Virus record (IMG/VR): IMGVR_UViG_2778261184_000002
Location: 1 to 48,639 of that record
DNA: 48,639 bases
Origin: a virus
Taxonomy: Duplodnaviria > Heunggongvirae > Uroviricota > Caudoviricetes
Strand: one strand, 5' to 3'
Below are positions 1 through 48,639 of the stretch, piece after piece (positions within the stretch are counted from its first letter, which is position 1; every line of letters begins with the position of its first letter). A program made the translations under genes and the position numbers. The notes beneath the pieces were generated by a model, which worked only from the letters and a program-made list of their open reading frames with translations, made no database searches and was not told the origin of the DNA.

Positions 1-557
1 TCCTATATACATTATCTATTGTTTTTGTTGGTGGTAATGTCCCGTTCTTTGATAATTGGATTGTATCCCCGTGGGTTTATCACGTTGTAATCCCATTTGT
101 TTATGGAGTATTTGCATCTGTGTTAGCTCCTATTCTCACACTGAAGATATCTAAGCTAACAAGTAAATTATACACTGAAATAAGATATTTAGATGAAGCT
201 GCTGATTATGATAAAAGAATAGAATTGCAAAGAAAGAAAACAAAGTTAAATCAAGCAACCAATGACGCTAAATATTCAAAACAAATCTTAGATGAAAATG
301 AAAATAAACTTAATGACCTAGCTAAGAAACAGCGAGAAATTTGCGGCGCGATAAAACTATTGCATACTGATGTTGGCAGTATTATTGAGCTATATAAAAA
401 TAAGGGGGTTAGCATTGAATCTCCGCAAGATTTATGTGATTTTATAGTCGCTATAAAAAGCACATCATTCTATAATGATGACAAGCATTTTAATAAATTG
501 GTGTCTGATATTTCCAGTTTGTTTGATAATACTGGAATTGATCTTTCAAAAAAATGA
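1..557 (+). CDS. 5'-truncated CDS running off the window start: hydrophobic segment followed by a K/E/N-rich coiled-coil-like tail; function unknown
   Basis: Frame of ORF 120..557 stays open back to nt 3 (IVFVGGNVPFFDNWIVSPWVYHVVIPFVYGVFASVLAPIL...); strongly AT-rich unlike neighbours; hairpin terminator follows. Confidence 0.4.
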   Translation, partial: LYTLSIVFVGGNVPFFDNWIVSPWVYHVVIPFVYGVFASVLAPILTLKISKLTSKLYTEIRYLDEAADYDKRIELQRKKTKLNQATNDAKYSKQILDENENKLNDLAKKQREICGAIKLLHTDVGSIIELYKNKGVSIESPQDLCDFIVAIKSTSFYNDDKHFNKLVSDISSLFDNTGIDLSKK

Positions 558-563
558 AAGCCC

Positions 564-602
564 AGCATAAACTACTAGGCTATGTGTGGTTTATGCTTTT
601 TT
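564..602. terminator. Hairpin terminator between convergent genes
   Basis: AGCATAAAC (564-572) pairs with GTTTATGCT (589-597), followed by T-run 598-602; A-run upstream on + strand. Confidence 0.55.
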
Positions 603-1784
603 CACGTACTCTATAAACATCTTCTCAGCCTGTTCTTGTGGCGTTCCAGCCATGACAAGCGCATCAATGAACGCCTGCTTCTTCAGTGCGAACTGATCGG
701 CAAGGCGTTGCTGAAGTTCCTTATTTTTCTGTTTCTCACGTTGCAAGGCCGCTTCTTTTGCAGCCGCCCGTTTTTTCTGTGCGTCTGACAACTTTCTGGC
801 CCTGGTCAATTGGTCACGTAGCTTGTCGATCTTGCCGTTGTCCTTTGCCAGTTTTGTACTTAAAGCTGCCTGGCGCTTCTGATAGAGCCTCCATTCGCGC
901 TTGGCAGCGTCAACGTTTGTTTTACTGTTGCGATTGCGATTAAACTCCCTCTCGTCTTCTTTTGAGAAGTGTTTGGTTGTACGGCGGCGATCGTCACCAA
1001 ATGCAATTTGCGTTGCGGCCTTTTGTAACGCACGAGCAATACTCATTTGCCAACTAGCGGACTGTAACCGCGTCATTGAGTGGATCACGTGTTTACAGGC
1101 GACGCCTTGTAGCTTAGGGTTACGAACTTTTGGATAGGCGTATTCTTTTGGCGGTGCCAGGGCAAAGTTACCCGCAGTAGCGATGTAACGATACCAGTAT
1201 TGATGACGACCACAGTCACAATCGAAAGACACCCGCCCGGCGCACAGTGATTTAGTGATTTTCAGAGCTGATTTATCGTCTTCTGCGATGTCATCGACCA
1301 TCTGATCCCATTCTTCAAAGCGTATCCGGACGATATGGTGCTGGTGGACGGATATATCCGATGCTTCTACGCGGATATTAATCACGTTGTGGCGAAGAGA
1401 TACAGGTGTAGCTCTTTTGATACCAGATCCGTCATCCACGGCGTTATTTGCACGCTTAATATCGATTGCCTGGCTGGATGCCACCAGCTGGGCGTATGTG
1501 ATGCCAGCCGTCTTGCTGTCATATTTTTCGCGTGTTTTACTCCGTAGCTTTTCGAAACCTTTCAGGTCGTCTCGCGTGAAGAACGTGCCGCCTTTTTTCT
1601 TCCCTAACTTGAGAATATCTTCGGCGGATTTGTTCCTCAGTCTACCTGGCGTCAGCGTCCGGTGAGCTTGTCGGCGCTTACGGGTTTGTTCTTTCCTGAT
1701 AAGGTCGAATAAACGCGTGAAGTCCTTAGAGGACAGGCCGTCAGTGATATAGCGCCCGTCCTGGTTTTTCAGGAAATCAGGCAT
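591..1784 (-). CDS. SWIM-type zinc-finger protein with a long K/R/Q/E-rich C-terminal tail; function unknown
   Basis: 397-aa ORF; CxC-x(n)-CxH pattern (FDCDCGRHQYWY...GVACKHVIH); start overlaps stop of upstream ORF (ATGCCTGA coupling). Confidence 0.5.
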   Translation of the reverse strand: MPDFLKNQDGRYITDGLSSKDFTRLFDLIRKEQTRKRRQAHRTLTPGRLRNKSAEDILKLGKKKGGTFFTRDDLKGFEKLRSKTREKYDSKTAGITYAQLVASSQAIDIKRANNAVDDGSGIKRATPVSLRHNVINIRVEASDISVHQHHIVRIRFEEWDQMVDDIAEDDKSALKITKSLCAGRVSFDCDCGRHQYWYRYIATAGNFALAPPKEYAYPKVRNPKLQGVACKHVIHSMTRLQSASWQMSIARALQKAATQIAFGDDRRRTTKHFSKEDEREFNRNRNSKTNVDAAKREWRLYQKRQAALSTKLAKDNGKIDKLRDQLTRARKLSDAQKKRAAAKEAALQREKQKNKELQQRLADQFALKKQAFIDALVMAGTPQEQAEKMFIEYVKKA

Positions 1785-2106
1785 TTTCTATCTCCGGTTC
1801 CGCGCTTGCGTAATCACGGATCTTGTTCCTCAGCCATGCCACATCAGGAAGAGTTAACGTGGTCCCTGCGGGCATTTCTTCCATTTCTGACTCATGGCCC
1901 ACCAGCACCCGGAATACCCAGCGCAAATCTGCATTGCCATACGCCCTGTAGGCTGCAAGGTCTGAACGATATACTTCATCAATCTTTATCGTGTACTGGA
2001 AATTATCAGAGTGATACTCCGATACCCGCTTAATCATTTCCTGGTGAAACAGCGCACGAAAAATATCGTCTTCAATGTACCTATCGTCGAGTCTGCTATA
2101 GCCCAT
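1777..2106 (-). CDS. Hypothetical protein, translationally coupled to the SWIM protein gene
   Basis: 109-aa ORF overlapping downstream gene by 8 nt; no recognisable motif. Confidence 0.45.
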   Translation of the reverse strand: MGYSRLDDRYIEDDIFRALFHQEMIKRVSEYHSDNFQYTIKIDEVYRSDLAAYRAYGNADLRWVFRVLVGHESEMEEMPAGTTLTLPDVAWLRNKIRDYASAEPEIENA

Positions 2107-2298
2107 AACAAAGCCTCTCAGTCATAACCTGGGGGAAACTGTATGCAGGGTGTGAAATGCGAGAAACAGACAGGCCACCAGTTCAGGGGGATGTGGTTCA
2201 TAAATCCCCTCACTGGTGGCAAGTGACTTTCATTAATCTTTATGCGGGGCCAGCTTCATTTGCTGGCATTAGATTAAAAATTAAACGGAGTGAATGAC

Positions 2299-2433
2299 AT
2301 GGATGTTATTCTAGAATTGTTAAAGCTTATTGATCTGTTTATGAACGCCTCATTGACCACTCAAATACTGGCGTCAATATTTTTGTTACTCTTCTACCTG
2401 GTATTGAGGGAGTTAACAAAGCTACTAATGTGA
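2299..2433 (+). CDS. Candidate 44-aa hydrophobic peptide (MDVILELLKLIDLFMNASLTTQILASIFLLLFYLVLRELTKLLM)
   Basis: ATG 2299 preceded by GGAG; single predicted TM helix; AT-rich; abuts the 3' end of the convergent 217-aa gene. Too short for the ORF track. Confidence 0.25.
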   Translation: MDVILELLKLIDLFMNASLTTQILASIFLLLFYLVLRELTKLLM

Positions 2434-3087
2434 TCAAAGTATCACGGTATCTTCATCAACTTCTTTCCCAGTCAGTGACTTTGGCTGGGAGGTGCCTGCT
2501 TTAACTTTTTCATGCCCAATAATGGACAGGAACGAAGCGAGTATGCCTGTTTTTTGCTCTTTCTCGACTGTACCGATCATCTGCTCTACGTAATCCGCAC
2601 TGGCAACGTTGTGGTATACGGTCGCGTAGCAACACAGGATCATCAAAATATGCTCCGGCCTGATATCCTGCCAGTTCACCCGGTAGACTTCTTCTCCGTT
2701 ACCATTGTATTCGGTATCAACGATAGAGTCGGGGATTTCGAAAGCACCTTTGTTATTTTGCGGCAGGGATAATAGTTTCTGGAGTTTTAACTCTCTGTAT
2801 CTTTCCATCCCGACGATGATTGCTGCTCTACCATCGGCATGACGGGTCTTGAGAGTCACCTGACTTGCTCCGGTGCCAGCGGAGATCGTTGGCGTAATTT
2901 CGTCTACCAGTACCTTAAATTTGCTTTTCCGCAGGGCTGCTATAGCTGGAGGAATTTTTTGCTTTTGCTCCAATGCTGACGCGGGAAGGGGTTTTACTTC
3001 GTTAATAATGAGAGCACCGTCTTTCAGTATTGCAGTGAGCATTTGAGGCTTGCTGGTGGTCAGGCTGAATATTGCGATCTTTTCCAT
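2434..3087 (-). CDS. Hypothetical protein (217 aa from the internal ATG)
   Basis: Track ORF 2434..3129; ATG at 3087 has a strong RBS (GGAGGAAGG) and the upstream 14 codons overlap a terminator-like hairpin. Confidence 0.5.
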   Translation of the reverse strand: MEKIAIFSLTTSKPQMLTAILKDGALIINEVKPLPASALEQKQKIPPAIAALRKSKFKVLVDEITPTISAGTGASQVTLKTRHADGRAAIIVGMERYRELKLQKLLSLPQNNKGAFEIPDSIVDTEYNGNGEEVYRVNWQDIRPEHILMILCCYATVYHNVASADYVEQMIGTVEKEQKTGILASFLSIIGHEKVKAGTSQPKSLTGKEVDEDTVIL

Positions 3088-3368
3088 TGTCCTTCCTCCA
3101 CGGATGACGGATACAAAAAAAGGCCGCACATGGCGGCCTGCTTTGGCGTTATGACTCCCTACCGCGCTTCGGCTGAAAGTTAATCGTCAAAAGAACCTTC
3201 AACGGGAGCCGTTAGCGCGATGGATTATGTGCAGTTTGTTATTTCCAGAATAGTGTCAATAGTCATTTGCTATTTTTTTTGTAAACGATTTGGTGCTTAT
3301 CAAAAAAACAGAGTGGTTAGTTATTATTATTGGGTTGTTGGTCTTGATTTGTGGTGAAAGGTTGAAAA

Positions 3369-4244
3369 GTGAGCAAAAACATATTTCCCAATCGTATTAT
3401 TAAAAAGTTATTCCGATTCAAATTACTGAAGACTGTTGGCGTTGCTCTTCTTCTGTCAAGTCATTCTGCGCTCGCGGATTATGGAAGAAACGCGGTTATA
3501 TCATGGGCTAATGAATACCAGAGCCAACATGGCGCAATGAGCCTTTACTATGAATACAACAGATACGGAGTTGATCCACAAGTGTATCTTATTCGTGAAA
3601 TTAATCGTGCGTGGCAATCTGGGGTGGTAGCCGCTCAACGTGGGCGAGTGATTAATGACGATGAAGCCTATGAGTATGGGTTGCGTCGGATACAGAGGCT
3701 TCGAATCAGCCAGGCGCTGGGGAATGATGTTACGCTATCCCTGACTAATCTGTGGGTTAAAGCGTTGCATGATGGCTGGAACTATGGAAATGCCAACAAT
3801 GGCAGTGTTACACAATCTTCAACGGCCTCTGCTGCAAGTAATAGCGCGCCAACGTTTTCCTGTAAGGTTGACGTAACATACCAAGGGAAGCGTAGTCATT
3901 ATATGGATGAAGCCGGGGCGTGGGATCAGGTAATTACAGACTATGGGACTTATTTCTCGTGGGATTTACCACGTGGCAACCGGGGTAATAGTACCGGGCA
4001 AGATGCATTTAGCGGAATGGATGAGACTCAACCAGTTCTGAACAATAAGCTGATACGCAAAGAGACAGAAAAGGATGGTAGCACGGTCGATGAATTTCGC
4101 ACTGAGGTTAGTTATGGCAGCGACCAGCCAGTTCATAAGTTTGTGTATGCTCGTCGCATAAAACCGAATGGTATTCGTGAATATTATGTTACTGATTTAA
4201 CGGACAAACGTGCGTTTATGTTCCTGAATTGTCAGCAGGACTAG
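3369..4244 (+). CDS. Secreted/periplasmic hypothetical protein
   Basis: 291-aa ORF, GTG start, N-terminal signal-peptide-like segment (LLKTVGVALLLSSHSALA-DYG). Confidence 0.5.
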   Translation: MSKNIFPNRIIKKLFRFKLLKTVGVALLLSSHSALADYGRNAVISWANEYQSQHGAMSLYYEYNRYGVDPQVYLIREINRAWQSGVVAAQRGRVINDDEAYEYGLRRIQRLRISQALGNDVTLSLTNLWVKALHDGWNYGNANNGSVTQSSTASAASNSAPTFSCKVDVTYQGKRSHYMDEAGAWDQVITDYGTYFSWDLPRGNRGNSTGQDAFSGMDETQPVLNNKLIRKETEKDGSTVDEFRTEVSYGSDQPVHKFVYARRIKPNGIREYYVTDLTDKRAFMFLNCQQD

Positions 4245-4280
4245 TAAATTAAAGCCCCGACCTGGCCGGGGCAACAGTAA

Positions 4281-4532
4281 TCAACTAACAATCCAGTCCA
4301 TAGCAACCATATCCTCTGGCGCTAAATCAATAGCATGGATTTTCCCATTCCGGATAGTGCGCCAGTGCTTTCGTGATCCGCCTTCTTGCCATACCCATAC
4401 ACCTTCAGACCATGATGCGCGACGACACACTGTTGCATATCCACTTCTGATCTTCTCTCTGGCTGTATGCAGTGACAGATTATCTTTTGGGATTTCCGGT
4501 AAAGGATGGTGGATTGCCTGAAACATCCCCAT
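4281..4532 (-). CDS. DUF2829-like small protein (Tad2-type fold candidate)
   Basis: 83 aa; V-x-RR-x-(S/A)-W near N-terminus (VCRRASWSEGVWVW) and D-W-I/E-V at C-terminus (MDWIVS), shared with four other ORFs in the window. Confidence 0.5.
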   Translation of the reverse strand: MGMFQAIHHPLPEIPKDNLSLHTAREKIRSGYATVCRRASWSEGVWVWQEGGSRKHWRTIRNGKIHAIDLAPEDMVAMDWIVS

Positions 4533-4534
4533 CT

Positions 4535-4714
4535 TTAATTGAGGATCTCCATCGCATCAAGAGTGAAGCGGGCAGCAAAAATGCAGGGGGTATCAGGAAG
4601 GTATGAGCGAGCTTCTGCTTCGGTAGCAGCCATGACGCAGATATACAGGTGTTTTTGGCAGGAATAGAAACGCCAGATAAATTCAGAATGAGTTGGGGTA
4701 GGGGTAGTAGCCAT
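4535..4714 (-). CDS. icd: Icd-like small protein (host cell-division-inhibitor family)
   Basis: 59-aa ORF not in track (MATTPTPTHSEFIWRFYSCQKHLYICVMAATEAEARSYLPDTPCIFAARFTLDAMEILN); RBS AAGGAGG; FIWRF...AATE-EAR signature shared with ORF 43041..43265; 2 nt upstream of the DUF2829 gene. Confidence 0.5.
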   Translation of the reverse strand: MATTPTPTHSEFIWRFYSCQKHLYICVMAATEAEARSYLPDTPCIFAARFTLDAMEILN

Positions 4715-4898
4715 AATGGCAGCCTCCTTTTGCTAATTTAAGGAGCTACCGCGTGAGGTTCCAATCTCAATGGCGGTAGCACTGACTGGGTTGGAACTAC
4801 CGGCGCAAAAGGGAACCGGCCTGCCTTTCGGCAGCCCAGCCAGCACTACCATTGATCTCTGAGCTAAACGCTACGTATGGCTGTGCGATGGCATGACA

Positions 4899-4921
4899 CA
4901 AAAAAAGACGCTTTCGGCGTC
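4899..4921 (-). terminator. Rho-independent terminator (minus strand)
   Basis: GACGC-tttcg-GCGTC hairpin followed on the minus strand by T7. Confidence 0.5.
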
Positions 4922-5028
4922 TGTGTCGCCTTTTGCATTATCCGGGGTTCCAATCCCGGCACCCGTTTTTCTAAGGTGCCGTAGAAATATACCCCACGAT
5001 AATGCCAGGGCGCAACTGTGTGTTTTCT

Positions 5029-5195
5029 TATGCTTTTCTTTTCTTCTTCCGGGATTGCTTGCAGGCGTAGGCCATTGCTTTAGCTTTCACTTCATCCAGC
5101 TTTCCGGTGATCACTTCTTTACCAAGAGTGACAAACCAGTCATAGCAACCGCCAGTTATGTTCTGGATTTGAAAGTTAAGGTAGCGAACGGTCAT
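5029..5195 (-). CDS. Candidate 55-aa basic-tailed small protein (MTVRYLNFQIQNITGGCYDWFVTLGKEVITGKLDEVKAKAMAYACKQSRKKKRKA)
   Basis: RBS GGAGGGAG 7 nt upstream; preceded by a 31-aa ORF overlapping via ATGA; followed by terminator 4899-4921. Confidence 0.25.
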
Positions 5196-5335
5196 TTTGA
5201 TACTCCCTCCAGTTTTGATGGGAGCAAAGAACGCAGGTTATTGCGTGAGTAGACGGTGAGTGATGGGAAAAGTTTGTAATTGTTCATAGTGACTCCTTGC
5301 TTTCGAAGCCGTCACAGACTGTTCCACGGTCTGGT

Positions 5336-5402
5336 GGCGGCGCAATACAGGTTGGAACACCGTGAGTCAACGGGGGCTTTTAGCCACCTGTATTGCGCTG
5401 CC
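5336..5402 (-). ncRNA. Candidate c4-like structured RNA (long hairpin) upstream of the icd-like gene
   Basis: GCGCAATACAGGT (5340-5352) pairs perfectly with ACCTGTATTGCGC (5386-5398) around a 33-nt loop; shares CAGGTGG with the structured region upstream of the second icd-like gene. Confidence 0.3.
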
Positions 5403-5516
5403 ATAACTATGACATTGGCAATCATACGAAATCCCTGGGGGTTTGTCTCGTTATGTTGACCAGTGGTCCAATCCAATCAAAATGTACAATCAATGAATTT
5501 ATAACTCAACATAAAA

Positions 5517-5533
5517 TGTTAGAAAATTAATTC
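5517..5533 (+). promoter_or_regulatory. Operator-like 17-bp motif copy (TGTTAGAAAATTAATTC)
   Basis: One of at least 14 copies of consensus TGTTAGAAAATTAATTT. Confidence 0.45.
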
Positions 5534-6105
5534 ATCATTTCTTGCACCGTCTGATAGAGCGTCATCTCTTCGGCATTGTGCCGTATAAAATCTGCTTTCC
5601 CGCCTATTTTTCCATCAGCATGAACAGGAACCAACCAGGGATATTGTTCGCGGATCTCTGCTGGCGCTGCGTGCTGGTGGTGCCATTTACACAAAGGGAG
5701 AACGTATTTATGGGCATCTTTAGCCGTTCTGCCAAATATGTGGTGGAGAGATACGACAGGGCTATGCTTCCCGTGAAGATGGCAGGCAATACAGGGGATT
5801 TTGCCTATAGCGTCCTGTATCCGGCGCTCTTCTGCTGTGAGTGATCTCCCTTTTAATCCGCGTGACGTGCGCGTTTTTTTGGGGAGGGCAGACGCCGCTC
5901 TCTCTCTTCTGCGCTGTTCACTTTGCCTCGCTTTTTCAAGTTTCTTTTGACGATATTCAGGCGATGCGGCTTTTTCCCTTGCGCGTTGCTGCTGGCGTTG
6001 AGCCTGCTGAAGACGTTTTGCCCTTTGCTCTTCCCGCCATTCCGGATCAGCCAGTTTTTGCATGGCTTTTTGTCTCTGTTTCTCCCAATAACTCTGTCTC
6101 TGCAT
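5527..6105 (-). CDS. ref: Ref-like HNH endonuclease (P1 recombination enhancement function family)
   Basis: 192 aa; highly charged R/Q/E/K-rich N-terminal ~80 aa followed by HNH-type motif CIACHLHG...SLHHIFGRT...LPLCKWHHQ; operator-like site upstream, as for P1 ref. Confidence 0.7.
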   Translation of the reverse strand: MQRQSYWEKQRQKAMQKLADPEWREEQRAKRLQQAQRQQQRAREKAASPEYRQKKLEKARQSEQRRRERAASALPKKTRTSRGLKGRSLTAEERRIQDAIGKIPCIACHLHGKHSPVVSLHHIFGRTAKDAHKYVLPLCKWHHQHAAPAEIREQYPWLVPVHADGKIGGKADFIRHNAEEMTLYQTVQEMMN

Positions 6106-6152
6106 GTTGGCTGCCTCTTACTTATCAGCGATTTTTTATGATTGATCATATT

Positions 6153-6182
6153 TGTTAGATATTCAAAATTGATTTTCTAACA
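6153..6182 (-). promoter_or_regulatory. 30-bp composite operator-like site (TGTTAGAAAATCAATT-N7-TCTAACA on minus strand)
   Basis: Full motif plus inverted TGTTAGA half-site at fixed 23-nt offset; upstream of ref-like gene. Confidence 0.5.
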
Positions 6183-6377
6183 CAAAACATTAATATCAGT
6201 CGCTGTTTACTGTTTGGGGGACATGATGCTTATAGCCTTAAGTGCGATCCACCAGCCACCTGTGAATGAGATCGGCCTGTTTTATGTGCTGTTTTTCGTC
6301 GCGTTGGCGCTACTTGAGCTTGGTATTGAGCTTTTTGCAGTGCTTATGTTTTGCGTCACGATGCTGGAGAAATTTTG

Positions 6378-7001
6378 ATGGTGAAACGTGTTTTGAAAAT
6401 TTACATCGCGGGTCCGATGACTGGTTATCCAGATTACAACCGTGCGGCGTTTAATGCGAAAGCGAGCGAGCTGATGGCTGAAGGGCATATCGTTCTGAAT
6501 CCAGCTGTGTTACCTGGTGGCCTTTGTCAGAGTGAATACATGGATATTTGCCTGGCAATGGTGCGTTCTGCTGATGCGATCTACTTGCTCAATCGATGGG
6601 AGGAATCGATTGGTGCTCGTGCAGAGCACGCGCTGGCTGAAAAGCTGGGGCTGACTGTAATTTATGAGTCACCAACCAACATTGAATGCCAGGTTGCTCC
6701 GCATATTTACCGGGAACTGGTCAATGCGTTACGTGATGTTGCTATTGAATGTCACGGCACGGATCAGCTTCGCGCTCGCTTAAGCCAAACCCTTTCCAGT
6801 TACCTGTCTTTGGCTGAAGGATACAACCTCCGACAGCGAAGAATGGTCAAATTAATCACTCTTTTATCGCAATCCCTTGCAAATGCTGAACCAACCAATC
6901 CGCTACCTGGTGACGCAATGAATTATCTGAAGTCATGCGGTGTTGTTTCTGAAGATGCAGTTCGTTTTGTGGAGTTTATGTCTCGGAGGATGTCGGCGTG
7001 A
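6378..7001 (+). CDS. Nucleoside 2-deoxyribosyltransferase-like protein (DUF4406-type)
   Basis: KIYIAGPMTG N-terminal motif; start placed at ATG 6378 (GGAG upstream) rather than track start 6351. Confidence 0.45.
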   Translation: MVKRVLKIYIAGPMTGYPDYNRAAFNAKASELMAEGHIVLNPAVLPGGLCQSEYMDICLAMVRSADAIYLLNRWEESIGARAEHALAEKLGLTVIYESPTNIECQVAPHIYRELVNALRDVAIECHGTDQLRARLSQTLSSYLSLAEGYNLRQRRMVKLITLLSQSLANAEPTNPLPGDAMNYLKSCGVVSEDAVRFVEFMSRRMSA

Positions 7002-7315
7002 GCTGGCGGGGATGGGGAAGGGCAGAAATCATGATACTCCGCCAGTGCGCCGGAACTATGACGGTAGAGAGTATTGGGAAGCTGATCGGTCGTACCGGTG
7101 ATGCCGTCAGGACTAAAGCGCGGGAGCTGGGGATCAGCATGATTCTGAAAGGAGACTTTCATCCGTCAGCCAAATACCGGCAGAGCGATATAGAACTGGC
7201 ACGGCAGCTTCATCAGTGTGGTGTTCCCCGCCGTGAGATCGCGGAAAAACTCGAAATGCCCCTGGGCATGATTAATCAGTACGTTTATTTCGAAAGGAGA
7301 GTGCATGAAGTCTGA
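6998..7315 (+). CDS. Small HTH DNA-binding protein
   Basis: 105 aa; two HTH-like segments (TVESIGKLIGRTGDAVRTKAREL; RREIAEKLEMPLGMINQYV); overlaps upstream stop. Confidence 0.45.
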   Translation: MSWRGWGRAEIMILRQCAGTMTVESIGKLIGRTGDAVRTKARELGISMILKGDFHPSAKYRQSDIELARQLHQCGVPRREIAEKLEMPLGMINQYVYFERRVHEV

Positions 7316-7814
7316 AGGTTTAACGCCCGCACAACTGGCAGAGCGTAACGCTGAGTATGTAACGGAAATTTCCCGACTTGAGAAAGAGCGCGCGGCGCTG
7401 GCGGCAGAGAATGCGACACTGAAGGCGATATGTGAGGACCGCCGCACGTTCATTATGAATGGCGTGCAGCTTGGTTTTATCAAGGTGCCAACAGTGGAAA
7501 CAGATCCAGCTCTTGAAACAATTCGTATCGCCATATCACCACAAAAAACCACTCCTGCGACCGATGCTTTCTTGGATGAAATGAAGACTGAAGCACGCAA
7601 GGAAGGGGCTTACTTTGTGGCGAACAGAATGTTGGCTGCCTGGAAAGCTGGTTTTATTGATGATACTGCGAAGAACGCCGAGGATATTGCCCAGATGATT
7701 CTTACCTCTACTGATTTTATGGCTAATGCGCCGGAAGGAGATTTTGACCGCTCATTCTCTGATGGCGTTCTCGAAGATATCGCTGAACAGCTTCGTAAAG
7801 GAGTCATCCAGTGA
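7305..7814 (+). CDS. Ea22-like mosaic protein (paralog 1)
   Basis: Shares coiled-coil block and C-terminal PATDAFL...AEQLRKG cassette with 7811-8449, 11025-11642, 11923-12600. Confidence 0.5.
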   Translation: MKSEGLTPAQLAERNAEYVTEISRLEKERAALAAENATLKAICEDRRTFIMNGVQLGFIKVPTVETDPALETIRIAISPQKTTPATDAFLDEMKTEARKEGAYFVANRMLAAWKAGFIDDTAKNAEDIAQMILTSTDFMANAPEGDFDRSFSDGVLEDIAEQLRKGVIQ

Positions 7815-8449
7815 GCGAGCTTTACTATCCGTTACGTGAACGTTATTCACCGAAACCAGCGCCTAAATGCCCTGTTTGTGGCGAGGAAATGTCAATGCAG
7901 CGCATATCTGGATCACATGTTGTTTATGCCTGTTCCGGCATGGAGGATGACGGATGCTTCAAAACTGGACGAACTTATGCTGACGAGCATTACAAAAATT
8001 CGCGCATATCAGTAGTTGATGGTAGCGATCCTGATGTGATTGAACTGCTGGACGAGAACGTGGAGATGGCCCTAACGCTTGAGAAGCTGCGTGTTGAGCT
8101 GGAGGCTGCTAAACAGCGTATTGCCAAATACGAAAGCAATTACGGGGCGATTGTGGCGGAATGCCAAAGCAAAAAAGCAGCACTTGAGGCAATTCTTTGC
8201 CATTGCCCAATTAATCATCCAGATATAGACATCGCATGTATAGCGAACATCGCTCATAACGAATTAGGCGAGGCGAAAAGCACTACATCTAAGGCATCCC
8301 TTGTAGAAATACAGGCACAAGGGGTGGAGGCATTCGCTTTGACGATGCGCGATACAGGAGATGACCCATTTTTTGATTCCGTTGCTTCTGCTTGCGCGGA
8401 TGCAGCTGATAGGTTCGCCGCCCAGCTTCGCAAAGGAGGCAACCGGTGA
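7811..8449 (+). CDS. Ea22-like mosaic protein (paralog 2) with N-terminal Cys cluster
   Basis: CPVCGEE...C-x-GMEDDGC zinc-ribbon-like N-terminus; LRVELEAAKQRIA coiled coil; C-terminal AAQLRKGGNR. Confidence 0.5.
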   Translation: MSELYYPLRERYSPKPAPKCPVCGEEMSMQRISGSHVVYACSGMEDDGCFKTGRTYADEHYKNSRISVVDGSDPDVIELLDENVEMALTLEKLRVELEAAKQRIAKYESNYGAIVAECQSKKAALEAILCHCPINHPDIDIACIANIAHNELGEAKSTTSKASLVEIQAQGVEAFALTMRDTGDDPFFDSVASACADAADRFAAQLRKGGNR

Positions 8450-8721
8450 ATATCGACACGACAATAACGATCGATACGCTCCTAAATACCGGTCTGGCAC
8501 TTCTCGGTTGGCTTTACATCATGTCCCGCACATGGCGATGGCTGGGTTCCATTTTCCTAAAACAGTGGAAAAAACGGCGCAAACAGGAACTACGCCAGAA
8601 GGCATTAGAAGCGTTCTATGACGCATTTGAGCTTAGCCGCATTGAACCAGGTACAACAGCCAGGATAGCGACAAAAGGCGACCTGATGATAGTGATGTTC
8701 AGACAGGAGAAAACAAAATGA
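8446..8721 (+). CDS. Small membrane protein
   Basis: 91 aa; one hydrophobic helix (LLNTGLALLGWLYIM) then basic stretch. Confidence 0.4.
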   Translation: MNIDTTITIDTLLNTGLALLGWLYIMSRTWRWLGSIFLKQWKKRRKQELRQKALEAFYDAFELSRIEPGTTARIATKGDLMIVMFRQEKTK

Positions 8722-8945
8722 CAGAACAGACGATGACAAATCGCGAACTTGTTGATGCCGCGATTGAACTTGCTGGCGATTTTTATTCCATGATGGGTTA
8801 CGAGCATCGACCTGGTTTTAAGTATTGGGAGTCACCGCATCCGCAAGAACAACAGGTGTTTGAAATGGCCTGCCGCGCTTTTGAAGTTATTCGCGGTTCT
8901 GATGTGATGGACGCGGTTGCTGATTTGGAGGATGTTGCAGAATGA
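8718..8945 (+). CDS. Hypothetical protein
   Basis: 75-aa ORF overlapping both neighbours by 4 nt. Confidence 0.4.
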
Positions 8946-9625
8946 TCACCGTTAACGACCAGGCGTTATATAGCCGTATTGATGGTTCAGGATACAGAAA
9001 CATATGGGTTGTTGGTGATTTGCACGGTTGCTACACCCTGCTTATGAATGAACTCCATCGTGTGGATTTTGACCCGGCGCAGGATTTACTGATATCAGTC
9101 GGCGACCTTATCGATCGCGGCACTGAAAATGTCGAATGCCTGGAGTTATTGCAAATGCCCTGGTTCCGGGCTGTCATGGGTAACCATGAGCGGTTGATGA
9201 TCGATGCGTTAAGCCCAGCTGGAAACGTGAATAACTGGCTAATGAATGGCGGTCAGTGGTTCTTTATGCTGGATAGTGATAAGGAAGTTTTAGCCAGGGC
9301 GCTGGTGGAGCTGGTAAGGCAATTGCCTCATATCATTGAGCTGAACACCGGGCAGGAGACTATTGTCATTGCTCATGCTGACTATCCGGATAGAGAGTAT
9401 CAGTTCGGTAAGGCTGTGCCGCTTTTCAATGTCATCTGGTCGCGCGACCGTGTTAGTGATTCGATAGATGGCATCGGTGAAGAAATTACAGGTGCAGATC
9501 GATTTATCTTCGGACACACCCCGGCTAAAAGCCCAAAAGCATTCTGGAACCAGCATTATATCGATACTGGTGCTGTATTTTGCGGAAACCTGACGCTAAT
9601 GCAGGTGAAGGGAGGGCAACCGTAA
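8942..9625 (+). CDS. Ser/Thr protein phosphatase (lambda NinI/ORF221-like metallophosphoesterase)
   Basis: GDLHG, GDLIDRG, GNHE, and GHTP metallophosphatase motifs in order; 227 aa. Confidence 0.85.
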
Positions 9626-9657
9626 GCCGGGTTACATCGTTTACGCGCTCAAAACCG

Positions 9658-9687
9658 TGTTAGATTGTTGATTTTAATTTTCTAACA
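9658..9687 (-). promoter_or_regulatory. 30-bp composite operator-like site (TGTTAGAAAATTAAAA-N7-TCTAACA on minus strand)
   Basis: Same architecture as 6153-6182; about 40 bp upstream of ORF 9730. Confidence 0.5.
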
Positions 9688-9729
9688 TATTATTTTACCG
9701 CTCGGAACAAAACAGAGTCGGTATGCATT

Positions 9730-10725
9730 ATGAGTGCAATAATCACCCCATATGTCGTAAATGAAACTGGTGTGGCTGTCTTTCCTGTAGATAAGCCCAC
9801 CAGCAATTACATCGGCGCAGGCCGCCGTTTTCTTATCTCCCCATTGCCGCGCGAACAGGCTGAAAACACCCCTGATGGCGTCGTGGACCTGAATTATTCC
9901 CTGGTTGCCAACCAGTCACTGACACCCTTTTTTCAAAGTGAGCGCGTATTTAATGCGTTAGGTGGCGAGGATTCTATCGTTCACTGGGTTAGCACCAACA
10001 TTCACGATTGCCAGGCGCATGATAAGCGCGATTGTAGCCACCAGCTAACCACTCACTTCTATAACGGTTCTGCCGTTCGCCTGTGCTGGAAGCATGATGC
10101 GGAATACATGATGAAGGGGTACAGCAAGCTGGACGACCAGTTATCCCTGAATCGCGCCAACTGGGTTATGAACTGGGCTGCGAGCGAGTTAAAACTACCG
10201 CCAGAACGCGATCTTAGCATGGTTGAACTCACTTTTTGGGCCATTCGCCGGAATCTGAAAGATGAGCTGCCAGATGAAGCCGGGCGCATTGCATTTTGTC
10301 AGCCAAAAACTGAAATCCCTACCGGTACGCTGAAAGAATCAGATATCACCTGGGAGCACAGTACCCGCGAGCTGGTGGACATAACCGCAGAGCAGATCGT
10401 CAACCTGTCTGTAGATGAGGATTCCGGCCTGCTTTATATGCGCCGACCAAAAGCGGTCCTCGGTAAAAGCCCAGCTTATCTCCGGTTTGTGGTTTCTCGT
10501 CCGTGCATCGGATGCGGTGGCAAAGTTAACCACCCGTTCATGTACCGCGCCCGCTCGTTAAACGAACACGACCGCTGGGCTGTTCCTCTTTGCGATGACT
10601 GCGCCAGAAGCGCAGAAAACGATGTCCGGGCATGGGAAAAAGCACATGGCATACGCCTTTACGTAGCCGCTAACCAGCTTTTTGACTTCGCCATCGAGCG
10701 CGGAGTGATCACGTTCAATAACTGA
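9730..10725 (+). CDS. Hypothetical protein with C-terminal Cys/His-rich (HNH- or Zn-ribbon-like) domain
   Basis: C-terminus CIGCGG...H...PLCDDC; N-terminal 250 aa without recognisable motif. Confidence 0.45.
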   Translation: MSAIITPYVVNETGVAVFPVDKPTSNYIGAGRRFLISPLPREQAENTPDGVVDLNYSLVANQSLTPFFQSERVFNALGGEDSIVHWVSTNIHDCQAHDKRDCSHQLTTHFYNGSAVRLCWKHDAEYMMKGYSKLDDQLSLNRANWVMNWAASELKLPPERDLSMVELTFWAIRRNLKDELPDEAGRIAFCQPKTEIPTGTLKESDITWEHSTRELVDITAEQIVNLSVDEDSGLLYMRRPKAVLGKSPAYLRFVVSRPCIGCGGKVNHPFMYRARSLNEHDRWAVPLCDDCARSAENDVRAWEKAHGIRLYVAANQLFDFAIERGVITFNN

Positions 10726-10738
10726 TGGGAACAATGCA

Positions 10739-11038
10739 ATGAGTCAAGGTAATGGTGACGGAGCTGCAAAGTGCAGAATCTCCACTTGTTTGATTAATGA
10801 CAAAACAATAGAACCGTGCGCGGCGTTGGCACAATCTCTGGAGCAGGATGCTGAATACACGACGCGGAAAGGTCTGCTGAAATACAAAATCTATAACCAT
10901 GAATTAATTCATTCACAAGACCTGATCATGCTGCGATCAGGCGAGTTTTCTAAATCGCCGATTCGAATTTCATTTTGCCCGTTCTGTGGTGAAAGTCTGA
11001 AAACGCGGGAAGCGGAGGCAACCAGTGAGCAAAATTAA
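10739..11038 (+). CDS. Small Cys-containing protein (possible zinc ribbon)
   Basis: 99 aa; CRISTC near N-terminus and CPFCG near C-terminus. Confidence 0.4.
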   Translation: MSQGNGDGAAKCRISTCLINDKTIEPCAALAQSLEQDAEYTTRKGLLKYKIYNHELIHSQDLIMLRSGEFSKSPIRISFCPFCGESLKTREAEATSEQN

Positions 11039-11642
11039 CTATCAAGAACTGCGCGAGGCGGCGGAACAGGCAACGCAAGATGAATGGGTAGCATATATTT
11101 TGCCGGGTCATAACGGCATTTATCCTGCGCGCACGTCTGAAGGTAGGCATTGCGGATACTTTATTGACTGGCCTGGCATTGATGGACAAAGGAATGCTGG
11201 TGCTAATGCTCGTTATATCGCTGCTATCCCACCAAAAGTTGCGTTGTCACTACTGGATGAAATTAAACGTCAGGAGGACTCAAATATTGATGCTATGTGC
11301 CGTGTTGCAGAGCTTGAAACTAATATCGCGGCGCTGGTGGCAGAGAACGCCGGACTGAAACACGCAATGGCCGTAACTCTTGAGCATGTGTCGGTAACGG
11401 ATGCAGGGCAGGCCGGAGTTGCTGCGATGATTATTAATGATGCCCTGCACCACAGCGAAACGCCAGCTACCGACGCTTTCCTGGCGGAAGTGCGGGCGCA
11501 GGGGGTGGATATGGCTCGTAACGCGATGATTGATTTTGTTGATGGTGAAGTTGGGCCAAACAAGAACGTTCCGGGGCTGATTAGAGGCGCAGAGATATGC
11601 GTAAGTATTGCTGAACAGCTTCGCAAAGGAGGCAACCAGTGA
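11025..11642 (+). CDS. Ea22-like mosaic protein (paralog 3)
   Basis: NYQELREAAEQA, NARYIAAIPPKVALSLLDE, PATDAFLAEV, AEQLRKGGNQ blocks. Confidence 0.5.
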   Translation: MSKINYQELREAAEQATQDEWVAYILPGHNGIYPARTSEGRHCGYFIDWPGIDGQRNAGANARYIAAIPPKVALSLLDEIKRQEDSNIDAMCRVAELETNIAALVAENAGLKHAMAVTLEHVSVTDAGQAGVAAMIINDALHHSETPATDAFLAEVRAQGVDMARNAMIDFVDGEVGPNKNVPGLIRGAEICVSIAEQLRKGGNQ

Positions 11643-11926
11643 GCGAAATTAATTACCAGGCACTGCGTGAGGCGGCGGAACGTGCAATTCCAGCAATGGA
11701 ACGCCTGTTAATGTTGCCAGCTGATGATGATTTGTTAAGTGAACAAGAACTTAAAGATTACGGTGTGGATATTGATGCGCTCAACGCCTTCAAATTTCTG
11801 GCCGGACCAGAAACCGTGCTGGCGCTGCTGGATGAAAACGAAAGACTGTGTCGCGAGCTGATAGCTCGTAATGGTGAGATTGAAGGGCTTCGGAAGTGGG
11901 CAGAAGAACGGGAGATGCAACCATGA
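11639..11926 (+). CDS. Ea22-like mosaic protein (short paralog 4)
   Basis: INYQALREAAERA and LALLDENERL blocks only. Confidence 0.45.
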   Translation: MSEINYQALREAAERAIPAMERLLMLPADDDLLSEQELKDYGVDIDALNAFKFLAGPETVLALLDENERLCRELIARNGEIEGLRKWAEEREMQP

Positions 11927-12600
11927 TGACTTTTACCAGCGAACAATTAGCTACCTTACGTAAGATAGCGCAACAGGCAACACAGGGCGAATGGCGTGCA
12001 TTCATCTCGCCGGACACTGGTACATATGCGGTGCATACACCTGGTGATAAACGATGTGAAGACGTTATCAAATGGACCGGCTTTGATGGACAGAACAACG
12101 CAGAGAACAACGCTCGTTATATCGCAGCTTTCAACCCTGAAGTAGTGCAGGCACTACTGGATGAACGGGAAAGAAACCAGCAATACATCAAATCCCGCGA
12201 CCAGGAGAACGAGGATATTGCACTAACAGTTGGGAAGCTGAGAGTTGAGCTGGAAGCCGCAGAGAAGCGCATAGCAGAACTGGAAACAAAAGCGAACCAG
12301 CAAACCAGAATAAGCGATAAGGGGCTGACAAAGCTGATTGCCGATGCTGACAAAATGCTGGGTATGCGTTCGCCGGTTATAGACAGCGAGTGGTGGACGC
12401 TTTTACGGCAGTTCCTGATTGAACTTCAGGATCGCCGCAGAAACAGCATTTCTGAATCTGGAATCCGTGCTGAAACCCTGAATGATTTAATCCGACATAT
12501 TGACAGAAACCTGGATATTGACGCGATGAAATCGCCGTTTGAACTGTCATCTGAAATTGTGGATTACGTTAATAGGCAACTGCACAAGGAGAATTCGTAA
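11923..12600 (+). CDS. Ea22-like mosaic protein (paralog 5)
   Basis: NARYIAAFNPEVVQALLDE and LRVELEAAEKRIAELE blocks; start placed at ATG 11923 overlapping upstream stop. Confidence 0.5.
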   Translation: MMTFTSEQLATLRKIAQQATQGEWRAFISPDTGTYAVHTPGDKRCEDVIKWTGFDGQNNAENNARYIAAFNPEVVQALLDERERNQQYIKSRDQENEDIALTVGKLRVELEAAEKRIAELETKANQQTRISDKGLTKLIADADKMLGMRSPVIDSEWWTLLRQFLIELQDRRRNSISESGIRAETLNDLIRHIDRNLDIDAMKSPFELSSEIVDYVNRQLHKENS

Positions 12601-12782
12601 TGCAGGTGGCATTTGTTGGCCTGTTACCGCATCCGATCCGCCTTTGGGCGGATATGTCACTCATAAAAACGCATTTTTTTACTACTGATGGCGGCATTCC
12701 GGCACCAAAGCGCCGCCATACCGGTATTGCAGCGGCACGACGAGCAGCAAAGAAACGCAAACGCAGGAGAACAAAACGATGA
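12600..12782 (+). CDS. Small protein with poly-basic C-terminus
   Basis: 60 aa ending KKRKRRRTKR; overlaps neighbours by ATGA/TAATG junctions. Confidence 0.3.
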   Translation: MQVAFVGLLPHPIRLWADMSLIKTHFFTTDGGIPAPKRRHTGIAAARRAAKKRKRRRTKR

Positions 12783-12955
12783 AAAACCGTAAAGCAAAAT
12801 TACTTCTTTTATCGCGTTCGACGGGGTACGAGAAGCTACCAATCAGCAATCACAAACGGGCGGTGATCGGCATGTTTGGTAGGGTGGTATTCGCATTTAA
12901 CTATAAACCCACCGCGTCGAGGAACAGACGAGAGAAGGGGTACGCAGTGCGATGA
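12779..12955 (+). CDS. Candidate small ORF, 58 aa, N-terminus MKNRKAK
   Basis: First 21 nt nearly identical to the start of ORF 12952; not in track (under 60 aa). Confidence 0.25.
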   Translation: MKNRKAKLLLLSRSTGYEKLPISNHKRAVIGMFGRVVFAFNYKPTASRNRREKGYAVR

Positions 12956-13143
12956 AAAACCGTAAGGCAAAGATGCTGATAGCAAAGCCCGGGCAGCGTA
13001 TCCGTATCTCAAATCGGCTTGTTATTTACTATAGATATCTGGGTTTTAGGGGGTGTTCCTCTATTCGTTTTTACGGTGTCTGGCGGAGCAGAAGCGCGGC
13101 GCAAAACCGCTGGAAAAACCACTTGCGCACTAAAGGAGAGTGA
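12952..13143 (+). CDS. Candidate small ORF, 63 aa, N-terminus MKNRKAK
   Basis: Shares duplicated start sequence with 12779. Confidence 0.3.
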   Translation: MKNRKAKMLIAKPGQRIRISNRLVIYYRYLGFRGCSSIRFYGVWRSRSAAQNRWKNHLRTKGE

Positions 13144-13144
13144 G

Positions 13145-13660
13145 ATGGCGTTAACACACCGCGAACTCTGTCAGATTGCGTACAAGTTCCTTAAGCGCAA
13201 CGGGTTCAAGGTTTGCTTTCATGACCGCTTTATAGCTGTAACCAGTACCGGAGAACAGCCAGATGCTATGGGATTCAGAAATTCAGCATCATGCTTGATA
13301 GAGGCGAAGTGTTCTCGTGCTGACTTGTTGGCAGATAGAAAAAAGCGTTTCCGTAAAAATCCGTCTCTTGGAATGGGCGACTGGCGATTCTTTATTAGTG
13401 AGCCGGGAATTATTTCAGTTGAGGATTTACCTCCCGGCTGGGGATTACTTCACGTTGTTAACGGAAGAGTACGGAAAGTACATGGATGGCCCAAGGGGAA
13501 TTGCTGTTGGGGTAATCCTGACGATAAGCCATTTACTGGGAATAAGCAGGTTGAATGCGATTACATGTTATCTGCATTAAGGCGCATGGAGCTAAGAGGA
13601 CACCTTAATGAAATATATGACGGTGTAATTGTTAATAAGAAAGAAGGAAACGCGGCATGA
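13145..13660 (+). CDS. PD-(D/E)xK-type nuclease candidate
   Basis: D...E-A-K arrangement (PDAMGF ... CLIEAKC); start placed at ATG 13145 with AAGGAGAG RBS instead of track start 13019. Confidence 0.4.
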   Translation: MALTHRELCQIAYKFLKRNGFKVCFHDRFIAVTSTGEQPDAMGFRNSASCLIEAKCSRADLLADRKKRFRKNPSLGMGDWRFFISEPGIISVEDLPPGWGLLHVVNGRVRKVHGWPKGNCCWGNPDDKPFTGNKQVECDYMLSALRRMELRGHLNEIYDGVIVNKKEGNAA

Positions 13661-14148
13661 CAACTTTAACCGACAAAGAAATGATTAAAGAAATCAAAGA
13701 GCGCATAGGCAGCCTGGACGTGCGAGACAATATTGAGCGCCGGGCTTATGAAATTGCTCTGGCATCGCTGGAAGCAGAGCCGGTGGCGTGGAAGGCAACC
13801 TTCACGCAAATTGACAATGAATATAATACGTTCACTGCTCTGTATTCTGACAAAGCAGAAGTCGAACGGTGGGTGCGACTGCATGAAATAGCTGACTTTC
13901 GGGCAGATATAACACCGCTTTATACAGCCCAACCAGCGCCGGTAGCTCCAGATGGTTGGATAAGCTGTAGTGAGCGAATGCCGAAAGGGTATGCTGATGT
14001 GTTAGTGACCGACGGAGAGCATGTCGAGGTTAAATGGTGGGATGAATCTGGGTATTGGAATAGTTGGCCGGAACTTAACTCAGATATCTTTGCCGATGAA
14101 ATAACTCACTGGATGCCGCTACCAGAACCGCCGCAGGAGGCGAAATGA
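13657..14148 (+). CDS. DUF551-like phage protein
   Basis: C-terminal W-ISCSERMPK...HWMPLPEPP signature. Confidence 0.55.
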   Translation: MTTLTDKEMIKEIKERIGSLDVRDNIERRAYEIALASLEAEPVAWKATFTQIDNEYNTFTALYSDKAEVERWVRLHEIADFRADITPLYTAQPAPVAPDGWISCSERMPKGYADVLVTDGEHVEVKWWDESGYWNSWPELNSDIFADEITHWMPLPEPPQEAK

Positions 14149-14405
14149 TGGATGTAAAAGAGAAGGTTTTGCAGGTGATGCGTTCCCGGGCTGCCCTGCA
14201 AGATAAAGCTCTCGGCGGGGAATATCCATTCACGATAGCAACCTGGAATCTGCGGTTGGCAATGGAGAAGGAATTTCCTGATGAAGAATGGCGCTCGGCA
14301 GATTTGCGCAAAATTCTTATGGAACTGGCTAAAGACGGAGCAGTATCCAAAGATACCTATGCCAGCCGGATTGGTCAGGCGGTATGGAGACTGGAGGTGC
14401 GGTAA
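14145..14405 (+). CDS. Hypothetical protein
   Basis: 86-aa ORF, coupled to neighbours. Confidence 0.4.
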   Translation: MMDVKEKVLQVMRSRAALQDKALGGEYPFTIATWNLRLAMEKEFPDEEWRSADLRKILMELAKDGAVSKDTYASRIGQAVWRLEVR

Positions 14406-14686
14406 TGGCTAACCTGCAACTTGCTGTCAAAGGTGAATACTTCGATGCCATGATTCGCGGAGAGAAAACGGAAGAGTATCGCCTGTGTAATGACTACTGG
14501 AATAAGCGAATTATGTTCCGCGAGTATGACCGACTGATTATCACAAAGGGATATCCGAAGCGCGACGATTCCAGTCGCAGAATTGATGTTCCGTATGACG
14601 GATATGAAATCAAGACAATCACACATCCGCACTTTGGAGAGAATCCGGTTAAGGTATTTGCGATAAAGGTTAATATCAATGGCTAA
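14405..14686 (+). CDS. ASCH/PUA-like small protein candidate
   Basis: N-terminal LAVKGEYFDAMIRGEKTEEYRL pattern; start at ATG 14405. Confidence 0.35.
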   Translation: MANLQLAVKGEYFDAMIRGEKTEEYRLCNDYWNKRIMFREYDRLIITKGYPKRDDSSRRIDVPYDGYEIKTITHPHFGENPVKVFAIKVNING

Positions 14687-15083
14687 ATTTCAAAGAAATA
14701 TTATTTTTCTGGCAATGTTATCTGCCTGTCATTTATCTCATGCATCGGTTATTGCTGCGGGAGCTGCGGCAACCGCTGTAATTAGCGCCTCAGCCGCCAG
14801 CGAGCATGAGCAACGTACTGCAATCAATGCATCTGCCAATACCACCACGGTATCAGTAACACAAGAAAAGCCGAATATCGGCTTTGTTACTTGTGGCAAG
14901 CGATATGGTGAAATGGTTGGCTCTCTTGGTTGCGTAATGTGGCAAGACGACGACCGAACAGAAATTCCGTGGAACTCATGGCCTGGCTACATTCTTGGTA
15001 AGAAGCTGCCCACCAGCTATGAAGTAAATGCTATTTCGTTCGACCAATATAACAGTGTTGCAACGGTCTATTTCTCTTATTAA
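14679..15083 (+). CDS. Secreted protein
   Basis: Signal-peptide-like N-terminus (IIFLAMLSACHLSHASVIAAGAAA). Confidence 0.45.
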   Translation: MAKFQRNIIFLAMLSACHLSHASVIAAGAAATAVISASAASEHEQRTAINASANTTTVSVTQEKPNIGFVTCGKRYGEMVGSLGCVMWQDDDRTEIPWNSWPGYILGKKLPTSYEVNAISFDQYNSVATVYFSY

Positions 15084-15095
15084 CACGGAGTAATT

Positions 15096-15389
15096 ATGTG
15101 GCGCGGTAATAATCATGGTGGAAGCCAGATGATACTTACCGAATATCAGCTCGACCACAAAACCAATAAATCACGCTCAGTATATTTGCTTCGGCACAAT
15201 AGCCGCGTAAGGAATACCGTGCTGGAGCAAAATCTGACCGTTGAAATGGATAATTCGGGGAACTTCAAGCCAACAATTTCGCTTGATGATTTTCCGCGTG
15301 GTTTAAGCGAAAGAGAAGCCATGCTGAAATTAGCAGAATGGCTTCAGAGGTTAAGTATTGTTATTGAAGATAACTGGAGTCAACCATAA
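15096..15389 (+). CDS. Hypothetical protein
   Basis: 97-aa ORF. Confidence 0.35.
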   Translation: MWRGNNHGGSQMILTEYQLDHKTNKSRSVYLLRHNSRVRNTVLEQNLTVEMDNSGNFKPTISLDDFPRGLSEREAMLKLAEWLQRLSIVIEDNWSQP

Positions 15390-15565
15390 TGAAAAACAGA
15401 AAGAAATTTTGGATTACTTTTTTGTTTGTATGCCTTTGCGGTTTATTTATTTTATTAGCTGGTGGTGTTAAATGGGGTACGGTGGGGTGTGGTTTTTGGA
15501 GCGGGGTTACTCTTTTCGCAGCCTGGCTTATCGCCAACTTTGAGTCAGGCGGAGGGTATTGGTAA
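15389..15565 (+). CDS. Candidate 58-aa two-helix membrane peptide (MKNRKKFWITFLFVCLCGLFILLAGG...)
   Basis: ATG overlaps upstream TAA; two hydrophobic segments; not in track. Confidence 0.3.
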   Translation: MKNRKKFWITFLFVCLCGLFILLAGGVKWGTVGCGFWSGVTLFAAWLIANFESGGGYW

Positions 15566-15587
15566 GTGGTCTTATTCCCCACTTCAT

Positions 15588-15641
15588 AACGGATATCACG
15601 CTCGTGATAACGGATATTCCAATTTTGATAACGGATAAGGC
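15588..15641 (+). repeat. Three direct repeats of ATAACGGATA at ~18-20 bp spacing
   Basis: cATAACGGATAtcac, gATAACGGATAttcc, gATAACGGATAaggc immediately upstream of ORF 15645. Confidence 0.6.
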
Positions 15642-15644
15642 CAA

Positions 15645-15854
15645 ATGAAGCATTTTTTAAGGTTGGCATTTGTTCTGGCGCTATTTGATCCTCCGGCTGC
15701 AATGGCTGGAGAACAGCAACATTGCACAAAAGAGAATGAACACCCTTTCATCGTTATTCAATGCGATGACGGAACGGTGACTGTGGTTAATGTAAGAAAT
15801 GACCGTGTAGCTGTTTGCCGTAAAGGCGAACCATGCAAGGAAATAAAACTATGA
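15645..15854 (+). CDS. Small secreted Cys-containing protein
   Basis: 69 aa; signal peptide LAFVLALFDPPAAMA; four Cys. Confidence 0.4.
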   Translation: MKHFLRLAFVLALFDPPAAMAGEQQHCTKENEHPFIVIQCDDGTVTVVNVRNDRVAVCRKGEPCKEIKL

Positions 15855-16609
15855 CAAGAATCACTAAAGAGCGTATTTCAGATATTATTTCCCGTATCGA
15901 AATGTATGGTCACGGTGCTGGATATACGGCAGATGAAGTATTGGCACTTGCCCAAATGGCTTTGGCGGCTTGCAAAGATGATAAAAAAATGAAGCTTATC
16001 GACTTGTTAGTGAAGGAGCTGCCTAAGTGCGGCGGGTGGCCTGATGGTATGATCGATTGTCGCCTGCTCAGTGCCAATTTAATGGCGCCATGCGCGACTT
16101 TTGCTTTTGGCTCAGACCACAAAAAAGACACGTTCTTTGGGTGCAATTTTTGTTATGAGATTGAGCTTCCAATTGGTGACCTTGATAGCGATGAATACCT
16201 GTCAGTTGTCACTCGCGAACAATACGAATCAGCTCTCATAGCGTCGCAGAAAGTCGAGTTCAATGGTGATGAACTTGAAAGTAAGACTTACAGGTTGGAT
16301 TTTGGGCAATGGCTGGAACAGCAACGCGGGAAAATCGATGTGGACTGTGGTTGTGTGTCCACTGAAACATTCATGCACTGGCTGCGGGTAGCTTACGAGG
16401 CTGGCAACCATCCGGATTTTCCGGATAGTTCCCAACAATCGCCCAAGAAAAGCGTAAAAACCACTCTGGAAAGAGGCTATCTTGAGGCCGCATTAAAGAT
16501 TAAGCCGGGCCATACGCTAGGCGTCATTGATGCCATGTTGGTTCATGAAATGGCGAAGGCTTTATTGCCGCTGGTGGCTGATAAAATTCCGAATAAAGCC
16601 GATATCTGA
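15851..16609 (+). CDS. Hypothetical Cys-rich protein
   Basis: Start at ATG 15851 overlapping upstream stop (ATGA). Confidence 0.45.
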   Translation: MTRITKERISDIISRIEMYGHGAGYTADEVLALAQMALAACKDDKKMKLIDLLVKELPKCGGWPDGMIDCRLLSANLMAPCATFAFGSDHKKDTFFGCNFCYEIELPIGDLDSDEYLSVVTREQYESALIASQKVEFNGDELESKTYRLDFGQWLEQQRGKIDVDCGCVSTETFMHWLRVAYEAGNHPDFPDSSQQSPKKSVKTTLERGYLEAALKIKPGHTLGVIDAMLVHEMAKALLPLVADKIPNKADI

Positions 16610-16620
16610 TCACCATGCTA

Positions 16621-16651
16621 AAATCCCCTCAATTCACAGAGGGGATTTTTG
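16621..16651. terminator. Rho-independent terminator
   Basis: ATCCCCTC-aattcaca-GAGGGGAT followed by T5. Confidence 0.7.
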
Positions 16652-16921
16652 TATATGTTGCATAGAGTTTTATGGAAAAGCGTTATTGTCGGCGCGATAC
16701 TGGCTATATCTGGGTGTGCAATGGTGCAATACAACGACGGTGAAAAGGTAAGCATACAGTCAGATGGTTGGTATGGCCTGGATAGCCTGCAAAAAACCGC
16801 AGATAAAGCCTGTCAGCAATATGGGAAGTCTAAAGCAGTATATCAGCATAGCGCGAACGCTAACCCTCATCTAGCGCCCGGTTCTGGTGTTCAGAATACC
16901 ATCTGGAAATGTGAGCCTTAA
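16649..16921 (+). CDS. Lipoprotein candidate
   Basis: Lipobox-like LAISGC after a hydrophobic N-terminus. Confidence 0.5.
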
Positions 16922-16923
16922 AT

Positions 16924-17175
16924 ATGAGCGACTGGAATATTGCAGCTAAAAGTCAGGAAGAACGGGATAAGGTTAACGTTGATCTGGCTGCCAGCGGTGT
17001 GGCGTACAAAGAGCGATTGAACATACCTGTCATAGCTGAACAGGTAGCCCGCGAGCAACCAGAGAATCTGCGCACCTATTTCATGGAACGGCTACGGCAC
17101 TACCGGCAGTTAAGCCTCCAGTTGCCAAAAGGGAGCGATCCGGTGTATCAGAACGAGGATGCACCAAAAAAATAA
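16924..17175 (+). CDS. Hypothetical protein
   Basis: 83-aa ORF. Confidence 0.4.
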
Positions 17176-17260
17176 CGGCAAGATGGGGGAGAAATGTGAT
17201 TAGCCCCCAGCGTGGCGCGCCTACAAACCCCGCTTTCACAAACTATTCCTTTTCAATGTA

Positions 17261-17280
17261 TACTGTATGAATAAACAGTA
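17261..17280 (+). promoter_or_regulatory. LexA (SOS) box TACTGTATGAATAAACAGTA
   Basis: CTGT-N8-ACAG with flanking TA/TA, 19 bp upstream of the humD-like start codon. Confidence 0.75.
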
Positions 17281-17298
17281 TCATTGAGGTAAAACGCT

Positions 17299-17688
17299 AT
17301 GGGCTTCCCTTCTCCTGCGGCGGATTATGCAGAGAGCCGCATTTCTCTTGATCAGCAACTAATCAGACATCCTTCCGCGACCTACTTCATGCGGGCGGCA
17401 GACAGCCATCACCGTGAGGGAATATTGCAAGGTGCTTTGCTGGTGGTTGATTCCTCACTTACTCCGGTTGATGGTTCACTGCTTATATGCGCTATGGAGG
17501 GTGAATATCGCATAAAGAGATACAGGAAGTATCCGCGCCAGCACCTGGAGGATTTAAGCACCGGGAAGAAAGAGGCGTTACCAGTAGATGACGATGGATG
17601 CACGGGCAGTAATGCTGTGTTTGGTGTGATCACTCATGTCATTAATGATGCCCGAAGTGGGGAGTTTGATTATAGACCTGTGATTTAA
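17299..17688 (+). CDS. humD: HumD (UmuD'-like translesion-synthesis accessory protein)
   Basis: 129 aa; GFPSPAADY...HPSATYF...collinear with the UmuD' region; lacks the LexA-like cleavage N-terminus, as P1 HumD. Confidence 0.8.
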   Translation: MGFPSPAADYAESRISLDQQLIRHPSATYFMRAADSHHREGILQGALLVVDSSLTPVDGSLLICAMEGEYRIKRYRKYPRQHLEDLSTGKKEALPVDDDGCTGSNAVFGVITHVINDARSGEFDYRPVI

Positions 17689-17698
17689 GGCGCATAAA

Positions 17699-17728
17699 GA
17701 AGCCCGCCAGACCTGGCGGGCTTTTTGT
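17699..17728 (+). terminator. Rho-independent terminator after humD
   Basis: AGCCCGCCAG-ac-CTGGCGGGCT followed by TTTTT. Confidence 0.7.
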
Positions 17729-17733
17729 TGATA

Positions 17734-18828
17734 TCATTCAATGATTTTTTCGGCTGTCAGCCAGCTAATTTCGTGCCTGTCTTTCGGCGGTTTTAGCATG
17801 TGAGCATATTCAGCGACATGCTCCCACGGAATTGTTTTTGCCCACTCAACGATAGCATTGTGATCTGCAGTGAAGAGTGGAATAGTGTGCGATTTCAACC
17901 ATTCTAATGTCGTGACGCCATGTTTTTTGGCGTGGTGCTGCGCATGATGCCGGGCTATCACTCGTAATGGCATTGTCCATTCACTACCATCAGGCATCGA
18001 AAAGCGCATTGTCTTCGGCATATCTGATTCAAGAACAGCCTCCCTAATACCAGGGAACTCACCAAGAATCATACGACGATAGTCATCACTATTTCGCCCG
18101 CCATACCTTTCGGCAAAATGATCAAGATATTCTTGGGTAATAAATGGTGAATCCTCCGCACTCAGCTTAATGGCTTTATATACACCACTCGGATTATCTT
18201 CAGCTAAAGCACGTCCATGATGTGAATCATAAAAAAAGCCTATTTCCTCTGGTGACGGAATTGAAGTGAGCAATATGCGTGAATCACCACTAGTCATGCT
18301 TGCCCACACAATGCTGTATGCCCGATCGCTGATATGTGCGGAATCCACAATAATGAATAAAAGATGGTCGGCGTAGTGACCTGCAATGCTATCTTCATAG
18401 TTAAGGCGGTAGTTACAAAAGCACATTCCCCAAAATTCATTGAACATCAGACCGCTATCACCGACCTTAAAATACTCAATGATAAAAGGTTGTTTTTTCA
18501 GCAATGCCTCCCAACATTGCCACACACATGCAACAATTCCTCTTTTGCAAACATTTGATTTTGGATAAACAATTACTGTCCGGGAATCAGGATACATAAT
18601 CGTATAAAGGGTACTAATAACAGCAAGCACTTGCGGTCGTCCGATCCCATACGGAGTGGTGACAGTAGCTTTTGCATTATTGGGCTGTATAGCTTCAACA
18701 ATTTGTTGTTGCTGGTGGCTTAAATCAATATCAAACAATTCTTTTGCTGCCAGTACCCAATTGTCTTTATATTTCTCCACCAGCGACAGCCAGCGCGGAT
18801 CTTTATAAATATTGCTCTTAGTCGCCAT
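17734..18828 (-). CDS. Terminase-large-subunit ATPase paralog with degenerate Walker A/B motifs (P1 PdcB-like by position)
   Basis: Collinear with N-terminal half of the PacB-like protein (DPRW...HQQQ-I), but Walker A is GIGRP instead of GTGKS and Walker B IVDSA instead of ILDEA; start at ATG 18828 (RBS AGGAAG). Confidence 0.55.
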   Translation of the reverse strand: MATKSNIYKDPRWLSLVEKYKDNWVLAAKELFDIDLSHQQQQIVEAIQPNNAKATVTTPYGIGRPQVLAVISTLYTIMYPDSRTVIVYPKSNVCKRGIVACVWQCWEALLKKQPFIIEYFKVGDSGLMFNEFWGMCFCNYRLNYEDSIAGHYADHLLFIIVDSAHISDRAYSIVWASMTSGDSRILLTSIPSPEEIGFFYDSHHGRALAEDNPSGVYKAIKLSAEDSPFITQEYLDHFAERYGGRNSDDYRRMILGEFPGIREAVLESDMPKTMRFSMPDGSEWTMPLRVIARHHAQHHAKKHGVTTLEWLKSHTIPLFTADHNAIVEWAKTIPWEHVAEYAHMLKPPKDRHEISWLTAEKIIE

Positions 18829-19585
18829 CTGCCACTTCCTTAACTTCTTCTTTGGCCTGTTCTGCAATCGCCGCACGGCATTTCGCCCTGGCTGTAGCGA
18901 TTGCTTCAGCTCGCACATCGTCTGGAATCGTTGACGTGATATACATATCCAGTTCTTCGGCACGGAATACTGTTTGGTCCAGATATTCGCGTAGCATCCA
19001 GGTAAATTCGAAATCACACGCGATAATCTCTGCGCTACCTTCTGCACCATTTGGGAAATGAATAAATGCCTGTTTAGCCAAACCGATAACACGACATGCG
19101 GTTGCCAAAACAGCGACAACCAGGTTTACATTTTCACACGCTACGGGCTGATTAACGCCGGAGATTACTCCATTTAACTGTCGGTTATATGGAAGGTAGT
19201 TTGAGATGCGTTCTACGCGCCATGTGCCAGTCAGGCTGCCATTTTTAAATATAATTGGTGTAACGGATAGCCCAAGCTCGCGTATAAGTCGTTGCGCTAT
19301 AGCAGGATCATTAAACAGGTCTAATGCTACACATTCGAAAGACTGCGCAAGGGCAAACAGTTCTTCCAGAGAGTAGTCTTTGCCCCTGGCGGTGATGTAA
19401 CGACGAACGCCGCTGTCTGCATCACTCCATATAGCTACGCCATGCTCTTCATTCAGCTCTTCATTAAAGCCGAGATACGTCATGATAGTGCGTTCAATCG
19501 TGTCAAACGGCAGTGACATGTCGGCGTTAACAGCCACCAGCAGGCCATTACGCAAGCGGTATTGAATTGTTTTAGTGCTTTCCAT
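18818..19585 (-). CDS. Hypothetical protein
   Basis: 255-aa ORF; stop overlaps downstream start. Confidence 0.45.
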   Translation of the reverse strand: MESTKTIQYRLRNGLLVAVNADMSLPFDTIERTIMTYLGFNEELNEEHGVAIWSDADSGVRRYITARGKDYSLEELFALAQSFECVALDLFNDPAIAQRLIRELGLSVTPIIFKNGSLTGTWRVERISNYLPYNRQLNGVISGVNQPVACENVNLVVAVLATACRVIGLAKQAFIHFPNGAEGSAEIIACDFEFTWMLREYLDQTVFRAEELDMYITSTIPDDVRAEAIATARAKCRAAIAEQAKEEVKEVADGD

Positions 19586-19591
19586 GTCAAA

Positions 19592-20254
19592 TCACTCCAC
19601 AACAAACCAGTCACAGGCCAGCAGGTCGCCAACTGAAGGCACCCACGGAACAACTACACCTTGTGCATTTTTTAAGGCGAAATAAGCACCATACGGAACG
19701 AGGTCGCCGGGGAAATATCCCTTAATGGCTTCCATTCGTGCCGGGTACTGTCCTTCAGGAACCAGCCAGCAGAATTGGTCTTCGCCGTTCCACCCGCGTC
19801 GAGCAACTTTCTTGCCATCCTTCATCCACATCAGCGCGTCAGAAAAGTCGGCTGCTTCAAGGTCGATTTCTTCTTGTAGAGTAGCGATACCGCCAGCAGA
19901 AATAGTTACGTCCCTGGCTGTAATGAATGTCACCCCATTGTGACCTTCAATGCTGAGCGATACCCCATTTTCGGAGGCGTCGTTAACCCGGCTATAGCAT
20001 TTTTCAAATGCTTTCTCTGGCACATAGACCAGATAACCATTTTCAGCAGTGACGAGATATCCTCCTATTTGCGGTCGGAACTTTTCCAAGAACACACCAT
20101 CAACACGAAGCGTCATTCCTTTTGGCTCCACGACTTCGATGCTGCCAAAAATGGGCGCATAAGCTTTGCCGACAATAACAATATCTTTGATTTTCGATGC
20201 CCGAATGATGCTGTGGCATTTGTATTTGGGGAACACCTGAAAAGTGCTGGCCAT
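19592..20254 (-). CDS. Two-domain protein: unknown N-terminal domain fused to C-terminal DUF2829-like domain
   Basis: C-terminal KDGKKVARRGWNGEDQFCWL...DLLACDWFVVE. Confidence 0.5.
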   Translation of the reverse strand: MASTFQVFPKYKCHSIIRASKIKDIVIVGKAYAPIFGSIEVVEPKGMTLRVDGVFLEKFRPQIGGYLVTAENGYLVYVPEKAFEKCYSRVNDASENGVSLSIEGHNGVTFITARDVTISAGGIATLQEEIDLEAADFSDALMWMKDGKKVARRGWNGEDQFCWLVPEGQYPARMEAIKGYFPGDLVPYGAYFALKNAQGVVVPWVPSVGDLLACDWFVVE

Positions 20255-20268
20255 AATCCTTCCTCTAC

Positions 20269-20763
20269 TTAAAACTTTGCGTACTGAAGCGGTGTACGCT
20301 TGATTTCAACGCGGCCTTCCGATGTGCTACCAAAGCCACCAGCACCACGCTCCGTTTCGTTGAGTTCCTCAACCTCGACTAGTGAGACTTGTTCAACACG
20401 CTCAAAAATTCCTTGCATGACAGCCATTCCATGCTTGAGACAAACGCCTTCCCCGCCTGGATCAGTAATCAGTTTTGCCATGATTTCGCCGCGATAATCG
20501 GAGTCGATAATTCCTACGCAGTTAGCCAGGCGAGTATGTTTTTTGCAGCCCAATCCTGATCGCGGATAGAGTTTCAGACACCAGCCGGGCGGGATCTCCA
20601 TAGCCAGTCCGGTATACACCCACCAGCTTGAGGAAATTGCACCATTGCTATCGACGCATGGTTTTATTTCAACAGCCTCAAAATCCATCGCCGCCGATCC
20701 GGAGGTGGCATAAGCTGGAAGTTTTGCTGCCGGATGTAGGCGTTTCACTTTTACGTAAATCAT
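20269..20763 (-). CDS. dut: dUTP diphosphatase (trimeric dUTPase)
   Basis: Motifs PRSGLG, GIIDSDYRGE and RGAGGFGSTS in canonical order. Confidence 0.85.
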   Translation of the reverse strand: MIYVKVKRLHPAAKLPAYATSGSAAMDFEAVEIKPCVDSNGAISSSWWVYTGLAMEIPPGWCLKLYPRSGLGCKKHTRLANCVGIIDSDYRGEIMAKLITDPGGEGVCLKHGMAVMQGIFERVEQVSLVEVEELNETERGAGGFGSTSEGRVEIKRTPLQYAKF

Positions 20764-21236
20764 TGTTTTTTAGCTCTCTGCGTGAAGGTGTAAACCCGAC
20801 GTTTGATATGTGGAACGGTAGGAACAGGAAGACAGGAACTTTCAATAACTCCTTGCTCCTCCAGCGATCGCACCGCCCGCAAGAACTGCGACGTGTCGCC
20901 GCCAAACTGGCGGGCATAGGTGCTGCCGTTATGAAGTATTTGAGCTATTACCCGAGCTTTTGTCTGGCTGTCACGATATGCGAATAGCCGCACGGCCTCT
21001 TCTGGCGCAATCGCTAACTGATAGCCTTTCCCGGCACGGTGTCGAATGAATCCATGCGCCAGTAGGTTTTTGAGTTCGTTACGAGTGCGAACAGATCCGT
21101 AATCCAGGAAGTGTGGATTGATAACGACTGGCTTAAACCATTCCGTAGGTGCTTTAGCTAATAGAGCTAACAGCTTCCCGGACAATTCTGGATAGGAAGA
21201 CGGGTAACAATTCAGAGATGGGTAATAAGTTTTCAC
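20760..21236 (-). CDS. Hypothetical protein
   Basis: 158-aa ORF, overlapping neighbours. Confidence 0.45.
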   Translation of the reverse strand: MKTYYPSLNCYPSSYPELSGKLLALLAKAPTEWFKPVVINPHFLDYGSVRTRNELKNLLAHGFIRHRAGKGYQLAIAPEEAVRLFAYRDSQTKARVIAQILHNGSTYARQFGGDTSQFLRAVRSLEEQGVIESSCLPVPTVPHIKRRVYTFTQRAKKQ

Positions 21237-21577
21237 CGACGCCCCCTTGCCGGATATCGACCTGCATTAGTATCCGGTGCAATAAAGCCGGTAGTGGGGC
21301 GAGTGAAAGCGAGATTAATCTTCTCGACCATAGTGCGATAATTTTCCTGATAGTGGGCCAGGAGTTTTTCGGCGGCAATGATGGTTACTTTCCGGACGTA
21401 GCTTTCTGCTTCCTCCAGATTTCGCCAGTTTTTTTCGAGGGTAAACACAGGGACGGCCTCAAGCCCGGTCATGATGCCGAACACAACGACAGCATGACTA
21501 TTCTTAACACCAGCGGCGAAGGTTACGGTGTAACCATCTACCTTGAAGCGTCTTGATTCCGTGATTTGACTCTGCAA
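21233..21577 (-). CDS. Hypothetical protein
   Basis: 114-aa ORF; first gene of an operon starting below an operator-like motif. Confidence 0.45.
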   Translation of the reverse strand: MQSQITESRRFKVDGYTVTFAAGVKNSHAVVVFGIMTGLEAVPVFTLEKNWRNLEEAESYVRKVTIIAAEKLLAHYQENYRTMVEKINLAFTRPTTGFIAPDTNAGRYPARGRR

Positions 21578-21635
21578 AGCACCCTCCTAAATAGGCGAGG
21601 GTACTTTACAGCAAAGGCGTTAATCTAAAAAGATG

Positions 21636-21652
21636 TGTTAGAAATTTAATTT
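21636..21652 (+). promoter_or_regulatory. Operator-like motif copy (TGTTAGAAATTTAATTT)
   Basis: Between the recombinase gene stop and the start of the 21577 operon. Confidence 0.45.
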
Positions 21653-22679
21653 ACGAATCCATCAGGCGGCTATTAGCCCCCACAGACACGCCGCCACGGC
21701 GAAGATACCGCATAAGTGTTTCCGGTTTCTTCCAGGTTCCTTCCTGCATGATCTCCACCATAGACACCTGCTTTTCAGCCATATCAATAGCGGCCCCGAC
21801 GCGTGCACTATGCCCGGTCCACGTCCGGTATCTTCCTTTGTTTGGCGTAGCATCTCTTTTATTCAGCAACACCCAGGCGTCGCTGAATATTTTCTCCATT
21901 GCAGGTGCAGTAAGGGGCGTTGTCGTGATCCTGGCCTTATTGCTACGGTGTATCGGCGGGAACAGCACTGCGTCAGGATGTTCGCGAAGCCCGGAAACAT
22001 CCAGCCAGTCATTCAGCACAGCGGTAGTGCAACGGGAAAGCACCTTATCAAGCCCGGCGGCGGTCGTTATTGTCTTCGTGTGTGAAATATGTAGCGTGAC
22101 AGTGTCACCTGTTTGGTCCAGATCTCCTACACGAATACGCGAGATTTCCGACATACGCATCAGCGTATTGTATGCAACAAAGAGAAAAGCCCGGTTGCGC
22201 AGATCCACCAGCCGTTCTGACCTGGACAACAGGACGTCGAGCAGTTTCAGATCGTCCCACCGCAGCGGTATAGCCTGGCCTGTTCGTTCGCCTTTTTCAG
22301 TTGCCGCTTCGCGCCGGATGCGCCGCATAGCCAGAGAAACACTTTTATCATCCGAAAGTGGCGGAAGGCCACAATGCGAAAGCAGCATGTTCAGCATGGC
22401 GTAGTGCTTATCAATGGTGGTCGAAGCCAGATCGGCATCATGCAGCTGAAGAAAATACTCGCGGGCCATCTCTGGTGAGATCGGGAACCAGGCGAGCTGG
22501 CGAGCGTGACACCATCTCGCCCAGGAGTGAAACACTAACCGGAGATCGCGCAAAGTATTCGGCGCGTAAGCCCCCTGGTCATTCATGAACCGCATAAAGT
22601 TTTCTGCGGCCTCCTGGTACTCTTTGCCAATGTTGCGCAGAAAACCACTGGAGCTGCCAGAGATAATTAATTCACTCAT
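21651..22679 (-). CDS. dre: Cre-family tyrosine site-specific recombinase (Dre-like)
   Basis: 342 aa; collinear with P1 Cre over the whole length (SWA-WC...WFP, SLAMRRIRRE, AYNTLMRMSEI-RIRV-D, GHSARVGAA-DMA, C-terminal catalytic Tyr region); adjacent rox-type site. Confidence 0.85.
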   Translation of the reverse strand: MSELIISGSSSGFLRNIGKEYQEAAENFMRFMNDQGAYAPNTLRDLRLVFHSWARWCHARQLAWFPISPEMAREYFLQLHDADLASTTIDKHYAMLNMLLSHCGLPPLSDDKSVSLAMRRIRREAATEKGERTGQAIPLRWDDLKLLDVLLSRSERLVDLRNRAFLFVAYNTLMRMSEISRIRVGDLDQTGDTVTLHISHTKTITTAAGLDKVLSRCTTAVLNDWLDVSGLREHPDAVLFPPIHRSNKARITTTPLTAPAMEKIFSDAWVLLNKRDATPNKGRYRTWTGHSARVGAAIDMAEKQVSMVEIMQEGTWKKPETLMRYLRRGGVSVGANSRLMDS

Positions 22680-22831
22680 GAAACTATTTAACCTCTATAT
22701 ACAGATGACGCTACGCGAAAAATATAAAAATGACAGGGTAGCTATAAGTTAATTTTCAAGATTCAAACCTTTGATTCGAGGCACGTATTTTCAGTGATGT
22801 CAACACTGATCATCCACCCATGATTATAGCC

Positions 22832-22863
22832 TAACTTTAAATAATGCCAATTATCTAAAGTTA
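22832..22863. other. lox/rox-type recombination site TAACTTTAAATAAT-GCCA-ATTATCTAAAGTTA
   Basis: 14-bp inverted arms around 4-bp spacer, 150 bp upstream of the recombinase gene; arms differ at one position. Confidence 0.75.
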
Positions 22864-22870
22864 GAAACTT
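22859..22870 (+). promoter_or_regulatory. Operator-like motif copy (AGTTAGAAACTT) overlapping the right arm of the rox-type site
   Basis: Partial match to consensus. Confidence 0.3.
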
Positions 22871-23036
22871 AGGAATTTTTTTCCTTTCCGCGTAGATGGG
22901 CAATGCATTGCTGGCGTGGGCTTTAAGTTATGCCTGGCAGTTTTTAAGCAGAATTTTCTAAATTGGATGATAAAAAAATGCATCTTGATCCTTTACTCAC
23001 CCTGTTATTCGGCATAGATTTGTCATAGTAATTTTA

Positions 23037-23053
23037 TGTTAGAAAACTAAATC
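23037..23053 (+). promoter_or_regulatory. Operator-like motif copy (TGTTAGAAAACTAAATC)
   Basis: 10 bp upstream of the RBS of ORF 23065. Confidence 0.45.
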
Positions 23054-23064
23054 GAGTAGGAATA

Positions 23065-24102
23065 ATGAGTAAGAAGTCGATCGAGAAAGAGTACAAACGG
23101 TTCCTGCAAACCGCTGAACGGTGGAAAGAGCTGGTGGTCGCAAACTCTGTTTTCCATGATACCAGTTATGCCGGCGAGGAATTCCGCCACGTTGCACTAA
23201 CACATGATCAGAATGTGCTAGAAGAAGCTGAAAAGTGCCTCACAGAATGGAAAGCCTTTGTTGACTTGTGCCGTAACGCTGACGGCAAAGCGTCCAACAT
23301 TGTTGAGTCTGTATATTCTCCGATCCCATTCATTATTGAGGACACAAATCAAAGCACGCATATTGTTGTGCAAAGCGCGACCACCACCCGCTCATTTACG
23401 CGCGAAAATCTGCTCAAAAAATATGATGCAATTATAAAGAAAAGCCTGAAAAACAAGATATTTTCGCAGATTGTTGGTGCACTTGAAGAAGAGCGCCGTT
23501 TTTTCGCATCAGAACCTGAAGGGGAAGTTTACCGGGCGCGCAAAGATGGATACACAGATGTAGTGCTTACAACAAACATTGAAGGCAGCAATGCTCTGTC
23601 ACGATTCAGGGTAGGCGCACACGGAGCCTTAGTGTTCGCAAAACTTCCGAACACCACAGTGCCCGTTGTTAATAATGTCGGCGAACGTCGCAGCATTACT
23701 ATTTATTCTGGGGTTGAGTCGATCCCTTGCGGCCTGCTTGGTGACTTTAGTCTCTATCGCGTTCGCGATCTGGAGAAACACCAACCAAGCTATGTTGCGA
23801 AGTCATACATCTTGCGAAACATCGACATCCGCAATGAGAGCTTAAAGAACAAATCAGCCAAAATGCTTGAGGAAGCCGATCCGGCTATTCGCCATATCAT
23901 TGAGCGTAAAATACAGACAGCACGCGAAGCGATGGCGAGACTGAATAAAATGGATCTGGAGTTGTTAGACGTAATGATGACATCCGGAGATGACCTGACA
24001 GGCATAAAACTGACAGACGCGCGGAAAAGATACGGTAAAACCATAGAAGAACGTTACGGGTTCACTTTCTCCCAAACACAGCACGCCGCTAAACTCTGGT
24101 AA
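23065..24102 (+). CDS. Hypothetical protein; positional candidate for the primary immunity repressor (C1 analog)
   Basis: 345 aa; lies between pacB-like gene and the recombination site as c1 does in P1; three operator-like motifs within 210 bp upstream. No sequence motif supports the function. Confidence 0.35.
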   Translation: MSKKSIEKEYKRFLQTAERWKELVVANSVFHDTSYAGEEFRHVALTHDQNVLEEAEKCLTEWKAFVDLCRNADGKASNIVESVYSPIPFIIEDTNQSTHIVVQSATTTRSFTRENLLKKYDAIIKKSLKNKIFSQIVGALEEERRFFASEPEGEVYRARKDGYTDVVLTTNIEGSNALSRFRVGAHGALVFAKLPNTTVPVVNNVGERRSITIYSGVESIPCGLLGDFSLYRVRDLEKHQPSYVAKSYILRNIDIRNESLKNKSAKMLEEADPAIRHIIERKIQTAREAMARLNKMDLELLDVMMTSGDDLTGIKLTDARKRYGKTIEERYGFTFSQTQHAAKLW

Positions 24103-24106
24103 TCAC

Positions 24107-24131
24107 AAGCCCCGCATTGCCGGGGCTTTAT
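24107..24131 (+). terminator. Rho-independent terminator
   Basis: AAGCCCCG-cattg-CGGGGCTT followed by TAT. Confidence 0.6.
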
Positions 24132-24173
24132 CCGGTGCGCCGTAAAACCCCGTCCTTCAGGGCGTGGAGGATG

Positions 24174-25682
24174 TCAAATATCCAGATCTGGCATTTCTAC
24201 ATCTGCAAGAACCTGATCGCGGAAGGTAGCCATTTCAGCGCCGATATCTTCATTAGCAGGAACATAGTCCACCAGCATTGTAAAGCAGTAGGTATCCCAT
24301 CGGTCAGGTGATTTGATGTTCAGCTTTTGCCGCATGTGCTCCTTGCGCATCATCGCCATCTTCCCTTCTTCATTAAGTAAAAAGGGGATTTTTGACGCTT
24401 GCTCTGCCGTTTTAGGGTCGCTGTCTATTCGCATACGACCTGACTTTATGGCATCACGAGCCATAATATTTGCGTAGGCACGCTGGTTAACAAAACGCTC
24501 CTTGTCTTTATTCGAAAACATGGGTTTCCCCCACCGAATCCGTACCGGGTTAGCCCCACGGCGCACCAGCTGCGCACAGGTATCTGAACCAAAACCGTCT
24601 GCGTCAACCGCGATTGTAATATTCGGGTATTTATCCGGCGTGCATTCGTTGTATATAAAGTCAGCAAAAGCCAGCGGGTCCATAGTCCCTGGCATTTCCA
24701 TTACCTTAAAGTTAACAACACGCCGCTTTTCCCGGTGACCAGACACTTTACAGATATTAAGAACTGACTTGTCTCGCCCGTTACCAACGTCAGCAGTAGC
24801 CACCCATCCCCAGTTTTTCTCCAACAACACCTTGCGCCGCGCAGCGCGATCGCATTCATCACGACCAAGCAAATAGCCGTTAATCTCCCGAGGAAACTGA
24901 CCAAGAACCTTGACCATGTACTCAATAGAATCGCGCCCGCCATATTCCAGGAGTTTCTGCCTGATGAATTGTGGTGTGACGAACGGTGATTCTTCTGAGT
25001 TAAGAACAATTGCTGTCCAGATCCCTTTCGGGTTGTCTGGGGTTTTAGCTTGAGAATGGTGCGAATCGTAGAAATAACCACTTGGCCTTGTTGGCTGGGA
25101 TAGCATCAACATTCGGTTATCTTCTTCAGTCAGAGCGCCAGTCATTACGCCGATCGCTTTATCAGATATACCTGATGCTTCATCCAGAATTAGAAGCAAA
25201 TGTGCCGCGTGCTCCCCCGCCAGAGCTTCTTCGTTACCGAGTCGATAGCCTTTGCAGAGAACTTCCCAGATCCCCTTTCGAGAGCGTTCATAAAACATGG
25301 TGTCAGACAGGACAAAATAGGTCTGTAACCACCCATGACGCTTAACGGCATTCGCCCAATACTGTTTAACGTATTTGAATACACCTGTCTTAACCTGACC
25401 TATTTTGTTAGCAACAATGATGACACGGGCATCGGGGAACAGAATCAAATAAATCAGCAACAACATAGCCGTTAGCGACGATTTCCCTGTACCGTGACCA
25501 GAGGTAACAGTGGTTCTGCTCCCTTTTTGCTGTACGGACTGGATAATCTCCTGCTGCTGGTGGGAGGGAAACATCCCGAATATATCAACAACAGCCTGGG
25601 TAAAGTTGTAGCGGTATTTGATTACCATATCGCGCCAGCGTGGATCGCTGGTGACGCATTTAATCTTGCGCCCACCAGCCAT
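24174..25682 (-). CDS. pacB: Terminase large subunit (PacB-like)
   Basis: 502 aa; Walker A GHGTGKSS, Walker B LLILDEASGI; follows pacA-like gene with overlapping stop/start. Confidence 0.8.
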   Translation of the reverse strand: MAGGRKIKCVTSDPRWRDMVIKYRYNFTQAVVDIFGMFPSHQQQEIIQSVQQKGSRTTVTSGHGTGKSSLTAMLLLIYLILFPDARVIIVANKIGQVKTGVFKYVKQYWANAVKRHGWLQTYFVLSDTMFYERSRKGIWEVLCKGYRLGNEEALAGEHAAHLLLILDEASGISDKAIGVMTGALTEEDNRMLMLSQPTRPSGYFYDSHHSQAKTPDNPKGIWTAIVLNSEESPFVTPQFIRQKLLEYGGRDSIEYMVKVLGQFPREINGYLLGRDECDRAARRKVLLEKNWGWVATADVGNGRDKSVLNICKVSGHREKRRVVNFKVMEMPGTMDPLAFADFIYNECTPDKYPNITIAVDADGFGSDTCAQLVRRGANPVRIRWGKPMFSNKDKERFVNQRAYANIMARDAIKSGRMRIDSDPKTAEQASKIPFLLNEEGKMAMMRKEHMRQKLNIKSPDRWDTYCFTMLVDYVPANEDIGAEMATFRDQVLADVEMPDLDI

Positions 25683-27046
25683 TAGTCATCCTCCGGCGGT
25701 TCTATCGCAATATCATCATCTCCGGCGTCATACCCTGCATCTGATGCATCATAATCACCGTAAATTTCAGCCGTTGCCGAAGGGTCAATGTCCAACTCTT
25801 CATCGTTGGCCTCGAATTCCCCAGCCTTACGCTCGCCATTGTGGTCGTAATCTCCGCACCCCAGATCTTCAACAATGGTTGCCACATCCGCCCGGCGCTC
25901 TGCCAGCCATTGCGGATGGTTAGCCTGAAGCGATGCAAACTCCTTCGCTTCTTTGTCCAGCTGTTCATCATCAACATCATTGATGTCAGAAACTGGAGGT
26001 TCGAGAAGAGTGATAGCTTTCGCCGCGCGCGCCGCGAGGATAGCCGGGACACTGACACCCTGACGCTCGATGTATTCAGCAACACCGATATCGTCCAGCT
26101 CCTCGCGCTCACGCATACGTATAGCGGCGGCGATAACTCTGGCTGCGCGTGCGTCAGCGCCAATGCGATATTCAATCTCTTTGCCACGCTGTTCGGCCTG
26201 TAGGCGTGCTAATTCGAGTTTTTCTCTGGCCTCGGCCTCTCTGAATGCTTGCTGGCGAGCACCCTGACGAAGTTTTTCATCACCCTGTCGCAGCTTTTGT
26301 TCGGACTGATATATCGCTGCCAACCTACTGATAAAATCGTTCATGTAGTAGGCCGCGTCACTGATTAGACCGAGAAGTCGCTGCCCAGGGTGCATTCCTT
26401 CTGGCTGTTCATCACCCAGGGCGTCTATCTCCGCCTGTAGGCGTTCGGCCTCCTGATCAACAATGCTTTGGTACTGAAGTGCGCGTTCTTGCGCCATTTG
26501 AATTGCTAACCGCAGGTGCTCTTCTGCGCCGTTCTTCATCATGTCGCGAGCCACACTCGTAGTGGGCAACGTGGCACGCTGCACAGCACCGCCAGGGATC
26601 ATTGCTGAAGATCCCTCGATTTTTGAGGCGCATTTATCTTCGGTGGGGATCATTTTCGCCATTTTTTCGCGCAATGATCTCCTGACAGATTCTTTTATCT
26701 CATTGTTATTATTTGCATTATTTTCATGATCCGAAGTTTTCTTTCTCGGCATACTTCGGAAAGAACCTGTGCCCTGCGAATTGTCAATTTCTGTAAATTT
26801 TGTTGTTTCTGTACCTTCTTCTGGTCTTTTTTTTGCTCTTCCTGCCCGTTTTTTTTGAGGTGATTTGGTGCTTTTTTTTGTAGTCTTCACCTGCGACCGC
26901 ACCTCATTTTTTTTCATATTGAGATGCTTTCTGGCGGTATTGAAGCTAAGGTCGTGTTGCTCGCAGTATTCCTTTACGGTGATCCCTTTTTCTTCACGCA
27001 ACGCTATAAATTTGGCGCGGTGCTCTTCCCAATTAACCAGACTCAT
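25682..27046 (-). CDS. pacA: Terminase small/DNA-recognition subunit (PacA-like)
   Basis: 454 aa; N-terminal HTH-like segment (ITVKEYCEQHDLSFNTARKHLN), basic linker, acidic C-terminus; immediately upstream of terminase large subunit. Confidence 0.6.
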   Translation of the reverse strand: MSLVNWEEHRAKFIALREEKGITVKEYCEQHDLSFNTARKHLNMKKNEVRSQVKTTKKSTKSPQKKRAGRAKKRPEEGTETTKFTEIDNSQGTGSFRSMPRKKTSDHENNANNNNEIKESVRRSLREKMAKMIPTEDKCASKIEGSSAMIPGGAVQRATLPTTSVARDMMKNGAEEHLRLAIQMAQERALQYQSIVDQEAERLQAEIDALGDEQPEGMHPGQRLLGLISDAAYYMNDFISRLAAIYQSEQKLRQGDEKLRQGARQQAFREAEAREKLELARLQAEQRGKEIEYRIGADARAARVIAAAIRMREREELDDIGVAEYIERQGVSVPAILAARAAKAITLLEPPVSDINDVDDEQLDKEAKEFASLQANHPQWLAERRADVATIVEDLGCGDYDHNGERKAGEFEANDEELDIDPSATAEIYGDYDASDAGYDAGDDDIAIEPPEDD

Positions 27047-27435
27047 AAAGAAACACCACGCTTTTTAACGGCGGCATTCCACAGCTTATTCGCCATGTCC
27101 ACCAGCTCTCGTTGCTCTTTTCGCGCCTGTTCGACTGATTTCCTGCTACAGTTTTTAACCAGTAAGCTACCGTATTCAGGGGTGCGCCCGCGCACCTTGA
27201 ACTGATATCCGTTCAGGCCATGCAACCAGTATTTCCGTGGGTAAACACGATCATCAAGCTCACAAATAGCTCGGCTTGACCGCACAAAATGCCGAATGAT
27301 GTTGGTTACACTTACTCGTGAAACATGAAGGTGAGGATATTTTTCTTTAGCTAGAGTGGTGATTTCGGTGACTGTCAGATAGCAGTCAGCCCTAATCATG
27401 ATATCCGCAATTTCTGCGCTGCTGATATGCTCCAT
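27043..27435 (-). CDS. Hypothetical protein; positional candidate for late-promoter activator (Lpa-like)
   Basis: 130 aa; overlaps pacA-like start; operator-like composite site ~80 bp upstream, like P1 lpa. Confidence 0.35.
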   Translation of the reverse strand: MEHISSAEIADIMIRADCYLTVTEITTLAKEKYPHLHVSRVSVTNIIRHFVRSSRAICELDDRVYPRKYWLHGLNGYQFKVRGRTPEYGSLLVKNCSRKSVEQARKEQRELVDMANKLWNAAVKKRGVSL

Positions 27436-27513
27436 TAATCCCCCAGGCAGGAAATGACCGAGGGGATGATAATGAGAATGTTATTTCTGTATAGACTGGC
27501 AAAAAGTTGGTTA

Positions 27514-27543
27514 TATTAGAAAATTAATTCCATTCATCTAACA
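27514..27543 (+). promoter_or_regulatory. 30-bp composite operator-like site (TATTAGAAAATTAATT-N7-TCTAACA)
   Basis: Same architecture and spacing as 6153-6182, 9658-9687 and 43595-43624. Confidence 0.5.
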
Positions 27544-27936
27544 CTACCAGCGATATAAGCGAACGACGTGTTTTACCTTAGCGATCCACTTACCACGTGA
27601 GTTATTAATTACGGCCTGCGCCACCTTTAAGCTGACTTCAAAATCAGCCTTACGACCATCAGAATCCACCAGCGTTGCACCGTCTATTTCCGGCAGGCTT
27701 AAATAATCCTGTTCTACCTCTAATGGCATTGACGGCTCTCTGAATGGTGTCAATTGCCGAGCTTCCCAGATAAAGCGAACTCTCAATCCCCTATAAGCCA
27801 TTACCATGTAGCCTGTTATCGTGCTCTTATGGCCTGCCTCAGTACGCGCAGCATTACACGATACAATCTTACAGGTGACGATATTCCACTCCACATTGGA
27901 GACTTCGTGAATGCTTAATTTTGTTGTCTCGTACAT
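27544..27936 (-). CDS. Hypothetical protein
   Basis: 130-aa ORF; start overlaps upstream stop. Confidence 0.45.
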   Translation of the reverse strand: MYETTKLSIHEVSNVEWNIVTCKIVSCNAARTEAGHKSTITGYMVMAYRGLRVRFIWEARQLTPFREPSMPLEVEQDYLSLPEIDGATLVDSDGRKADFEVSLKVAQAVINNSRGKWIAKVKHVVRLYRW

Positions 27937-28511
27937 CAGAATGCCTCCCAGTCAGTTGCGATAATATCCACGCCAGTTGCGAACCAGTCTGTCTGCGCCT
28001 GTAAATCCCCATTCATCATTACCAGGCGAGGCATAACCATCACATCGCACCCTTCCACAATATCGAATGCCTCTTCCGGCAAGAATTCGAAGAGCTTTTC
28101 TTTGCTGCCAATGCTGCCACGGAACATCGATAAATAGCTCCCTTTAGGCCATGATGCCCGGCGGGCATCCAGCCCCTTCATCATCCAGAACATGGCGGCA
28201 GAAAAATTGATGTTCTTTTTGGCGATGAAAACATTATTGGCTTCTGTTTGCTTCAGAAACTTAATTAGCCTTGCCATCGACTCGGATAACGCTACGTATG
28301 GCTCATGATTGGCTGCGGACACGCTCACACCATGTAATCCAACACTGACTACCGTCATATCGCCGCTTTGAGCGGTTTCAATGTTGACACCTTTGCGAAC
28401 TAACGAGGCATAAAGTTCCTCTCGCTTTTGTGTCCAGCGTTCCCGCTGACCGATGAAGTCACTCAATATGAGATCTGCTTCTGCATACGCGTTATCGTTC
28501 GCCGTTAACAT
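27936..28511 (-). CDS. Protein with C-terminal DUF2829-like domain
   Basis: C-terminal half FSAAMFWMMKGLDARRASWPKGSYL...DIIATDWEAF. Confidence 0.45.
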   Translation of the reverse strand: MLTANDNAYAEADLILSDFIGQRERWTQKREELYASLVRKGVNIETAQSGDMTVVSVGLHGVSVSAANHEPYVALSESMARLIKFLKQTEANNVFIAKKNINFSAAMFWMMKGLDARRASWPKGSYLSMFRGSIGSKEKLFEFLPEEAFDIVEGCDVMVMPRLVMMNGDLQAQTDWFATGVDIIATDWEAF

Positions 28512-28964
28512 AACGTCTCCTTTTTACACGCGCGACCATCCCTCGGTTAAACCGATAGAGATGTCGAAACTTCGTATTAATTAAGGGTTACAGCCTGAGC
28601 GGCTATATGATGAATTGAAAGGAGTTGTGGCGGTGGTGCCTCCACCTGCCAGGTTAGCCACTCCTGGCGACGTCACTTATCAGAACGTAGTGAATGAAAA
28701 TGGCTTCGTCACGAGCGCATAGCCGCAATTACCACAACGGAAACGGCGCTCACGCTAATTAAACGCCTTTTCCTGTTGTGCGCCGTACTCTTCCGGCTGT
28801 CACACCGAATCGCCAGGATGGTGAGTCCTCGGTCCGACGATATGAACGGGGCTTGCACATTCCGGCCACCTGGTTTGTTGCCTGAGCTAGGGGAAAAGGT
28901 AACCCCTTTAACGTCACCAGACCGCTAACGACGCATGTGCCAGACGCCGTGTTACAACCAAATA

Positions 28965-29040
28965 TGGTGGCCCCTACCGGATTTGAACCGATGACCGTGC
29001 GATTATGAGTCGCCTGCTCTAACCACTGAGCTAAGGGGCC
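28965..29040 (-). tRNA. tRNA-Ile (anticodon CAU, lysidine-type ileX-like)
   Basis: GGCCCCTTAGCTCAGTGGTTAGAGCAGGCGACTCATAATCGC...GGTTCAAATCC...GGGGCCACCA; clean cloverleaf, encoded CCA. Confidence 0.9.
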
Positions 29041-29482
29041 AATTAGTTTTTATTTTCGACGTCTGAGATTCTTCGTAACTTGTTCTATTCCGTAGACGAT
29101 CACAAGTAGAAACAGCAAAGACCATCCAGGGTTCTTATCGATATACGTCCAAAAATCCATCATTAGTTCCTGTGTTCACCTTACAGCACTGCCACTGAAA
29201 CCAACTATCCGAACAGTAGTTGTCACTCAATAGACGTGACGTATTTATTAGGTTGCGGTGCCGGGTGCCTCCCGGTGCCTGGCGAAGGTTGCACGCCAGG
29301 CGGGTGAGTATCCACAGAAGGCCGACTGTCAGTCTCAACCTTGACCCGCGTGCGCTTAGCCGCATTCACCGCAATGGTAAGAGCACTTGGCTGGCTGGGC
29401 GGCGATGATGCCTGTACGCATTTGGTGATCCGGTTCTGCTTCCGGCATTCGCTTAATTAGCCAAATACTCTTAACGTTGCGC

Positions 29483-29569
29483 TGGCGGAGAGTAATGGAA
29501 TCGAACCATCATCGCTTGCGCAATGGGACGGTTTTCAAGACCGCTTGAGCACCATGCTCCCTACTCTCC
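29483..29569 (-). tRNA. tRNA-Ser (anticodon UGA), class II with long variable arm
   Basis: GGAGAGT...CGGTCTTGAAAACCG anticodon arm, T-arm GATGGTTCGATTCCATT, acceptor ACTCTCC-G-CCA. Confidence 0.85.
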
Positions 29570-29714
29570 GGCCGTTGTGGTGGCCGGTACTGAATCTCCG
29601 GCATACGGTGCAGCCAATTAGGACTACGGACGATCACCGCTCGCGAAAGGGAAGGTTTGCGGCCGCATTTCCCTAACATCCAAGAAAGCTATCGCATCAG
29701 TCTGCGAATCCACC

Positions 29715-29806
29715 ACAACGTTGAGAACACTGGTTGTCACGCTGCAACGCAACATTTATTCGTAGATTGGGATATGACCCCGTTACGTCAGTGTTCTCAA
29801 CGTTGT
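29715..29806. repeat. Perfect 18-bp inverted repeat (ACAACGTTGAGAACACTG / CAGTGTTCTCAACGTTGT) with 56-bp loop
   Basis: Arms 29715-29732 and 29789-29806, inside the tRNA cluster. Confidence 0.8.
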
Positions 29807-30034
29807 AGTACCGGTTACGGTTCCGGCCAGGCCTCTTCCTCAACGGGGTATTCTCCATACGGACTACCGTTTATTGGTCGTTCCTGCGGTTTATGTTGTG
29901 AAGCCAGATGCTTATCTTCTGGTTGCTTCAAAGAGCTGCACTTCATCACAACGGTAAGGGTACTTCGTAGGGATTCGAACCCTCTGCCAAGCACGGCGAT
30001 CTCCGACGTCGCAAAATACCCTTACCTGTTGTGT

Positions 30035-30110
30035 TGGTGCCGATTAACGGACTCGAACCGCTGACATCCTGCTTACAAGGCAGGCGCTCTACCAACTGAG
30101 CTAAACCGGC
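30035..30110 (-). tRNA. tRNA-Thr (anticodon UGU)
   Basis: GCCGGTTTAGCTCAGTTGGTAGAGCGCCTGCCTTGTAAGCAGG...GGTTCGAGTCC...ATCGGCACCA. Confidence 0.9.
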
Positions 30111-30112
30111 AT

Positions 30113-30189
30113 TGGCGATGGTGGGTGGATTCGAACCACCGACCGACAGCTTAGAAGGCTGCTGCTCTATCCTACTGAGCTACACCATC
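30113..30189 (-). tRNA. tRNA-Arg (anticodon UCU; reads rare AGA/AGG)
   Basis: GATGGTGTAGCTCAGTAGGATAGAGCAGCAGCCTTCTAAGCTGT...GGTGGTTCGAATCCACC-CACCATC-G-CCA. Confidence 0.9.
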
Positions 30190-30693
30190 ACTTGGCCGGG
30201 TACGTCTCCGGCGAGGGCTTCCACCTCCGTATGCTTTTCGGCGCACCGCGCCCTGGCTGCAATTCAGTAACAGGGGATGCATAACCCTGGCTTCCAGCGT
30301 GATTAGCGCCTTCAGCATGACGGGATATACCCGTAACCAACAAACTTTCCCATATACCATCAAACAATGGCTGTTACGCGGGAGGGACGTAACAGGTAAG
30401 GGCGCTGACCAGAAAGACCTGACCCTTCTCATTCATCTGGTTAATCACACCAGCGCCCTTGCCTGTTATGCCTCCCCGTTCCCTAATACACAGACGGGGA
30501 CACTCTGCGGTCGATTTTTTGACGGGGGACGACTCATACCCCGTGGCGTCTGGCTTCTTAGGCCGCTACCATCATCAGATCATCGTTTGCATTTACTTTA
30601 ATGGTCGGTTTCTAAACCGCCGCAAAGCCGCTAACCATGACGAAAACCCTAAAAAAGCCCACCCGAAGATGGGCAAATACGCTACATCTCACA

Positions 30694-30772
30694 CAAGAAA
30701 GAAGCCGACTGCCTGAGCTGGATTCACTTTCAAATGCCCGCAGAAAGGGAACACAAGTCGGCTTCTTTCTTG
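30694..30772. repeat. Perfect 17-bp inverted repeat (CAAGAAAGAAGCCGACT / AGTCGGCTTCTTTCTTG) with 45-bp loop
   Basis: Arms 30694-30710 and 30756-30772 in ORF-free DNA downstream of the tRNA cluster. Confidence 0.8.
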
Positions 30773-31256
30773 ATGCGGCACTCTCTCCGCCCGTCACCGC
30801 TCTGTCTCGGTTGTCGCGTTTGCCACGCCAGCCGTAACGAGGTTTAAAGTCTTTGCACGTTTCCATCACTCGACTGCCGTCTGTGGCTGTTCGTTGCAGC
30901 GGGGGTGCCTCCCCCTGGGGATATCCCCGGCCTTACCCCATTCTTTCAAGACACAATGCAAGGCCGCATCCGCATAGGTGCATTACCGCAACATTAAGGA
31001 GACTTAGGGCAAAAGGTAATCGCCACAAAAAAATCCCTATGCCTCCTTAATGTTGAGGATGTGCATTGATGATGATTCGATGCGGCGAGTCCCGTTACTC
31101 TCTGCCGGACCATCATCAATGAACATCTTAAAAAGACCTTCCGTGGCTCAACATGTCTTGTCGTTTACTCCGTAAAGTGCTCTCTCTGAAACCACTTTAC
31201 GCACTAAACCTGCTGAACTTTGGCTTGCTCGGTGCCAAAGCGAGTCCCTGTATGCA

Positions 31257-31273
31257 TGTAATTTTCTAACACT
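31257..31273 (-). promoter_or_regulatory. Operator-like motif copy (TGTTAGAAAATTACA, minus strand)
   Basis: Consensus match in ORF-free region. Confidence 0.4.
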
Positions 31274-31421
31274 TTAATTTGTTATTTGCTGGTGGGCGAA
31301 CAACAACCAATAAGTGACTATCAAGCCCAGCAAGCGAAATGTGGCAACGCTCCACCAGCAAGGAAAATTCTAAGTTAAGTTACTCTCACAATCAATATGT
31401 TCGTTTGGTGAAATTAGATTT

Positions 31422-31438
31422 CTAACACATTATTTCCC
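31422..31438 (-). promoter_or_regulatory. Operator-like motif copy (TGTTAGAAATCTAAT, minus strand), internally palindromic
   Basis: Overlaps stop codon of ORF 31430..32650. Confidence 0.4.
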
Positions 31439-32650
31439 ATAAAGATCTTCTACGCCCCCATTCTTCTTGTCCCATTCGTTAGCCCACACCCGGCAGGCAT
31501 CAATAATTTCTTGACGACGGTCGCCCTGCATAAAGGGGATGCTTTCATGAAAACTACTTGGGATACAGGCCACGCTGAATACGGTATCAAACGCAGTCTG
31601 TTTGATAGCTTCCAACGTCTCTGGGCGCATTTTCAATTCATCGATCGGCGCATCCTTAGAGTCCATAATCCGGCGATGCAGGCGCGGGAAATCAGTCTCC
31701 AGGTACGCCATAATTTTATCTGCCAGGCATTCGTCTATATCGGTATTCCAGTCCGTTTCGAAGCCGGGCAGGCGATAGTAAAGCGGCGTTCCCCATACTG
31801 ATGGGATCACATCCATCGTCAGCAGGCGGTTGGTTCTAATTTGTTGATGGTAATTAGCCGTCAACAGAGCTTCACCACGCTGACCAGTCTCCGCAACCAG
31901 ACCATGCGGGTACTCATGGATATAGGCAATAGCATCCACCCCGTCATACATGAGCGGGAATGTCTCTGGCCTTTGTCCCATACCACAAGCGCGGTTCAGA
32001 TCATGACCAAGCTGTGAACACTCTCGTTTCAGCGTTTCAATAATGTTCTGCGCTGCTGCTAACTTTTTACGCAGTGTGACACCTTCGCCTTGATACTTAA
32101 TGCACTGCTGATTCAGCTCTGTTAAACGCTCTTTTAGTTCCCGACGCTCTCTTTTCAGCGCACGGTTATCCTTCTCCGCAACATCCAGTCGTTTTGACAG
32201 ACTGGCTGGATAGTCTTTTTTGTAACGACTCAAATCGGCTTCTGCGGATTTGCGCAGTGTGTTTGCCTGTTCAAGACGCGCTTCCAGATTGCCGATCTCA
32301 CTACGCATATTCGCGGCAAATTGATTAACAGCATTGCCAAGACTTTCAACTGTCGCTGATACGCCTGTGACTTGTGAAAAACGGATCAAGCCATCATTAA
32401 CGGCTTGTTGATATTCCTCAAACTGATCCACCAGCTTGTTGTAATCAACCGTCCCTTCCTCAAGTAGCTGGTTGATCTCCGCGACCAGGTTATCAGTAGT
32501 GGCAATGACGCTCTCATGTAGCCGTCTAGACAGGTCATCCCCCGGATTCCGCTTTTGAATAAGGGCGATCTGTGTCCGCAGCGTTTCAATCGCGGCTGAG
32601 ATGATTTCCAGATTAGAAGTATCAGTTTGTTGACTCATTGCAGTTCCCAT
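31430..32650 (-). CDS. Coiled-coil protein with C-terminal globular domain; function unknown
   Basis: 406-aa ORF (alternative start ATG 32638); heptad-rich N-terminal 220 aa; operator-like motif directly upstream. Confidence 0.5.
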   Translation of the reverse strand: MGTAMSQQTDTSNLEIISAAIETLRTQIALIQKRNPGDDLSRRLHESVIATTDNLVAEINQLLEEGTVDYNKLVDQFEEYQQAVNDGLIRFSQVTGVSATVESLGNAVNQFAANMRSEIGNLEARLEQANTLRKSAEADLSRYKKDYPASLSKRLDVAEKDNRALKRERRELKERLTELNQQCIKYQGEGVTLRKKLAAAQNIIETLKRECSQLGHDLNRACGMGQRPETFPLMYDGVDAIAYIHEYPHGLVAETGQRGEALLTANYHQQIRTNRLLTMDVIPSVWGTPLYYRLPGFETDWNTDIDECLADKIMAYLETDFPRLHRRIMDSKDAPIDELKMRPETLEAIKQTAFDTVFSVACIPSSFHESIPFMQGDRRQEIIDACRVWANEWDKKNGGVEDLYGK

Positions 32651-32661
32651 TGTTTTTGCAA

Positions 32662-32678
32662 AATTAGTTTTCTAACAT
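32662..32678 (-). promoter_or_regulatory. Operator-like motif copy (TGTTAGAAAACTAATTT, minus strand)
   Basis: 12-25 bp upstream of the 406-aa ORF start. Confidence 0.45.
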
Positions 32679-32752
32679 ATTTTATTAGTATGAGAACAAG
32701 ATCGAAAGATGTGATAAACAAAAAACCCGCTAATCGGCGGGTTTTTGAGCGG

Positions 32753-33067
32753 TTATTGTGTCATTGCCTGGTAGATAAAATACACGATGCATACCGGTAC
32801 GATAGCCCATTGCAGCAATGAAAGCAGCCTCATGGCTGTCATTGGAGTAACTCCGTCTACGTATTCCTTCTCTGACATTTTCCCTAACCAACTAACCGAC
32901 AAAAGGGTCGAGTTCTCCCCCATTTCCAGCTCCCTGAGGGCTTCCCGGATTAAAGGCGCTGTTACCACCTTGCGGGCAGTGTTGAGCGTAATGCTCCGCG
33001 TCCTCCCGGCGTCATCGGCAAACGCCAGGTTCACATGATATTTTTTGCTCAATGTACAAACTCCCAA
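32753..33067 (-). CDS. Small protein with C-terminal transmembrane helix
   Basis: 104 aa; C-terminal LLSLLQWAIVPVCIVYFIYQA. Confidence 0.4.
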   Translation of the reverse strand: MGVCTLSKKYHVNLAFADDAGRTRSITLNTARKVVTAPLIREALRELEMGENSTLLSVSWLGKMSEKEYVDGVTPMTAMRLLSLLQWAIVPVCIVYFIYQAMTQ

Positions 33068-33249
33068 TCATCAGCGCCTGTACTTTCCGGGGTAATGTGA
33101 ACCTTATCACCAGTGACAATATTCCGAGCCTCTATTGTTCCATTGCTGTGTTTCAACAACTCAACACACAATGGTTGCTGCCAGGAACGACGGCGAGCAA
33201 CAACGTTAGCACCAGCAGGGATAAGTTCAGCCACGTTAAGTAAACGCAA
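33049..33249 (-). CDS. DUF2829-like small protein
   Basis: 66 aa; VARRRSW ... DDWEFVH. Confidence 0.4.
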   Translation of the reverse strand: MRLLNVAELIPAGANVVARRRSWQQPLCVELLKHSNGTIEARNIVTGDKVHITPESTGADDWEFVH

Positions 33250-33263
33250 AACGATTTCTCCGT

Positions 33264-33416
33264 TTAATCAAGACAAACATATTCCGTGATAGCTTTTATG
33301 GCTTCAGCGGCACTGCGCGCCTCAAAGCAGTAGTAACCTGCTTCGGTGAGGCGAGTCATCCAGACGAGTTGTTCGGGAGTCAGGCGATTTCTCCCATGTT
33401 TCATCTCAATGCGCAT
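33264..33416 (-). CDS. Candidate 50-aa small protein (MRIEMKHGRNRLTPEQLVWMTRLTEAGYYCFEARSAAEAIKAITEYVCLD)
   Basis: Not in track; sits immediately upstream of the DUF2829-like gene, same position icd occupies in the other two modules. Confidence 0.25.
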   Translation of the reverse strand: MRIEMKHGRNRLTPEQLVWMTRLTEAGYYCFEARSAAEAIKAITEYVCLD

Positions 33417-33442
33417 TCCGTGGTATCCCCCACAAGCAAGGT

Positions 33443-33754
33443 CTATAGAAAGACGGGATATCCCTTCTTTTGGCCCTCTGCCACCATTTTTATTGCCGTC
33501 CTTATGCCTCGCAGACCGCCGTTTGGAGTGGCGTGTGTATGCTCATACACATAGCGCATATTGCGATACAACCAATCCAGGACGCGTACCTGCTCGTAAT
33601 GCTCATGGTTCCTTTTGATTAGATCTGGGTTTTTCTCCAGTTCTCTGAGAGCTGCGGCATGTGGGGATGTTTCAGAATATTCACTGCGACGCCTTCTTTT
33701 TCTCGCTATTTTTCTAACACACCCATTGATAGTAAATAAGCGAAATAATAACAA
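33443..33754 (-). CDS. Uncertain ORF
   Basis: Track ORF whose first codons overlap an operator-like motif (33704-33719); true start unclear. Confidence 0.2.
   Translation of the reverse strand: MLLFRLFTINGCVRKIARKRRRRSEYSETSPHAAALRELEKNPDLIKRNHEHYEQVRVLDWLYRNMRYVYEHTHATPNGGLRGIRTAIKMVAEGQKKGYPVFL
33704..33719 (-). promoter_or_regulatory. Operator-like motif copy, degenerate (TGTTAGAAAAATAGCG, minus strand)
   Basis: Left half conserved. Confidence 0.3.
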
Positions 33755-33893
33755 CTGCGTTAGATTTGTAAAACAAGAGAGATACTACTCAAGGCTGGGC
33801 TATATGCAACAGGTCGGATTTGCTTTTAGAGTAAAAAGTGACCTTAATCAACAAGGAGGGTAAATCGCATGGCATTTACCCAACTTGTTATTT

Positions 33894-34154
33894 TTAAAGG
33901 TTTATTTTATCCGGTTCGGATATTTCTGTGATTGTCTTGTCGATTGCGATCAACCACCCTTCATAGGTTAAATCATCAACAAGCTCTACCAGTTTGTCTT
34001 CTGTATGAGGGAAGTATACCCAGCTCCAGCTCGCTGGGTTTTCTGCTTTTCGCAGCGTAAAAACCTTCTTGTAACGGTGAAACTCAAGGACATACCCCTT
34101 CGATATGGAATATTCCTTTAGGTCTTCGACCGTAAACCTACGATTCTTTCGCAT
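33894..34154 (-). CDS. Hypothetical protein
   Basis: 86-aa ORF downstream of DarB-like gene. Confidence 0.45.
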   Translation of the reverse strand: MRKNRRFTVEDLKEYSISKGYVLEFHRYKKVFTLRKAENPASWSWVYFPHTEDKLVELVDDLTYEGWLIAIDKTITEISEPDKINL

Positions 34155-34156
34155 GG

Positions 34157-34591
34157 CTACCCCATGATTCGATATTTCTCTATTGACTCGTCGTAACTTG
34201 TGTACACGTATGGCTCTGTATCATCAGCATAAGGTGCGACTTCCAGAGCATGAACGGGATTGTACACCGCGTCATTTTCCAGGCGATCGCTCGAATACAG
34301 ATGCCCAGCCAAAACCGTAAGCGCCGGGCGACTCATTTTGTAGATCTCTGCCACATCACTATCTACAACTTGTCCAAATGATATGTCGCCGCGCTCCAGC
34401 AATATCGTTTTGAGCGCGGGCCACCACGGACCATAAAGGTGATAAAGCTGTGGATTTTTCTTCAGTCTTTCTACCATGCCATCAAGATAAACTGTCAGGT
34501 ATTCTTCTTCACTCCTGCCATTGAGTGCCTGCGGCAAGATTTCCTCAAGGTAGGATTCCGTCGGTTTTACAGTGTCAATTAGTGTCGTCAT
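34157..34591 (-). CDS. Hypothetical protein
   Basis: 144-aa ORF. Confidence 0.45.
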   Translation of the reverse strand: MTTLIDTVKPTESYLEEILPQALNGRSEEEYLTVYLDGMVERLKKNPQLYHLYGPWWPALKTILLERGDISFGQVVDSDVAEIYKMSRPALTVLAGHLYSSDRLENDAVYNPVHALEVAPYADDTEPYVYTSYDESIEKYRIMG

Positions 34592-34627
34592 TCAAATTCG
34601 GCCCCGGTTGGGGCCGCTCCTTATCTG

Positions 34628-37600
34628 TTAGGCCGCATCGGCGATTATTTTACGCAGTTCATCTACCGAGTAACGCGTAGATACCATCCACGCCGGACGG
34701 TCAAAGTTCACATCAGCAACCGGGTTTGCTTCAAAATTCCAGAAACGCCCGCCAATCTTCTTAATCGCGTCTTTGGCGTTCCGTATTGTCGAGGAACCTG
34801 GCTGGTCGGCAATGAGATAAACCGCGCCAACGTCTTCGCTGACGCTCCACCAGCGCCCGCGAACACGCGCCTTAGCGCGAATCGGCTTATCATTAACCAC
34901 AATGATATAGTCATCATTCGCCGCTTCATCAGCTCTGGCTTCAGCCACTGCCGCCTGCTCTTCTCTTTTGCTTTCAGCCTGCTCAAGCCTTTCCGCGATC
35001 TCTGATTCAGTGGCCCCGCCGTTTTTCAGCGATACATAGTCCTGCCACGTTGCCGATTTGAGCGCATCCGGCAACTCATTCACATAGTCGCCGTCTTTCA
35101 ACTCACGGGCGCGACGGGTGGCCATTTCTACCAGGCGATTAACAGAAACAGCATCAGCAAAATCGTCCTTACTAATGTGTTTTTCATCAAATGCATTGAT
35201 GACAGCCCCCACCTTAATCCACTGCGCTGCTGGCGAATCCAGAGGATTATCGGCCTGAACAATGGCTAATTTCGCTCCATCGACACCATTATTAGCCAGC
35301 TGCTCCAATGCCGACCAGCCATCGGCATCGCTGAGTGATTTATATTGCTCAAACAATGCATCGCGCCAGGCCACCAGCGCAGCTCGTGTTTTCTCAATTT
35401 TCGCCGTAATTTTCGCGGCCTTCACCTGATTAAACATCCGTTCAATGTCATCAGTGTTGCTAAAGGCTTTCATCCTGCCCTGGAATAAACGGTATGCCAC
35501 CACGGTCTTCCAGAAAGATTCCAGCCCTTCTCCGGACGGTTTACGGAACAGGCTAAGAATATCTTCAGAAGTAACTTTATTAAGTGAGCGACCGGACAAA
35601 CCACGCCCTGCCATCCAGTTTTCAAACTCCTGGGAAACATCATCCATCGTGGCCTGTGACCCCCATGCCTGCATTCCCTGGATGTAATCATATCCATACA
35701 ATGCCTGGAGGAATCCCTCGCCGTCCACGACATTCAGCGGGTTATCACTGGCTTGTATTTTTGCCACTTCACGCTTCAGCGCCTCATCGTTGCCATCAGG
35801 GTAAATCCACCGCTCAGGCGCTATATCCGATGCTCGCCCGATTTTTTGACCTATTACGCCATCATAAGCCGATGACAGTGCAATCTGACCATCATCGGTG
35901 CGATAAGCCCAGTATTTAATAGCTGAACCACCGCCCCATACTCTACCAGGCTTCCCGGCAGTGACATTCATTACCCCATTGCGAATAGCATCATAGAACT
36001 GATCGCGCGTAAGTGTTGTTGATAGCTGGTGGCATTGAACACCACGTGCAGCTGTTTCACGCGATTCTGCAACTCCCTCTTCAAAGGTTACCGATTCAAT
36101 TATCAGGTTAAAGGGCAAAAATAATGCCGTCCCCGGAGAACGAGAGTAACGACTAGCCACATCCAGCCAGGATATGCGGCACGTACACCCGCCCCTTTCC
36201 GCATCAATGGCTGTAACACGAACAATTGCTGTCGTATTGTGATTCTCATCGATGATCGCGCGATAATGGCTGCCCTTGTGCAACAAGATATTTTTCTCAG
36301 TGCGTACATACTCCTGTGGGTTCTGCAATACATCGGCATCAAGCTCCAGAACCCCGGCTTTAATCGCACGTTCCAGATCACCACGAGAACGTTTCATAAC
36401 GGTGTCAGCGTCTTTAGCTCTGGTGATCGCAAAGCGTAGCTCCCGCACACGTTTTCTGTAGTCTCGCAACTGTTCCAGAACATATTTCTGCCCGTTCCTG
36501 TTCGTCCCCGCTTTAATCAGGTCGTCAAGATTGCGCTGGTAATGCTCTACCTGCTCCATCGCGCTTTTCAGTTCTGTCTCCATCATGCCGATATCTTTCC
36601 CGGCAGCATTCGCCGCTTTCAGGTAGTTATCGAGAGCATTATTGGCTTCGCGTAGGGCTTTCAGTTTCAGACGTTCTTCACGCTCTTGCGCCTGACGAGT
36701 CATGATTGCACGGCGTTCTTCCGGATTTGCCGCCAGCATAATGGCGCGTTCATCTGCGTCATCCGCATCACCATTGGCGATCTCTGACATGTCGGAGGTC
36801 ATCACCATATTGATCCAGTCCTTCTTACGTTTCAGCGTATCCAGACGGAAGTCATCAAATGTGCCTTTGCCACAATAGTAGTGAACATTGACCTTTTCTT
36901 GTGGTGAGCCTACCCGAGCGCCGCGCCCATTACGTTGGTCGATACTGGCAGGAGTCCAGGGTAGTGTCAGATGGTGGATATCGGTTGTCCCGATGTGCAA
37001 GTTAATACCTACTTCAGCCTTCTTGTTACAGATTATGATGCGCGTGCGACCTTCGTTATAGTCGGCGGCAATACCTTCCATGCCCTCAAGGCCAGCATCA
37101 TTTTTAGCTGAGAGATAATCCTCATATTGGGCAAGTTTGCTGTAGTAGGTTTCCCATGCACCTTCTTTGTATTCACCGTTTTTATTTGGCGTAGGTTCAG
37201 TCGGCTTATTCACCTTCTTCAGCTTGACGCCGCCAGCCTGGCTAACTGTCGTCGCATTGATAATGCCTATCTCCTGCTCCGGCATTTGCAGTGCACTGGC
37301 AATAATACGGCGCAGCTTCTGGTGCTGGGCTTTTTCATCAATGAAGACGATTTGTTTACCGTTCTTCAGACCTTCACGAAGGTTTTCGATCAGCGCGGCA
37401 TACTTCGGCGGGATGGGGTGTGATACCTGCTGCATATCAATACCGGCAGCCGCAATGGCCTTCAGTATTTCAGCTTCCAGTTCAATGCCAGCACGTATTT
37501 CAACATGCGACGGATGTTCGCTAAAGGTGGTCTTCACTACCTTGCTGGTACGCGTACTTACCAGCCCACCAGCGCCATCTTCTTCGGCCTCGTCTGCATC

Positions 37601-40600
37601 ATCTGCCACTTTACCGCCAGCTACTTTTGGCAGGGCATCAGCAATAGCTTTTACCTTGTCTGCAAGCTCAACGGGGAACTGGAATGTAATCGCACTGGCA
37701 TACAGATCAGGATCTATAGCAACCTTATCCATGTCGCGGATGATGGAGAAGATGAAATCATCCGGTTTTTCGTTTGTGATATGCCCGTTTTCATCGACCG
37801 TCAGCGCATCTTTACTACTTAACTCCTGTGCACGCTTACGAAGTTCTTCGTAAATGGCCTCTTGCTCTCCTGTCATCGGGATCTGCAAGGTATTCTCGAC
37901 AATATCAGGGATTTTTACCGTCGCCCCGACGTCCGCAGCAGTCTTCAGAGTAGTCCAGCGATGGAAAATACCACGCAGACCATCCAGGTTCTGGAAGCCC
38001 ACCAGTCCCTGCTTCTCTTCCACCTCACCGGAAATTTTCTGAACCTGAACTGTGGCTGTTTTACCGAACACGCGAACGAAATCATCCGGCGTAACAATAC
38101 CCATGCGCATCCACTCTTCCTGCGGAATGACAGTAGACAGCATGTTGAAAGCATCAATCGGGCTGTTCACCAGCGGTGTTGCCGTCAGCATAACCACACC
38201 ACGCCCGTTGTTGCGTTTCATCATGTACGCAGCTTTTACAGCCATGTCGCGGGCCATTTTGGATACTGCCGGGTTAGGCAAATATGCCAGTTGCCCCGCT
38301 TCGCGCCCGGCGCTAAAGGAGTTGCGGTAGTTATGCCCTTCGTCGGCAATTACGCTATCGAAGTTCATATCCTCAAAATACGGGATATTCTGCTTCTTCG
38401 TTGTACCGGTATTTGCGGCCTGGTCCTTAATCTTGTTCTTCTTCTGCGCGTCACGGTGTTTGCCAGATGCCAGGTCAAGACGCCCCATTTCCACAGCATT
38501 AAAGACCGCTTGCTGTGAGTTTTCCTCAATGGTTTCTTCTCGTAGCGGGATAGACGCGAATTGCTCTTTTGTCATGATGACCGTTCGCCAATTTGACGAC
38601 GGGATCATGTTCATGCGCTGAACGATAACGGCGCTGGCGGACTCTTTCACAACATTTCGGGTAAGAGCCTGCCCGTTACTGTCGAGGCGTGGTTCGCCAT
38701 TTTCATCAAGCACCGGCGCGGTCAGAATATTTCCGCTGTCATCACGAACTTCATCCAAACCGATAAACATCATATTGGCGAAGGCATCAGCACTGTAGAA
38801 ACTCTGTGCCTCGTGATACCAGTTCTGATAAACCGCCTTCGGAACAACAATACACGTGCGTTTAGTGCGACCTGTTTCGAAGTTATACGCCTCAAGCGCA
38901 AGCGCGGTCGTGGTTTTACCCAGCCCGGTGCCAAATCCCATGATGCCGCGCCCATCTTCTGATAAGCGACGAACTTCTTCATTCTGATAAGTCAGAGGAA
39001 TGCGCTTCCCACTAATCCCCTCCAGGCCAAGCGGTGCGTCAGAATGCGTAAACGGGATGAAGCCATTAAATGCGTCGTTATAGTCGCGGGCTATCTGATC
39101 AGCCTGCGGGTGAGTGCGTAACCAGTCGTTGAAGCTAATTTCCAGTTGAGCAATCTTATCCAGGTACTCGTTAGCGTTCTGCCCACGCGGTTTAATGCCG
39201 TTCAGGTAGTTTTCTAACTGGTTCAGGAAGCCGTCTTTATTGTTGGCCTTCTTGAACTCATTCCCGTTTTTGCCGTTTACGGTTCGTAGTTGATAGCCAG
39301 TAAATACCCCGTCCTTACCTTCGTAATCGTCCGGAGATACCAGAATGCCGTCCTCAACCTTAAGGTCGGGTTCTGTATACTTAAACTCGTCATAGCCCTG
39401 CTCTGCCAGGAACTCTTTTATCAAGCGGCGATCCAGCCAGCGGGCGTTCAGATTAACGGTGACTTTATTTAGTGGCGTGAAAATGCGTTTCTCTTCGATT
39501 TTCGCCAACTGACGCTCAAAGTTCGCTTTCTGCTCACCTGTTGACGCATCACGCCAGCCCACCAGCAATGCTGTTTTGGTTGCAATATCGCCGCTGGTGG
39601 CGCGGTCCATCGGCAGCAGGCAGCCATACCCATCAATAGCGATATCATCAAATTTCGCCAGGTATTCCAGAGCAGCATCGTCGTCTCCTGGCAGTTCGCC
39701 AGCAAACGCCTCACGAAAATCGTCCAGTGTGATTGGATTAAGTGCCACGTCACTGAAAAGGTGGGTTACAACTTGTTCCGGGCGTGTAAAGTCAATACCG
39801 GCAGCACCATCCGTTACATCAAGTCGTCCAGCAAGGAGGTCAGAAGCAGAGCCGTCCTGTTTCACGTTGCCAGTGAAAGTCATCCAGTTTTTAGCGCCAG
39901 CTTCAGCAATCCCATTCAGCTTAATCGCGTGCGGCGGACCATACTTCGCAATTTCGGCTTCCGCCAGGCGCGCGGCATCAGCAAGTACATCATCAACATT
40001 TTCCCCCAGATTACGCTTATCAAGCGCCTTGTTGATCAACTGCCCTATCAGTGCGCCGCGCATAACGCGTTCTCTGTCTTTTTCTCTCTGCTTGCCAGCA
40101 AAGCGAATCATTGCCGCTACTTCATCACTGATAACCGATGGATAGTCGGACGCGATCGCCGATATCTGGTCCCATGACAACGCCAGAATGCCATTTGTTG
40201 ACTGAAACGCGATCTGCAGATCACCAAACGTCGTAACACCATATCGATTTACATCAAGCGCGGAGGATTTGGTTGTCGCGTCCTTGACCCATTTCAGACC
40301 ATCAAACTCATGCCAGATGCCGCCTACAAGGCGTTTATCGCCCACTTTCGCGCCCTGCCATGCCTGAGTAGTTACGCCAAGCAAATCCCAATTAATGCGG
40401 CTTTCAAAGCGGCGCGATAGAGCGGTTTTCATCGACTCATTGGATACACGACCGTCCTTTTTCACCACCAGGGTATTGCGGAAGCTGGTACGCTCCATAT
40501 CGCCGTAAACAAATCGCTTCCCTTCGGTTGTAAACCATTTTCCTTTGAGGAAGGTATCCCAAAGGACGTTTGCCGATTTGAGCGTTGCATCATCCGTGTC

Positions 40601-41467
40601 GGGGATCATCTCCAGGAAGGTTTCCGGGTGTTTACGCAATACCCATACGTCCACCACGGTATCTGTACCGGATTCGCTGAACGTACCAGAAGGCATACGA
40701 TGTGCGCCCAAAAATTCCGCTTTACGGCTGACTTTATCGCGCAATTTTTTGTATTTCGTACCATCGGTCATGCCATTCGGCACCACCAATACAATTAGTC
40801 CACCAGGTTTAACCTTGTCGATCGTGCGCAACACAAAGTAATTGCCAACGTTCTTCTCGTTTGCATATGCCGGATCAAGCCCGGCAACGCCGGAACGCCC
40901 TTCACCAAACGGTACGTTACCAACAGCGTGGTCATACATTGCGTCTTTCGCCGCCAGCGCCTCAAACGCCCCGATATTCACATCGTCTTCCGGGTGCAAA
41001 AGCTGGTTTATTCGACCGGAAATCGGAGACAGTTCGGCGCTGGTCATTATCATGCCCTGCCGTTTTGTCTCCTGGAAAATACCTGTGCCCGCTGATGGTT
41101 CCAGTACGTGCCCACCATCAATACCGTAGTCAGCAAACAGATCCCATATACCTTCAGCCATAAACTGTGGCGTGTAGTATTCGTATTGGCTGCCCTCACC
41201 ATCTGTCAGGCCGCCCTCACCGGTATACCCGGCAAGAATCTGACGTTGTTCGTCAGTTAATTTCGCCCCATCGAAGCCGGGCGGAAGGGAATTAAGAAGA
41301 TTTACTGCGGCATTGTTTGCTGCCCGGCGTGTTTTCTGAATACTGACGCCATCGGCTTTCCTGACGCCAAAGGTCGCAACAGCACGTAATTTATGCAACC
41401 GACTAACAATTTCAATCAGTTCGCCTAAGCTGGAGGCTTCACTGATTGAATGAAGTAGTTTGTCCAA
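34628..41467 (-). CDS. darB: DarB-like giant protein: N-terminal N6-adenine methyltransferase-like domain plus SF2 (DEAH/SNF2-type) helicase core
   Basis: 2279 aa; MTase motif I LEPSAGTGIF and motif IV-like GNVPFG; helicase Walker A GFGTGLGKTT, DEGH box (VIADEGHNY), motif VI QRNGRGARVG; apparent TTG start with GAGGGGG RBS. Confidence 0.8.
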   Translation of the reverse strand: MDKLLHSISEASSLGELIEIVSRLHKLRAVATFGVRKADGVSIQKTRRAANNAAVNLLNSLPPGFDGAKLTDEQRQILAGYTGEGGLTDGEGSQYEYYTPQFMAEGIWDLFADYGIDGGHVLEPSAGTGIFQETKRQGMIMTSAELSPISGRINQLLHPEDDVNIGAFEALAAKDAMYDHAVGNVPFGEGRSGVAGLDPAYANEKNVGNYFVLRTIDKVKPGGLIVLVVPNGMTDGTKYKKLRDKVSRKAEFLGAHRMPSGTFSESGTDTVVDVWVLRKHPETFLEMIPDTDDATLKSANVLWDTFLKGKWFTTEGKRFVYGDMERTSFRNTLVVKKDGRVSNESMKTALSRRFESRINWDLLGVTTQAWQGAKVGDKRLVGGIWHEFDGLKWVKDATTKSSALDVNRYGVTTFGDLQIAFQSTNGILALSWDQISAIASDYPSVISDEVAAMIRFAGKQREKDRERVMRGALIGQLINKALDKRNLGENVDDVLADAARLAEAEIAKYGPPHAIKLNGIAEAGAKNWMTFTGNVKQDGSASDLLAGRLDVTDGAAGIDFTRPEQVVTHLFSDVALNPITLDDFREAFAGELPGDDDAALEYLAKFDDIAIDGYGCLLPMDRATSGDIATKTALLVGWRDASTGEQKANFERQLAKIEEKRIFTPLNKVTVNLNARWLDRRLIKEFLAEQGYDEFKYTEPDLKVEDGILVSPDDYEGKDGVFTGYQLRTVNGKNGNEFKKANNKDGFLNQLENYLNGIKPRGQNANEYLDKIAQLEISFNDWLRTHPQADQIARDYNDAFNGFIPFTHSDAPLGLEGISGKRIPLTYQNEEVRRLSEDGRGIMGFGTGLGKTTTALALEAYNFETGRTKRTCIVVPKAVYQNWYHEAQSFYSADAFANMMFIGLDEVRDDSGNILTAPVLDENGEPRLDSNGQALTRNVVKESASAVIVQRMNMIPSSNWRTVIMTKEQFASIPLREETIEENSQQAVFNAVEMGRLDLASGKHRDAQKKNKIKDQAANTGTTKKQNIPYFEDMNFDSVIADEGHNYRNSFSAGREAGQLAYLPNPAVSKMARDMAVKAAYMMKRNNGRGVVMLTATPLVNSPIDAFNMLSTVIPQEEWMRMGIVTPDDFVRVFGKTATVQVQKISGEVEEKQGLVGFQNLDGLRGIFHRWTTLKTAADVGATVKIPDIVENTLQIPMTGEQEAIYEELRKRAQELSSKDALTVDENGHITNEKPDDFIFSIIRDMDKVAIDPDLYASAITFQFPVELADKVKAIADALPKVAGGKVADDADEAEEDGAGGLVSTRTSKVVKTTFSEHPSHVEIRAGIELEAEILKAIAAAGIDMQQVSHPIPPKYAALIENLREGLKNGKQIVFIDEKAQHQKLRRIIASALQMPEQEIGIINATTVSQAGGVKLKKVNKPTEPTPNKNGEYKEGAWETYYSKLAQYEDYLSAKNDAGLEGMEGIAADYNEGRTRIIICNKKAEVGINLHIGTTDIHHLTLPWTPASIDQRNGRGARVGSPQEKVNVHYYCGKGTFDDFRLDTLKRKKDWINMVMTSDMSEIANGDADDADERAIMLAANPEERRAIMTRQAQEREERLKLKALREANNALDNYLKAANAAGKDIGMMETELKSAMEQVEHYQRNLDDLIKAGTNRNGQKYVLEQLRDYRKRVRELRFAITRAKDADTVMKRSRGDLERAIKAGVLELDADVLQNPQEYVRTEKNILLHKGSHYRAIIDENHNTTAIVRVTAIDAERGGCTCRISWLDVASRYSRSPGTALFLPFNLIIESVTFEEGVAESRETAARGVQCHQLSTTLTRDQFYDAIRNGVMNVTAGKPGRVWGGGSAIKYWAYRTDDGQIALSSAYDGVIGQKIGRASDIAPERWIYPDGNDEALKREVAKIQASDNPLNVVDGEGFLQALYGYDYIQGMQAWGSQATMDDVSQEFENWMAGRGLSGRSLNKVTSEDILSLFRKPSGEGLESFWKTVVAYRLFQGRMKAFSNTDDIERMFNQVKAAKITAKIEKTRAALVAWRDALFEQYKSLSDADGWSALEQLANNGVDGAKLAIVQADNPLDSPAAQWIKVGAVINAFDEKHISKDDFADAVSVNRLVEMATRRARELKDGDYVNELPDALKSATWQDYVSLKNGGATESEIAERLEQAESKREEQAAVAEARADEAANDDYIIVVNDKPIRAKARVRGRWWSVSEDVGAVYLIADQPGSSTIRNAKDAIKKIGGRFWNFEANPVADVNFDRPAWMVSTRYSVDELRKIIADAA

Positions 41468-41560
41468 AGGATTTCCCCCTCTAAACCGTAAAAAATTCCG
41501 CTATGCGGTACGGTTGAGAGGGTATGGAGAATGTTATTTTCAGGGGGACGATACTACCGT

Positions 41561-41574
41561 CAAAATCACATACT
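41561..41574 (+). promoter_or_regulatory. Candidate late-promoter element CAAAATCACATACT
   Basis: 44 bp upstream of CHAP-hydrolase ATG; near-identical element (CAAATCACATACT) 41 bp upstream of the portal-like gene on the minus strand (47578-47590). Confidence 0.3.
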
Positions 41575-41618
41575 CCCCATAGTTTGCCTACTTATTAACC
41601 CATGACCGGGAGAAAAAT

Positions 41619-42104
41619 ATGGCAAACATTGAACCTCGCTGGCTAATTGAAGCCCGTAAGCACATTGGCCTGACTGAAATAAAAGGCGCTAAACACAACC
41701 CTGAAATCGTTCAGTTCTGGCGCGACATCAAGCGCGGCGGAATTAAAGACGATGAAACGCCGTGGTGCGCAGCATTTGTCGGTGCAATGCTGGAACGTGT
41801 AGGCATCCGCTCAACAAGATTTGAGTCGGCAAAATCCTATCTGGATTGGGGCGAGAAATTAGATACACCGGCATACGGATGTATCGTTGTATTTACCCGC
41901 GTAGGCGGTGGGCACGTAGGCTTCGTTGTCGGACGCCGTGCCAATGGCGATCTGCTTGTCCTGGGTGGGAACCAGGGGGATGCTGTTAATATTCGCGCAT
42001 TCCCAACATCAAGAGTGTCTGGCTATCGCTGGCCTGCTGGCGAACCACGCAATACCGCTCTGTTACCAGTCGGAGACGCAGCAACCTCAACTAATGAGGC
42101 ATGA
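41619..42104 (+). CDS. CHAP/NlpC-P60-type cell-wall hydrolase (endolysin-like)
   Basis: 161 aa; catalytic-Cys context PWCAAFVGAML and His context GGHVGFVVG. Confidence 0.6.
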   Translation: MANIEPRWLIEARKHIGLTEIKGAKHNPEIVQFWRDIKRGGIKDDETPWCAAFVGAMLERVGIRSTRFESAKSYLDWGEKLDTPAYGCIVVFTRVGGGHVGFVVGRRANGDLLVLGGNQGDAVNIRAFPTSRVSGYRWPAGEPRNTALLPVGDAATSTNEA

Positions 42105-42131
42105 AAAAAGCCCCGGCCAGGCCGGGGCATC
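42104..42131 (-). terminator. Rho-independent terminator (minus strand)
   Basis: GCCCCGGCC-ag-GCCGGGGC hairpin followed on the minus strand by T6. Confidence 0.6.
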
Positions 42132-42136
42132 ACGCT

Positions 42137-42337
42137 TCAATTCACGATCCAATCATTACCGACTATATCAGCCGTCGATAAATCAACTTCCCGGATCTGG
42201 AGTCCATTAATACAAAACCATCCGGTAGTAGAGTAATTATCAGGCCAGGCCCATACACCAACACTCCATGCTTTACGGCGGCACACTTCAGCCTGTCCTT
42301 CCCTGATTTTTTTTACCGCCTGCATGATGTCCATCAC
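42137..42337 (-). CDS. DUF2829-like small protein
   Basis: 66 aa; VCRRKAWSVGVWAW ... NDWIVN. Confidence 0.5.
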   Translation of the reverse strand: MMDIMQAVKKIREGQAEVCRRKAWSVGVWAWPDNYSTTGWFCINGLQIREVDLSTADIVGNDWIVN

Positions 42338-43040
42338 TCACCTCCCCAACCGATCACCTGGAATTGCCCCATTTTGGGGTGATACCAGCGTTTTCCTCGG
42401 TGTTCAGCCTCCGACATCATCCGGTTAAAAGCATTCATGAAGGGAGATAAGGCCACGATGGAACGACGCAACAATACCCCCTCTGGAGTTAAAAACTCAT
42501 GTGTATCGGTGGGGATCCGGTAAGCGTTAACCAGGTTGCGACATTTGGCTTCGGTCAGGCCGCATTTTGCCGCCAGCTGGCGGTAGCCAATGTAACCTTC
42601 CGGCATGTTGCCCTTCTTGATTTGCTCGACGGTTTCTACCACCTGGCTAACCTTTGACTCAACAACATGAAGCCGCTTTTGCTGCTGAACTGCATTTGCA
42701 GCCATTGCGGCGATCATCTCTATTTCGGTCAACGGCTGGCGTGCTTGTTCTTCCAGTTCGCGCCAGCGGTCCACCAGCCGGGCAGTAAACTCAGGACAAA
42801 GCTGTGCGACTACAATGATACTGTCTCGTTTGCCTTGCTCGTCGCTAAATCGGAACACCTGAATTAATCGAGAACGCCCCATTACATCTATTTTTGGTTC
42901 ATCCTCAATTTGAGGACGAACAATAACGCCGGATTCGGCTAATGTTTCAATGGTACGCTTCACATTGTCATGACGTTTTCCCACCAGCTCCGCGATCTCA
43001 ATGCTGGTCATTGATGGCTTTTCAAGAATGCAGATATCCA
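42334..43040 (-). CDS. Rha-family phage regulatory protein (antirepressor candidate)
   Basis: N-terminal TSIEIAELVGKRHDNVKRTIETL signature; start placed at ATG 43040, abutting icd-like stop. Confidence 0.6.
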
Positions 43041-43265
43041 TCAGTGTGCCTCCGCAATTCCGGGATTGGTAATATTGCGATACCAAGGATTAGTGTTTGG
43101 TTGTGATGAAGTAGAGAAACGGCCAGTCAGGACGCCATGTTGATCAGGGATCAGAGAACGGGCTTCTTTTTCAGTTGCGGCAATTGCGAAGTGATCGCAG
43201 TGTTTTTGCAGGGAGTGGAAACGCCAGATGAATTCTGGACGTGAGCAAGGATTGGCATTAACCAT
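43041..43265 (-). CDS. icd: Icd-like small protein
   Basis: EFIWRF...AIAATEKEARSLIP signature; followed directly by Rha/Ant-like gene, as icd-ant in P1 immI. Confidence 0.55.
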   Translation of the reverse strand: MVNANPCSRPEFIWRFHSLQKHCDHFAIAATEKEARSLIPDQHGVLTGRFSTSSQPNTNPWYRNITNPGIAEAH

Positions 43266-43267
43266 AG

Positions 43268-43400
43268 TTACGGCCTCACTAACAGGTTTAACAACCTGCT
43301 ACCCGCTGTCAAACAGGTGGCAGGACGTGACAGGGTTGACAGACTGGCGTTAGTGAAACCAGCAGGCCGAAGCCTCCCCATCACGCCCCACCATAATTCG
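43268..43400 (-). ncRNA. Candidate c4-like antisense/structured RNA region upstream of icd
   Basis: Nested inverted repeats (CCTCACTAAC/GTTAGTGAAA; CTGTCAA/TTGACAG; CAGGTGG) between operator-like site and icd start. Confidence 0.3.
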
Positions 43401-43594
43401 GGCGTAACGCGGTTTACGGACACAAAAATACCGCAATATCGGAAATCTGCGGTTGTCCGCACTAACATTCAGGCTGTCAAACCTGGTCGCAGAATTTGCT
43501 ACGACGGCATGAATATAAGCCTGAAAACATGGAAGATCAACTAAAAATTTCAGCAATGGATGACTTCAGTCGATGATGCAGATCATACATTCCG

Positions 43595-43624
43595 ATTTAG
43601 AAACGGCAAATTAATTTTCTAACA
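43595..43624 (-). promoter_or_regulatory. 30-bp composite operator-like site (TGTTAGAAAATTAATT-N7-TCTAAAT on minus strand)
   Basis: Upstream of the c4-like/icd/ant module, analogous to P1 Op51. Confidence 0.5.
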
Positions 43625-43678
43625 CAAAATGTCGAGCGAGCATTTTCCGATCATTGGGATGTTTTGTAGACGCACAGG

Positions 43679-44641
43679 TCATCCCCTAAAGCCAGCCGGG
43701 ATTGACCAATCCTCACGGTCAAATTCAGACCGATAGCCACGCTGTTTCATCAGGTCAAAGGCTTCACCAATGGTTGCACACCCCTGGGAGCCAGAATAAT
43801 CCATTGAGAAATCCAGGGCACTGGATTGTTTAGGCTTATTCACTGCGGTAGCGGCACTACGTATCCATGCAAATTTTTTTGCCAGCTTTTCAGCGGTACG
43901 ATACAGAGCCTGCCGTTTTGTGTGCCCCTCGTCTGAACGACGCTTTGCAGCTCTCGCTTTTGCCGCCGCCAGGCAGTGGTTGGTCTGTTCTTCCCTGATT
44001 ACTGTTTTTTTATCCAGTACCCCGTTATCCGTTTGAGAACTATCTGCTGGTGAAGCCTTTGGCTGAACCGCGCATGATCTTTCTCTTCTTTTGGCTATAG
44101 AGTGACTCTTATTTTCTATTGGCTGTTCATTTTGAACATGGGGGGACTTGTTCAATTTGAACAGGGGGTTCCCAGTTTCAAAAAAATAACGAACCTTTGA
44201 AATCAACTGCTTAACCAGTTTTGTGGCGTTGGCAAATTTGATGCCCTGCTTACCCCCTATCTCCATTGCTACATGAATGAAGTGGAGAAATAGTGTCGTA
44301 AACCGATATACGTTACACACCTGGGCATTGTTATTCGCTACCTGATGTTGCTTAACAAGCATTCCGCACTTCGTCGCTTCAGCAAATGCCCGGCGTACAG
44401 TAGAAATACTGCGTCCTGTAATCTCGGACATATCAGCATATGAGCGACGGATCATGTATTCATCGGTAGACCCTGCCAGGTTGGCGAACTCGGCAATAAT
44501 GGCGCTATGTGAAGGGGAAAGAAGACCGCTATGACGAGCAAAAAAACTCAACTGATGACCTTTGATTTTTTTGTGGTATTCAGTGTTGTTTTTATACTCA
44601 GAAGTGTTGAAAGTTACTGAAACTGAATTTAAAATATTCAT
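43679..44641 (-). CDS. Hypothetical HTH-containing protein
   Basis: 320 aa; HTH-like MSEITGRSISTVRRAFAEATKCGML. Confidence 0.45.
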   Translation of the reverse strand: MNILNSVSVTFNTSEYKNNTEYHKKIKGHQLSFFARHSGLLSPSHSAIIAEFANLAGSTDEYMIRRSYADMSEITGRSISTVRRAFAEATKCGMLVKQHQVANNNAQVCNVYRFTTLFLHFIHVAMEIGGKQGIKFANATKLVKQLISKVRYFFETGNPLFKLNKSPHVQNEQPIENKSHSIAKRRERSCAVQPKASPADSSQTDNGVLDKKTVIREEQTNHCLAAAKARAAKRRSDEGHTKRQALYRTAEKLAKKFAWIRSAATAVNKPKQSSALDFSMDYSGSQGCATIGEAFDLMKQRGYRSEFDREDWSIPAGFRG

Positions 44642-44814
44642 CAGATAGTTCCGTGCAAAAATCTATCTACCGTATAAATCTATGCCAGTGGATTTATACA
44701 CCAAAAAGCCGCTTCTCAGCGGCTTTTGCTTTTTTTGGCAGTCGCTACCGGAGCAGTGACCGCGATCCTACTCGATCACATCGGACAGGATCAACAGTGT
44801 ATATAAATACACTA

Positions 44815-44831
44815 TGTTAGAAATTTAATTT
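44815..44831 (+). promoter_or_regulatory. Operator-like motif copy (TGTTAGAAATTTAATTT) preceded by near-palindrome AGTGTATATAAATACACT
   Basis: Intergenic between pro-like and the 320-aa gene. Confidence 0.4.
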
Positions 44832-44841
44832 CATGCAGCGG

Positions 44842-45840
44842 TTATCCCCGTCGCGAAACGAAGAGTAATGGGGTAGTATTTTTGCTCTCCTTCGGCGATA
44901 ACTCCGGCTCTTTCTTGCCTGATATCGGCAAGCCATAAGTCGCATTTGCCCCCAGAGATTCAAGCATCGCAGCCACTATGCGAGCATCATCTTCAGACTG
45001 CATACGGCAGAGCGCCCGACGCTGTTCTGCGCTGATAAAAACAGGCAGCTCCTGGATAGCATCACGCAAAATCCTACGGCATTTCTTCGCATCTTCGCCC
45101 TGGCTTTCCATCATTGCGGCCTGGTTGCGTAATTTGTCGCGAAGTTGCATATTTTCCACTTCAAGGAGCATCAATTCTGACTCAAGGGCTTCACGCTGTG
45201 CTGACTCGAAAATAGCCTGCTGATTCTTCATTGCTGAAAAGTGGTGAACAAGATCCGTAGCCGCGTTATCGGTAAAACCTTGTTCGATAAGTGCCGCATG
45301 AATAGCCGCGTCGCGCTCTTCTGCTGATTCCAGCATCAGACTTTTCTTGTCGAGGCTGATATAGTTAGGCACAGTTACGTAATCAAAGCCGTGGAAAGAC
45401 TTTACCAGGGATACCGATGAATCTGGACCAGATGTAGCCCACGACCAACCACCAGCACCAGAGTTAATCATGCCCTGAACAATACGCCCGGTGTCTGTAT
45501 CCAGTATTTCCTGCGTATGAGTAACAATGCCGTTGTCGTCAATCGAAATGTCGATAGTCCTGTTTGACGGCACGTTCTCCAATACAACAGGCTTCCCATC
45601 TACCATCACAACAGAGACTTCCGGCAAGTTCAGGCTTTTCGTTTTGTTATAGTGCATCGCCCGGCGACCATGACCGTAATAACCATACATCTCACCCAGC
45701 GCGATACGCTCTTTTGTTTCTGGCGAGTTGAATGTGTCTCGTACCGACTGAATGACGTAATTTCGGTTGTTCTGCGGTGTGTGTTTGCGGATTTTCTCTA
45801 CCAGGGAGAAGCGATCCGTAACAGTATTCAGTGATTGCAT
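44842..45840 (-). CDS. Head morphogenesis protein (Pro-like protease/scaffold candidate)
   Basis: 332 aa; follows portal-like gene by 14 nt; C-terminal coiled coil. Functional call by synteny only. Confidence 0.35.
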   Translation of the reverse strand: MQSLNTVTDRFSLVEKIRKHTPQNNRNYVIQSVRDTFNSPETKERIALGEMYGYYGHGRRAMHYNKTKSLNLPEVSVVMVDGKPVVLENVPSNRTIDISIDDNGIVTHTQEILDTDTGRIVQGMINSGAGGWSWATSGPDSSVSLVKSFHGFDYVTVPNYISLDKKSLMLESAEERDAAIHAALIEQGFTDNAATDLVHHFSAMKNQQAIFESAQREALESELMLLEVENMQLRDKLRNQAAMMESQGEDAKKCRRILRDAIQELPVFISAEQRRALCRMQSEDDARIVAAMLESLGANATYGLPISGKKEPELSPKESKNTTPLLFVSRRG

Positions 45841-45853
45841 TATTTCCCTCCGG

Positions 45854-47536
45854 TTAATTGCTCATCACAAATTTTGCAAAGTTTATTAACTGTTCTGGCG
45901 TCCAGTTTTCCGGATCGTCACCGGACGACAACGGCGCGGATTCGTACATACCATGCTCGTTGTTTTGCTCTGATTCATTCGCCTTAAACTCTTTGATCAT
46001 GGTGTTGAGAGTGTCATCGTCGATGTGCAACTGCTCAGTGAACAGATAACGCATAAACGCGTCGCTACCAGCCAGTTTCGGGTTGTTCTGGATCTGGTCC
46101 ATAATTTGGGAGATGACAGCAACAAAGTTGGCGCGTGCATCCAGTTCTCGGTTTTCCTCTTCCTGGATAGCAGTGTTCATTGAGTTGAATTGCACGTCAT
46201 AAGGGCGGTTTGTTTCGGTGTAAACCTTGCCGTATTTATAAGCGAGGTGAATGTCCAGAAGCCGATAAATAGTTCGCTGGGCGGCCTGTCTGATCCAGTT
46301 CGCACGCAATGCAGCCTGGATAGCAGTTTGCTGCCAGCCGCCTTCTCCAAGCCCTCCGCTCATCTGATCAGCCCAGCCAAGCATTGTTGCGTCAATGCCG
46401 AGGCTTGCAGCAAGCTGCCGGAGGTGAAACATAACGTCTTCGATACCACTGATATCTGCGGGTATGGATTGCGTATCAATGGTGATGCCGTTCTTCCCGT
46501 CTCCCATAACAGGTATCAGATGGTTAAGCACAGTCGGAATAGCGTTGGCATTAATCGACCTTTGCGCCACCAGGTCACTATGACGCTTCAATGCCTGGCT
46601 GACGCCACGCGTATAGTTCGCCGCATTAACCGGGTCCAGTGTGTTCGTCGTAAGAGCAATCAGGCGGTCAATTTTGGCTGCATTATTTCGCGTTGATTTC
46701 AGCGCGGCGAGCGAAGCACATAAATTAAGGTAAGGTTCATAGCTGTATTCCAGGAATGAAGTTCCGTAATTCTGCGTCTCCATTAACGGCTTATCAGCCT
46801 GATCACTTAACAGTGAATACCCTTTTGTACCGTAGCTAACCGGAATAACCTTATGCTGCGGCGTCCAATACGGGTTTTTCATGGAAACAAGATTCCACGG
46901 TTCGGTTATTACCCTGCGCAAACTATGCGTATCCAGAATGTAATCACCACTAAAACCGACCAGCTGGCTACCGCGATAAAATTCCTGGACGAAGTGTGGA
47001 AGAGTGTAATAACTGGATTCAATGCCAGTTATCCCTCTGCCCTGTTCAGCATAAGGTCGGACATAAGACACCCCAAAGATCGCCATAATCATGGCCCATG
47101 AAGGAAGTCCGTCATTAATCATTGCCCCCAAATCAGCTGTTAACTCTTCACACCTACTTACCGCCTCGGCATCGGAACCATCTTTTGGCGAAAGCATGAA
47201 TGCCAGCCCGGTTTTCTTTGAAGGCGCAAGCGCATGTGCAATATGAATGTTTAAAGCCGTTGAGATAGTCGGGCTTTTAGCCATCGTTTCCAGGATGTTG
47301 TACTTTTGCAGGCGCTCGCCGGGCAGTTCAGCGGATAAAGAAATTGAATCTGCTGCACTCGTCATGCCATCGCTGTTGCTACCCAGGATGCCTGGACGTA
47401 AAGCGGACAGGCCGGAACGAGCAACGACACTATGCCCGCTCGTAAAAACGACCGGATCGGCGGGCGTAACATCACCACCGTTGAAGGCTTTCTTCAATGC
47501 CGACAGAAAGCCTTTGTTTTTGTCTTTCGTTGCCAT
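45854..47536 (-). CDS. Portal protein candidate (Prt-like)
   Basis: 560 aa; size and position beside pro-like and darB-like genes. Confidence 0.4.
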   Translation of the reverse strand: MATKDKNKGFLSALKKAFNGGDVTPADPVVFTSGHSVVARSGLSALRPGILGSNSDGMTSAADSISLSAELPGERLQKYNILETMAKSPTISTALNIHIAHALAPSKKTGLAFMLSPKDGSDAEAVSRCEELTADLGAMINDGLPSWAMIMAIFGVSYVRPYAEQGRGITGIESSYYTLPHFVQEFYRGSQLVGFSGDYILDTHSLRRVITEPWNLVSMKNPYWTPQHKVIPVSYGTKGYSLLSDQADKPLMETQNYGTSFLEYSYEPYLNLCASLAALKSTRNNAAKIDRLIALTTNTLDPVNAANYTRGVSQALKRHSDLVAQRSINANAIPTVLNHLIPVMGDGKNGITIDTQSIPADISGIEDVMFHLRQLAASLGIDATMLGWADQMSGGLGEGGWQQTAIQAALRANWIRQAAQRTIYRLLDIHLAYKYGKVYTETNRPYDVQFNSMNTAIQEEENRELDARANFVAVISQIMDQIQNNPKLAGSDAFMRYLFTEQLHIDDDTLNTMIKEFKANESEQNNEHGMYESAPLSSGDDPENWTPEQLINFAKFVMSN

Positions 47537-47620
47537 GAATCACCGCGAATTGTTTCCAGTTTCGCGGCAGCATAATCAGTATGTGATTTGATAGGAGAGT
47601 TTTATTGGTGCTGTTAATGA

Positions 47621-47953
47621 TTACTTACACGCTTCCCTGCCCACATAGTCAGCGATGGAACCACTTACAATCCCCCCCATTTTGGGATCAGGTTTTGAAT
47701 TTTTCATCTGTTCAAGCGTCTCCCCAGAACCAAGATACTTCACTTCATTTGTCATGCAATTATATATTCTCTTCGAATATGCTGTCCCAGATGGGCCTTC
47801 CCTTTTTGTAATGATAGTTTTATATTCACCTTCACGACCAATATCCAGCACTGTATAAGTAGCTTTTGGATCAGAAGGGATTTTTATCTTATAGGGCGCA
47901 GCACAAACTGATGCAGAAGCTAATAAAGCACAAACCAGGATTATATTTCTCAT
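47621..47953 (-). CDS. Small secreted protein (AT-rich moron)
   Basis: 110 aa; signal peptide ILVCALLASASVCAAP; markedly lower GC than flanks. Confidence 0.45.
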   Translation of the reverse strand: MRNIILVCALLASASVCAAPYKIKIPSDPKATYTVLDIGREGEYKTIITKREGPSGTAYSKRIYNCMTNEVKYLGSGETLEQMKNSKPDPKMGGIVSGSIADYVGREACK

Positions 47954-47997
47954 AACTATACTCCATGTTATAAATTATCAAAGCTAAGTAAGTAAAA

Positions 47998-48555
47998 CTA
48001 ATCTGGATCAACAATAAGTTGTGAAACCTTCGCTGCAAGTCTTATATAGCGTTCAGCTTCATTTCTGGTGATTTCAAAATCCAGAAAGTGCGCGGCTTCA
48101 TTTCTTAGCGAGCGAAGCCGTTTTAACAGCAAAGCAGCGGAATCTTCAAGTTTTCCTTCTTGAATCAACCAGTCAATGAATAGTTCTGGATTCCGTTTCG
48201 GCTTTAACCCTCCCTGTATAAAACCAGAGCGCCCGGCAGCCTCCTCTACCATCAACCATGACTCCATAATAGCAGCTCTAGGTGAAAAATCAGCAATTCT
48301 CTCTAATTGTGCGATTTTATTTATATATTCAGAGTTATTATTGCCATTGTTAATATTTTTATTCCCAACTGATGCATCTGTTGCTAATACTTCTGCTGCG
48401 GTTAGTCCCGCATTAAACTCAGCTTCAGCTGCTCCAATCTTGAATCTACTCAGACGTACTATTAACTCCTTAATATCAACCCCATACTTATTAACAAACC
48501 ACACAAACACCAATGGCCATGCAAGAGCTGAAACCAAATCTGTAAATGATGACAT
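47998..48555 (-). CDS. Membrane-anchored protein with HEPN-like Rx4H motif (abortive-infection-type candidate)
   Basis: 185 aa; N-terminal hydrophobic helix (LVSALAWPLVFVWFV); C-terminal LRSLRNEAAHF; AT-rich. Confidence 0.35.
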   Translation of the reverse strand: MSSFTDLVSALAWPLVFVWFVNKYGVDIKELIVRLSRFKIGAAEAEFNAGLTAAEVLATDASVGNKNINNGNNNSEYINKIAQLERIADFSPRAAIMESWLMVEEAAGRSGFIQGGLKPKRNPELFIDWLIQEGKLEDSAALLLKRLRSLRNEAAHFLDFEITRNEAERYIRLAAKVSQLIVDPD

Positions 48556-48639
48556 CGGTTATCCTCATTCATTATATTCTCAGCTAGTTTACATATTATT
48601 AAACAGGAACAAAAATGAATTATGCGCCCATCTTCAGAT

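Follow-up and report, generated by a model that had tools for sequence, protein, structure and literature searches.

Two overlapping genes on the minus strand of a D6-like phage-plasmid are, by homology, the D6-lineage copy of the tail-morphogenesis genes 26 and 25 of phage P1. The 47-bp palindrome upstream of them is, judging from related plasmids, a lineage-specific hairpin of a small inserted cassette and not a conserved control site of the operon. The P1-type identity of both genes follows from PHROG assignments and P1 homology, together with a match to the solved structure of P1 Gp26. The element that carries them, the whole 48,639-nucleotide (48.6-kb) stretch of DNA analysed here (the window), is P1-related and shares 96.4% identity with D6 and 99.7% with E. 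coli plasmids. The evidence modestly favours a joint reading in which the gene pair is of P1 type, the gene 25 product (gp25) is a zinc-stabilised assembly factor and the palindrome is an RNA-level cassette hairpin rather than an operator. Both ORFs, their overlap, a CxC…CxH pattern, a basic tail and the palindrome had been described by an initial annotation of the 591..2220 region, and all are present there.

Genes 26 and 25

The 109-aa product of the upstream gene (1777..2106, minus strand; phrog_1269, E 2.3e-36) had been regarded as unknown. It matches the solved P1 Gp26 chain 9ay5_S with an E value of 1e-16 and is a baseplate 'plug' of the P1 gp26/T4 gp53-like type. P1 gp26 is the baseplate plug and its structure has been solved (PMC12810830); by homology, the protein encoded in the window would be a small plug that glues the baseplate wedges to the hub.

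The gene 25 homolog (591..1784, minus strand) encodes a 397-aa protein of the P1 gp25 'tail stability' family (phrog_1722, E 4.8e-196), with 97.7% identity to D6 orf74 and 56.7% to P1 gp25. Its homology to the family is full-length and it adjoins a gp26-like gene, a synteny that is held in distant loci; Acinetobacter and Anaerolineae loci also retain the gp26-like/gp25-like pair. A protein of this type had been thought uncommon in phages, a view contradicted by the size of the family, which comprises at least 740 clusters at 50% identity. None of 297 gp25 homologs carries a Pfam domain, and searches of gp25 against Pfam, NCBIfam and PADLOC returned no significant family. Sequence searches of the PDB, run with the protein alone and with profiles, yielded coiled-coil noise or no match, and Foldseek found no match in the PDB. 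P1 gp25 is essential but barely detected in virions, where LC-MS gave two of its peptides; it is present in no P1 atomic (cryo-EM) model. HHpred gave no result for P1 gene 25 in 2022, and the gene is absent from the 2026 virion model.

The two genes overlap by 8 nt (ATGCCTGA), the stop of gene 26, which comes first, lying over the start of gene 25; the proposed translationally coupled two-gene operon stands. It ends at an intrinsic terminator (559..581, minus strand) with a 9-bp stem, a T-run and a T-tract score of 3.08, shared with a convergent plus-strand gene that ends at 557. In P1, as in the window, the homologous genes are late morphogenetic genes in the order 26 then 25, but the P1 operon runs on into genes 7-24-6-5, whereas that of the window stops at the terminator after gene 25. 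The P1 operon is served by the late promoter LP26, located 48 nt upstream and sharing its -22 box with the divergent LPpmgL; the window operon, in contrast, lies 3' of mat and has no recognisable LP26.

The gene 26 leader (2107..2173, minus strand; Shine-Dalgarno sequence GAGAGG at 2114-2119) is conserved among D6-like variants, with a 94% match over 54 nt between plasmids lacking a higBA toxin-antitoxin (TA) cassette and a TA-carrying plasmid. A promoter scan of this leader found no convincing promoter, and a motif derived from it did not recur elsewhere in the window. No promoter was found for 26-25, and the pair would be transcribed by minus-strand read-through from mat. The homolog of this maturation control gene (2434..3087, minus strand; D6 annotation, phrog_1837) lies upstream, and in most relatives mat is directly upstream of gene 26 and coupled to it. 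Immediately before mat there is a structured, conserved leader with a strong intrinsic terminator (3112..3230, minus strand; stem at 3121-3139, then T7), for which an Rfam search found no match. Transcription reading through from mat to gene 26 would need to cross this terminator.

The basic C-terminal region of gp25

The whole 397-aa protein has a net charge of +35 and a pI of 10.1. The long K/R/Q-rich tail described by the initial annotation is real: residues 265-397 contain 21 K, 15 R and 12 Q (net +17, pI 10.3), with a net charge of +16 in residues 283-378. In an AlphaFold model (pLDDT 85.8), the region comprising residues 283-397 (594..938, minus strand) is predicted to form long helices, and residues 318-378 a single helix. 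In a PDB sequence search, the sole matches to this region were coiled-coil proteins, and the tail is predicted to be a long helix or coiled coil. Of the proposal that the tail binds nucleic acid, the strongly basic character stands, while the predicted long helix or coiled coil speaks against it.

A putative SWIM-like zinc motif

gp25 carries an invariant but atypical SWIM-like zinc motif, an assignment that is partly supported by sequence comparison. The putative motif, CDCGR-x(33)-ACKH (residues 189-232; 1089..1220, minus strand), has the pattern C189-D-C191 … C230-K-H232, and none of the four candidate ligands varies among 86 close and 79 distant relatives. R199, E214, P218 and N222 are also invariant across the 79 relatives (22-41% identity) and lie within the 38-residue spacer of the window protein's motif, which is itself conserved. 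Across the family the Cys-Cys spacer spans 36-43 residues, with a mode of 37, and is strongly conserved.

SWIM motifs were originally described as having a short, variable spacer of about 6-25 residues between CxC and CxH. gp25 shares with them the conservation of the CxC-x(n)-CxH signature within the family but departs from them in its spacer, which is neither short nor variable. The window protein has no Pfam match at E<=1. The Pfam SWIM profile (PF04434) matches 19 of the 79 relatives, the best at 14.9 bits (E 0.02), below the gathering threshold of 19.6 bits. In these sub-threshold matches, both CxC and CKH fall in register with the profile (positions 11-36 and 23-37), and SWIM is the sole recurrent family among the matches of the 79 relatives. 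In hhalign, the gp25 core aligned to the N-terminus of the YehQ family with a probability of only 0.5%, and a comparison with YehQ alone was negative too. Established SWIM zinc fingers, such as those of ZSWIM8 and E. coli YehQ, thus differ from gp25 on several counts. The scores of gp25 are below threshold and there is no profile-profile signal; the YehQ spacer is 5 residues long, against the 36-43 highly conserved residues of gp25; and gp25, unlike these proteins, is encoded in a phage tail gene cluster. The proposed SWIM zinc finger therefore survives in part: the invariant Cys/His pattern and the weak, in-register Pfam matches argue for it, whereas the threshold, the spacer and the profile-profile comparison argue against it. 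The suggested check by a Pfam profile search was similarly divided, giving the expected alignment in 19 of 79 relatives, always below threshold.

The 47-bp palindrome

The two-tier palindrome (2174..2220) has the form GCCACCAGT-tca-GGGGGAT-N11-ATCCCC-tc-ACTGGTGGC, that is, a 9-bp outer stem, a 3x2 internal loop, a 6-7-bp inner stem and an 11-nt loop. Its letters are exactly as first reported, and it lies 67 nt upstream of the gene 26 ATG (at 2106), in line with the earlier figure of about 70 bp. The predicted folding energy is -30.1 kcal/mol on the plus strand (z -4.6) and -27.1 on the minus strand (z -3.6), and none of 200 shuffles folds as stably. Among 19,432 windows of 60 nt on both strands (mean -11.4, sd 4.4), it ranks as the fourth most stable fold. 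The stability of the palindrome is more than chance, though not unique within the window.

Only in the window's sublineage is the 9-bp outer stem perfect. Of 26 related sequences, 25 have a right arm that reads ...GGTGAC or some other mismatch in the arms, and the few arm changes seen are uncompensated, in a lineage too uniform to show covariation. The 7+7-bp core is unchanged in 22 of the 26, though divergence is low. Only one copy of the palindrome occurs in the 48.6 kb; the many matches with one mismatch are Chi-like GCCACCAGC. The arms themselves read ACTGGTGG, agreeing with Chi at 7 of 8 positions, and in the E1V33 and pHX138 variants the left arm contains a perfect Chi, GCTGGTGG.

Identity as a canonical intrinsic terminator was rejected on the T-tract: the minus strand scores 1.26 and the plus strand 0.32, against 3.08 and 4.69 for clear terminators in the neighbourhood. 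A terminator scan likewise did not list the palindrome, the stem being present but lacking a U-tract. Integron attC and REP identities were rejected on sequence, and an Rfam search of the intergenic region gave no match.

An inserted cassette and its late promoter

The palindrome sits in a 327-bp segment that is found only in 119 plasmids of Escherichia, Salmonella and Shigella (D6-like elements). As a whole, the segment is absent from most relatives. Elsewhere mat, 26 and 25 follow one another directly; in about 20 other relatives, mat and gene 26 are contiguous, the mat stop abutting or overlapping the gene 26 start. TA-carrying sister plasmids have, in addition to the higBA cassette, a shorter hairpin, GCAGCGTCACC-tggcc-TGGTGACGCTG, at the same position relative to the gene 26 leader. 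This hairpin is 3 nt past the higA stop and 700 bp from the late promoter, and does not belong to the mobile higBA cassette. The point at which higBA is present or absent lies between the hairpin and the -22 box.

Adjoining the palindrome is a P1-type late-promoter-like site (2221..2239, plus strand), which the initial annotation had overlooked and which faces away from 26-25. P1-type, Lpa-dependent late promoters are defined by a 9-bp -22 box, AAGTNACTT, a spacer of about 4 nt and a -10 sequence TAnnnT, a consensus drawn from eight annotated P1 late promoters. The site in the window matches it, with the exact P1 box AAGTGACTT, the 4-nt spacer tcat and the -10 sequence TAATCT, and is both the sole perfect site in the window and the top PWM match. 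Its PWM score of 16.3 falls within the range of shuffles, so that support for the site comes from its conservation: it is retained in all D6-like variants, including those that carry the TA cassette. Read on the minus strand, the -10 position is occupied by the hexamer CCAGTG, which argues against this site serving 26-25. The site points to a 44-aa ORF, and there are almost no other P1-type boxes in the 48.6 kb. The window encodes an Lpa homolog (27061-27426) with just 31% identity to that of P1; a search for another palindromic late-promoter box that might suit this divergent Lpa had no success.

Downstream of the site, a short hairpin (GCCAGC-N7-GCTGGC; 2249..2267, plus strand) lies where the transcript of the small ORF is predicted to begin, and in two variants (L037 and L038) this stem is retained with a different sequence and loop, CCAGCTC/GAGCTGG. 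The 44-aa hydrophobic ORF (D6 orf77; 2299..2433, plus strand; Shine-Dalgarno sequence GGAG at 2287-2290; phrog_38362, E 3.9e-28) converges on mat. Its product is conserved, with a diverged version in an E. fergusonii plasmid, and D6 is the only phage in which it is found; it has no similarity to P1 PmgL.

The 327-bp segment resembles the morons, or accessory cassettes, of phage late operons in that a small autonomous unit, made of a promoter and a small gene, lies between two coupled late genes. It also takes higBA at the same site, and has a stable hairpin between cistrons in the manner of REP-like mRNA stabilisers. It differs from these systems in being antisense to the operon and in lacking its own terminator, and its hairpin lacks REP sequence.

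Proposed roles and alternative explanations

gp25 is a strongly basic, mostly helical protein; its conserved core comprises a beta-sheet followed by a putative SWIM-type zinc knuckle, CxC-(about 37 aa)-CKH, and the protein closes with a long C-terminal helix. We propose that it is an interaction module stabilised by zinc, whose coiled-coil tail would drive oligomerisation, and that it assists assembly at the baseplate or during tail completion while being non-structural or present in very low copy. Between mat and gene 26, the D6 lineage would have gained the 327-bp cassette, made up of a new gene 26 leader, the hairpin, the P1-type late promoter and the opposite-strand 44-aa membrane peptide. 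The hairpin would most probably work in RNA, within the minus-strand transcript that reads through from mat into gene 26. As a stable stem-loop between cistrons it might form a partial barrier, mark a site of processing or confer stability, and would insulate the tail genes from the accessory cassette upstream.

The palindrome had initially been read as a site for a dimeric regulator or as a structured leader. Neither fits a lineage-specific 327-bp insertion with uncompensated arms and a different hairpin in sister plasmids. An operator through which a dimeric regulator controls 26-25 is improbable: the window does contain a perfect 9+6-bp dyad 67 nt upstream of gene 26, but the arms are imperfect in 25 of the 26 related sequences, there is no second copy in the 48.6 kb, sister plasmids have another hairpin at the same place, the whole segment is missing from most relatives, and the promoter scan recognised no promoter beside the palindrome on the operon strand. 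The dyad is thus neither conserved, nor repeated at other promoters, nor overlapping one. A factor-independent terminator or insulator, directed against transcripts from mat, from the antisense of the small ORF or, in sister plasmids, from higBA, is rather unlikely; on this view 26-25 transcription would start from an unrecognised promoter inside the 67-nt leader. The GC-rich minus-strand stem (-27 kcal/mol), the position of the equivalent hairpin of TA plasmids 3 nt beyond the higA stop, the highly conserved gene 26 leader and a weak candidate promoter read from the sequence (TTTCTC-17-TACAGT) are consistent with such a role. The T-tract score of 1.26 is not, the two clear terminators nearby reaching 3.1 and 4.7, and the candidate promoter fits only 7 of 12 positions and was not picked up by the promoter scan. 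Also unlikely, to a somewhat greater degree, is a palindrome without function of its own, left as the scar of a cassette-exchange junction at a recombination hot spot. That higBA comes and goes exactly between the hairpin and the -22 box, that the arms are Chi-like (perfectly so in the left arm of two variants) and that arm variation is uncompensated would all suit a scar; against this, both plasmid types retain some hairpin at the corresponding position, and the core is the same in 22 of 26 sequences, though divergence is low. Most likely, the palindrome is a hairpin in RNA or an insulator rather than an operator; it may also have a role at the DNA level.

For gp25, the competing proposal is a low-copy, DNA-binding virion protein, for instance one involved with DNA ends or ejection, a positional analogue of T4 gp2 rather than an assembly chaperone. 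The pI of 10.1, the net charge of +35 with basic N- and C-terminal regions, the putative zinc motif, and a weak LC-MS signal in P1 virions for a protein invisible in symmetrised cryo-EM would all accord with it. So would the clustering of its gene with those encoding gp53-like, stopper and terminator proteins, an arrangement that T4 gene 2 shares on the T4 map. Searches detected neither T4 gp2 nor any DNA-binding family as a homolog, the classical phenotype is one of defective tail stability, and the tail is predicted to be a coiled coil; we consider this proposal to have little probability, and an assembly factor remains the preferred role.

A broader reading of the family is tentative and rather doubtful. 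It holds that the gp25 family, with its at least 740 clusters and no Pfam or NCBIfam model, would constitute a distinct SWIM-derived zinc module and an essential yet sub-stoichiometric myophage component, and that mat-26-25 would be under an undescribed structured leader or attenuator RNA. Within this broader reading, a specific surface for binding would be provided by the conserved 37-residue insert (R199, E214, P218-K219, N222), and gp25 would be either a DNA- or tape-measure-associated protein hidden from symmetrised cryo-EM or a catalytic-type chaperone for the gp53-like plug. The attenuator RNA upstream of mat would govern the ancestral mat-26-25 operon.

Significance

The outcome refines the annotation of this region; it reveals no new system and nothing surprising in kind. 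Few essential morphogenesis genes of P1 still lack an assigned role, and gene 25 is one of them. The invariant four-ligand putative zinc motif, together with the conserved pairing with the baseplate plug, provides concrete targets for mutagenesis and a testable hypothesis. The intergenic segment illustrates how D6-like phage-plasmids tuck accessory cassettes, such as the late membrane peptide and higBA, into a formerly coupled late operon, with a hairpin retained at the cassette boundary.

A P1 tail-gene pair in a D6-like element

Bases 400-3200 of the window are 96.4% identical to Escherichia phage D6, a plasmid prophage related to P1; with ~90-kb plasmids of E. coli and Salmonella the identity rises to 99.7%. 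Two translationally coupled ORFs lie on the minus strand, the 109-aa gene (1777..2106) coming first and overlapping the 397-aa gene (591..1784) by 8 nt. The D6 record labels them "similar to P1 gene 26" and "similar to P1 gene 25", and the gene upstream of the pair "similar to P1 gene mat". Both P1 tail genes and this type of element were already known. The 397-aa product, gp25, matches phrog_1722 (E 5e-196) and shares 56.7% identity with P1 gp25. Its partner, listed as an unknown in the initial annotation, turns out to be a homologue of P1 gp26 (phrog_1269, E 2e-36), and the solved Gp26 chains in PDB entries 9ay5 and 9vzk match it at E 1e-16. Cryo-EM of P1 shows gp26 as a six-fold "plug" joining the wedges to the central hub (PMC12810830), and an HHpred analysis before that had linked it to T4 gp53 (PMC9024508).

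The 47-bp palindrome upstream of gene 26

The two-tier inverted repeat occupies 2174-2220, exactly as first described, and is separated from gene 26 by a 67-nt leader (2107-2173). Its fold energy (-30.1 kcal/mol on the plus strand, -27.1 on the minus strand) beats all 200 shuffles, and only three of the 19,432 60-nt windows in the 48.6 kb fold more stably. As the ORFs, the Cys/His motif, the basic tail and the palindrome were all found as described, the original observation is confirmed.

Its interpretation as a dimeric-regulator site or structured leader did not hold: the dyad is specific to one lineage and is no conserved operator. Most D6-like elements have an imperfect palindrome: the dominant allele has a right arm ...GGTGAC, the remaining alleles alter single arm bases or the inner stem, and none of these changes is compensated. 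No second copy of the dyad was found in the window. A conserved operator was rejected because the arms vary uncompensated, the site is single-copy and the segment is lineage-restricted. One-mismatch matches to the dyad number 29 against 8.6 expected, an excess due to Chi-like GCCACCAGC sequences. The arms themselves (2174-2182 and 2212-2220) are Chi-like, ACTGGTGG matching 7/8 positions of GCTGGTGG, with 10 further sites in the window; the left arm is a perfect Chi in two related plasmids. Words of the GCCACCAGN type are over-represented (29 vs 8.6 expected), consistent with Chi enrichment in P1-like genomes.

In ~20 related phage-plasmids, from Pantoea, Enterobacter, Rosenbergiella, Xenorhabdus, Serratia, Erwinia, Citrobacter, Buttiauxella, Vibrio and other hosts, the stop of mat, the maturation-control homologue, abuts or overlaps the gene 26 start, an arrangement that marks mat-26-25 as one coupled unit there. 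The 327-bp segment separating mat from 26 (2107-2433) is confined to D6 and 119 plasmids of Escherichia, Salmonella and Shigella. In pEC361_3, p1_000200 and E. fergusonii pEF-4, a higB-higA toxin-antitoxin cassette occupies exactly the point between the hairpin site and the -22 box of a late-promoter-like site. The mat/26 junction is a cassette hot spot. Among higBA-bearing sister loci, L036 81-801, L037 and L038 are equivalent to 2168-2220 of the window, and a different hairpin replaces the 47-bp palindrome: the gene 26 leader is followed by the shorter GCAGCGTCACC-tggcc-TGGTGACGCTG, 3 nt after the higA stop. These plasmids retain the late promoter and a small ORF 700 bp away, and unrelated 225-kb plasmids with the same cassette lack that hairpin. 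The presence of differing hairpins at the same site in both forms indicates that a hairpin is kept at the 5' edge of the gene 26 leader, independently of the late promoter. The higB-higA (RelE/ParE-HigA) operon of some D6-like plasmids carries a palindromic operator of its own, TGTGTATACACA.

The best reading of the palindrome is at the RNA level: it would form a stem-loop on a minus-strand transcript running from mat (or higBA) into 26-25, where it might pause or partly block transcription, be a site of processing or stabilise the transcript. Alternatively, it might be a weak terminator paired with an unrecognised promoter in the 67-nt leader; its U-tract is absent (score 1.26 vs 3.08 and 4.69 for two nearby terminators), and neither a promoter scan nor a leader-motif search of the window sequence found a promoter of 26-25. 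It might also be a functionless junction of cassette exchange at this hot spot, where both forms keep a hairpin. The palindrome is real and lineage-specific, and its regulatory weight is probably minor.

A late-promoter-like site and a convergent small ORF

The P1 late-promoter consensus, derived from eight annotated P1 promoters, is aACAAGTGACTT, a 9-bp palindromic -22 box, then N4 and TAnAAT. A perfect box, AAGTGACTT, at 2221-2229 touches the right arm of the palindrome and is followed by tcat and TAATCT on the plus strand, so that the promoter points away from 26-25; the minus-strand hexamer at the -10 position is CCAGTG. Downstream on the plus strand, a short hairpin (2249-2267), with a stem that other plasmids keep in differing sequence, is followed by an SD, GGAG, and a 44-aa hydrophobic ORF (2299-2433; D6 orf77, phrog_38362; MDVILELLKLIDLFMNASLTTQILASIFLLLFYLVLRELTKLLM). 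This ORF converges on mat with no terminator in between, and its transcript would extend antisense into mat. A homologue of Lpa, the late promoter activator, is encoded in the window (27061-27426, within 27043-27435 on the minus strand) with only 31% identity to P1 Lpa, and P1-type boxes are almost absent elsewhere. Given both observations, activity of the site is only plausible, and the D6-like late-promoter motif may differ from that of P1.

The mat leader and other RNA features

The conserved structured leader of the ancestral mat-26-25 unit is an element in front of mat, and not the palindrome. This element lies within 3112-3272 (minus strand), directly before the SD and ATG (3087) of mat (2434..3087, minus strand), and joins a ~90-nt conserved segment to a strong intrinsic terminator, whose stem (3121-3139) is followed by T7. 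Such a terminator occurs in 15/15 P1/D6-related loci examined, with compensatory changes at 2-3 of its 7 pairs. The upstream part contains an apparent long-range helix that seems to covary, its pairs differing between lineages (CTCCC/GGGAG, TTCCC/GGGAA, GAACC/GGTTC, TCTGG/CCAGA, TTCGG/CCGAA). A P1-type late-promoter-like site, AAATGACTA-ttga-CACTAT (3266-3248, minus strand), lies upstream. The leader may control mat(-26-25), either by attenuation or as a kind of RNA element not described before.

Rfam gave no match to the mat leader and identified, elsewhere in the window, two C4 antisense RNA genes (4769-4856 and 43313-43398), an isrK-like RNA (4901-4979) and a c4-a1b1 target (43466-43518), all on the minus strand, as well as three tRNAs (28968-30189). 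A long inverted repeat (5335-5403; 18-nt arms, 94% complementary, 33 nt apart) sits between the C4/isrK RNAs and the next genes.

gp25 and its SWIM-like motif

Classical genetics assigned P1 gp25 to "tail stability"; the gene counts as essential, although CRISPRi knock-down brought the EOP down only to 0.1 (PMC10695390). In P1 virions gp25 was seen by only two peptides and HHpred gave it no role (PMC9024508), and the virion model does not include it (PMC12810830). A PDB search found no chain related to gp25. Prophage loci of Acinetobacter and Anaerolineae keep a gp26-like/gp25-like pair beside tail-fibre and other tail genes. This conservation, together with the weak virion signal, favours gp25 as a sub-stoichiometric assembly factor that would act with the plug or at tail completion.

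The K/R/Q-rich tail was confirmed: the last 133 residues hold 21 K, 15 R and 12 Q (net +17), and the whole protein has net +35 and pI 10.1. Being basic, the tail may bind nucleic acid as proposed, but oligomerisation is the simpler reading. The C-terminal third is predicted to form long helices (residues 318-378 a single one), and in sequence searches it matches only coiled-coil proteins. The P1 record notes myosin similarity for gp25.

The proposed SWIM finger stands as a motif and falls short as a family assignment. The ligands C189-x-C191...C230-K-H232 are present; the motif occurs in 120/120 homologues listed, and its four ligands are invariant in 86 close relatives. A core profile (residues 86-264) retrieves representatives of at least 740 clusters built at 50% identity, and 337 of these have E-values below 1e-10. 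Across 79 of the relatives so found, at 22-41% identity, the sole invariant residues are G94, C189, C191, R199, E214, P218, N222, G227, C230, K231 and H232. SWIM was the only Pfam family matched by more than two of these 79 (19/79, best E 0.02), in register, with profile positions 11-36 or 23-37 (of 38) taking in CxC and the CKH helix. Against membership, none of the 79 reached the Pfam SWIM threshold of 19.6 bits, and gp25 of the window had no Pfam match at E<=1. The CxC-CxH spacer is highly conserved at 36-43 residues (mode 37), whereas it is 5 residues in the genuine SWIM fingers of E. coli YehQ; profile-profile comparison of the gp25 core with the YehQ family was negative (probability 0.5%), and Foldseek against the PDB found nothing. 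gp25 would thus carry a zinc knuckle resembling SWIM, into which a conserved insert specific to the family is set. In all likelihood the motif acts like a SWIM finger, but the evidence stops short of formal membership. As such, it is a useful, modestly new annotation for an essential protein family without an assigned role.

Follow-up and report, generated by a model that had tools for sequence, protein, structure and literature searches.

Several described systems bear on how a small membrane-peptide gene of a phage-plasmid might be controlled and what it might do. The toxins of type I toxin-antitoxin modules (Hok/Gef, TisB, DinQ, ZorO, Ldr, Ibs and Fst) are peptides of fewer than 60 residues, rich in leucine and isoleucine, that form a transmembrane or amphipathic helix. 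Phage morons, by comparison, usually carry a constitutive promoter, and P2/P4-like elements bear hotspots for defence and toxin-antitoxin genes. Control of a resident gene by another phage also has precedents, as promoters of satellite P4 are activated by P2 Ogr and lactococcal AbiD1 is induced by a phage product. The late promoters of phage P1, which depend on the activator Lpa, are composed of a 9-nt -22 box (AAGTnACTT), a 4-nt spacer and a -10 element (TAnnnT), with no -35 element; we took this definition from the annotated P1 GenBank record (NC_005856), and our training set was the eight annotated promoters with the 9+4+6 arrangement (LPmat, LPpro, LPlyz, LPdar, LPs, LPsit, LP26 and LPpac). 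P1 also encodes small membrane proteins of the lytic cycle, namely the accessory holins LydC and LydA and the pinholin LydD, which are 84-109 aa long and have two predicted transmembrane helices (PMC9025707).

The DNA analysed here (the window) is a 48,639-nucleotide stretch of a D6-like phage-plasmid of the P1 family and is 98.4% identical to phage D6. An open reading frame (ORF) on its plus strand at 2299-2433, the homologue of D6 orf77 and a member of PHROG 38362, is located between a baseplate wedge gene homologous to P1 gene 26 (minus strand, 1777-2106) and a 217-aa homologue of the maturation-control gene mat (minus strand, 2434-3087). A simB-like superimmunity gene is also found in this neighbourhood, at 3369-4244. 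The ORF extends from ATG 2299 to TGA 2431-2433, encodes a 44-residue product (MDVILELLKLIDLFMNASLTTQILASIFLLLFYLVLRELTKLLM), and is preceded by a Shine-Dalgarno sequence, GGAG (2287-2290), positioned 8 nt upstream of the ATG. Its frame could be extended to GTG 2290, yielding 47 aa; this GTG, however, overlaps the GGAG, and we prefer ATG 2299 as the start that all alleles have in common. The GGAG is present in most D6-type variants, reads GGA in the hig-type alleles described below and is degenerate in the E. marmotae lineage. At the other end, the TGA abuts TCA 2434-2436, the reverse-strand stop codon of mat, and this stop-to-stop junction is retained in every lineage examined. The GC content of the ORF is 34.8%, as compared to 48.0% for the window. 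An earlier note had described an AT-rich frame with a GGAG site that ends against the opposing 217-aa gene, and our analysis agrees with it on all of these points. Its description of the gene as unannotated is true of the PLSDB gene tables, which are incomplete and hold no entry for the ORF, but not of other records: D6 orf77 is listed as hypothetical, GenBank homologues are labelled, for instance, ‘hypothetical protein’ or ‘membrane protein’, and in the assembly collection the ORF is reported by gene callers in 1243 blocks. Public assemblies of Escherichia, Shigella and Salmonella that carry the peptide gene number well over a thousand; most annotations skip it, and it has never been studied.

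The length of the ORF proves nothing by itself, as 13.6% of shuffled versions of the 327-nt spacer contain an ATG ORF with 44 or more codons, and the coding case is carried by the pattern of conservation. The ORF is intact in 35 of the 37 related insert-bearing loci, as well as in L029. Two alleles of the peptide, termed D6-type and hig-type, differ at 40-45 of 135 nt (~30% of the DNA), yet both keep the start, length, stop, polar-residue periodicity and amphipathic pattern with zero indels or stop codons. Nei-Gojobori analysis of three independent pairs in frame +0 gave 29 synonymous and 16 nonsynonymous differences (Sd and Nd; pN/pS 0.17, P = 4e-9), whereas frames +1, +2 and -2 of the region gave ratios of 0.7-2.0 and the antisense frames all have stops. 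We conclude that the 44-codon frame is a real, conserved coding gene. It is extremely unlikely that the ORF is untranslated and that the region is kept for a role in regulation or as RNA, for example as a promoter or terminator or by regulating mat or gene 26 in antisense. Such a view could draw on the shuffle frequency and on the non-coding part of the locus, which is more conserved than the synonymous sites of the ORF, but it does not account for codon-periodic substitutions that appear in frame +0 only (third codon positions hold 31/65 variable sites), nor for the maintenance of an uninterrupted frame in two alleles so far apart.

The encoded peptide is predicted to span the membrane once. 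Its peak 19-residue Kyte-Doolittle window covers residues 18-36 with a score of 2.07, and residues 1-17 are predicted from the sequence to form a strongly amphipathic helix; an AlphaFold2 model likewise contains helices at residues 2-16 and 19-43 (pLDDT 93). Purifying selection on the frame and the predicted membrane topology together bear out the proposal that this is a small membrane-peptide gene, and the single helix that had been proposed is roughly right in that there is one transmembrane helix, to which hydropathy and the AlphaFold2 model add an amphipathic helix at the N-terminus. The peptide resembles the type I toxins in its size, leucine and isoleucine content, transmembrane and amphipathic character, plasmid-borne location and AT-rich gene. 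Relative to LydC, LydA and LydD it has one predicted transmembrane helix instead of two, shows no homology to them and is unlinked to endolysin or to the lydA/lydB homologues; in D6 the lysis genes lie elsewhere (lydA/lydB homologues at 30706-31478, lysozyme at 19271-19756). Its C-terminal tail, RELTKLLM, has a net charge of +1 and is not the highly charged hydrophilic tail seen in holins, and no holin family was matched in Pfam, PHROGs or the other family scans. Pfam, NCBIfam and PADLOC scans of both alleles (E up to 1-10) returned no match, and the only PHROGs match was the orphan family 38362. Two word-indexed protein searches and an exhaustive HMMER profile search retrieved no relatives other than the two allele types from D6-like elements, and a PDB sequence search and a Foldseek comparison of the AlphaFold2 model with viral structures gave no meaningful match, so that protein, profile, PDB and Foldseek searches found no homologue of known function. 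Rfam models applied to the region (E up to 10) yielded nothing beyond snoRNA and isrK noise below threshold. Neither the peptide nor the region matches a known toxin, defence or RNA family.

The ORF is part of a module of ~270 bp (2167-2433) that is present between mat and gene 26 in D6-like phage-plasmids of Escherichia, Shigella and Salmonella. The module is absent from Enterobacter hormaechei (L008) and from L036, where the gap between mat and gene 26 is 59 nt long and contains a terminator only; it is adjoined by higBA in L005, L007, L026, L028 and L034, is replaced in L030, and in other lineages its place is taken by toxin-antitoxin-like genes. Elsewhere, the mat/gene 26 slot houses type II toxin-antitoxin cassettes. 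A profile search of genome contigs with the mat alignment recovered three loci only and added nothing to this picture. The GC content of the module is 35-40%, as compared to 48% for the window. By its presence/absence pattern, its replacement and its deviant composition, the module is an insert of the moron or accessory-cargo kind, and it resembles phage morons and cargo hotspots in being a low-GC segment in opposite orientation between conserved late genes, with presence/absence and higBA replacement polymorphism. Lineages whose mat and gene 26 are 74-86% identical share 90-96% identity across the module, its non-coding part included (89-98% in single segments), and the synonymous divergence (pS) of the ORF is 0.22-0.25, as compared to 0.53-0.69 for the flanking genes; this high conservation could reflect recent recombinational spread instead of constraint. 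We also considered the ORF as a homologue of P1 pmgL, which has the same place relative to gene 26 and shares a late box, and rejected the assignment, as PmgL is an unrelated 81-aa protein that is cysteine-rich (CxxC motifs) and soluble-looking.

Upstream of the ORF, the plus strand contains a predicted P1-type Lpa-dependent late promoter (2221-2239) with the same architecture as those of P1: a -22 box with the sequence AAGTGACTT (2221-2229), the 4-nt spacer TCAT and the -10 element TAATCT (2234-2239), which would place the start of transcription at ~2246. The box is identical to those of P1 LPmat and LPpro, and the D6 version of the block has the 13-mer TGACAAGTGACTT in common with LPmat. The exact P1 late-promoter pattern has one match in the window, none in 100 shuffles and one in the D6 genome. 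Furthermore, 22 D6-type variants share the block without any change, and it is kept in the divergent hig-type alleles amid unrelated neighbouring sequence. A first P1 late-promoter matrix that included the spacer columns was over-fitted (shuffles equalled the site), and exact-pattern counts were used in its place. As the position-weight-matrix score of the window's own variant, which has G for A two bases before the box, is 15.0 and falls below the shuffle 95th percentile of 17.1, the statistical case for the promoter rests on the exact consensus and its invariance. The site differs from the P1 late promoters in its setting: it is found in a D6-like genome whose Lpa is 31% identical to that of P1 and whose other late operons carry the box AAATCACA-N7, and its transcript would be monocistronic, with a 44-aa ORF directed against a late operon.

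The ORF appears to be switched on by this P1-type phage late promoter. The D6-type alleles have no acceptable -35 element, and sigma-70 scans (with a consensus and with our own matrix) found no conserved promoter 5' of the ORF, the best candidates before the ATG scoring poorly. The best sigma-70 match lies within the ORF (TTGACC-17-AATATT, 2353-2381) and is not kept in the hig-type alleles. These results bear on a different account, in which the gene is a moron expressed in the lysogen: a weak sigma-70 promoter would supply low, constitutive amounts of a harmless small membrane protein, acting for example in superinfection exclusion or on a host membrane protein, and the P1-type box would be irrelevant. 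The low GC content, the orientation opposite to the flanking late genes, the presence/absence polymorphism, the flanking hairpin described below and the proximity of the simB-like gene would suit such a role, as would TTGACT in the hig-type loci, which is located 19 nt upstream of the -10 element as in the composite Pmat/LPmat promoter of P1. We nevertheless consider this account doubtful, as the D6-type alleles lack an acceptable -35 element, the sigma-70 candidates are poor and not conserved between alleles, and the invariance of a P1-type box with exact spacing is left unexplained; the sole recognisable promoter is activator-dependent, which sets the ORF apart from typical morons.

The reading that we favour, with slightly more confidence than doubt, is that the ORF is a real gene for a 44-aa inner-membrane peptide, carried in an accessory module under a P1-type late promoter and opposed by mat. 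In this arrangement, a bidirectional hairpin would be followed by the late promoter (AAGTGACTT, 4 nt, TAATCT), a 5' stem-loop and Shine-Dalgarno sequence, and then the ORF. Because the promoter has the exact P1 late-promoter architecture, the peptide would be expected only in the presence of an Lpa-type late activator that recognises the AAGTGACTT box; the lysogen would not make it, and its expression would be opposed by convergent transcription of mat. From the motifs we infer both that 2221-2239 is active as a promoter and which Lpa would drive it. The peptide is most likely a membrane-active accessory of the lytic phase that may, for example, contribute to holin-like lysis timing or collapse the membrane potential; it may thereby act in lysis or in abortive infection. 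Several observations count against the favoured reading: the window's Lpa is only distantly related to that of P1 and other late operons bear a different box, the lysis genes are not adjacent to the ORF, the peptide has no homologue of known function, and a late gene placed head-on to mat, which is also late, looks self-defeating. The analysis gives the locus a testable control logic, namely an activator-dependent late promoter.

Directly before the late promoter lies a strong interrupted hairpin (2174-2220) with a folding energy of -29 to -33 kcal/mol (z ~-3.1) on both strands and U-rich tracts after it on both strands, and in the hig-type loci a canonical terminator hairpin after higA occupies the same place relative to gene 26. 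The hairpin is likely a bidirectional terminator or insulator that would end minus-strand mat and antisense transcripts and block plus-strand read-through. At the predicted 5' end of the mRNA is a stem-loop (plus strand, 2249-2267; GCCAGC-7 nt-GCUGGC) that may act in mRNA stability; its CCAGC/GCUGG stem is kept among D6-type variants with loops of varying length and is lengthened to CCAGCUC/GAGCUGG in the hig-type. In a short fold of the predicted 5' UTR (2246-2320) the Shine-Dalgarno sequence is unpaired, and the AUG of the D6-type allele lies in a small hairpin that the hig-type allele does not form. Against the favoured reading, no convincing terminator was found 3' of the ORF; a hairpin at 2466-2490 in the 3' end of mat was rejected for this role, as it has no proper U-run after it and is only partly kept elsewhere. 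On the minus strand, no terminator was found between 2433 and 2220, so the mat transcript must cross the whole ORF in antisense before it reaches the hairpin at 2220-2174. From the sequence, this antisense coverage is best read as a 3' extension of the mat mRNA and not as a dedicated antitoxin gene.

The layout of the locus had been likened in the earlier note to that of a type I toxin, and this part of its interpretation was not supported. In a type I module, an antisense RNA encoded on the other strand would neutralise the mRNA of a membrane toxin and thereby stabilise the plasmid prophage. The peptide is of the expected size and hydrophobicity for such a toxin (<~60 aa with a transmembrane helix; here 44 aa and a hydropathy of 2.07) and is carried by a plasmid prophage, in a slot that otherwise houses addiction cassettes. 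Nucleotide-level constraint extends across the whole module, the non-coding part included, the 5' half is hypervariable between the two alleles in a way that recalls the specificity regions of the Ibs/Sib type, and a full-length antisense RNA would be supplied by the mat transcript. However, Pfam, NCBIfam, PADLOC and Rfam yielded no toxin or antitoxin RNA family, and scans of the minus strand (consensus and own matrix, which a weak promoter could escape) detected only weak promoters at different relative positions in the two alleles, so that no sigma-70 antisense promoter is common to both; in the hig-type loci, higB replaces the possible RNA-end region. Sequestration of the ribosome-binding site, a feature of type I toxin mRNAs, is not seen in the predicted 2246-2320 fold. 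By analogy with P1, in which a C1 operator (Omat) is annotated, the lysogen is expected to keep mat repressed, so that the sole antisense RNA predicted here would be missing just when the cell requires an antitoxin. Finally, the invariant element upstream is a predicted P1-type Lpa-dependent late promoter and not a constitutive one, which points to transcriptional control by a phage activator and not by an RNA antitoxin, and it is in this control that the ORF appears to differ from the type I toxins. A type I module is thus very unlikely, although a toxin-like, membrane-damaging activity of the peptide itself is possible.

The P1-type promoter is an exception within its own genome, as the recognisable late operons of D6-like genomes otherwise carry a different box, AAATCACA-N7-nAnnnT. 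Nine perfect sites of this kind are present in D6, as compared to ~0.17 expected by our own estimate. The D6-type late promoter of mat in the window (minus strand, 3224-3244) reads AAATAACA-aactgca-CATAAT, and its homologue in D6 (72100-72120) reads AAATCACA-aactgca-CATAAT. An Lpa-family protein (PF25716) is encoded at 27043-27435 in the window and is 31% identical to P1 Lpa; a neighbouring 130-aa ORF at 27544-27936 was considered as a second paralogue that could account for the P1-type box and set aside, as its match to P1 Lpa is weak (28%) and it hits no Lpa family. In P1-like phages, one perfect D6-type box is located 32 nt upstream of the holin-like gene lydC. Judged by these motifs, the late-promoter boxes of D6-like phage-plasmids are distinct from those of P1-like ones, and each group keeps one perfect copy of the other's predicted box before a small membrane-protein gene.

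This mismatch raises a special case of the favoured reading, in which the promoter would be fired not by the resident's Lpa but by that of an infecting or co-resident P1-type phage. The peptide would then damage the membrane and abort or spoil the competitor's cycle, while convergent mat transcription would silence the ORF during the resident phage's own lytic growth. P4 with Ogr and AbiD1 provide conceptual precedents for a resident gene with another phage's type of promoter, and here the promoter mismatch would allow such cross-activation. Consistent with this special case, the site is the sole perfect P1-type late promoter in both D6 and the window, where the native late operons that can be recognised have AAATCACA-N7; the slot, a hotspot for cargo, is otherwise occupied by toxin-antitoxin cassettes; and the antisense layout relative to mat fits self-silencing. 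Reciprocally, a late-promoter motif of the ‘other’ type lies before P1-like lydC, which is likewise monocistronic and non-essential and is lethal when cloned (PMC9025707). Nevertheless, the argument is drawn wholly from sequence motifs, and P1 Lpa tolerates variation, as LPhot and LPpmgL depart from the standard box and spacing, so a D6-type Lpa may accept the AAGTGACTT box too. The lydC motif and the D6 promoter that precedes lydA occupy homologous positions, so the motif could be an ancestral relic, and lydC contributes to the timing of P1's own lysis (PMC9025707). We therefore regard activation by a foreign Lpa as rather improbable, and the broader proposal, that the D6-like peptide under a P1-type promoter and the D6-type box at P1-like lydC constitute a reciprocal exclusion by ‘promoter eavesdropping’, as a shade more tentative still. 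If true, the cross-wired late boxes would give co-circulating phage-plasmids a new and simple means of sensing and sabotaging one another; if the cross-wiring fails, the locus would still be a clean example of a conserved lytic-phase micro-protein. The D6-type arrangement probably extends to the other flank of the module, where the sequence ATTTCACA-ccctgca-TACAGT (minus strand, 2138-2158) is a probable late promoter of gene 26 with 6/8 box positions, 7-nt spacing and a -10 element, and falls within a segment that is invariant in all variants, the hig-type included.

The region surrounding the 44-codon reading frame (window 1700-3259) shares 98.4% identity with Escherichia phage D6, which is a plasmid prophage of the P1 family; there the locus is ordered gene 25, gene 26 (baseplate wedge), orf76, orf77, mat (maturation control) and a simB-like gene. 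The frame corresponds to D6 orf77, a 44-aa product annotated as 'hypothetical protein', and its homologue is the sole content of PHROG 38362. The physical description in the earlier note is borne out: an ATG at 2299 is preceded by the claimed GGAG ribosome-binding site (2287-2290), the frame is AT-rich (34.8% GC, as compared to 48.0% for the window), and its stop (TGA, 2431-2433) adjoins that of the convergent 217-aa gene (TGA/TCA, 2431-2436), which is the mat homologue (2434-3087). The encoded peptide is predicted, as had been proposed, to contain one transmembrane segment (residues 18-36); its first 17 residues are strongly amphipathic, and an AlphaFold2 model contains two confident helices (residues 2-16 and 19-43). 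A frame of this length arises by chance in 13.6% of spacer shuffles, and the case for a gene must therefore rest on comparison with relatives. The neighboring D6 orf76 (27 aa; window 2144-2227(+)) overlaps a large hairpin, its frame is lost in the Shigella dysenteriae lineage (L003), and it is probably not a gene.

To make this comparison, the intervals between mat and gene 26 were gathered from D6, from six plasmids and from 31 viral contigs retrieved with the mat protein. The ORF is intact in 35 of the 37 loci that have an insert between these genes; the exceptions are a record of poor annotation quality whose ORF has several frameshift-type indels (L006) and a locus with different cargo where the ORF would be (L030). 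A further locus beyond this count (L029, IMGVR_UViG_2526164631_000025) keeps the ORF, with an IS element exactly at its start codon; the element (~1.3 kb, two IS-type transposase ORFs, junction equivalent to window 2299-2304) duplicates ATGGAT and cuts the ORF off from its promoter and Shine-Dalgarno sequence. Two allele types exist, the D6 type (MDVILELLKLIDLFMNASL...) and the hig type (MNIFNKLIDLLNKFISASL...), which differ at 40-45 of 135 nt, nearly all within the first 24 codons, and have in common the start position, length, stop, and polar residues at positions 2, 5/6, 9, 12/13 and 16. Nei-Gojobori counts over three independent allele pairs yield a pN/pS of 0.17 in the annotated frame (Sd 29, Nd 16, binomial P 4e-9), as compared to ratios of 0.7-2.0 in frames +1, +2 and -2; the antisense frames across the ORF are full of stops. 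Together, the frame-specific ratio and the conservation of the alleles argue that the ORF is translated and under purifying selection. No relatives beyond the two alleles were found in either of two word-indexed searches of 5.8 billion proteins or in an exhaustive search of 1.84 billion representatives with an HMMER profile. The window's exact peptide is recorded in 1243 blocks of public assemblies, and among the contexts listed for it, 8 of 8 have the order gene 26, ORF, mat.

The interpretation offered by the earlier note stands as regards a membrane-peptide gene, but its type I toxin layout finds no support. The size and hydrophobicity of the peptide are those of type I toxins; however, toxin (Pfam, NCBIfam), defence (PADLOC) and antitoxin RNA (Rfam) families returned no match. 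The suggested antisense RNA on the opposite strand was sought by a promoter scan, which revealed no antisense sigma-70 promoter common to D6-type and hig-type alleles, and in hig-type loci higB replaces the hairpin that could end such an RNA. The Shine-Dalgarno sequence is also unpaired in the fold predicted for the 5' UTR. The sole predictable antisense RNA is a 3' extension of mat, and the annotated record of P1 shows that its mat carries a C1 operator; by analogy, the extension would be absent in the lysogen, exactly when an antitoxin is needed. The family, promoter, fold and mat-extension results make a classical type I toxin-antitoxin system very improbable, while a toxin-like activity of the peptide is possible.

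Upstream of the ORF, a 27-nt block, ACAAGTGACTTTCATTAATCTTTATGC, lies directly right of a strong hairpin and is unchanged in 21 of 22 distinct D6-type spacer variants (in the window's own block, the initial A is G); hig-type alleles retain the block's first 18-21 nt amid adjoining sequence that is otherwise unalignable. In the annotated P1 record (NC_005856), late promoters consist of a 9-nt '-22 region', 4 nt and a -10 element: LPmat (AAGTGACTT-cagt-CAGAAT), LPpro (AAGTGACTA-gtgt-TAAATT), LPlyz (AAGTGATTT-gcat-TATCCT), LPdar (AAGTTACTT-tgca-TACCAT), LPs (AAGTTACTT-atct-TACAAT), LPsit and LP26 (AAATGACTA-nnnn-TAGAAT), and LPpac (ATGTGACTT-tcgt-TACCCT). The predicted late promoter of the window (2221-2239) reads AAGTGACTT-tcat-TAATCT, and in D6 the box with its preceding bases forms a 13-mer, TGACAAGTGACTT, that matches P1 LPmat exactly. 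The window has a single exact match to AAGT[G/T]ACTT-N4-TAnnnT, as does the 91-kb D6 genome, and 100 shuffles have none. The matrix score of the window's variant, in which G replaces A two bases ahead of the box, is unexceptional as compared to shuffles; we call a P1-type promoter because of the exact consensus match, its place directly upstream of the selected ORF, and its absolute conservation. A start near 2246 would give a 53-nt leader with a conserved stem-loop (2249-2267) at its very 5' end, which hig-type alleles keep with a longer stem. Some annotations of hig-type loci begin at an upstream in-frame ATG (63 aa); it would lie at or before this predicted start, which favours the 44-aa frame common to both alleles. 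The hig-type promoter region (L005 1379-1409, L007 1376-1406; ATTGACTGTCAACAAGTGACTT-tcat-TAATCT) resembles the composite Pmat/LPmat of P1 (L040 2664-2696; ATTGACAACTGACAAGTGACTT-cagt-CAGAAT), both having a TTGAC -35 at a distance of 19 nt, and the TTGACTGTCAA palindrome in hig-type loci could double as the higBA operator.

A protein of the Lpa (late activator) family (27043-27435; PF25716) is encoded in the window and is only 31% identical to P1 Lpa. Alignment of the regions upstream of D6 late operons revealed a different recurring motif, AAAT(C/A)ACA, 7 nt and a -10 (nAnnnT). It occurs with a perfect box 9 times in D6, versus ~0.17 expected by our own estimate, and with at most one mismatch at 17 sites, versus 5.7 in shuffles. 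All nine perfect sites lie in spacers upstream of named genes, mostly of late function (orf16 lysozyme, prt, ddrB/darA, R/S, pmgB/sit, gene 23, gene 7 and mat), and one-mismatch sites precede lydA, darB and upfC. In the window, the motif precedes mat (3224-3244(-)), lpa (27466-27486(-)), darB (41519-41539(-)), the lysozyme gene (41563-41583(+)) and prt (47569-47589(-)), and a 6-of-8 match with correct spacing precedes gene 26 (2138-2158(-)) within an invariant stretch. These sites suggest that D6-like phages have a late-promoter box of their own, distinct from the P1 AAGTnACTT-N4, and the ORF, with its P1 box, has a predicted promoter of the type not expected for this phage. P1 has its own box at the homologous operons, a pattern suggestive of co-evolution between Lpa and its site. 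Directly upstream of lpa is a 130-aa ORF of the same length (27544-27936(-); D6 orf5, PHROG 7004); it has no Lpa family match and, in a single pairwise comparison, weakly matches the N-terminal part of P1 Lpa (28% over 71 residues, E=0.002).

Across the 79 kb of P1 that were scanned, there is one perfect D6-type motif, AAATCACA-aagtaca-TACCGT (NC_005856 31571-31591(-); L041 26571-26591), located 32 nt upstream of lydC. Two diverged P1-like phages, SJ46 and vB_EcoM-813R1, retain it, and in alignment it corresponds to the promoter that lies upstream of lydA in D6. lydC is monocistronic, non-essential and holin-like, and is lethal when cloned (PMC9025707); only a putative early promoter is described for it in the literature.

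U-rich tracts follow the strong hairpin (2174-2220; -29 to -33 kcal/mol, z ~-3.1) on both strands, and in hig-type loci the higA terminator occupies the same position; for these reasons we read the hairpin as a bidirectional terminator. Since a scan of the minus strand detected no terminator from the mat stop as far as this hairpin, mat transcripts must, on these predictions, run antisense over the entire ORF. The mat leader contains a canonical terminator-like hairpin with a T7 run (3121-3139(-); AGGCCGCCATGTGCGGCCT TTTTTTG), placed downstream of the D6-type LPmat (3244-3224) and ahead of the mat start (3087), which could be an attenuator or antitermination target.

The spacer between mat and gene 26 (window 2107-2433) is, judged from its variants, a cargo hotspot in D6-like phage-plasmids. 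It is only 59 nt in Enterobacter hormaechei (L008) and contig L036, where it holds an intrinsic terminator only, and 327-331 nt in the Escherichia, Shigella and Salmonella lineage. The ORF module is separated from gene 26 by a higBA type II toxin-antitoxin operon in five loci (L005, L007, L026, L028 and L034), and in L030 a second toxin-antitoxin-like pair substitutes for the module; the spacer is thus empty, or holds the 44-aa module alone, the module with higBA, or toxin-antitoxin-like genes in its place. Homology between variants breaks at 2166/2167 to the left and 2220 to the right of the strong hairpin. Segments of the spacer, non-coding ones included, have 89-98% DNA identity between lineages whose mat and gene 26 are at 74-86%, and synonymous divergence is 0.22-0.25 in the ORF versus 0.53-0.69 in the flanking genes. 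This conservation reflects either nucleotide-level constraint, as the promoter, hairpins and antisense overlap would require, or recent spread of the module by recombination.

The comparative evidence establishes the ORF as a real, lineage-restricted gene for a predicted membrane peptide, carried on an accessory insert in a slot for toxin-antitoxin cargo, with a perfect, invariant P1-type late-promoter sequence. We infer that it would not be expressed in the lysogen and would be transcribed only in the presence of a suitable Lpa, that the peptide would enter the inner membrane and perturb it, affecting lysis timing or collapsing the membrane potential, and that convergent mat transcription would antagonise it. 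The main conventional rival, a constitutively expressed moron, has a modest chance of being correct. If it is the resident Lpa that fires the promoter, the ORF would encode an unusual late micro-protein of an otherwise ordinary kind; should the promoter respond to P1-type activators alone, the peptide could be a sensor-killer directed against competing phage, which we consider unlikely. The locus adds a new member, as yet uncharacterised in function, to the class of small phage membrane proteins, and its promoter supplies an immediately testable hypothesis.

Several other elements were located in the window. A cluster of four tRNAs (28965-30189(-); Met, Ser, Thr and Arg-tct) has homologues that the D6 RefSeq record (L043 6084-7850) places on the plus strand with tRNA-Met missing, whereas ARAGORN places all on the minus strand; tRNA-Arg(tct) is found where D6 has tRNA-Asn(gtt). 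A second P1-type-promoter-like sequence (31367-31385(-), GAGTAACTT-aact-TAGAAT; D6 9022-9040(-), AGGTAACTT-aaca-TAGAAT) faces this cluster over ~1.2 kb of unannotated DNA, with one box mismatch and a frequency within chance expectation. Four Rfam matches above gathering thresholds (4769-4856(-), 43313-43398(-), 43466-43518(-) and 4901-4979(-)) correspond to a pair of antisense immunity RNAs of the C4 type, each with an icd/ant-like region close by, together with a c4 a1b1 target element and a small RNA similar to isrK.

Follow-up and report, generated by a model that had tools for sequence, protein, structure and literature searches.

Tad2 proteins form a functionally plastic family: as a group, they inhibit Thoeris I, II and IV, CBASS and Pycsar via two different pockets, with plastic ligand specificity. 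The described members with which we compare the proteins reported here are MoTad2 (from a Myroides odoratus prophage; PDB 9EIB, listed there as ModTad2), SPO1 Tad2 (8SME) and HgmTad2/AcrIIA7 (8KBI, 9KZR). HgmTad2/AcrIIA7, a full-length Tad2, has a second pocket in which cyclic dinucleotides bind and, unlike the shortened domain described below, has no known fusion to regulators. DefenseFinder already reports Tad2 in 93% of the D6 phage-plasmids and in 56% of those of P1. Two regulatory systems also serve as points of reference. The first is the immI operon of P1, in which c4 is followed by icd and ant1/ant2; a second c4/icd region in D6-like prophages was noted previously (PMC6799933). The second is the Rha-family "anti-repressor Ant" of phage D6 (PHROG 63), whose C-terminal 83 aa are 85.5% identical to one of the proteins studied here, named A below. 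In the literature that we searched, we found no paper on multi-copy Tad2 or on Rha-Tad2 fusions.

We analyzed a 48,639-nucleotide stretch of DNA (hereafter the window). It makes up the early/regulatory half of an E. coli phage-plasmid that belongs to the P1 family and is D6-like. An initial annotation had proposed five paralogous DUF2829-like domains, three stand-alone and two C-terminal, and had read them as a diversified repertoire of sponges for nucleotide signals. All five ORFs, named A to E here, are present and lie on the minus strand throughout:

4281..4532, minus strand: A, 83 aa, last gene of immI-type cassette 1; linker plus mini-Tad2 domain
4281-4478, minus strand: mini-Tad2 domain of A (residues 19-83)
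19592..20254, minus strand: B, 220 aa; N-terminal domain (residues 1-~130) plus canonical Tad2/DUF2829 domain
19595-19849, minus strand: Tad2 domain of B (residues 136-220)
20269..20763, minus strand: dut (dUTPase), as annotated in two near-identical plasmids, NZ_CP069886.1 and CP057742.1
27936..28511, minus strand: C, 191 aa; N-terminal ~100 aa plus a divergent full-length Tad2-like domain
27942-28208, minus strand: Tad2-like domain of C (residues 102-190)
33049..33249, minus strand: D, stand-alone ORF of 66 aa that starts with TTG and has GGAG as its Shine-Dalgarno sequence
42137..42337, minus strand: E, stand-alone mini-Tad2, 66-aa ORF (65 aa from the likely ATG at 42334), last gene of immI-type cassette 2

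The RR-x-W and D-W blocks thought to be common to the five copies are borne out by a five-way alignment, in which the invariant columns are G, R, W ... D, W. When HMMs built for each class were run against 912 six-frame fragments of the window, the remaining copies were the next-best matches and no sixth copy was found; a weak partial match at 33897-34220 (E value 0.15) was put down to chance. The other half of a near-identical plasmid held no additional copy, nor was a Tad2-like copy present in the first 48 kb of P1.

The copies differ in how they relate to Tad2. Against the Pfam model for Tad2-like proteins (PF11195, DUF2829; gathering cutoff of 25 bits, whole-protein score), B (79.5 bits, E value 2.7e-22) and C (38.7 bits, E value 1.5e-9) passed the cutoff. 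E matched over the full model length below it (14.9 bits, E value 0.04), and A, D and the other members of the D family gave no match. A is 43% identical to E (E value 9e-19), and two relatives of A/E provide a transitive link to the Pfam model (P0012, 37.4 bits; P0010, 23.9 bits). P0012 lies on a short, unrelated contig, and its genomic context was uninformative.

Profile-profile comparison with hhalign linked A/E to Tad2 (z=7.3) and D to A/E (z=7.6), with 0 of 200 column shuffles scoring as high in either case; compared directly with Tad2, D reached only z=1.7 (200 column shuffles). We set aside an A/E-versus-Tad2 alignment with an E value of 2e-13 because P0012 was present in both inputs; with P0012 removed, the E value was 1.5e-5. 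With a narrow HMM of B-like Tad2s, none of A, D and E was detected significantly. Word-indexed homology searches returned only three close matches for E and five for D, and an exhaustive profile search with A and E returned only seven representatives; both families are thus too narrow for deep alignments to be built. The DUF2829/Tad2 assignment therefore stands at the level of the superfamily, with A, D and E below the Pfam cutoff, and the proposed paralogy applies to A and E and not to the five as a set of recent in-genome duplicates. We conclude that the five domains of the DUF2829/Tad2 fold superfamily fall into three classes, probably with different jobs. The analysis shows the domain identities, the fold of E, the genomic linkage and the purifying selection on A and D; all biochemical activities named below are inferred.

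Judged by its sequence, B is an ordinary, if putative, Tad2 sponge of the kind that DefenseFinder already flags in most D6/P1 phage-plasmids. In a phmmer search of the PDB, it matched MoTad2 (9eib, E value 1.5e-19; ~50% identity), and further matches were Tad2 8v3e, AcrIIA7 8kbi and SPO1 Tad2 8sme. All of the residues that contact the ligand in SPO1 Tad2 (W25, N26, W73, S76 and D79) are kept in B (RRGWNG ... PWVPSVGD), and this conservation, together with the identity to MoTad2, suggests sponge activity. B differs from both MoTad2 and SPO1 Tad2 in carrying an extra 130-aa N-terminal domain. It lies in the same minus-strand gene string as dut, which is immediately upstream, and carries a DUF2829 annotation in near-identical plasmids. 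The match to B in SJ46 bears the label "isaA"; P1 isaA/isaB was considered as a homologue of B and dropped, as that region of P1 gave no match to the Tad2 HMM. If B behaves as its relatives do, it would oligomerize and sequester Thoeris-type ADPR-derived signals, and possibly other nucleotide signals, and this would protect the phage on entry or induction.

C, which lies upstream of a 130-aa ORF, lpa and pacAB, has a divergent Tad2-like domain specific to the D6 lineage. The only homologue of C among phage records is in D6 (92%), and against the PDB its sequence similarity is marginal (SptTad2, E value 0.74). The pocket is partly kept: W25, W73 and D79 are present, with N26 replaced by P and S76 by T. 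It is the N26 to P change and the very low sequence similarity to solved Tad2s that set C apart from MoTad2 and SPO1 Tad2. C would probably be a second sponge, for a different ligand.

A, E and, more remotely, D form the third class, ~65-residue domains below the Pfam threshold that we call mini-Tad2. They are ~20-25 residues shorter than solved Tad2s such as MoTad2 and SPO1 Tad2 and lack the β2-β3/α2 insertion, a ~20-residue segment that carries α2; the core of α1, β-sheet and α3 is kept. The lost insertion is the dimer interface; W73 and N26, two of the four principal contacts with the ligand, are lost as well. In the alignments, the W73 position is occupied by I, V and V in A, E and D, respectively, and the N26 position by S, S and Q. 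D79 is kept in A and E and not in D, and the equivalents of W25 and D79 are invariant across the A/E family. The predicted structure of E matched solved Tad2 chains, whose fold consists of α1, a five-stranded antiparallel sheet and α3, above anything else, in an AF2 model whose input alignment (A3) held one Pfam-positive DUF2829 sequence, P0012, that may have favored the Tad2 fold. Comparison with Tad2 by structure prediction, which the initial annotation had suggested, came out in favor of Tad2 for E; the model of D does not single out Tad2. As the most diverged mini-domain, D is a putative member of the superfamily, linked solely by its profile similarity to A/E. It is placed in a darB-olxA-VRR-NUC gene string with conserved synteny in Salmonella elements, and it lacks annotation in some records. 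Purifying selection acts on both A and D (dN/dS 0.18-0.19, at dS 0.4-0.6).

The genomic setting of A and E is that of a P1-type immunity region. At the A locus, we identified the following features of cassette 1:

4254..4272, minus strand: intrinsic-terminator-like hairpin after A
4535..4714, minus strand: icd-like gene (NCBIfam NF033153, 50.9 bits)
4769..4856, minus strand: C4 antisense RNA (Rfam RF01695, 76.7 bits)
4901..4979, minus strand: isrK-type sRNA upstream of the C4 RNA (Rfam RF01394, 62.5 bits)

The stop codon of the icd-like gene lies 2 nt before the ATG of A. A matches phrog_7385 as well as the C-terminal end of phrog_63, "anti-repressor Ant" (positions 379-431 of 431). Its counterpart in relatives is the last 83 aa of a Rha antirepressor 313 aa long, the Rha part of which is missing here; P0009, CP043746.1 and the D6 "anti-repressor Ant" are fused homologues. 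Against the fused form, dN/dS for A is 0.175. In other plasmids, the Rha part of the A locus is truncated in differing ways, with the C-terminal domain intact in all of these variants, and A is absent from some near-identical plasmids.

Cassette 2, at the E locus, retains a Rha gene:

42110..42128, minus strand: intrinsic-terminator-like hairpin after E, nearly identical to the hairpin after A
42334..43086, minus strand: Rha-family (Phage_pRha) putative antirepressor, likely start ATG at 43044
43041..43265, minus strand: icd-like gene (NCBIfam NF033153 phage_ICD_like, 40.4 bits)
43313..43398, minus strand: C4 antisense RNA (Rfam RF01695, 68.8 bits)
43466..43518, minus strand: a1/b1 target sites of the C4 RNA (Rfam RF03163, 54.4 bits)

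The region with c4 and a1/b1 is 97% identical to P1 (blastn, window positions 43300-43530). The Rha-family protein (PF09669, 36.3 bits; cutoff 29.9) has its homologue in the first 230 aa of the fused Rha-mini-Tad2 proteins that relatives encode, and the end of its translation, ...KRWYHPKMGQFQ..., is collinear with ...KRWYHPKMGMFQAIHH... of the fused protein. The ATG of E at 42334 overlaps the Rha stop codon (TGATG), with GGAGGTGA just upstream; E thus has a strong Shine-Dalgarno sequence and is translationally coupled to Rha. It is found as an intact 65-aa ORF in many contigs, 89-98% conserved.

Both cassettes resemble P1 immI in that a C4 RNA is followed by an icd-like gene, and they differ from it in what comes after. 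Where P1 has Ant1 and Ant2, cassette 2 has the Rha-family protein and a mini-Tad2, and cassette 1 is reduced to icd and the mini-Tad2 ORF A. Relative to D6 Ant, in which the domain is fused to Rha, the domain is unfused at both loci, the Rha part having been deleted away at A and the domain being a separate, coupled ORF at E. It had been proposed that three of the copies sit directly downstream of icd-like or small regulatory genes. This is so for A, which follows the icd-like gene; at E, the order is icd, Rha, E, and the gene preceding D is the VRR-NUC gene, which is no regulator. The D6 C1 repressor is located at window positions 23065-24102. Expression early after derepression, as also suggested in the initial annotation, fits A and E, since both are under c4 antisense control.

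With slightly better than even confidence, we favor a joint explanation in which B is a sponge, C is a probable second sponge, A and E (and remotely D) are mini-Tad2 domains, and A and E belong to a c4-gated switch. Under this explanation, A and E would act as a module of the immunity switch, as partner or effector domain of a Rha-type antirepressor, and would be made only when c4 RNA is lacking, as happens when the element enters a naive cell or immunity is lost. That A and E are most likely such a module, rather than classical gcADPR sponges, is suggested by their terminal position in c4/icd cassettes, by the fusion to Rha in relatives (P0009, CP043746.1, D6 and many IMG/VR contigs), and by a sister group of phage-plasmids in which the mini-Tad2 is the sole c4-controlled ORF (L044, L046). 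Cassette placement and Rha fusions together point no less strongly to the immunity switch than to a sponge role. In two distant homologues of A/E (P0010, P0011), the domain follows directly after a1b1 and the C4 RNA, with neither icd nor Rha. Neither P1 Ant1 nor a six-frame scan of P1 immI revealed an A/E-like domain or a hidden mini-Tad2 C-terminus; an antirepressor role is thus not inherited knowledge from Ant1/Ant2.

The linkage to c4 fits an antisense-gated early anti-defense gene equally well as an antirepressor module. Moreover, the mini-Tad2 exists as a separate ORF (E) and has survived several independent truncations of the N-terminal Rha fusion, which suggests that it works autonomously and favors a sponge-like or other stand-alone role. 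We also entertain, tentatively and with less confidence than the joint explanation, the idea that the 65-residue mini-Tad2 is the real c4-gated effector of D6-type immunity cassettes. Such an effector could take one of three forms: an antirepressor module of a novel type that arose from the fold of immune-signal sponges; a sponge for some ligand, gated by an antisense RNA and produced solely in naive hosts; or a domain that senses a signal and links host defense signaling to prophage derepression. All three are compatible with the conserved a1b1-C4-miniTad2 layout of the sister group, which has neither icd nor Rha, with the Rha fusions and with the survival of the domain in independently truncated variants.

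The autonomy of the domain also bears on the reading in the initial annotation, that all five proteins are nucleotide-signal sponges of diversified specificity, with c4 control of A and E giving instant production in a naive host. We consider this unlikely. The breadth of defenses inhibited by Tad2 homologues, the predicted Tad2 fold of E, the invariant W25 and D79 equivalents in A/E, the sole-ORF arrangement behind c4 in the sister group, and the position of D within a darB/olxA anti-restriction gene string are all consistent with it. However, the element that A, D and E lack, together with W73 and N26, is what builds the tetramer and pocket of SPO1 Tad2, and all three fall under the Pfam cutoff. 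The domain is also recurrently fused to a Rha-type regulator, and to our knowledge such a covalent fusion is known for no characterized sponge. Because the five copies are not equivalent, a five-sponge repertoire is only partly supported: it is well founded for B, plausible for C and at odds with the residues and dimer element missing from A, D and E.

It is less probable still that A, D and perhaps E are functionless leftovers and that only B and perhaps C matter. On this view, A would be a stump left after deletion of a Rha antirepressor gene, E a fragment that has split off, and D a small ORF that has decayed. The loss of the Rha part at the A locus and its varied truncation elsewhere, the absence of A from some near-identical plasmids, and the records in which D is unannotated would all be expected of decay. 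Against this stand the purifying selection on A and D, which for A is weaker evidence about the stump itself because most of the divergence may predate the deletion, and the C-terminal domain that stays intact in every truncated A-locus variant. E has its strong Shine-Dalgarno sequence, stop-start overlap, own terminator and conserved intact ORF, and D has its GGAG Shine-Dalgarno sequence and its synteny in Salmonella elements. Least probable, and to our minds quite improbable, is that the mini-Tad2 is a small-molecule sensor on the antirepressor that couples a host nucleotide signal (e.g., from an activated defense) to prophage derepression: a fold known for binding immune signaling nucleotides is indeed fused to a Rha-type antirepressor under c4 control with its W25 and D79 equivalents conserved, but W73 and N26, which form the pocket, are absent, as is the oligomer interface, the domain also occurs without any Rha part, and the proposal is pure inference with no precedent in the literature searched.

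Our preferred reading remains that A and E are modules of a c4-gated switch. A stripped-down Tad2 fold as the last gene or C-terminal domain of c4-controlled antirepressor cassettes had no description in the literature that we searched. Should the mini-domain have kept the ability to bind a nucleotide signal, it would represent an anti-defense gene gated by an antisense RNA and firing only in naive hosts; if it binds the repressor or the Rha protein instead, a sponge fold would have been re-used as a regulatory protein module. Either way, the mini-Tad2 offers a defined 65-residue target for learning how P1-family phage-plasmids, which clinical E. coli, Shigella and Salmonella commonly carry, couple immunity, induction and counter-defense.

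The window shares about 99% identity with non-mobilizable E. coli plasmids of 90 kb, and its pac-c1-dre region is about 90% identical to phage D6; from these identities, we take the window to be half of a D6-like, P1-family phage-plasmid. The five DUF2829-like (Tad2-type) ORFs proposed in the initial annotation, here A to E, were all present, with 5/5 on the minus strand:

4281-4532, minus: A, 83 aa
19592-20254, minus: B, 220 aa
27936-28511, minus: C, 191 aa
33049-33249, minus: D, 66 aa, TTG start
42137-42337, minus: E, 66 aa; the likely start is the ATG at 42334

Three tRNA genes (28968-30189, minus) lie between C and the next gene block, and one flank of this stretch shares about 89% identity with the tRNA region of P1/P7.

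The common N- and C-terminal blocks described for these ORFs were borne out by a five-way alignment, in which the G, R, W ... D, W columns are invariant. A and E share 43% identity (E 9e-19). One HMM per class was run on the full set of 912 six-frame fragments from the window: the next match of the A/E HMM was D (E 0.002, full length), followed by C and B; the D HMM placed A first and E second among the other copies; and the Tad2 HMM picked E, with A ranking behind one weak, partial match at 33897-34220 that we judged to be chance. No sixth copy was found by the class HMMs in these 912 fragments, and the other half of a near-identical plasmid held zero copies of the domain; A is also missing from that plasmid. 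We controlled hhalign comparisons with 200 column shuffles each. None of the 200 shuffles reached the real score for A/E against Tad2 (z 7.3) or for D against A/E (z 7.6), and 13/200 did so for D against Tad2 directly (z 1.7). Judged from these profile comparisons, the shared motifs of the five ORFs are real and above chance.

Against Pfam PF11195 (Tad2-like; cutoff 25 bits), the family assignment made for all five ORFs held for B (79.5 bits) and C (38.7 bits); E fell below the cutoff (14.9 bits, E 0.04, full model), and A and D had no match. The C-terminal 85 residues of B match solved Tad2 structures by sequence, including MoTad2 (9EIB, where it is named ModTad2; E 1.5e-19), Tad2 8V3E, AcrIIA7/HgmTad2 8KBI, and SPO1 Tad2 8SME. 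The SPO1 Tad2 pocket residues are W25, N26, W73, S76, T78, and D79 (10.1101/2023.05.01.538930); since B carries the motif RRGWNG ... PWVPSVGD, the main pocket contacts are all kept. Because MoTad2, the closest solved relative of B, binds His-ADPR and also cUMP (10.1101/2025.08.24.671296), a Thoeris, possibly Pycsar, sponge role is the best inference for B, which would be a common kind of Tad2 sponge extended by an additional N-terminal domain. This domain (residues 1-130, window 19865-20254) shows a borderline match to the phage L decoration protein Dec (PDB 6E3C, E about 1e-3) over residues 57-97, and it also stands alone in Ralstonia and Burkholderia phages. B-type Tad2 domains from different elements (P0017-P0040, 50-80% identical) are joined to no fewer than five unrelated extensions at the N-terminus and to one at the C-terminus, which suggests modular swapping of partner domains. 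C retains W25, W73, and D79, with S76 changed to T and N26 to P; it shows marginal similarity only to solved Tad2s and, among phage records, was found in D6 only. C is a probable sponge, plausibly for a different ligand.

The A/E family is narrow: searching 1.8 billion representatives exhaustively by profile gave 7 matches. Its members P0012 and P0010 score 37.4 and 23.9 bits on PF11195, and hhalign of A/E against Tad2, with no sequence common to both sides, gave a full-length alignment (E 1.5e-5); the A/E family connects to DUF2829. The Tad2 fold has an N-terminal helix and a five-stranded sheet, with long beta2-beta3 and beta4-beta5 loops bearing alpha2 and alpha3; dimers form through alpha2 and beta2, the tetramer is completed by helix alpha1, and the pocket lies between protomers. 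In our alignments, A, D, and E fall about 20-25 residues short of Tad2, precisely at the beta2-beta3 insertion. The equivalent of W73 is I/V/V and that of N26 is S/S/Q (order A/E/D); W25 is present in all three and D79 in A and E. With the insertion missing and W73 and N26 changed, A, D, and E are predicted to be a minimal core, here mini-Tad2, lacking the classical pocket and dimer interface.

Each of the three looks like a real gene. D has a dN/dS of 0.19 at dS 0.60 against Salmonella homologues, a GGAG Shine-Dalgarno sequence, and a synteny kept in Salmonella (darB-like helicase, olxA, VRR-NUC, D, a 99-aa ORF, and a 402-aa coiled-coil protein). A has a dN/dS of 0.175 against its fused form (see below), though much of this divergence may predate the Rha deletion, and E is 89-98% conserved with good translation signals. 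The VRR-NUC gene just upstream of D (33264-33754, minus) looks frameshifted in the window, with its N-terminal (33443-33754) and C-terminal (33264-~33470) parts in different frames; versions of 102 aa or 163 aa occur in relatives.

A and E end two immI-type cassettes on the minus strand (Rfam), whose icd-like genes were both confirmed with NCBIfam. From 5' to 3', these are:

Cassette 1
4901-4979, minus: isrK
4769-4856, minus: C4 antisense RNA
4535-4714, minus: icd-like gene
4281-4532, minus: A

Cassette 2
43466-43518, minus: a1b1
43313-43398, minus: C4 antisense RNA
43041-43265, minus: icd-like gene
42334-43086, minus: Rha-family putative antirepressor gene (Phage_pRha, PF09669)
42137-42337, minus: E

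The two C4 genes are separate, with an isrK-type sRNA upstream of one (together 4769-4979, minus) and P1-like a1/b1 sites with the other (together 43313-43518, minus), so the element has two immI-type cassettes; a second c4/icd region was noted earlier in D6-like prophages (PMC6799933). The c4/a1b1 region of cassette 2 is 97% identical to P1, whereas its downstream effector genes are unlike those of P1, and no mini-Tad2 domain was found in P1 Ant1/Ant2. A adjoins icd directly, with the Rha part absent between them; the start ATG of E overlaps the Rha stop codon (TGATG) and is preceded by GGAGGTGA. Nearly identical GC-rich terminator hairpins, GCCCCGGCC(A/T)GG(T/C)CGGGGC, follow A (4254-4272, minus) and E (42110-42128, minus), and thus the cassettes have common 3' ends as well as the domain.

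The tie to Rha is also physical. In the representative P0009, and likewise at the homologous locus on plasmid CP043746.1, the last 83 residues of a 313-aa Rha protein are A (...KRWYHPKMGMFQAIHH...), while the Rha gene of the window ends ...KRWYHPKMGQFQ... just before E. The fused gene is annotated “anti-repressor Ant” in D6, and A matches the C-terminus of the phrog_63 Ant profile. Across 34 IMG/VR loci, E-type copies are separate 65-aa ORFs in all examined contigs with a readable start, and most A-type copies are part of a fusion of 308-313 aa. Several A-type variants, shortened in different ways to 98-120 aa, all retain the domain, and the A of the window is one of the truncated forms. Locus A (3200-5400) is a variation hot spot in D6-like plasmids: CP043746.1 has the full Rha-mini-Tad2 fusion and a transcriptional regulator, 3 plasmids with at least 80% coverage have the icd-A form, and CP057742.1 and NZ_CP069886.1 have other genes instead.

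Two remote members of the family, P0011 (68 aa) and P0010 (96 aa), each come from a contig of roughly 90 kb; that of P0010 is about 77% identical to D6-like plasmids over one quarter of the 8-kb locus. In both contigs (2/2), the mini-Tad2 ORF is directly 3' of a1b1 and C4 RNA, and icd and Rha genes are absent. The link between c4 and mini-Tad2 thus persists down to 32-40% identity. This minimal cassette adjoins the capsid gene in these sister-group phage-plasmids (L044 3746-4207, L046 3752-4291); DNA homologous to the capsid-gene surroundings is also present in D6-like plasmids, but that half of their genome has no mini-Tad2 copy.

The initial annotation had suggested that the five copies could be a sponge repertoire, a reading that is partly supported: it stands for B (a known sponge type) and C (probable) and is less likely for A and E, which sit in antirepressor cassettes and have lost half of the pocket. 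D lies in a dar-type anti-restriction gene string, which hints weakly at a role in anti-defence. A serious rival for A and E is an antisense-gated sponge with a new ligand: the domain is autonomous and is still present in the truncated variants, and plasticity is a known trait of the Tad2 family. We favour the view that A and E work within the immunity switch, as a module that partners the Rha-type antirepressor or acts as its effector, because they are repeatedly linked, both physically and genetically, to the c4-gated antirepressor cassette and have lost half of the pocket. DefenseFinder has already reported Tad2/AcrIIA7 in 93% of D6 phage-plasmids and in 56% of those of the P1 type (10.1101/2025.09.12.675607); no description of the mini-Tad2/c4/Rha association was found in the literature searched, and it appears to be undescribed so far. 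The multi-copy set is thus real but mixed: B is of a known sponge type, C is a probable sponge, and the other three are mini-domains, two of which (A and E) belong to antirepressor cassettes.

Follow-up and report, generated by a model that had tools for sequence, protein, structure and literature searches.

The minus-strand locus 3′ of the Ref nuclease gene is very probably a second immI-like region of a D6-like phage-plasmid, in which two C4 antisense-RNA translation switches lie in tandem and the second switch has lost its antirepressor gene through a 722-bp deletion. It represents a known system in an ordinary, decayed copy, not a novel means of gating cargo genes. All elements of this region, module 2, lie on the minus strand at 4281-5532 of the window, the analysed 48,639-nt stretch of viral DNA (Table 1). 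Three C4-family RNAs were detected in the window, C4-1 (43313-43398) in a paralogous module, and C4-2 (4769-4856) and the sub-threshold C4-3 (5330-5408) in module 2. Six features listed in an initial annotation (an Icd-like ORF, the ORF downstream of it, a terminator, a 55-aa ORF, a hairpin and an operator motif) were all recovered, exactly or within 1-6 nt, and its proposal of a second icd-type module under a C4-type RNA was borne out by C4-2 (76.7 bits) together with the Icd-like ORF. That annotation contained neither C4-2 nor the IsrK RNA (4901-4979), though both lie inside its interval and are recognized by Rfam models. From the order of the elements, unit A would run from an operator and promoter(s) through C4-3 and a 31-aa leader ORF to an ATGA-coupled 55-aa ORF, and unit B from P_isrK through IsrK, with its a and b boxes and leaky terminator, through C4-2 and a second set of boxes over the icd Shine-Dalgarno sequence, to icd and a coupled ant.

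Table 1. Coordinates of the elements of module 2, listed in minus-strand order, and of the paralogous module 1 in the window.
Feature	Position	Strand	Description
Operator-like 16-mer	5517-5532	+	TGTTAGAAAATYAATT / TGTTAGAAAATTAATT; overlaps the ref stop codon (5527-5529), just upstream of the candidate promoters of the C4-3 unit
Candidate promoter by the operator	5481-5509	-	putative -35 TTGAGT (5509-5504), 17-nt spacer, -10 TACATT (5486-5481)
Leader boxes, possible a1/b1-type partners of C4-3	5455-5478	-	GAUUGGAUUGGACC (5478-5465), GGUCAAC (5461-5455)
Second promoter-like site	5421-5449	-	GAGACA-17-TATGAT, from the promoter scan; ends ~13 nt upstream of C4-3
C4-3, sub-threshold C4-family antisense RNA	5330-5408	-	16-17-bp outer stem, two small hairpins, a′ loop UUGACUCAC, b′ segment GUUCCAACC
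Candidate targets of C4-3	5290-5327	-	GUGGAAC (5327-5321) and, overlapping the Shine-Dalgarno AAGGAG (5298-5293) of the 31-aa ORF, GGAGUCA (5296-5290)
31-aa leader ORF	5192-5287	-	its stop and the 55-aa ORF start overlap (ATGA)
55-aa basic protein ORF	5028-5195	-	cargo position of the C4-3 unit; phrog_7786, E 9e-42
Candidate P_isrK	4986-5015	-	putative -35 TTGCGC (5015-5010), 18-nt spacer, -10 TATATT (4991-4986), then 6 nt before IsrK begins at G4979
IsrK RNA	4901-4979	-	Rfam RF01394, 62.5 bits (cutoff 50)
C4-2, canonical C4 antisense RNA	4769-4856	-	Rfam RF01695, 76.7 bits (cutoff 45), E 2e-13, full model 1-87
C4-2 targets	4723-4765	-	b2 AUUGGAAC (4765-4758, hairpin loop); a2 GCAAAAGGAGG (4733-4723), containing the icd Shine-Dalgarno AAGGAGG
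Truncated Icd-like gene	4535-4714	-	59 aa (71 aa in D6); conserved core kept, tail lost at the deletion junction
Deletion junction	4536-4537	.	722 bp of D6 (L001 3295-4016) missing; 1-nt microhomology (BLAST, MAFFT against D6 and plasmid RL465)
ant 3′ remnant	4281-4532	-	last 83 codons of a 313-aa D6-type antirepressor
GC-rich terminator hairpin	4254-4272	.	8-bp stem with 7 GC pairs, then TTTAATTT (terminator scan)
Module 1, intact paralogue	42137-43624	-	operator 43609-43624, c4-a1b1 43466-43518, C4-1 43313-43398, icd 43041-43265, ant 42334-43086, 66-aa ORF 42137-42337

The initial annotation had assigned the switching of the 59-aa Icd-like ORF to the hairpin at 5330-5408. When the Rfam C4 search that it proposed was run, the canonical C4 RNA was located at 4769-4856 and the hairpin scored 39.7 bits, below the cutoff; the role belongs to the IsrK/C4 pair at 4769-4979, the loops of which match the boxes at the icd Shine-Dalgarno sequence. 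In IsrK, the b1 box (AUUGGAAC) sits in a hairpin loop (4954-4947), the a1 box (GCAAAAGG) lies at 4936-4929, and the rho-independent terminator, a stem at 4906-4922 followed by a T-run, is the one already noticed at 4899-4921. A sub-threshold c4-a1b1 match (22.4 bits) overlaps IsrK at 4939-4992, and the hexamer positions of the candidate P_isrK are kept in D6-like relatives and in phage JL22, in which the upstream context is otherwise unrelated. C4-2, with a fold energy of -46.4 kcal/mol, presents an a′ segment CCCUUUUGC (4813-4805) and a b′ segment GUUCCAAC (4797-4790); CCUUUUGC is complementary to GCAAAAGG(AGG) and GUUCCAA to UUGGAAC, and both boxes occur at 4723-4765 as well as inside IsrK. 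RNAduplex gave -15.6 (a′) and -9.7 (b′) kcal/mol for C4-2 on its targets, against -8.6 and -4.1 kcal/mol for the non-cognate C4-1. Three specificity types were found among the relatives, UUGGAAC/GCAAAAGG, UUGAGAC and UUGGUCU/GUCAAAGG, and in each type all six boxes (IsrK b1/a1, C4 b′/a′ and b2/a2) change together; among the relatives, L012 is of the specificity type of the window, and others carry different types. This co-variation supports regulation of the P1 immI or Gifsy-1 type; as comparative evidence it backs IsrK as the upstream copy of the target of a C4-type RNA, which ties IsrK of Gifsy-1 to immI of P1. The types, at least three, could serve as orthogonal RNA switches. For annotation, the regulator of icd is a canonical C4/IsrK pair, and the C4 RNA gene is overlapped by a 39-aa ORF at 4733-4852 that is annotated as 'ash family protein' (PF10554) in relatives.

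On the model of P1 immI and of IsrK in Gifsy-1, C4-2 would be cut from read-through transcripts, and its a′ loop and b′ segment would then pair with the a2 and b2 boxes. Pairing there would block translation of icd and, through coupling and polarity, of ant as well, and short IsrK, carrying the same boxes, would compete for C4-2 and open translation. P1 C4 is a stable RNA of ~77 nt, released by RNase P from a longer transcript. The two models differ in detail, C4 acting as the repressor in the P1 model and IsrK opening an inactive mRNA fold in the Gifsy-1 model, and unit B may follow either of them. In the window, this unit retains its regulatory RNAs intact and ends in a truncated Icd and an 83-aa C-terminal Ant stub, with the antirepressor gone.

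The locus shares with the immI region of P1 and P7 (Op51/P51, a1-b1, c4, a2-b2, icd, ant1/2) a C4-family RNA with two recognition segments, boxes both upstream of this RNA and over the Shine-Dalgarno sequence of an Icd-like leader coupled to an antirepressor, a putatively operator-controlled promoter beside a second candidate promoter, and a specificity set by a few box bases. It differs from immI in that its upstream boxes lie in an IsrK-type RNA with its own predicted promoter and terminator and not in a plain a1b1 leader, in having two tandem C4 units with ant deleted, and in recognition sequences unrelated to those of its own module 1. P4 immunity (seqA - CI RNA - seqC) also places a C4/CI-like RNA between complementary upstream and downstream sequences; P4 CI terminates transcription of replication genes, whereas in the window, as in P1, the downstream box lies over a ribosome binding site. 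Experiments on Gifsy-1 established transcription of the downstream genes from an isrK promoter, IsrK read-through, an ~80-nt processed RNA (STnc1160) and translational coupling to the antirepressor (PMC4825925), and the authors of that study likened IsrK to seqA and STnc1160 to CI of P4. As in isrK-orf45(STnc1160)-anrP of Gifsy-1 in Salmonella, an isrK RNA with a leaky terminator is followed by a conserved ~80-nt region of IsrK-complementary RNA and then by a coupled antirepressor gene. Unlike Gifsy-1, in which the RNA region is read as orf45, the window and the D6-like loci have a separate Icd-like gene between the C4-like RNA and ant, and the window is a plasmid prophage with its antirepressor cut to the last 83 codons; read-through from isrK would reach only these codons of ant, which is intact in the relatives. 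The order ref, orf86/85, isrK, C4, icd (orf83), ant (orf82) is that of D6 orf82-orf87 and the pYU39_89 region (NC_050154; PMC6799933), to which the locus shows 86.7% identity, and a second region with c4 and icd in D6-like plasmid prophages (pYU39_89) had already been published (PMC6799933); the annotated features of the D6 record do not include the IsrK and C4 RNAs. The window departs from D6 by the missing 722 bp (icd tail and Ant residues 1-230) and by its b box, UUGGAAC against UUGAGAC in D6.

The Icd-like ORF at 4535-4714 was confirmed by matches to NCBIfam NF033153 (50.9 bits, cutoff 25, positions 1-47 of 48) and phrog_1426 (E 3e-34, positions 1-59 of 73). The gene next to it had been labelled DUF2829; an 83-aa ORF does start 2 nt after the icd stop, but the label was not confirmed (Pfam PF11195, E 2.4, 9.2 bits, cutoff 25) and the ORF is an ant stub. 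Its product showed 87% identity to residues 231-313 of D6 Ant and of a 313-aa representative and matched phrog_63 'anti-repressor Ant' at profile positions 379-431 of 431 only, so that the N-terminal Rha/Bro-type and central Ant regions of Ant/Rha proteins lie outside the retained residues. The 722-bp deletion took the last 12 codons of Icd and the first 230 codons of Ant; the junction creates the icd stop codon TAA, which ends Icd at codon 59 and is followed by AG and then by an internal Met codon of Ant. The initial annotation had described a module without an ant gene. The gene is indeed lost, but by one deletion relative to D6 and the compared D6-like plasmids and not by a designed exchange of cargo. 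As the word-indexed homologue searches returned close relatives only (7, 16 and 3 clusters), and a full HMMER scan matched the 83-aa ORF to only 6 of 1.84 billion representatives, no deep alignment was possible.

The module was found in 347 plasmid and 323 E. coli records, and all of them among the matches listed carry ~700 bp more than the window; likewise, all 25 of the 25 IMG/VR loci holding both flanks had a gap of 713-732 bp with ant intact. A 120-nt junction probe found no site with at least 80% coverage in 72,556 plasmids (PLSDB) or in 20,395 E. coli records (RefSeq complete). That none of the complete plasmids and complete E. coli genomes in the search has the junction is what would be seen if the missing ant were an assembly artefact of the window. 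Exact-protein look-ups, however, located the allele on at least 19 draft and SRA contigs from several samples, including independent NCBI draft genomes and SRA assemblies, which ruled out a deletion private to the window; these contigs are 100% nucleotide-identical from isrK to the gene for a 291-aa protein, their upstream flanks are recombinant, with two different upstream backgrounds, and the junction is flanked by just a 1-nt microhomology and no repeat that could collapse. An artefact is therefore extremely improbable, and the identical junction on at least 19 contigs with recombinant flanks points to a real single event. Since the allele is absent from PLSDB and the RefSeq complete E. coli genomes, it is rare; since it occurs in several samples and on two upstream backgrounds, it is tolerated and could be selected, and 'decay' alone does not explain this spread.

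Loss of ant would have been selected if the module now served immunity only, C4-2 and IsrK still silencing icd-ant of incoming relatives of the same type with no induction through the module's own second antirepressor. Citron and Schuster are said to have found in 1990 that P1 C4 acts in trans on a superinfecting phage. Immunity in trans would have targets, as relatives of the same type (L012) and of different types exist, and IsrK, C4-2 and the boxes show 100% conservation across all the contigs with the deletion, an allele that spans several samples and two upstream backgrounds. Another relative (L016) has inactivated its module in a different manner, by loss of C4 and mutation of the icd start to ATC, which suggests that the Ant of module 2 is often dispensable; the same is hinted at by a lineage that circulates without the second antirepressor. 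Identity of the RNAs among the contigs, however, may only reflect a recent event, and the rarity of the allele in complete genomes and plasmids also speaks against selection, so that an immunity-only function is possible but doubtful. The biological value of the findings on module 2 is modest.

A second alternative is that the module was built for its present content, a functional stand-alone DUF2829/Tad2-like cargo (anti-Thoeris sponge-like) translated by coupling to the truncated icd. Both Ant genes of the window have a small W-rich domain, either fused or following, and this domain stands alone in module 2 downstream of IsrK/C4: the ORF at 4281-4532 is intact, with its ATG 2 nt after the icd stop, the same domain is encoded separately by the 66-aa gene after ant in module 1, and stand-alone proteins of 68 aa and 96 aa occur elsewhere. 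The five best Foldseek PDB matches of the 83-aa model were all Tad2 structures, yet with E 0.17-0.9 and TM ~0.4 on an AF2 model of pLDDT 63; the 66-aa paralogue, which aligned end to end with the Pfam Tad2-like family at E 0.04, gave a somewhat better model (pLDDT 69) and no Tad2 match. Pfam scores were 9.2 bits (83 aa) and 14.9 bits (66 aa) against a cutoff of 25, and a profile search of PDB sequences gave no Tad2, so that the Tad2/DUF2829 label was not confirmed in any of five tests (Pfam, NCBIfam, PDB sequence profile, and two AF2 models with Foldseek). The first ~20 residues of the 83-aa product are Ant linker, with pLDDT below 50 over residues 1-15, its ATG is preceded by no Shine-Dalgarno sequence, and in every compared relative with icd and the ant 3′ end retained the sequence is the fused C-terminus of Ant. 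A useful cargo would suit the persistence of the allele, which is seen on at least 19 contigs with two recombinant backgrounds, but the deletion contigs are nucleotide-identical across the region; the allele therefore goes back to a single event and bears no sign that selection recurred. A purpose-built cargo module is thus unlikely, and the 83-aa ORF is better read as the stub of ant.

Unit A begins at the operator-like motif that the initial annotation had placed at 5517-5533. As a 16-mer (5517-5532) it belongs to a family with 11 copies in the window at ≤3 mismatches, compared with 1.29 expected, a number reached by none of 100 shuffles, and each of the 11 is located either outside ORFs of ≥90 aa or at the end of a gene. 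Exact copies are also located upstream of ref (6167-6182) and of module 1 (43609-43624), and the copy at 5517-5532 is kept in relatives. The 16-mer is presumed to be a C1-type operator, C1 binding being our assumption by analogy with Op51 of P1 and the ref operator; operators of this type in P1-like phages are asymmetric ~17-bp sites that recur at immunity and early promoters and are bound by C1, and the 16-mer resembles the P1 consensus only in the half-site AATTnATT. The candidate promoter beside it was not listed by the promoter scan because only 8 of 12 consensus positions match; both hexamer positions are kept in D6-like relatives, with a variable spacer. The second promoter-like site is also kept in relatives, and the pair resembles P51b/P51a of P1. 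Between the two candidate promoters lie leader boxes, which gave -10.6 (b′) and -10.4 (a′) kcal/mol with C4-3 in RNAduplex, a weak pairing that is nevertheless the best among the three C4 RNAs; their region is only 67% identical to D6.

The perfect 13-bp stem reported at 5336-5402 is present and forms the outer stem of the C4-like fold at 5330-5408(-), C4-3, which matched Rfam RF01695 over the full model (1-87) with 39.7 bits and E 1.5e-5, below the cutoff of 45; its second hairpin loop has 6 nt, compared with 12 in the C4 model. The surrounding 239 nt (5288-5526) fold with z = -3.5 relative to shuffles. The sub-threshold score leaves room for a structural or terminator element at the ref end that is not of C4 type and does not regulate the small ORFs downstream. 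As C4-3 orthologues are nearly invariant, with only six sequence variants across ~40 loci, the covariation test of the stem failed: the six variants showed single-side changes, with a mismatch in the window's own stem, and no compensatory double changes. The predicted pairing with the Shine-Dalgarno sequence of the 31-aa ORF is also short, the candidate targets being complementary to b′ and to a′ over 6 nt each; a′ matches that Shine-Dalgarno sequence over ~6 nt only, and RNAduplex prefers another register. Against the non-C4 reading, the full C4 model was matched in five loci, the orthologues in D6, L039, L023 and L044 scoring 38-43 bits, and a terminator of ref was ruled out, as the stem has no U-tract 3′ of it and the C4 model is matched at full length. 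C4-3 is 91% identical to D6, although its flanks, the adjacent leader (67%) and the 31-aa ORF (75%), are less conserved; the candidate target segment (5290-5327) shows 90.5% identity. In L023 and L044, moreover, C4-3 is followed by an Icd-like gene exactly as a canonical C4 is, and the layout of an operator with two promoter-like sites mirrors module 1. Hence a non-C4 element is quite improbable, and C4-3 is treated here as a sub-threshold member of the C4 family.

The Icd-like gene of L023 and L044 is a full-length one (61 aa, PGAP-annotated), located at the position of the 31-aa ORF and followed by the 55-aa ORF. The 31-aa ORF, which has in-frame indels among relatives and only 75% nucleotide identity to D6, gave no family match and no Icd match in Pfam, NCBIfam and PHROG searches of the window ORFs, and it may be a decayed icd. 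The 55-aa basic ORF, first placed at 5029-5195, is real (5028-5195(-)), conserved and matched by phrog_7786; in 32 IMG/VR loci the protein shows 91-98% identity. Homologues fall into 16 clusters, every one of them named 'hypothetical' and nearly all from E. coli or Salmonella records, many on ~90-kb contigs; Pfam and NCBIfam gave no match above cutoff, and a scan of genome contigs with the 55-aa protein found no relative. The initial annotation had suggested that C4-like switches gate more than one cargo gene. This is supported in so far as its hairpin is C4-like and precedes a 55-aa ORF that is not ant, but the DUF2829 cargo it had in mind is the deletion stub of ant. The tandem C4-3 unit with its 55-aa cargo is, as far as we found, undescribed in the literature, although its kind is known. 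The wider proposal that C4 switches in D6-like phage-plasmids gate proteins other than antirepressors, with the 55-aa protein as a novel small effector restricted to these elements and the W-rich Ant-linked domain as a remote Tad2-like binder of an immune signal, is improbable; if true, the latter would link antirepressor modules to anti-defence.

In module 1, Rfam scores were 68.8 bits for C4 and 54.4 bits for c4-a1b1, and two tandem promoter-like sites lie downstream of the operator; a terminator after its a1b1 leader was considered and was not supported by the terminator scan. Its boxes (a, GUUAGUGA; b, UUGACAG) differ from those of module 2, making the recognition sequences orthogonal. The 66-aa protein at its end shows 43% identity (E 9e-19) to the 83-aa remnant of module 2. 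The terminator hairpin at 4254-4272, at the 3′ end of the module 2 operon, is shared with the convergent gene for the 291-aa protein (3369-4244, +) and is kept in D6 and RL465.

The relevant features of the interval are all minus-strand and are found downstream of the nuclease gene ref (see table). The Rfam C4 search proposed in the initial annotation was run over the whole window (cutoffs, 45 bits for C4 and 50 bits for IsrK) and identified a canonical C4 antisense RNA (C4-2) and an IsrK RNA, both of which had gone unnoticed within the interval. The internal terminator noted previously is real and belongs to the IsrK RNA. The 59-, 83- and 55-aa ORFs named earlier were all present in the sequence, and the Icd-like nature of the first was confirmed by NCBIfam and PHROGs; the family of the 55-aa product is conserved and of unknown function. 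The hairpin pointed out earlier matched the full C4 model at permissive thresholds (C4-3), and its orthologues in phage D6, L039, L023 and L044 (L numbers denote relative loci) scored 38–43 bits. It is therefore a real, though sub-threshold, C4-type candidate, located ahead of the 31-aa/55-aa ORF pair and not ahead of the icd ORF. Family tests were passed by C4-2, IsrK and Icd, and not by C4-3, the Tad2 label or Ant membership.

Features of the second icd region, its upstream unit and the paralogous module 1
Feature	Position	Strand	Evidence or remark
ref, Ref-type RecA-dependent nuclease gene	5527-6105	-	Pfam PF16786, E 3e-36
Operator-like 16-mer TGTTAGAAAATYAATT	5517-5532		
All 11 copies of the 16-mer (<=3 mismatches)	5517, 6167, 9672, 21636, 23037, 27514, 31256, 31412, 32662, 43609, 44815		
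Promoter candidate	5509-5481	-	conserved; downstream of operator
Promoter candidate	5449-5421	-	scan match; downstream of operator
Promoter-like site TTGACC-16-CAAAAT	5456-5483	+	
C4-3, third C4-like RNA	5330-5408	-	Rfam 39.7 bits, E 1.5e-5, full model, below cutoff
31-aa ORF (orf31)	5192-5287	-	AAGGAG ahead of start; ATGA overlap with 55-aa start
55-aa ORF	5028-5195	-	phrog_7786, E 9e-42
IsrK RNA	4901-4979	-	Rfam 62.5 bits
Terminator	stem 4906-4922 + T-run	-	terminator scan
C4-2, C4 antisense RNA	4769-4856	-	Rfam 76.7 bits
39-aa "ash family protein" ORF	4733-4852	-	PGAP name; also L002 3727-3846 and L047, L049, L050 1363-1482
Icd-like 59-aa ORF	4535-4714	-	NF033153, 50.9 bits (cutoff 25); phrog_1426, E 3e-34
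83-aa ORF	4281-4532	-	start 2 nt past stop of 59-aa ORF
c4-a1b1 leader, module 1	43466-43518	-	Rfam
C4-1, module 1	43313-43398	-	Rfam C4
ant, module 1	42334-43086	-	protein ends ...RWYHPKMGQFQ
66-aa gene, module 1	42137-42337	-	after ant
Three tRNA genes	28968-29040, 30038-30110, 30116-30189	-	Rfam 67-73 bits

The 39-aa ORF named by PGAP (Pfam PF10554, Phage_ASH) lies almost wholly within the C4-2 gene, so the "ash family" protein may, at least here, be the translation of a conserved RNA; it resembles "orf45" of Gifsy-1, in which nucleotides but not amino acids are conserved (PMC4825925).

The closest phage, D6 (86.7% identity), carries ref, orf86, orf85, the RNAs, icd (orf83, 71 aa) and ant (orf82, 313 aa) in this order. 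Alignment revealed that 722 bp of D6 (L001 3295-4016) are absent from the window, and that the 83-aa ORF, starting at an internal Met, corresponds to Ant residues 231-313. Microhomology at the junction amounts to 1 nt, and the joining of the two ends created the icd stop codon. A full HMMER scan, in which the best representative (313 aa) was matched at 231-313, and PHROGs, in which the match covers the final 53 positions of the Ant profile, agree with this assignment. The gene had been called DUF2829, but the 83-aa ORF reached only 9.2 bits (E 2.4) with Pfam Tad2-like PF11195 (cutoff 25 bits), its 66-aa paralogue in module 1 reached 14.9 bits (E 0.04), and Tad2 was not found in a profile search of PDB sequences. 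The best five Foldseek matches of the AF2 model of the 83-aa ORF (pLDDT 63) were all Tad2, but with E 0.17-0.9, and the paralogue, modelled at pLDDT 69, had no Tad2 match; at best, the label reflects a remote resemblance. For this ORF, the proposal that an ant-less module shows C4-like switches gating other cargo is based on a deletion stub; what holds is no more than the weaker point that a non-ant ORF follows C4-3.

The module is common in its intact form, occurring in 347 plasmid and 323 E. coli records; among the matches listed in these collections, each spans ~1,500 bp for an 800-bp query, and a 120-nt junction probe found no contiguous match in either. The gap between icd and the ant 3′ part is 713-732 bp in all 25 IMG/VR loci holding both flanks and a few bases in the window. 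In NCBI drafts and SRA assemblies, at least 19 contigs encode the exact 59-aa protein and at least 12 encode the exact 83-aa protein; the loss of ant is neither an artefact nor private to the window. From isrK through the neighbouring 291-aa gene, the contigs match the window at 100% identity, but their upstream segment is of either window or D6 type, indicating a single deletion event followed by recombination. We found no description of this allele in the literature. Contigs L003-L010 carry a further free-standing stub of this Ant C-terminus (81-83 aa, ~81% nucleotide identity), a short way downstream of a 342-aa Cre-like integrase and, in four of them (L007-L010), adjoined by a C1 repressor fragment; icd, C4 and IsrK are all absent there, and this remnant is independent and differently placed.

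The second hairpin loop of C4-2 exposes CCCUUUUGC, and the single-stranded segment after that loop exposes GUUCCAAC. Downstream, AUUGGAAC lies in a small hairpin loop (4765-4758) and GCAAAAGGAGG (4733-4723) includes the icd Shine-Dalgarno; both boxes recur in IsrK (4954-4947 and 4936-4929). The layout is repeated in module 1, whose boxes (UUGACAG and GUUAGUGA) are unrelated, and at the a′ sites cognate duplexes were clearly stronger than non-cognate ones. The strongest evidence for this wiring is comparative. Comparison of window 4715-4979 with six relatives revealed three specificity types with coordinated base changes: UUGGAAC with GCAAAAGG (window, L012), UUGAGAC (D6, phage JL22 [L043]) and UUGGUCU with GUCAAAGG (L039, L026, L011). 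As IsrK boxes, C4 segments and icd-leader boxes co-vary within every type, the comparison indicates that IsrK holds the upstream copy of the target for the C4-type RNA next to it and that the pairing is under selection; a sub-threshold c4-a1b1 match overlapping IsrK also favours this. Since their b boxes differ (UUGGAAC vs UUGAGAC), the second modules of the window and D6 should be hetero-specific. The system is proposed to work like P1 immI and Gifsy-1 IsrK. Gifsy-1 experiments, the experimental background for such wiring, demonstrated IsrK read-through, translational coupling to an antirepressor and a processed RNA of ~80 nt with complementarity to IsrK, and drew an explicit parallel with P4 seqA/CI; the IsrK/CI analogy is already published (PMC4825925), as is a second c4+icd region in D6-like plasmid prophages (PMC6799933). 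We found no published description of the three co-varying types. In L016 (IMG/VR, 2715-2910), the entire C4 RNA is gone, apparently by recombination between the GGGATTGGAACC boxes repeated in IsrK (b1) and after C4 (b2), and icd starts with ATC, not ATG, which amounts to another, independent means of disabling the module.

The operator-like motif noted earlier near 5517 was borne out as one of a family of 11 sites (1.29 expected), all outside ORFs >=90 aa or at gene ends. Exact copies lie upstream of ref and of module 1, one site precedes each immI-like region and two flank the 342-aa Cre-like integrase gene; the family is probably the C1 operator set of the element. The operator and two promoter candidates ahead of C4-3 mirror module 1, where the operator is likewise followed by two promoter-like sites. 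The plus-strand site, aimed into the ref 3′ end with the operator just downstream, could be an antisense transcript promoter or a chance match. Identity to D6 is ~91% in C4-3 and the next 42 nt, 67% in the leader and 75% in orf31. Because the stretch between ref and mat in L023 and L044 is limited to C4-3, a full Icd-like gene of 61 aa and a homologue of the 55-aa ORF, C4-3 appears to be the C4 of an independent icd-type module with the 55-aa protein as cargo, whose icd would have shrunk to a short leader ORF in D6-like elements. Present-day regulation by C4-3 is uncertain, as its Shine-Dalgarno pairing is short. We found no description of this third unit in the literature.

Module 1 is intact, with icd, ant and the 66-aa gene following C4 and the c4-a1b1 leader. 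A small W-rich domain accompanies both Ant genes, as a fusion to Ant in D6-type module 2 and as the separate 66-aa product of module 1 (43% identity), and the RWYHPKMG motif looks like a recombination or mosaic boundary. In JL22, a P1-like Punavirus, the same IsrK-C4 pair (96% identical; 2400-3012) lies between pacB and c1, ahead of the genes for an 81-aa Icd-like product and a 370-aa Roi-type protein, which it is predicted to drive. Given this other site and other cargo, the RNA module evidently changes both its cargo genes and its location in the genome.

Follow-up and report, generated by a model that had tools for sequence, protein, structure and literature searches.

Is an asymmetric 17-bp word that recurs across a P1-family plasmid prophage the operator of a phage repressor and, if so, of which one? 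The window analyzed here, meaning the whole stretch of 48,639 nt, represents an E. coli plasmid prophage of the P1 family, D6-like and matching the D6 sequence at 88-97% identity along most of the window. D6-like plasmid prophages occur in both E. coli and Salmonella. When both strands were scanned with the consensus TGTTAGAAAATTAATTT, allowing up to three mismatches, 11 matches were found (5517+, 6166-, 9671-, 21636+, 23037+, 27514+, 31255-, 31411-, 32661-, 43608-, and 44815+), as compared to 0.28 on average, and never more than 2, in 100 dinucleotide-preserving shuffles. A 12th copy at 33703-33719 on the minus strand has a perfect head, TGTTAGAAAA, and a diverged tail. In an independent k-mer count, the 10-mer TGTTAGAAAA was present eight times versus 0.13 expected, and only Chi is more strongly over-represented in the window than the TGTTAGAAA family of words. 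The 12 robust copies of this non-palindromic word are spread over 39 kb in both orientations, and the conserved word reaches 2 nt further upstream than the 17-mer, as T-R-TGTTAGAAA(A/T)(T/C)TAATTT. The original prediction, which listed 14 copies, was correct that the motif exceeds background, but one of its remaining two copies (22951) is weak, with a conserved head, and the other (22859) is doubtful. Its minus-strand positions are off by 1-2 nt, and 31422 by 11 nt.

Although only 13% of the window is non-coding, nine of the 12 sites fall entirely in non-coding DNA. The other three are at gene ends, two of them running across the stop codons of ref and dre and one within the 5' end of the frameshifted pmgM. 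The claimed absence of sites upstream of darB, the portal gene (prt), and pacA holds, as the window scan found no copy there. Could the word instead be a non-regulatory repeat, such as a recombination, partition, or packaging element, a replication iteron, or a mobile-element remnant? One weak copy, AGTTAGAAACTTAGGAA at 22859-22875 on the plus strand, does overlap an arm of rox (22832-22863). However, this site is doubtful because it consists mostly of the right rox arm and D6 has a different sequence, AGTTATAAA, at this position. The copies are distributed over ~40 kb in both orientations, singly at promoters and never in arrays, and the word is conserved without its flanks, all of which makes a non-regulatory repeat extremely unlikely.

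The word is almost certainly, judging from sequence comparison, the operator set of a P1-type C1 repressor, with the ~12 copies forming asymmetric sites of 17-19 bp. The plus-strand ORF at 23065-24102, which encodes the proposed binder of the word, as suggested earlier, is on sequence grounds the gene for a D6-type C1 prophage repressor of 345 aa. Its product matches D6 C1 (annotated 'c1: phage repressor protein') at 90% identity and shares 20% identity over 239 aa with P1 C1 (E 8e-8), both proteins belonging to PHROG 1678. The c1 gene adjoins dre (21651-22679) and rox, just as the homologous repressor gene of P1 lies beside a cre/lox-type module. On the NCBIfam model phage_rep_C1, the window protein scores 23.1 bits, below the cutoff of 500, as compared to 607.5 bits for P1 C1. 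Neither mark of P1/P7 immunity specificity, the same operator or a phage_rep_C1 equivalog, was found. Four sequence marks of a P1-type network, in contrast, are present: c1 beside a recombinase and lox-type site, more than 10 operator copies, matching positions, and bivalent sites.

Like the P1 operator, the word is a 17-bp asymmetric sequence whose 5' two-thirds do not vary and whose AT-rich tail is degenerate, but the recognition word is TGTTAGAAAATTAATTT here as opposed to ATTGCTCTAATAAATTT in P1. The two consensus sequences are identical at nine of 17 positions, all but one of which fall in the tail; the degenerate AT-rich 3' part is common to both. The P1 consensus has no match in the window at up to four mismatches, as compared to 22 in P1 itself, and is absent from D6 as well, while the D6-type word has no match in P1 at up to three mismatches. 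The words are thus mutually exclusive between the genomes, although both phages live in E. coli. Positions, on the other hand, match. Sites at ref, the ref stop codon, c1, lpa, c4-icd-ant, repL, the tRNA operon, and the pmg region correspond to the annotated P1 operators Oref, Omat, Oc1, Olpa, Oc4, OrepL, Obanab, and OpmgR.

The plus-strand site at 5517-5533 overlaps the ref stop codon, as does its positional counterpart in P1, Omat (2628-2645), and lies upstream of the second C4-icd module on the minus strand, with hexamers TTGAGT (-35, 5509..5504) and TACATT (-10, 5486..5481) nearby. Between ref on the minus strand and a divergent plus-strand operon is a putative bivalent operator at 6153-6182 (strong half 6166-6182, minus; weak half 6153-6169, plus), the counterpart of P1 Oref. 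Both divergent promoter candidates have their -35 within it (TTGATT, 6169-6174, plus; TTGAAT, 6166..6161, minus), and its strong half is kept in D6 and another relative (L006). A second putative bivalent operator, at 9658-9687 (strong half 9671-9687, minus), is located between ppp and pdcB with the -35 TTGATT (9668-9673) inside it and the -10 TATTTT at 9691-9696, and the pair is also present in D6 (80709/80722). The putative operator at 21636-21652 (plus) overlaps the dre stop codon upstream of the minus-strand orf117-dut operon and contains the -35 TTAAAT (21649..21644). It has a D6 orthologue at 89948, and a Citrobacter-type word occupies the same place in another relative (L010, 18375).

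The weak candidate listed earlier as 22951 is ATTTAGAAAATTCTGCT at 22947-22963 (minus) in the dre-c1 spacer. Its head, TTAGAAAA, is conserved in four relatives while the spacer around it is otherwise unalignable, and the window, D6, L007, and L008 all retain TTTTCTAA between flanks that do not align. Closer to the gene, 12 bp upstream of the c1 ATG, is the putative operator TGTTAGAAAACTAAATC at 23037-23053 (plus), which is conserved in five relatives along with an upstream -35 (TTTACT, 22992-22997) and -10 (TAGATT, 23015-23020). We propose this to be the autoregulatory site of c1 and the counterpart of P1 Oc1/Op99. Upstream of the late-promoter activator gene lpa (27043-27435, minus), whose product is a homologue of P1 Lpa, lies a putative bivalent operator at 27514-27543 that corresponds to P1 Olpa/Op94. 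Here ATTAATTTTCTAA is invariant in four relatives, one with a C1 only 42% identical, whereas the flanks diverge.

Two minus-strand putative operators precede the tRNA/tciA-tciB operon. The distal one is at 31255-31271, and the other, at 31411-31427, is 16 bp upstream of a strong promoter candidate (TTGATT-17-TAGAAT, 31395..31367) leading into four tRNA genes (30189-28965, minus). The latter corresponds to P1 Obanab, in whose operon tRNAs plus tciA-C are likewise found, and at this position L007 has a perfect bivalent operator (12654-12683). Comparable to P1 OpmgRa/b is the putative operator at 32661-32677 (minus), 11 bp upstream of pmgS and directly after the -10 candidate TAAAAT (32684..32679), while the diverged-tail copy at 33703-33719, the one within pmgM, is a putative operator downstream of the promoter candidate TTTACA-16-TATTAT (33772..33745). 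Finally, the putative operator at 44815-44831 (plus) lies upstream of repL (43679-44641, minus), the lytic replication initiator gene. It corresponds to P1 OrepL/Op53 and has a D6 orthologue at 22467.

The putative operator at 43595-43624, composed of a perfect 17-mer at 43608-43624 (minus) and a degenerate second half, is the counterpart of P1 Oc4/Op51 and belongs to an immI-type operon. Reading along the minus strand, the operator (43608-43624) is followed by the -35 TTGCCG (43609..43604), which abuts it as in P1 Oc4/P2c4, the a1b1 target (43466-43518), a C4 antisense RNA (43313-43398, minus; Rfam RF01695, 68.8 bits), icd, and ant, reproducing the P1 layout of operator, promoter, C4, icd, and antirepressor. 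In both systems, the antirepressor is under C4 antisense RNA control, but the ant gene product here is of the Rha/Roi type rather than P1 Ant1, and unlike P1 this element carries two C4 modules. The second C4 RNA is at 4769-4856 (minus; RF01695, 76.7 bits), preceded by an isrK/a1b1-like element at 4901-4979 (RF01394, 62.5 bits). No homologue of C8, KilA, or P1-type Ant1 was detectable in the window. A tblastn search of the window and D6 with P1 Coi and Lxc returned no match at E≤1e-3, a threshold that small diverged proteins could escape, and a D6-like plasmid without Lxc has been described (PMC6799933).

Bivalent operators in both systems are two tail-to-tail overlapping inverted 17-mers, but P1 Obanab spans 28 bp with a 6-bp overlap as compared to 30 bp with a 4-bp overlap here. 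The 23-nt head-to-head offset is the sole recurrent one in the window, D6, and a third relative. The claim of four identical 30-bp copies is accurate in this offset but not in sequence, as only two of the four (6153-6182 and 9658-9687) are exact. One head is altered by a single base at 27514-27543 (TATTAGA), and the second head is degenerate at 43595-43624 (ATTTAGA).

In a relaxed scan, promoter-like hexamers overlap or abut most sites, overlaps that are soft because the operator's own AT-rich tail contributes to many of the relaxed calls; a strict sigma-70 promoter scan gave fewer matches in the window than in shuffles. Sites 31411 and 44815 lie 16-21 bp upstream of the best -35, and therefore simple occlusion is not obvious there. 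That the AT-rich tail often yields -35-like or -10-like hexamers would also suit an element common to early promoters, either the site of a host factor or a general AT-rich promoter feature (UP element, IHF/Fis-type). However, the invariant part of the word is the G-containing head TGTTAGAAA and not the degenerate AT-rich tail, and in the same host orthologous promoters of P1 and D6-like elements carry mutually exclusive words. A Citrobacter relative, with a C1 28% identical, has yet a third word, CCTTAGAATT, present in nine copies versus 0.71 expected and in several orthologous places. The heads accordingly differ by group, with ATTGCTCT in P1, TGTTAGAAA in D6-like elements, and CCTTAGAAT in the Citrobacter relative, and across the family the operator positions may stay fixed while the word changes. 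A host-factor site or a generic promoter element is very unlikely.

Among closer relatives, D6 (AY753669, NC_050154) has the same word at orthologous sites plus a bivalent copy upstream of hrdC-dmt (compare P1 Odmt), and operators are annotated in neither D6 record. Footprints of the word at c1, lpa, and ref were found in relatives with C1 proteins 90, 81, 71, and 42% identical, and only the 17-19 bp word is conserved among them, not the flanks. Because the head is unchanged while C1 identity falls to 42%, specificity does not simply track overall C1 divergence. This constancy, over C1 variants from 100% to 42% identity, would also be compatible with another phage regulator, such as an uncharacterized HTH protein or a second repressor, and covariation fails to point to C1 in particular, since no protein is the same in P1 and in D6-like elements. 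Nevertheless, the sites fall where P1 has experimentally defined C1 operators, one is 12 bp upstream of c1 itself, and the asymmetric 17-bp form and bivalent architecture copy the P1 C1 system. No other operator-binding immunity protein homologue was found near the sites, leaving a different phage regulator improbable. The parallel originally drawn with the dispersed asymmetric C1 operators of P1, in a different sequence and with the distinct immunity specificity this implies, is upheld by the matching positions, the mutually exclusive words, and the conservation in diverged relatives, and the network would represent a further member of this known kind, an expected feature with a different sequence.

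We infer C1 as the binder, along with its stoichiometry and its repressive action; the word is very probably the operator of the D6-type C1 encoded at 23065-24102, through which adjacent promoters would be repressed. In the lysogen, C1 would occupy each asymmetric site of 17-19 bp, probably as a monomer, and two molecules would bind each 30-bp tail-to-tail bivalent site. P1 C1 binds as a monomer, and this, beside a fold match of moderate strength described below, is the basis of the monomer proposal. Bound C1 would block RNA polymerase at the promoters that a site overlaps, abuts, or follows. The predicted regulon comprises c1 itself (autoregulation), ref, the pmg genes, the tRNA/tci operon, lpa and via lpa all late genes, repL (lytic replication), the two C4-icd(-ant) antirepressor modules, the operon downstream of dre, and the pdcB operon. 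Immunity specificity, D6-type as opposed to P1/P7 (ATTGCTCT), would reside in the invariant 5' part TGTTAGAAA.

How might such a protein read an asymmetric site? The window C1 is 62 aa longer than P1 C1, with a predicted C-terminal helical hairpin, and its AF2 model (pLDDT 93.9) has Tus as its top fold match, at moderate strength. Tus, the E. coli replication terminator protein, binds the asymmetric Ter site as a monomer, and its fold is taken here as two alpha/beta domains with inter-domain beta strands forming the DNA cleft. The invariant C1 residues R41, R157, and R159 lie on predicted strands. The window C1 is without any Pfam match, including to the Ter profile PF05472, on which just one of 50 C1 family members, P0058, scores 14.8 bits (E 0.015; cutoff 22). 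We give even odds to the model-based proposal that P1/D6-type C1 proteins are remote Tus homologues, a monomer of which would clamp the asymmetric operator with inter-domain beta strands, as Tus does Ter. If true, Tus-like reading by C1 would explain the long-known asymmetry of the P1 operators, and C1-operator complexes may act as orientation-dependent roadblocks.

By sequence comparison, the window is assigned to an E. coli plasmid prophage of the P1 family, of the D6-like type. Most of the window aligns collinearly with the D6 genome at 88-97% identity; identity to the D6 immC record is 92%, and that to many ~90-kb E. coli plasmids is 93-97%. Gene identities were taken from this collinearity, tblastn with P1 proteins, Rfam, and ARAGORN. 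The product of ORF 23065-24102 (+) is identified by homology as a D6-type C1 repressor, being 90% identical to the D6 protein annotated as 'phage repressor protein, similar to C1 of P1'. As compared to P1 C1, the window protein is 62 residues longer and shares 20% identity over 239 residues (E 8e-8) and a PHROG, with a score far under the NCBIfam equivalog cutoff for P1 C1; no Pfam-A or PDB sequence match was found for it. The C1 family is small, with 59 representatives in 1.84 billion proteins, and is encoded by at least 157 PLSDB plasmids.

The proposed operator word, TGTTAGAAAATTAATTT, is a real and non-random feature of the window. Searching both strands with up to three mismatches returned 11 matches, at 5517+, 6166-, 9671-, 21636+, 23037+, 27514+, 31255-, 31411-, 32661-, 43608-, and 44815+, as compared to 0.28 on average, and never more than 2, in 100 dinucleotide-preserving shuffles. 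An unbiased k-mer count ranked the word family second, behind only Chi, with TGTTAGAAAA occurring 8 times against 0.13 expected. The Chi octamer itself, GCTGGTGG, is the top over-represented 8-mer, with 39 copies (+, 15; -, 24) vs. 1.3 expected; P1 is Chi-rich. A position weight matrix was set aside because its training set, the window's own sites, made it circular, and the consensus search and k-mer statistics were used instead. Position counts show that the conserved word starts 2 nt earlier, as T-R-TGTTAGAAA(A/T)(T/C)TAATTT, with an invariant 5' part (the head) and a degenerate 3' tail.

The original prediction listed 14 copies, of which 12 hold. In the twelfth, at 33703-33719 (-), the 10-bp head is perfect but the tail has diverged. 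Another, at 22947-22963 (-), is weak, although its head, TTAGAAAA, is kept in four relatives with an unalignable surrounding spacer. The last, at 22859, is mostly the right arm of rox (22832-22863), the target site of the Dre recombinase, and is not retained in D6. The window and D6 rox sites differ by one base in this arm (ATTATCTAAAGTTA vs. ATTATTTAAAGTTA), a change that breaks the perfect arm symmetry. Placement is mostly intergenic, as had been proposed: non-coding sequence makes up 13% of the window and fully contains nine of the 12 sites. Of the other three, two span stop codons (those of ref and dre), and the third is in the 5' end of pmgM. The pmgM homologue (33270-33673, -) falls in two reading frames, with tblastn pieces at 33673-33455 and 33491-33270 as compared to a single HSP in D6, which indicates a frameshift or a sequencing error.

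When set against the C1 operators annotated in the P1 RefSeq record, the window sites occupy, judged from gene homology, the same kinds of place, in keeping with the parallel to P1 drawn originally. The site at 6153-6182 lies upstream of ref (P1 Oref), that at 5517 overlaps the ref stop codon, as does P1 Omat, and that at 23037 sits 12 bp upstream of c1 (Oc1). Sites at 27514-27543, 43608, and 44815 lie upstream of lpa (Olpa), the a1b1-C4-icd-ant module (Oc4), and repL (OrepL), respectively. The pair at 31411 and 31255 lies upstream of a candidate promoter that would drive four co-oriented tRNA genes and tciA/B, corresponding to P1 Obanab, whose operon also has tRNAs and tciA-C, while 32661 and 33703 fall in the pmgR-pmgS-pmgM region, where P1 has OpmgRa/b, O26, and Oppp. 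In the complete D6 genome the word is found at the same orthologous positions, and the only D6 site outside the region covered by the window is a bivalent word pair upstream of hrdC-dmt, matching P1 Odmt. C1 is the proposed binder of the word; a regulator other than C1 could conceivably bind it, but such a protein would need to copy both the positions and the architecture of the C1 system.

The tRNA genes of this region differ between records. The window carries four (28965-30189, -), including a tRNA-Arg(tct) in place of the D6 tRNA-Asn(gtt). The D6 record (6084-7850) lists three tRNAs, all on the + strand, without the tRNA-Met at 6084-6159; ARAGORN puts all four D6 genes on the - strand.

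At four window sites, a second inverted head lies exactly 23 nt from the first, producing a bivalent site in which two 17-mers are arranged tail to tail with a 4-bp overlap and a 30-bp span. By comparison, the two 17-mers of P1 Obanab overlap by 6 bp and span 28 bp. The 23-nt offset is the sole recurrent offset in the window, D6, and L007, a relative. The four sites had been described as sharing an identical 30-bp layout; this is true of their spacing but not of their sequence, since both heads are intact in only two of the four copies and the second half is poorly conserved among relatives.

A strict sigma-70 scan found fewer promoters in the window than in shuffles, and promoters were therefore called with a relaxed scoring made for this analysis; these calls are soft because of that result and because the AT-rich tail of the word itself gives hexamer-like sequence. 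By this relaxed scoring, most of the sites lie on or directly beside a plausible promoter. The ref bivalent operator contains the -35 of both divergent candidate promoters, a candidate -35 lies inside the sites at 9658-9687 and 21636, and site 32661 directly follows a candidate -10. The immI operator abuts its candidate -35 (43609..43604), much as P1 Oc4 abuts P2c4. Upstream of c1, a -35 (TTTACT) and -10 (TAGATT) are conserved in five relatives, and the c1 site lies ~10-27 nt downstream of the start inferred from them. The suggestion that the word is a structural repeat is contradicted by its single, dispersed, promoter-associated copies with unconserved flanks.

The genes darB, prt, and pacA are late genes in P1. 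As originally noted, no copy of the word was found upstream of any of them in the window at ≤3 mismatches. A role for the word as a late-promoter element was rejected. The P1-type late-promoter box, ACAAGTGACT, has only two loose matches in the window and none at darB, prt, or pacA. The 12-mer AGTATGTGATTT has exact copies upstream of darB (41563-41574, -), in the region where darB and the 41619 gene diverge, and before the portal gene prt (47578-47589, +). It is similar to the -22 box of P1 late promoters, ACAAGTGACTT, and may be a D6-type Lpa box; its enrichment at ≤2 mismatches is only marginal (8 vs. 4.3 expected; 8 was reached in 4 of 100 shuffles).

Between the D6-type word and the P1 consensus, ATTGCTCTAATAAATTT, 9 of 17 positions are identical; eight of these lie in the AT-rich tail (AAT-AATTT), and the heads differ. 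No match to the P1 consensus was found in the window at ≤4 mismatches, nor any match to the D6-type word in P1 at ≤3 mismatches. The two words are mutually exclusive. If the word were bound by a host factor or were a generic promoter element, it would be expected in both phages; as P1 and D6-type phages both live in E. coli yet have mutually exclusive words, this explanation is contradicted.

At the c1, lpa, and ref promoters, the word forms a conspicuous block of identity when the window is aligned with D6, L007, L008 (another relative), and an Enterobacter plasmid, whose C1 proteins are 81% (L007), 71% (L008), and 42.5% (Enterobacter) identical to that of the window; the Enterobacter plasmid has 11 copies of TGTTAGAAAAT vs. 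0.8 expected. The Citrobacter portucalensis plasmid NZ_CP099368.1, with a C1 28% identical, lacks both the P1 and the D6 word. In their stead are nine copies of CCTTAGAATT vs. 0.71 expected, including those at 5775, 13543, 13614, 18375, 19661, 26028, 26208, and 39793. The copies lie upstream of rdgC-dam, ref, c1, and the gene in the lpa position, and after the recombinase gene, with several in positions orthologous to those of P1 and D6 operators. In a Pantoea plasmid (C1 29% identical), a search for repeated words gave no convincing operator word; the candidates GTCAGCGAT, mostly coding, and TTAAGAAT, with only four copies, were dropped. Across the C1 family, operator positions are kept and the recognition word is replaced.

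The immunity accessories also differ from those of P1. Using tblastn with P1 proteins, no homologues of Coi, Lxc, C8, KilA, Ant1, Ban, or Ssb were detectable in the window or D6, and a D6-like plasmid without Lxc has been described (PMC6799933). The window has two C4 antisense RNA genes, at 43313-43398 (-) and 4769-4856 (-), with upstream target elements at 43466-43518 (-, a1b1) and 4901-4979 (-, isrK-like). The second C4 precedes an icd remnant, and ant is largely missing relative to D6: in this 4.2-5.5 kb module, window 4249-4536 corresponds to D6 73990-74277, and window 4536 onward to D6 75000 onward. Elsewhere, a ~6 kb stretch from the pdcB-side genes to the hot/humD region (11056-17203) has no D6 nucleotide match except 186 bp at 11328-11513 and appears to be a replaceable accessory-gene region; no operator copies were found within it.

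A confident AlphaFold2 model of C1 built from 50 homologues (pLDDT 93.9, pTM 0.77) predicts an α/β core to ~residue 232 followed by a long C-terminal helical hairpin (233-307). A weak hhalign signal relates C1 85-186 to Tus 145-258 (E 0.0026, probability 11%), and a similarly weak one relates residues 105-172 of the family member P0058 to positions 170-239 of the Pfam Ter profile (14.8 bits); the two are consistent in register. Because TM-scores are low (0.30-0.39), we rate a relationship between the predicted C1 fold and Tus as lying between evenly balanced and likely. A BFVD search yielded no fold match for C1. All proteins returned by a Tus homologue search were at least 81% identical, and an HMM made from them gave noise-level scores against C1 proteins (best E 0.014 among 51 sequences). 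Some operator variants share ATGTT...ACTAAA with Ter; this likeness was dismissed as coincidence, as it needs a 2-nt gap and fits only those variants. Tus is a monomer that clamps its asymmetric site by inter-domain β strands, and the family-invariant residues R41, R157, and R159 sit on predicted strands of C1. If real, a Tus-like fold would explain the asymmetry of C1 operators. Full-text search of the literature returned no C1-Tus link.

D6 heteroimmunity and the D6 c1 gene were already known, and a dispersed operator set in a D6-like phage would be expected by analogy with P1. No operators are annotated in D6 records, and full-text searches of the papers covered returned nothing relevant on the word or on D6 operators; an earlier description may exist. 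Features particular to this system are its recognition sequence, the 30-bp bivalent spacing, the lack of detectable Coi and Lxc, and the longer C1. Specialists could be interested in the possible Tus-like fold and in the way operator positions persist under changing words. Cre/lox and Dre/rox pairs have already been exploited, and the P1, D6-type, and Citrobacter-type systems would offer orthogonal repressor-operator pairs for synthetic circuits. Confirmation of a Tus-like fold would for the first time give a structural reason why C1 reads an asymmetric operator as a monomer, and would offer a clue to how Tus evolved. D6-like phage-plasmids occur widely in E. coli, Shigella, and Salmonella, and D6-like elements have been linked to invasive and multidrug-resistant lineages (PMC6799933; bioRxiv 10.1101/2025.09.12.675607). 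For these elements, a defined operator word and regulon map would allow prediction of which are homo-immune or hetero-immune, and of which genes are silent in lysogens.
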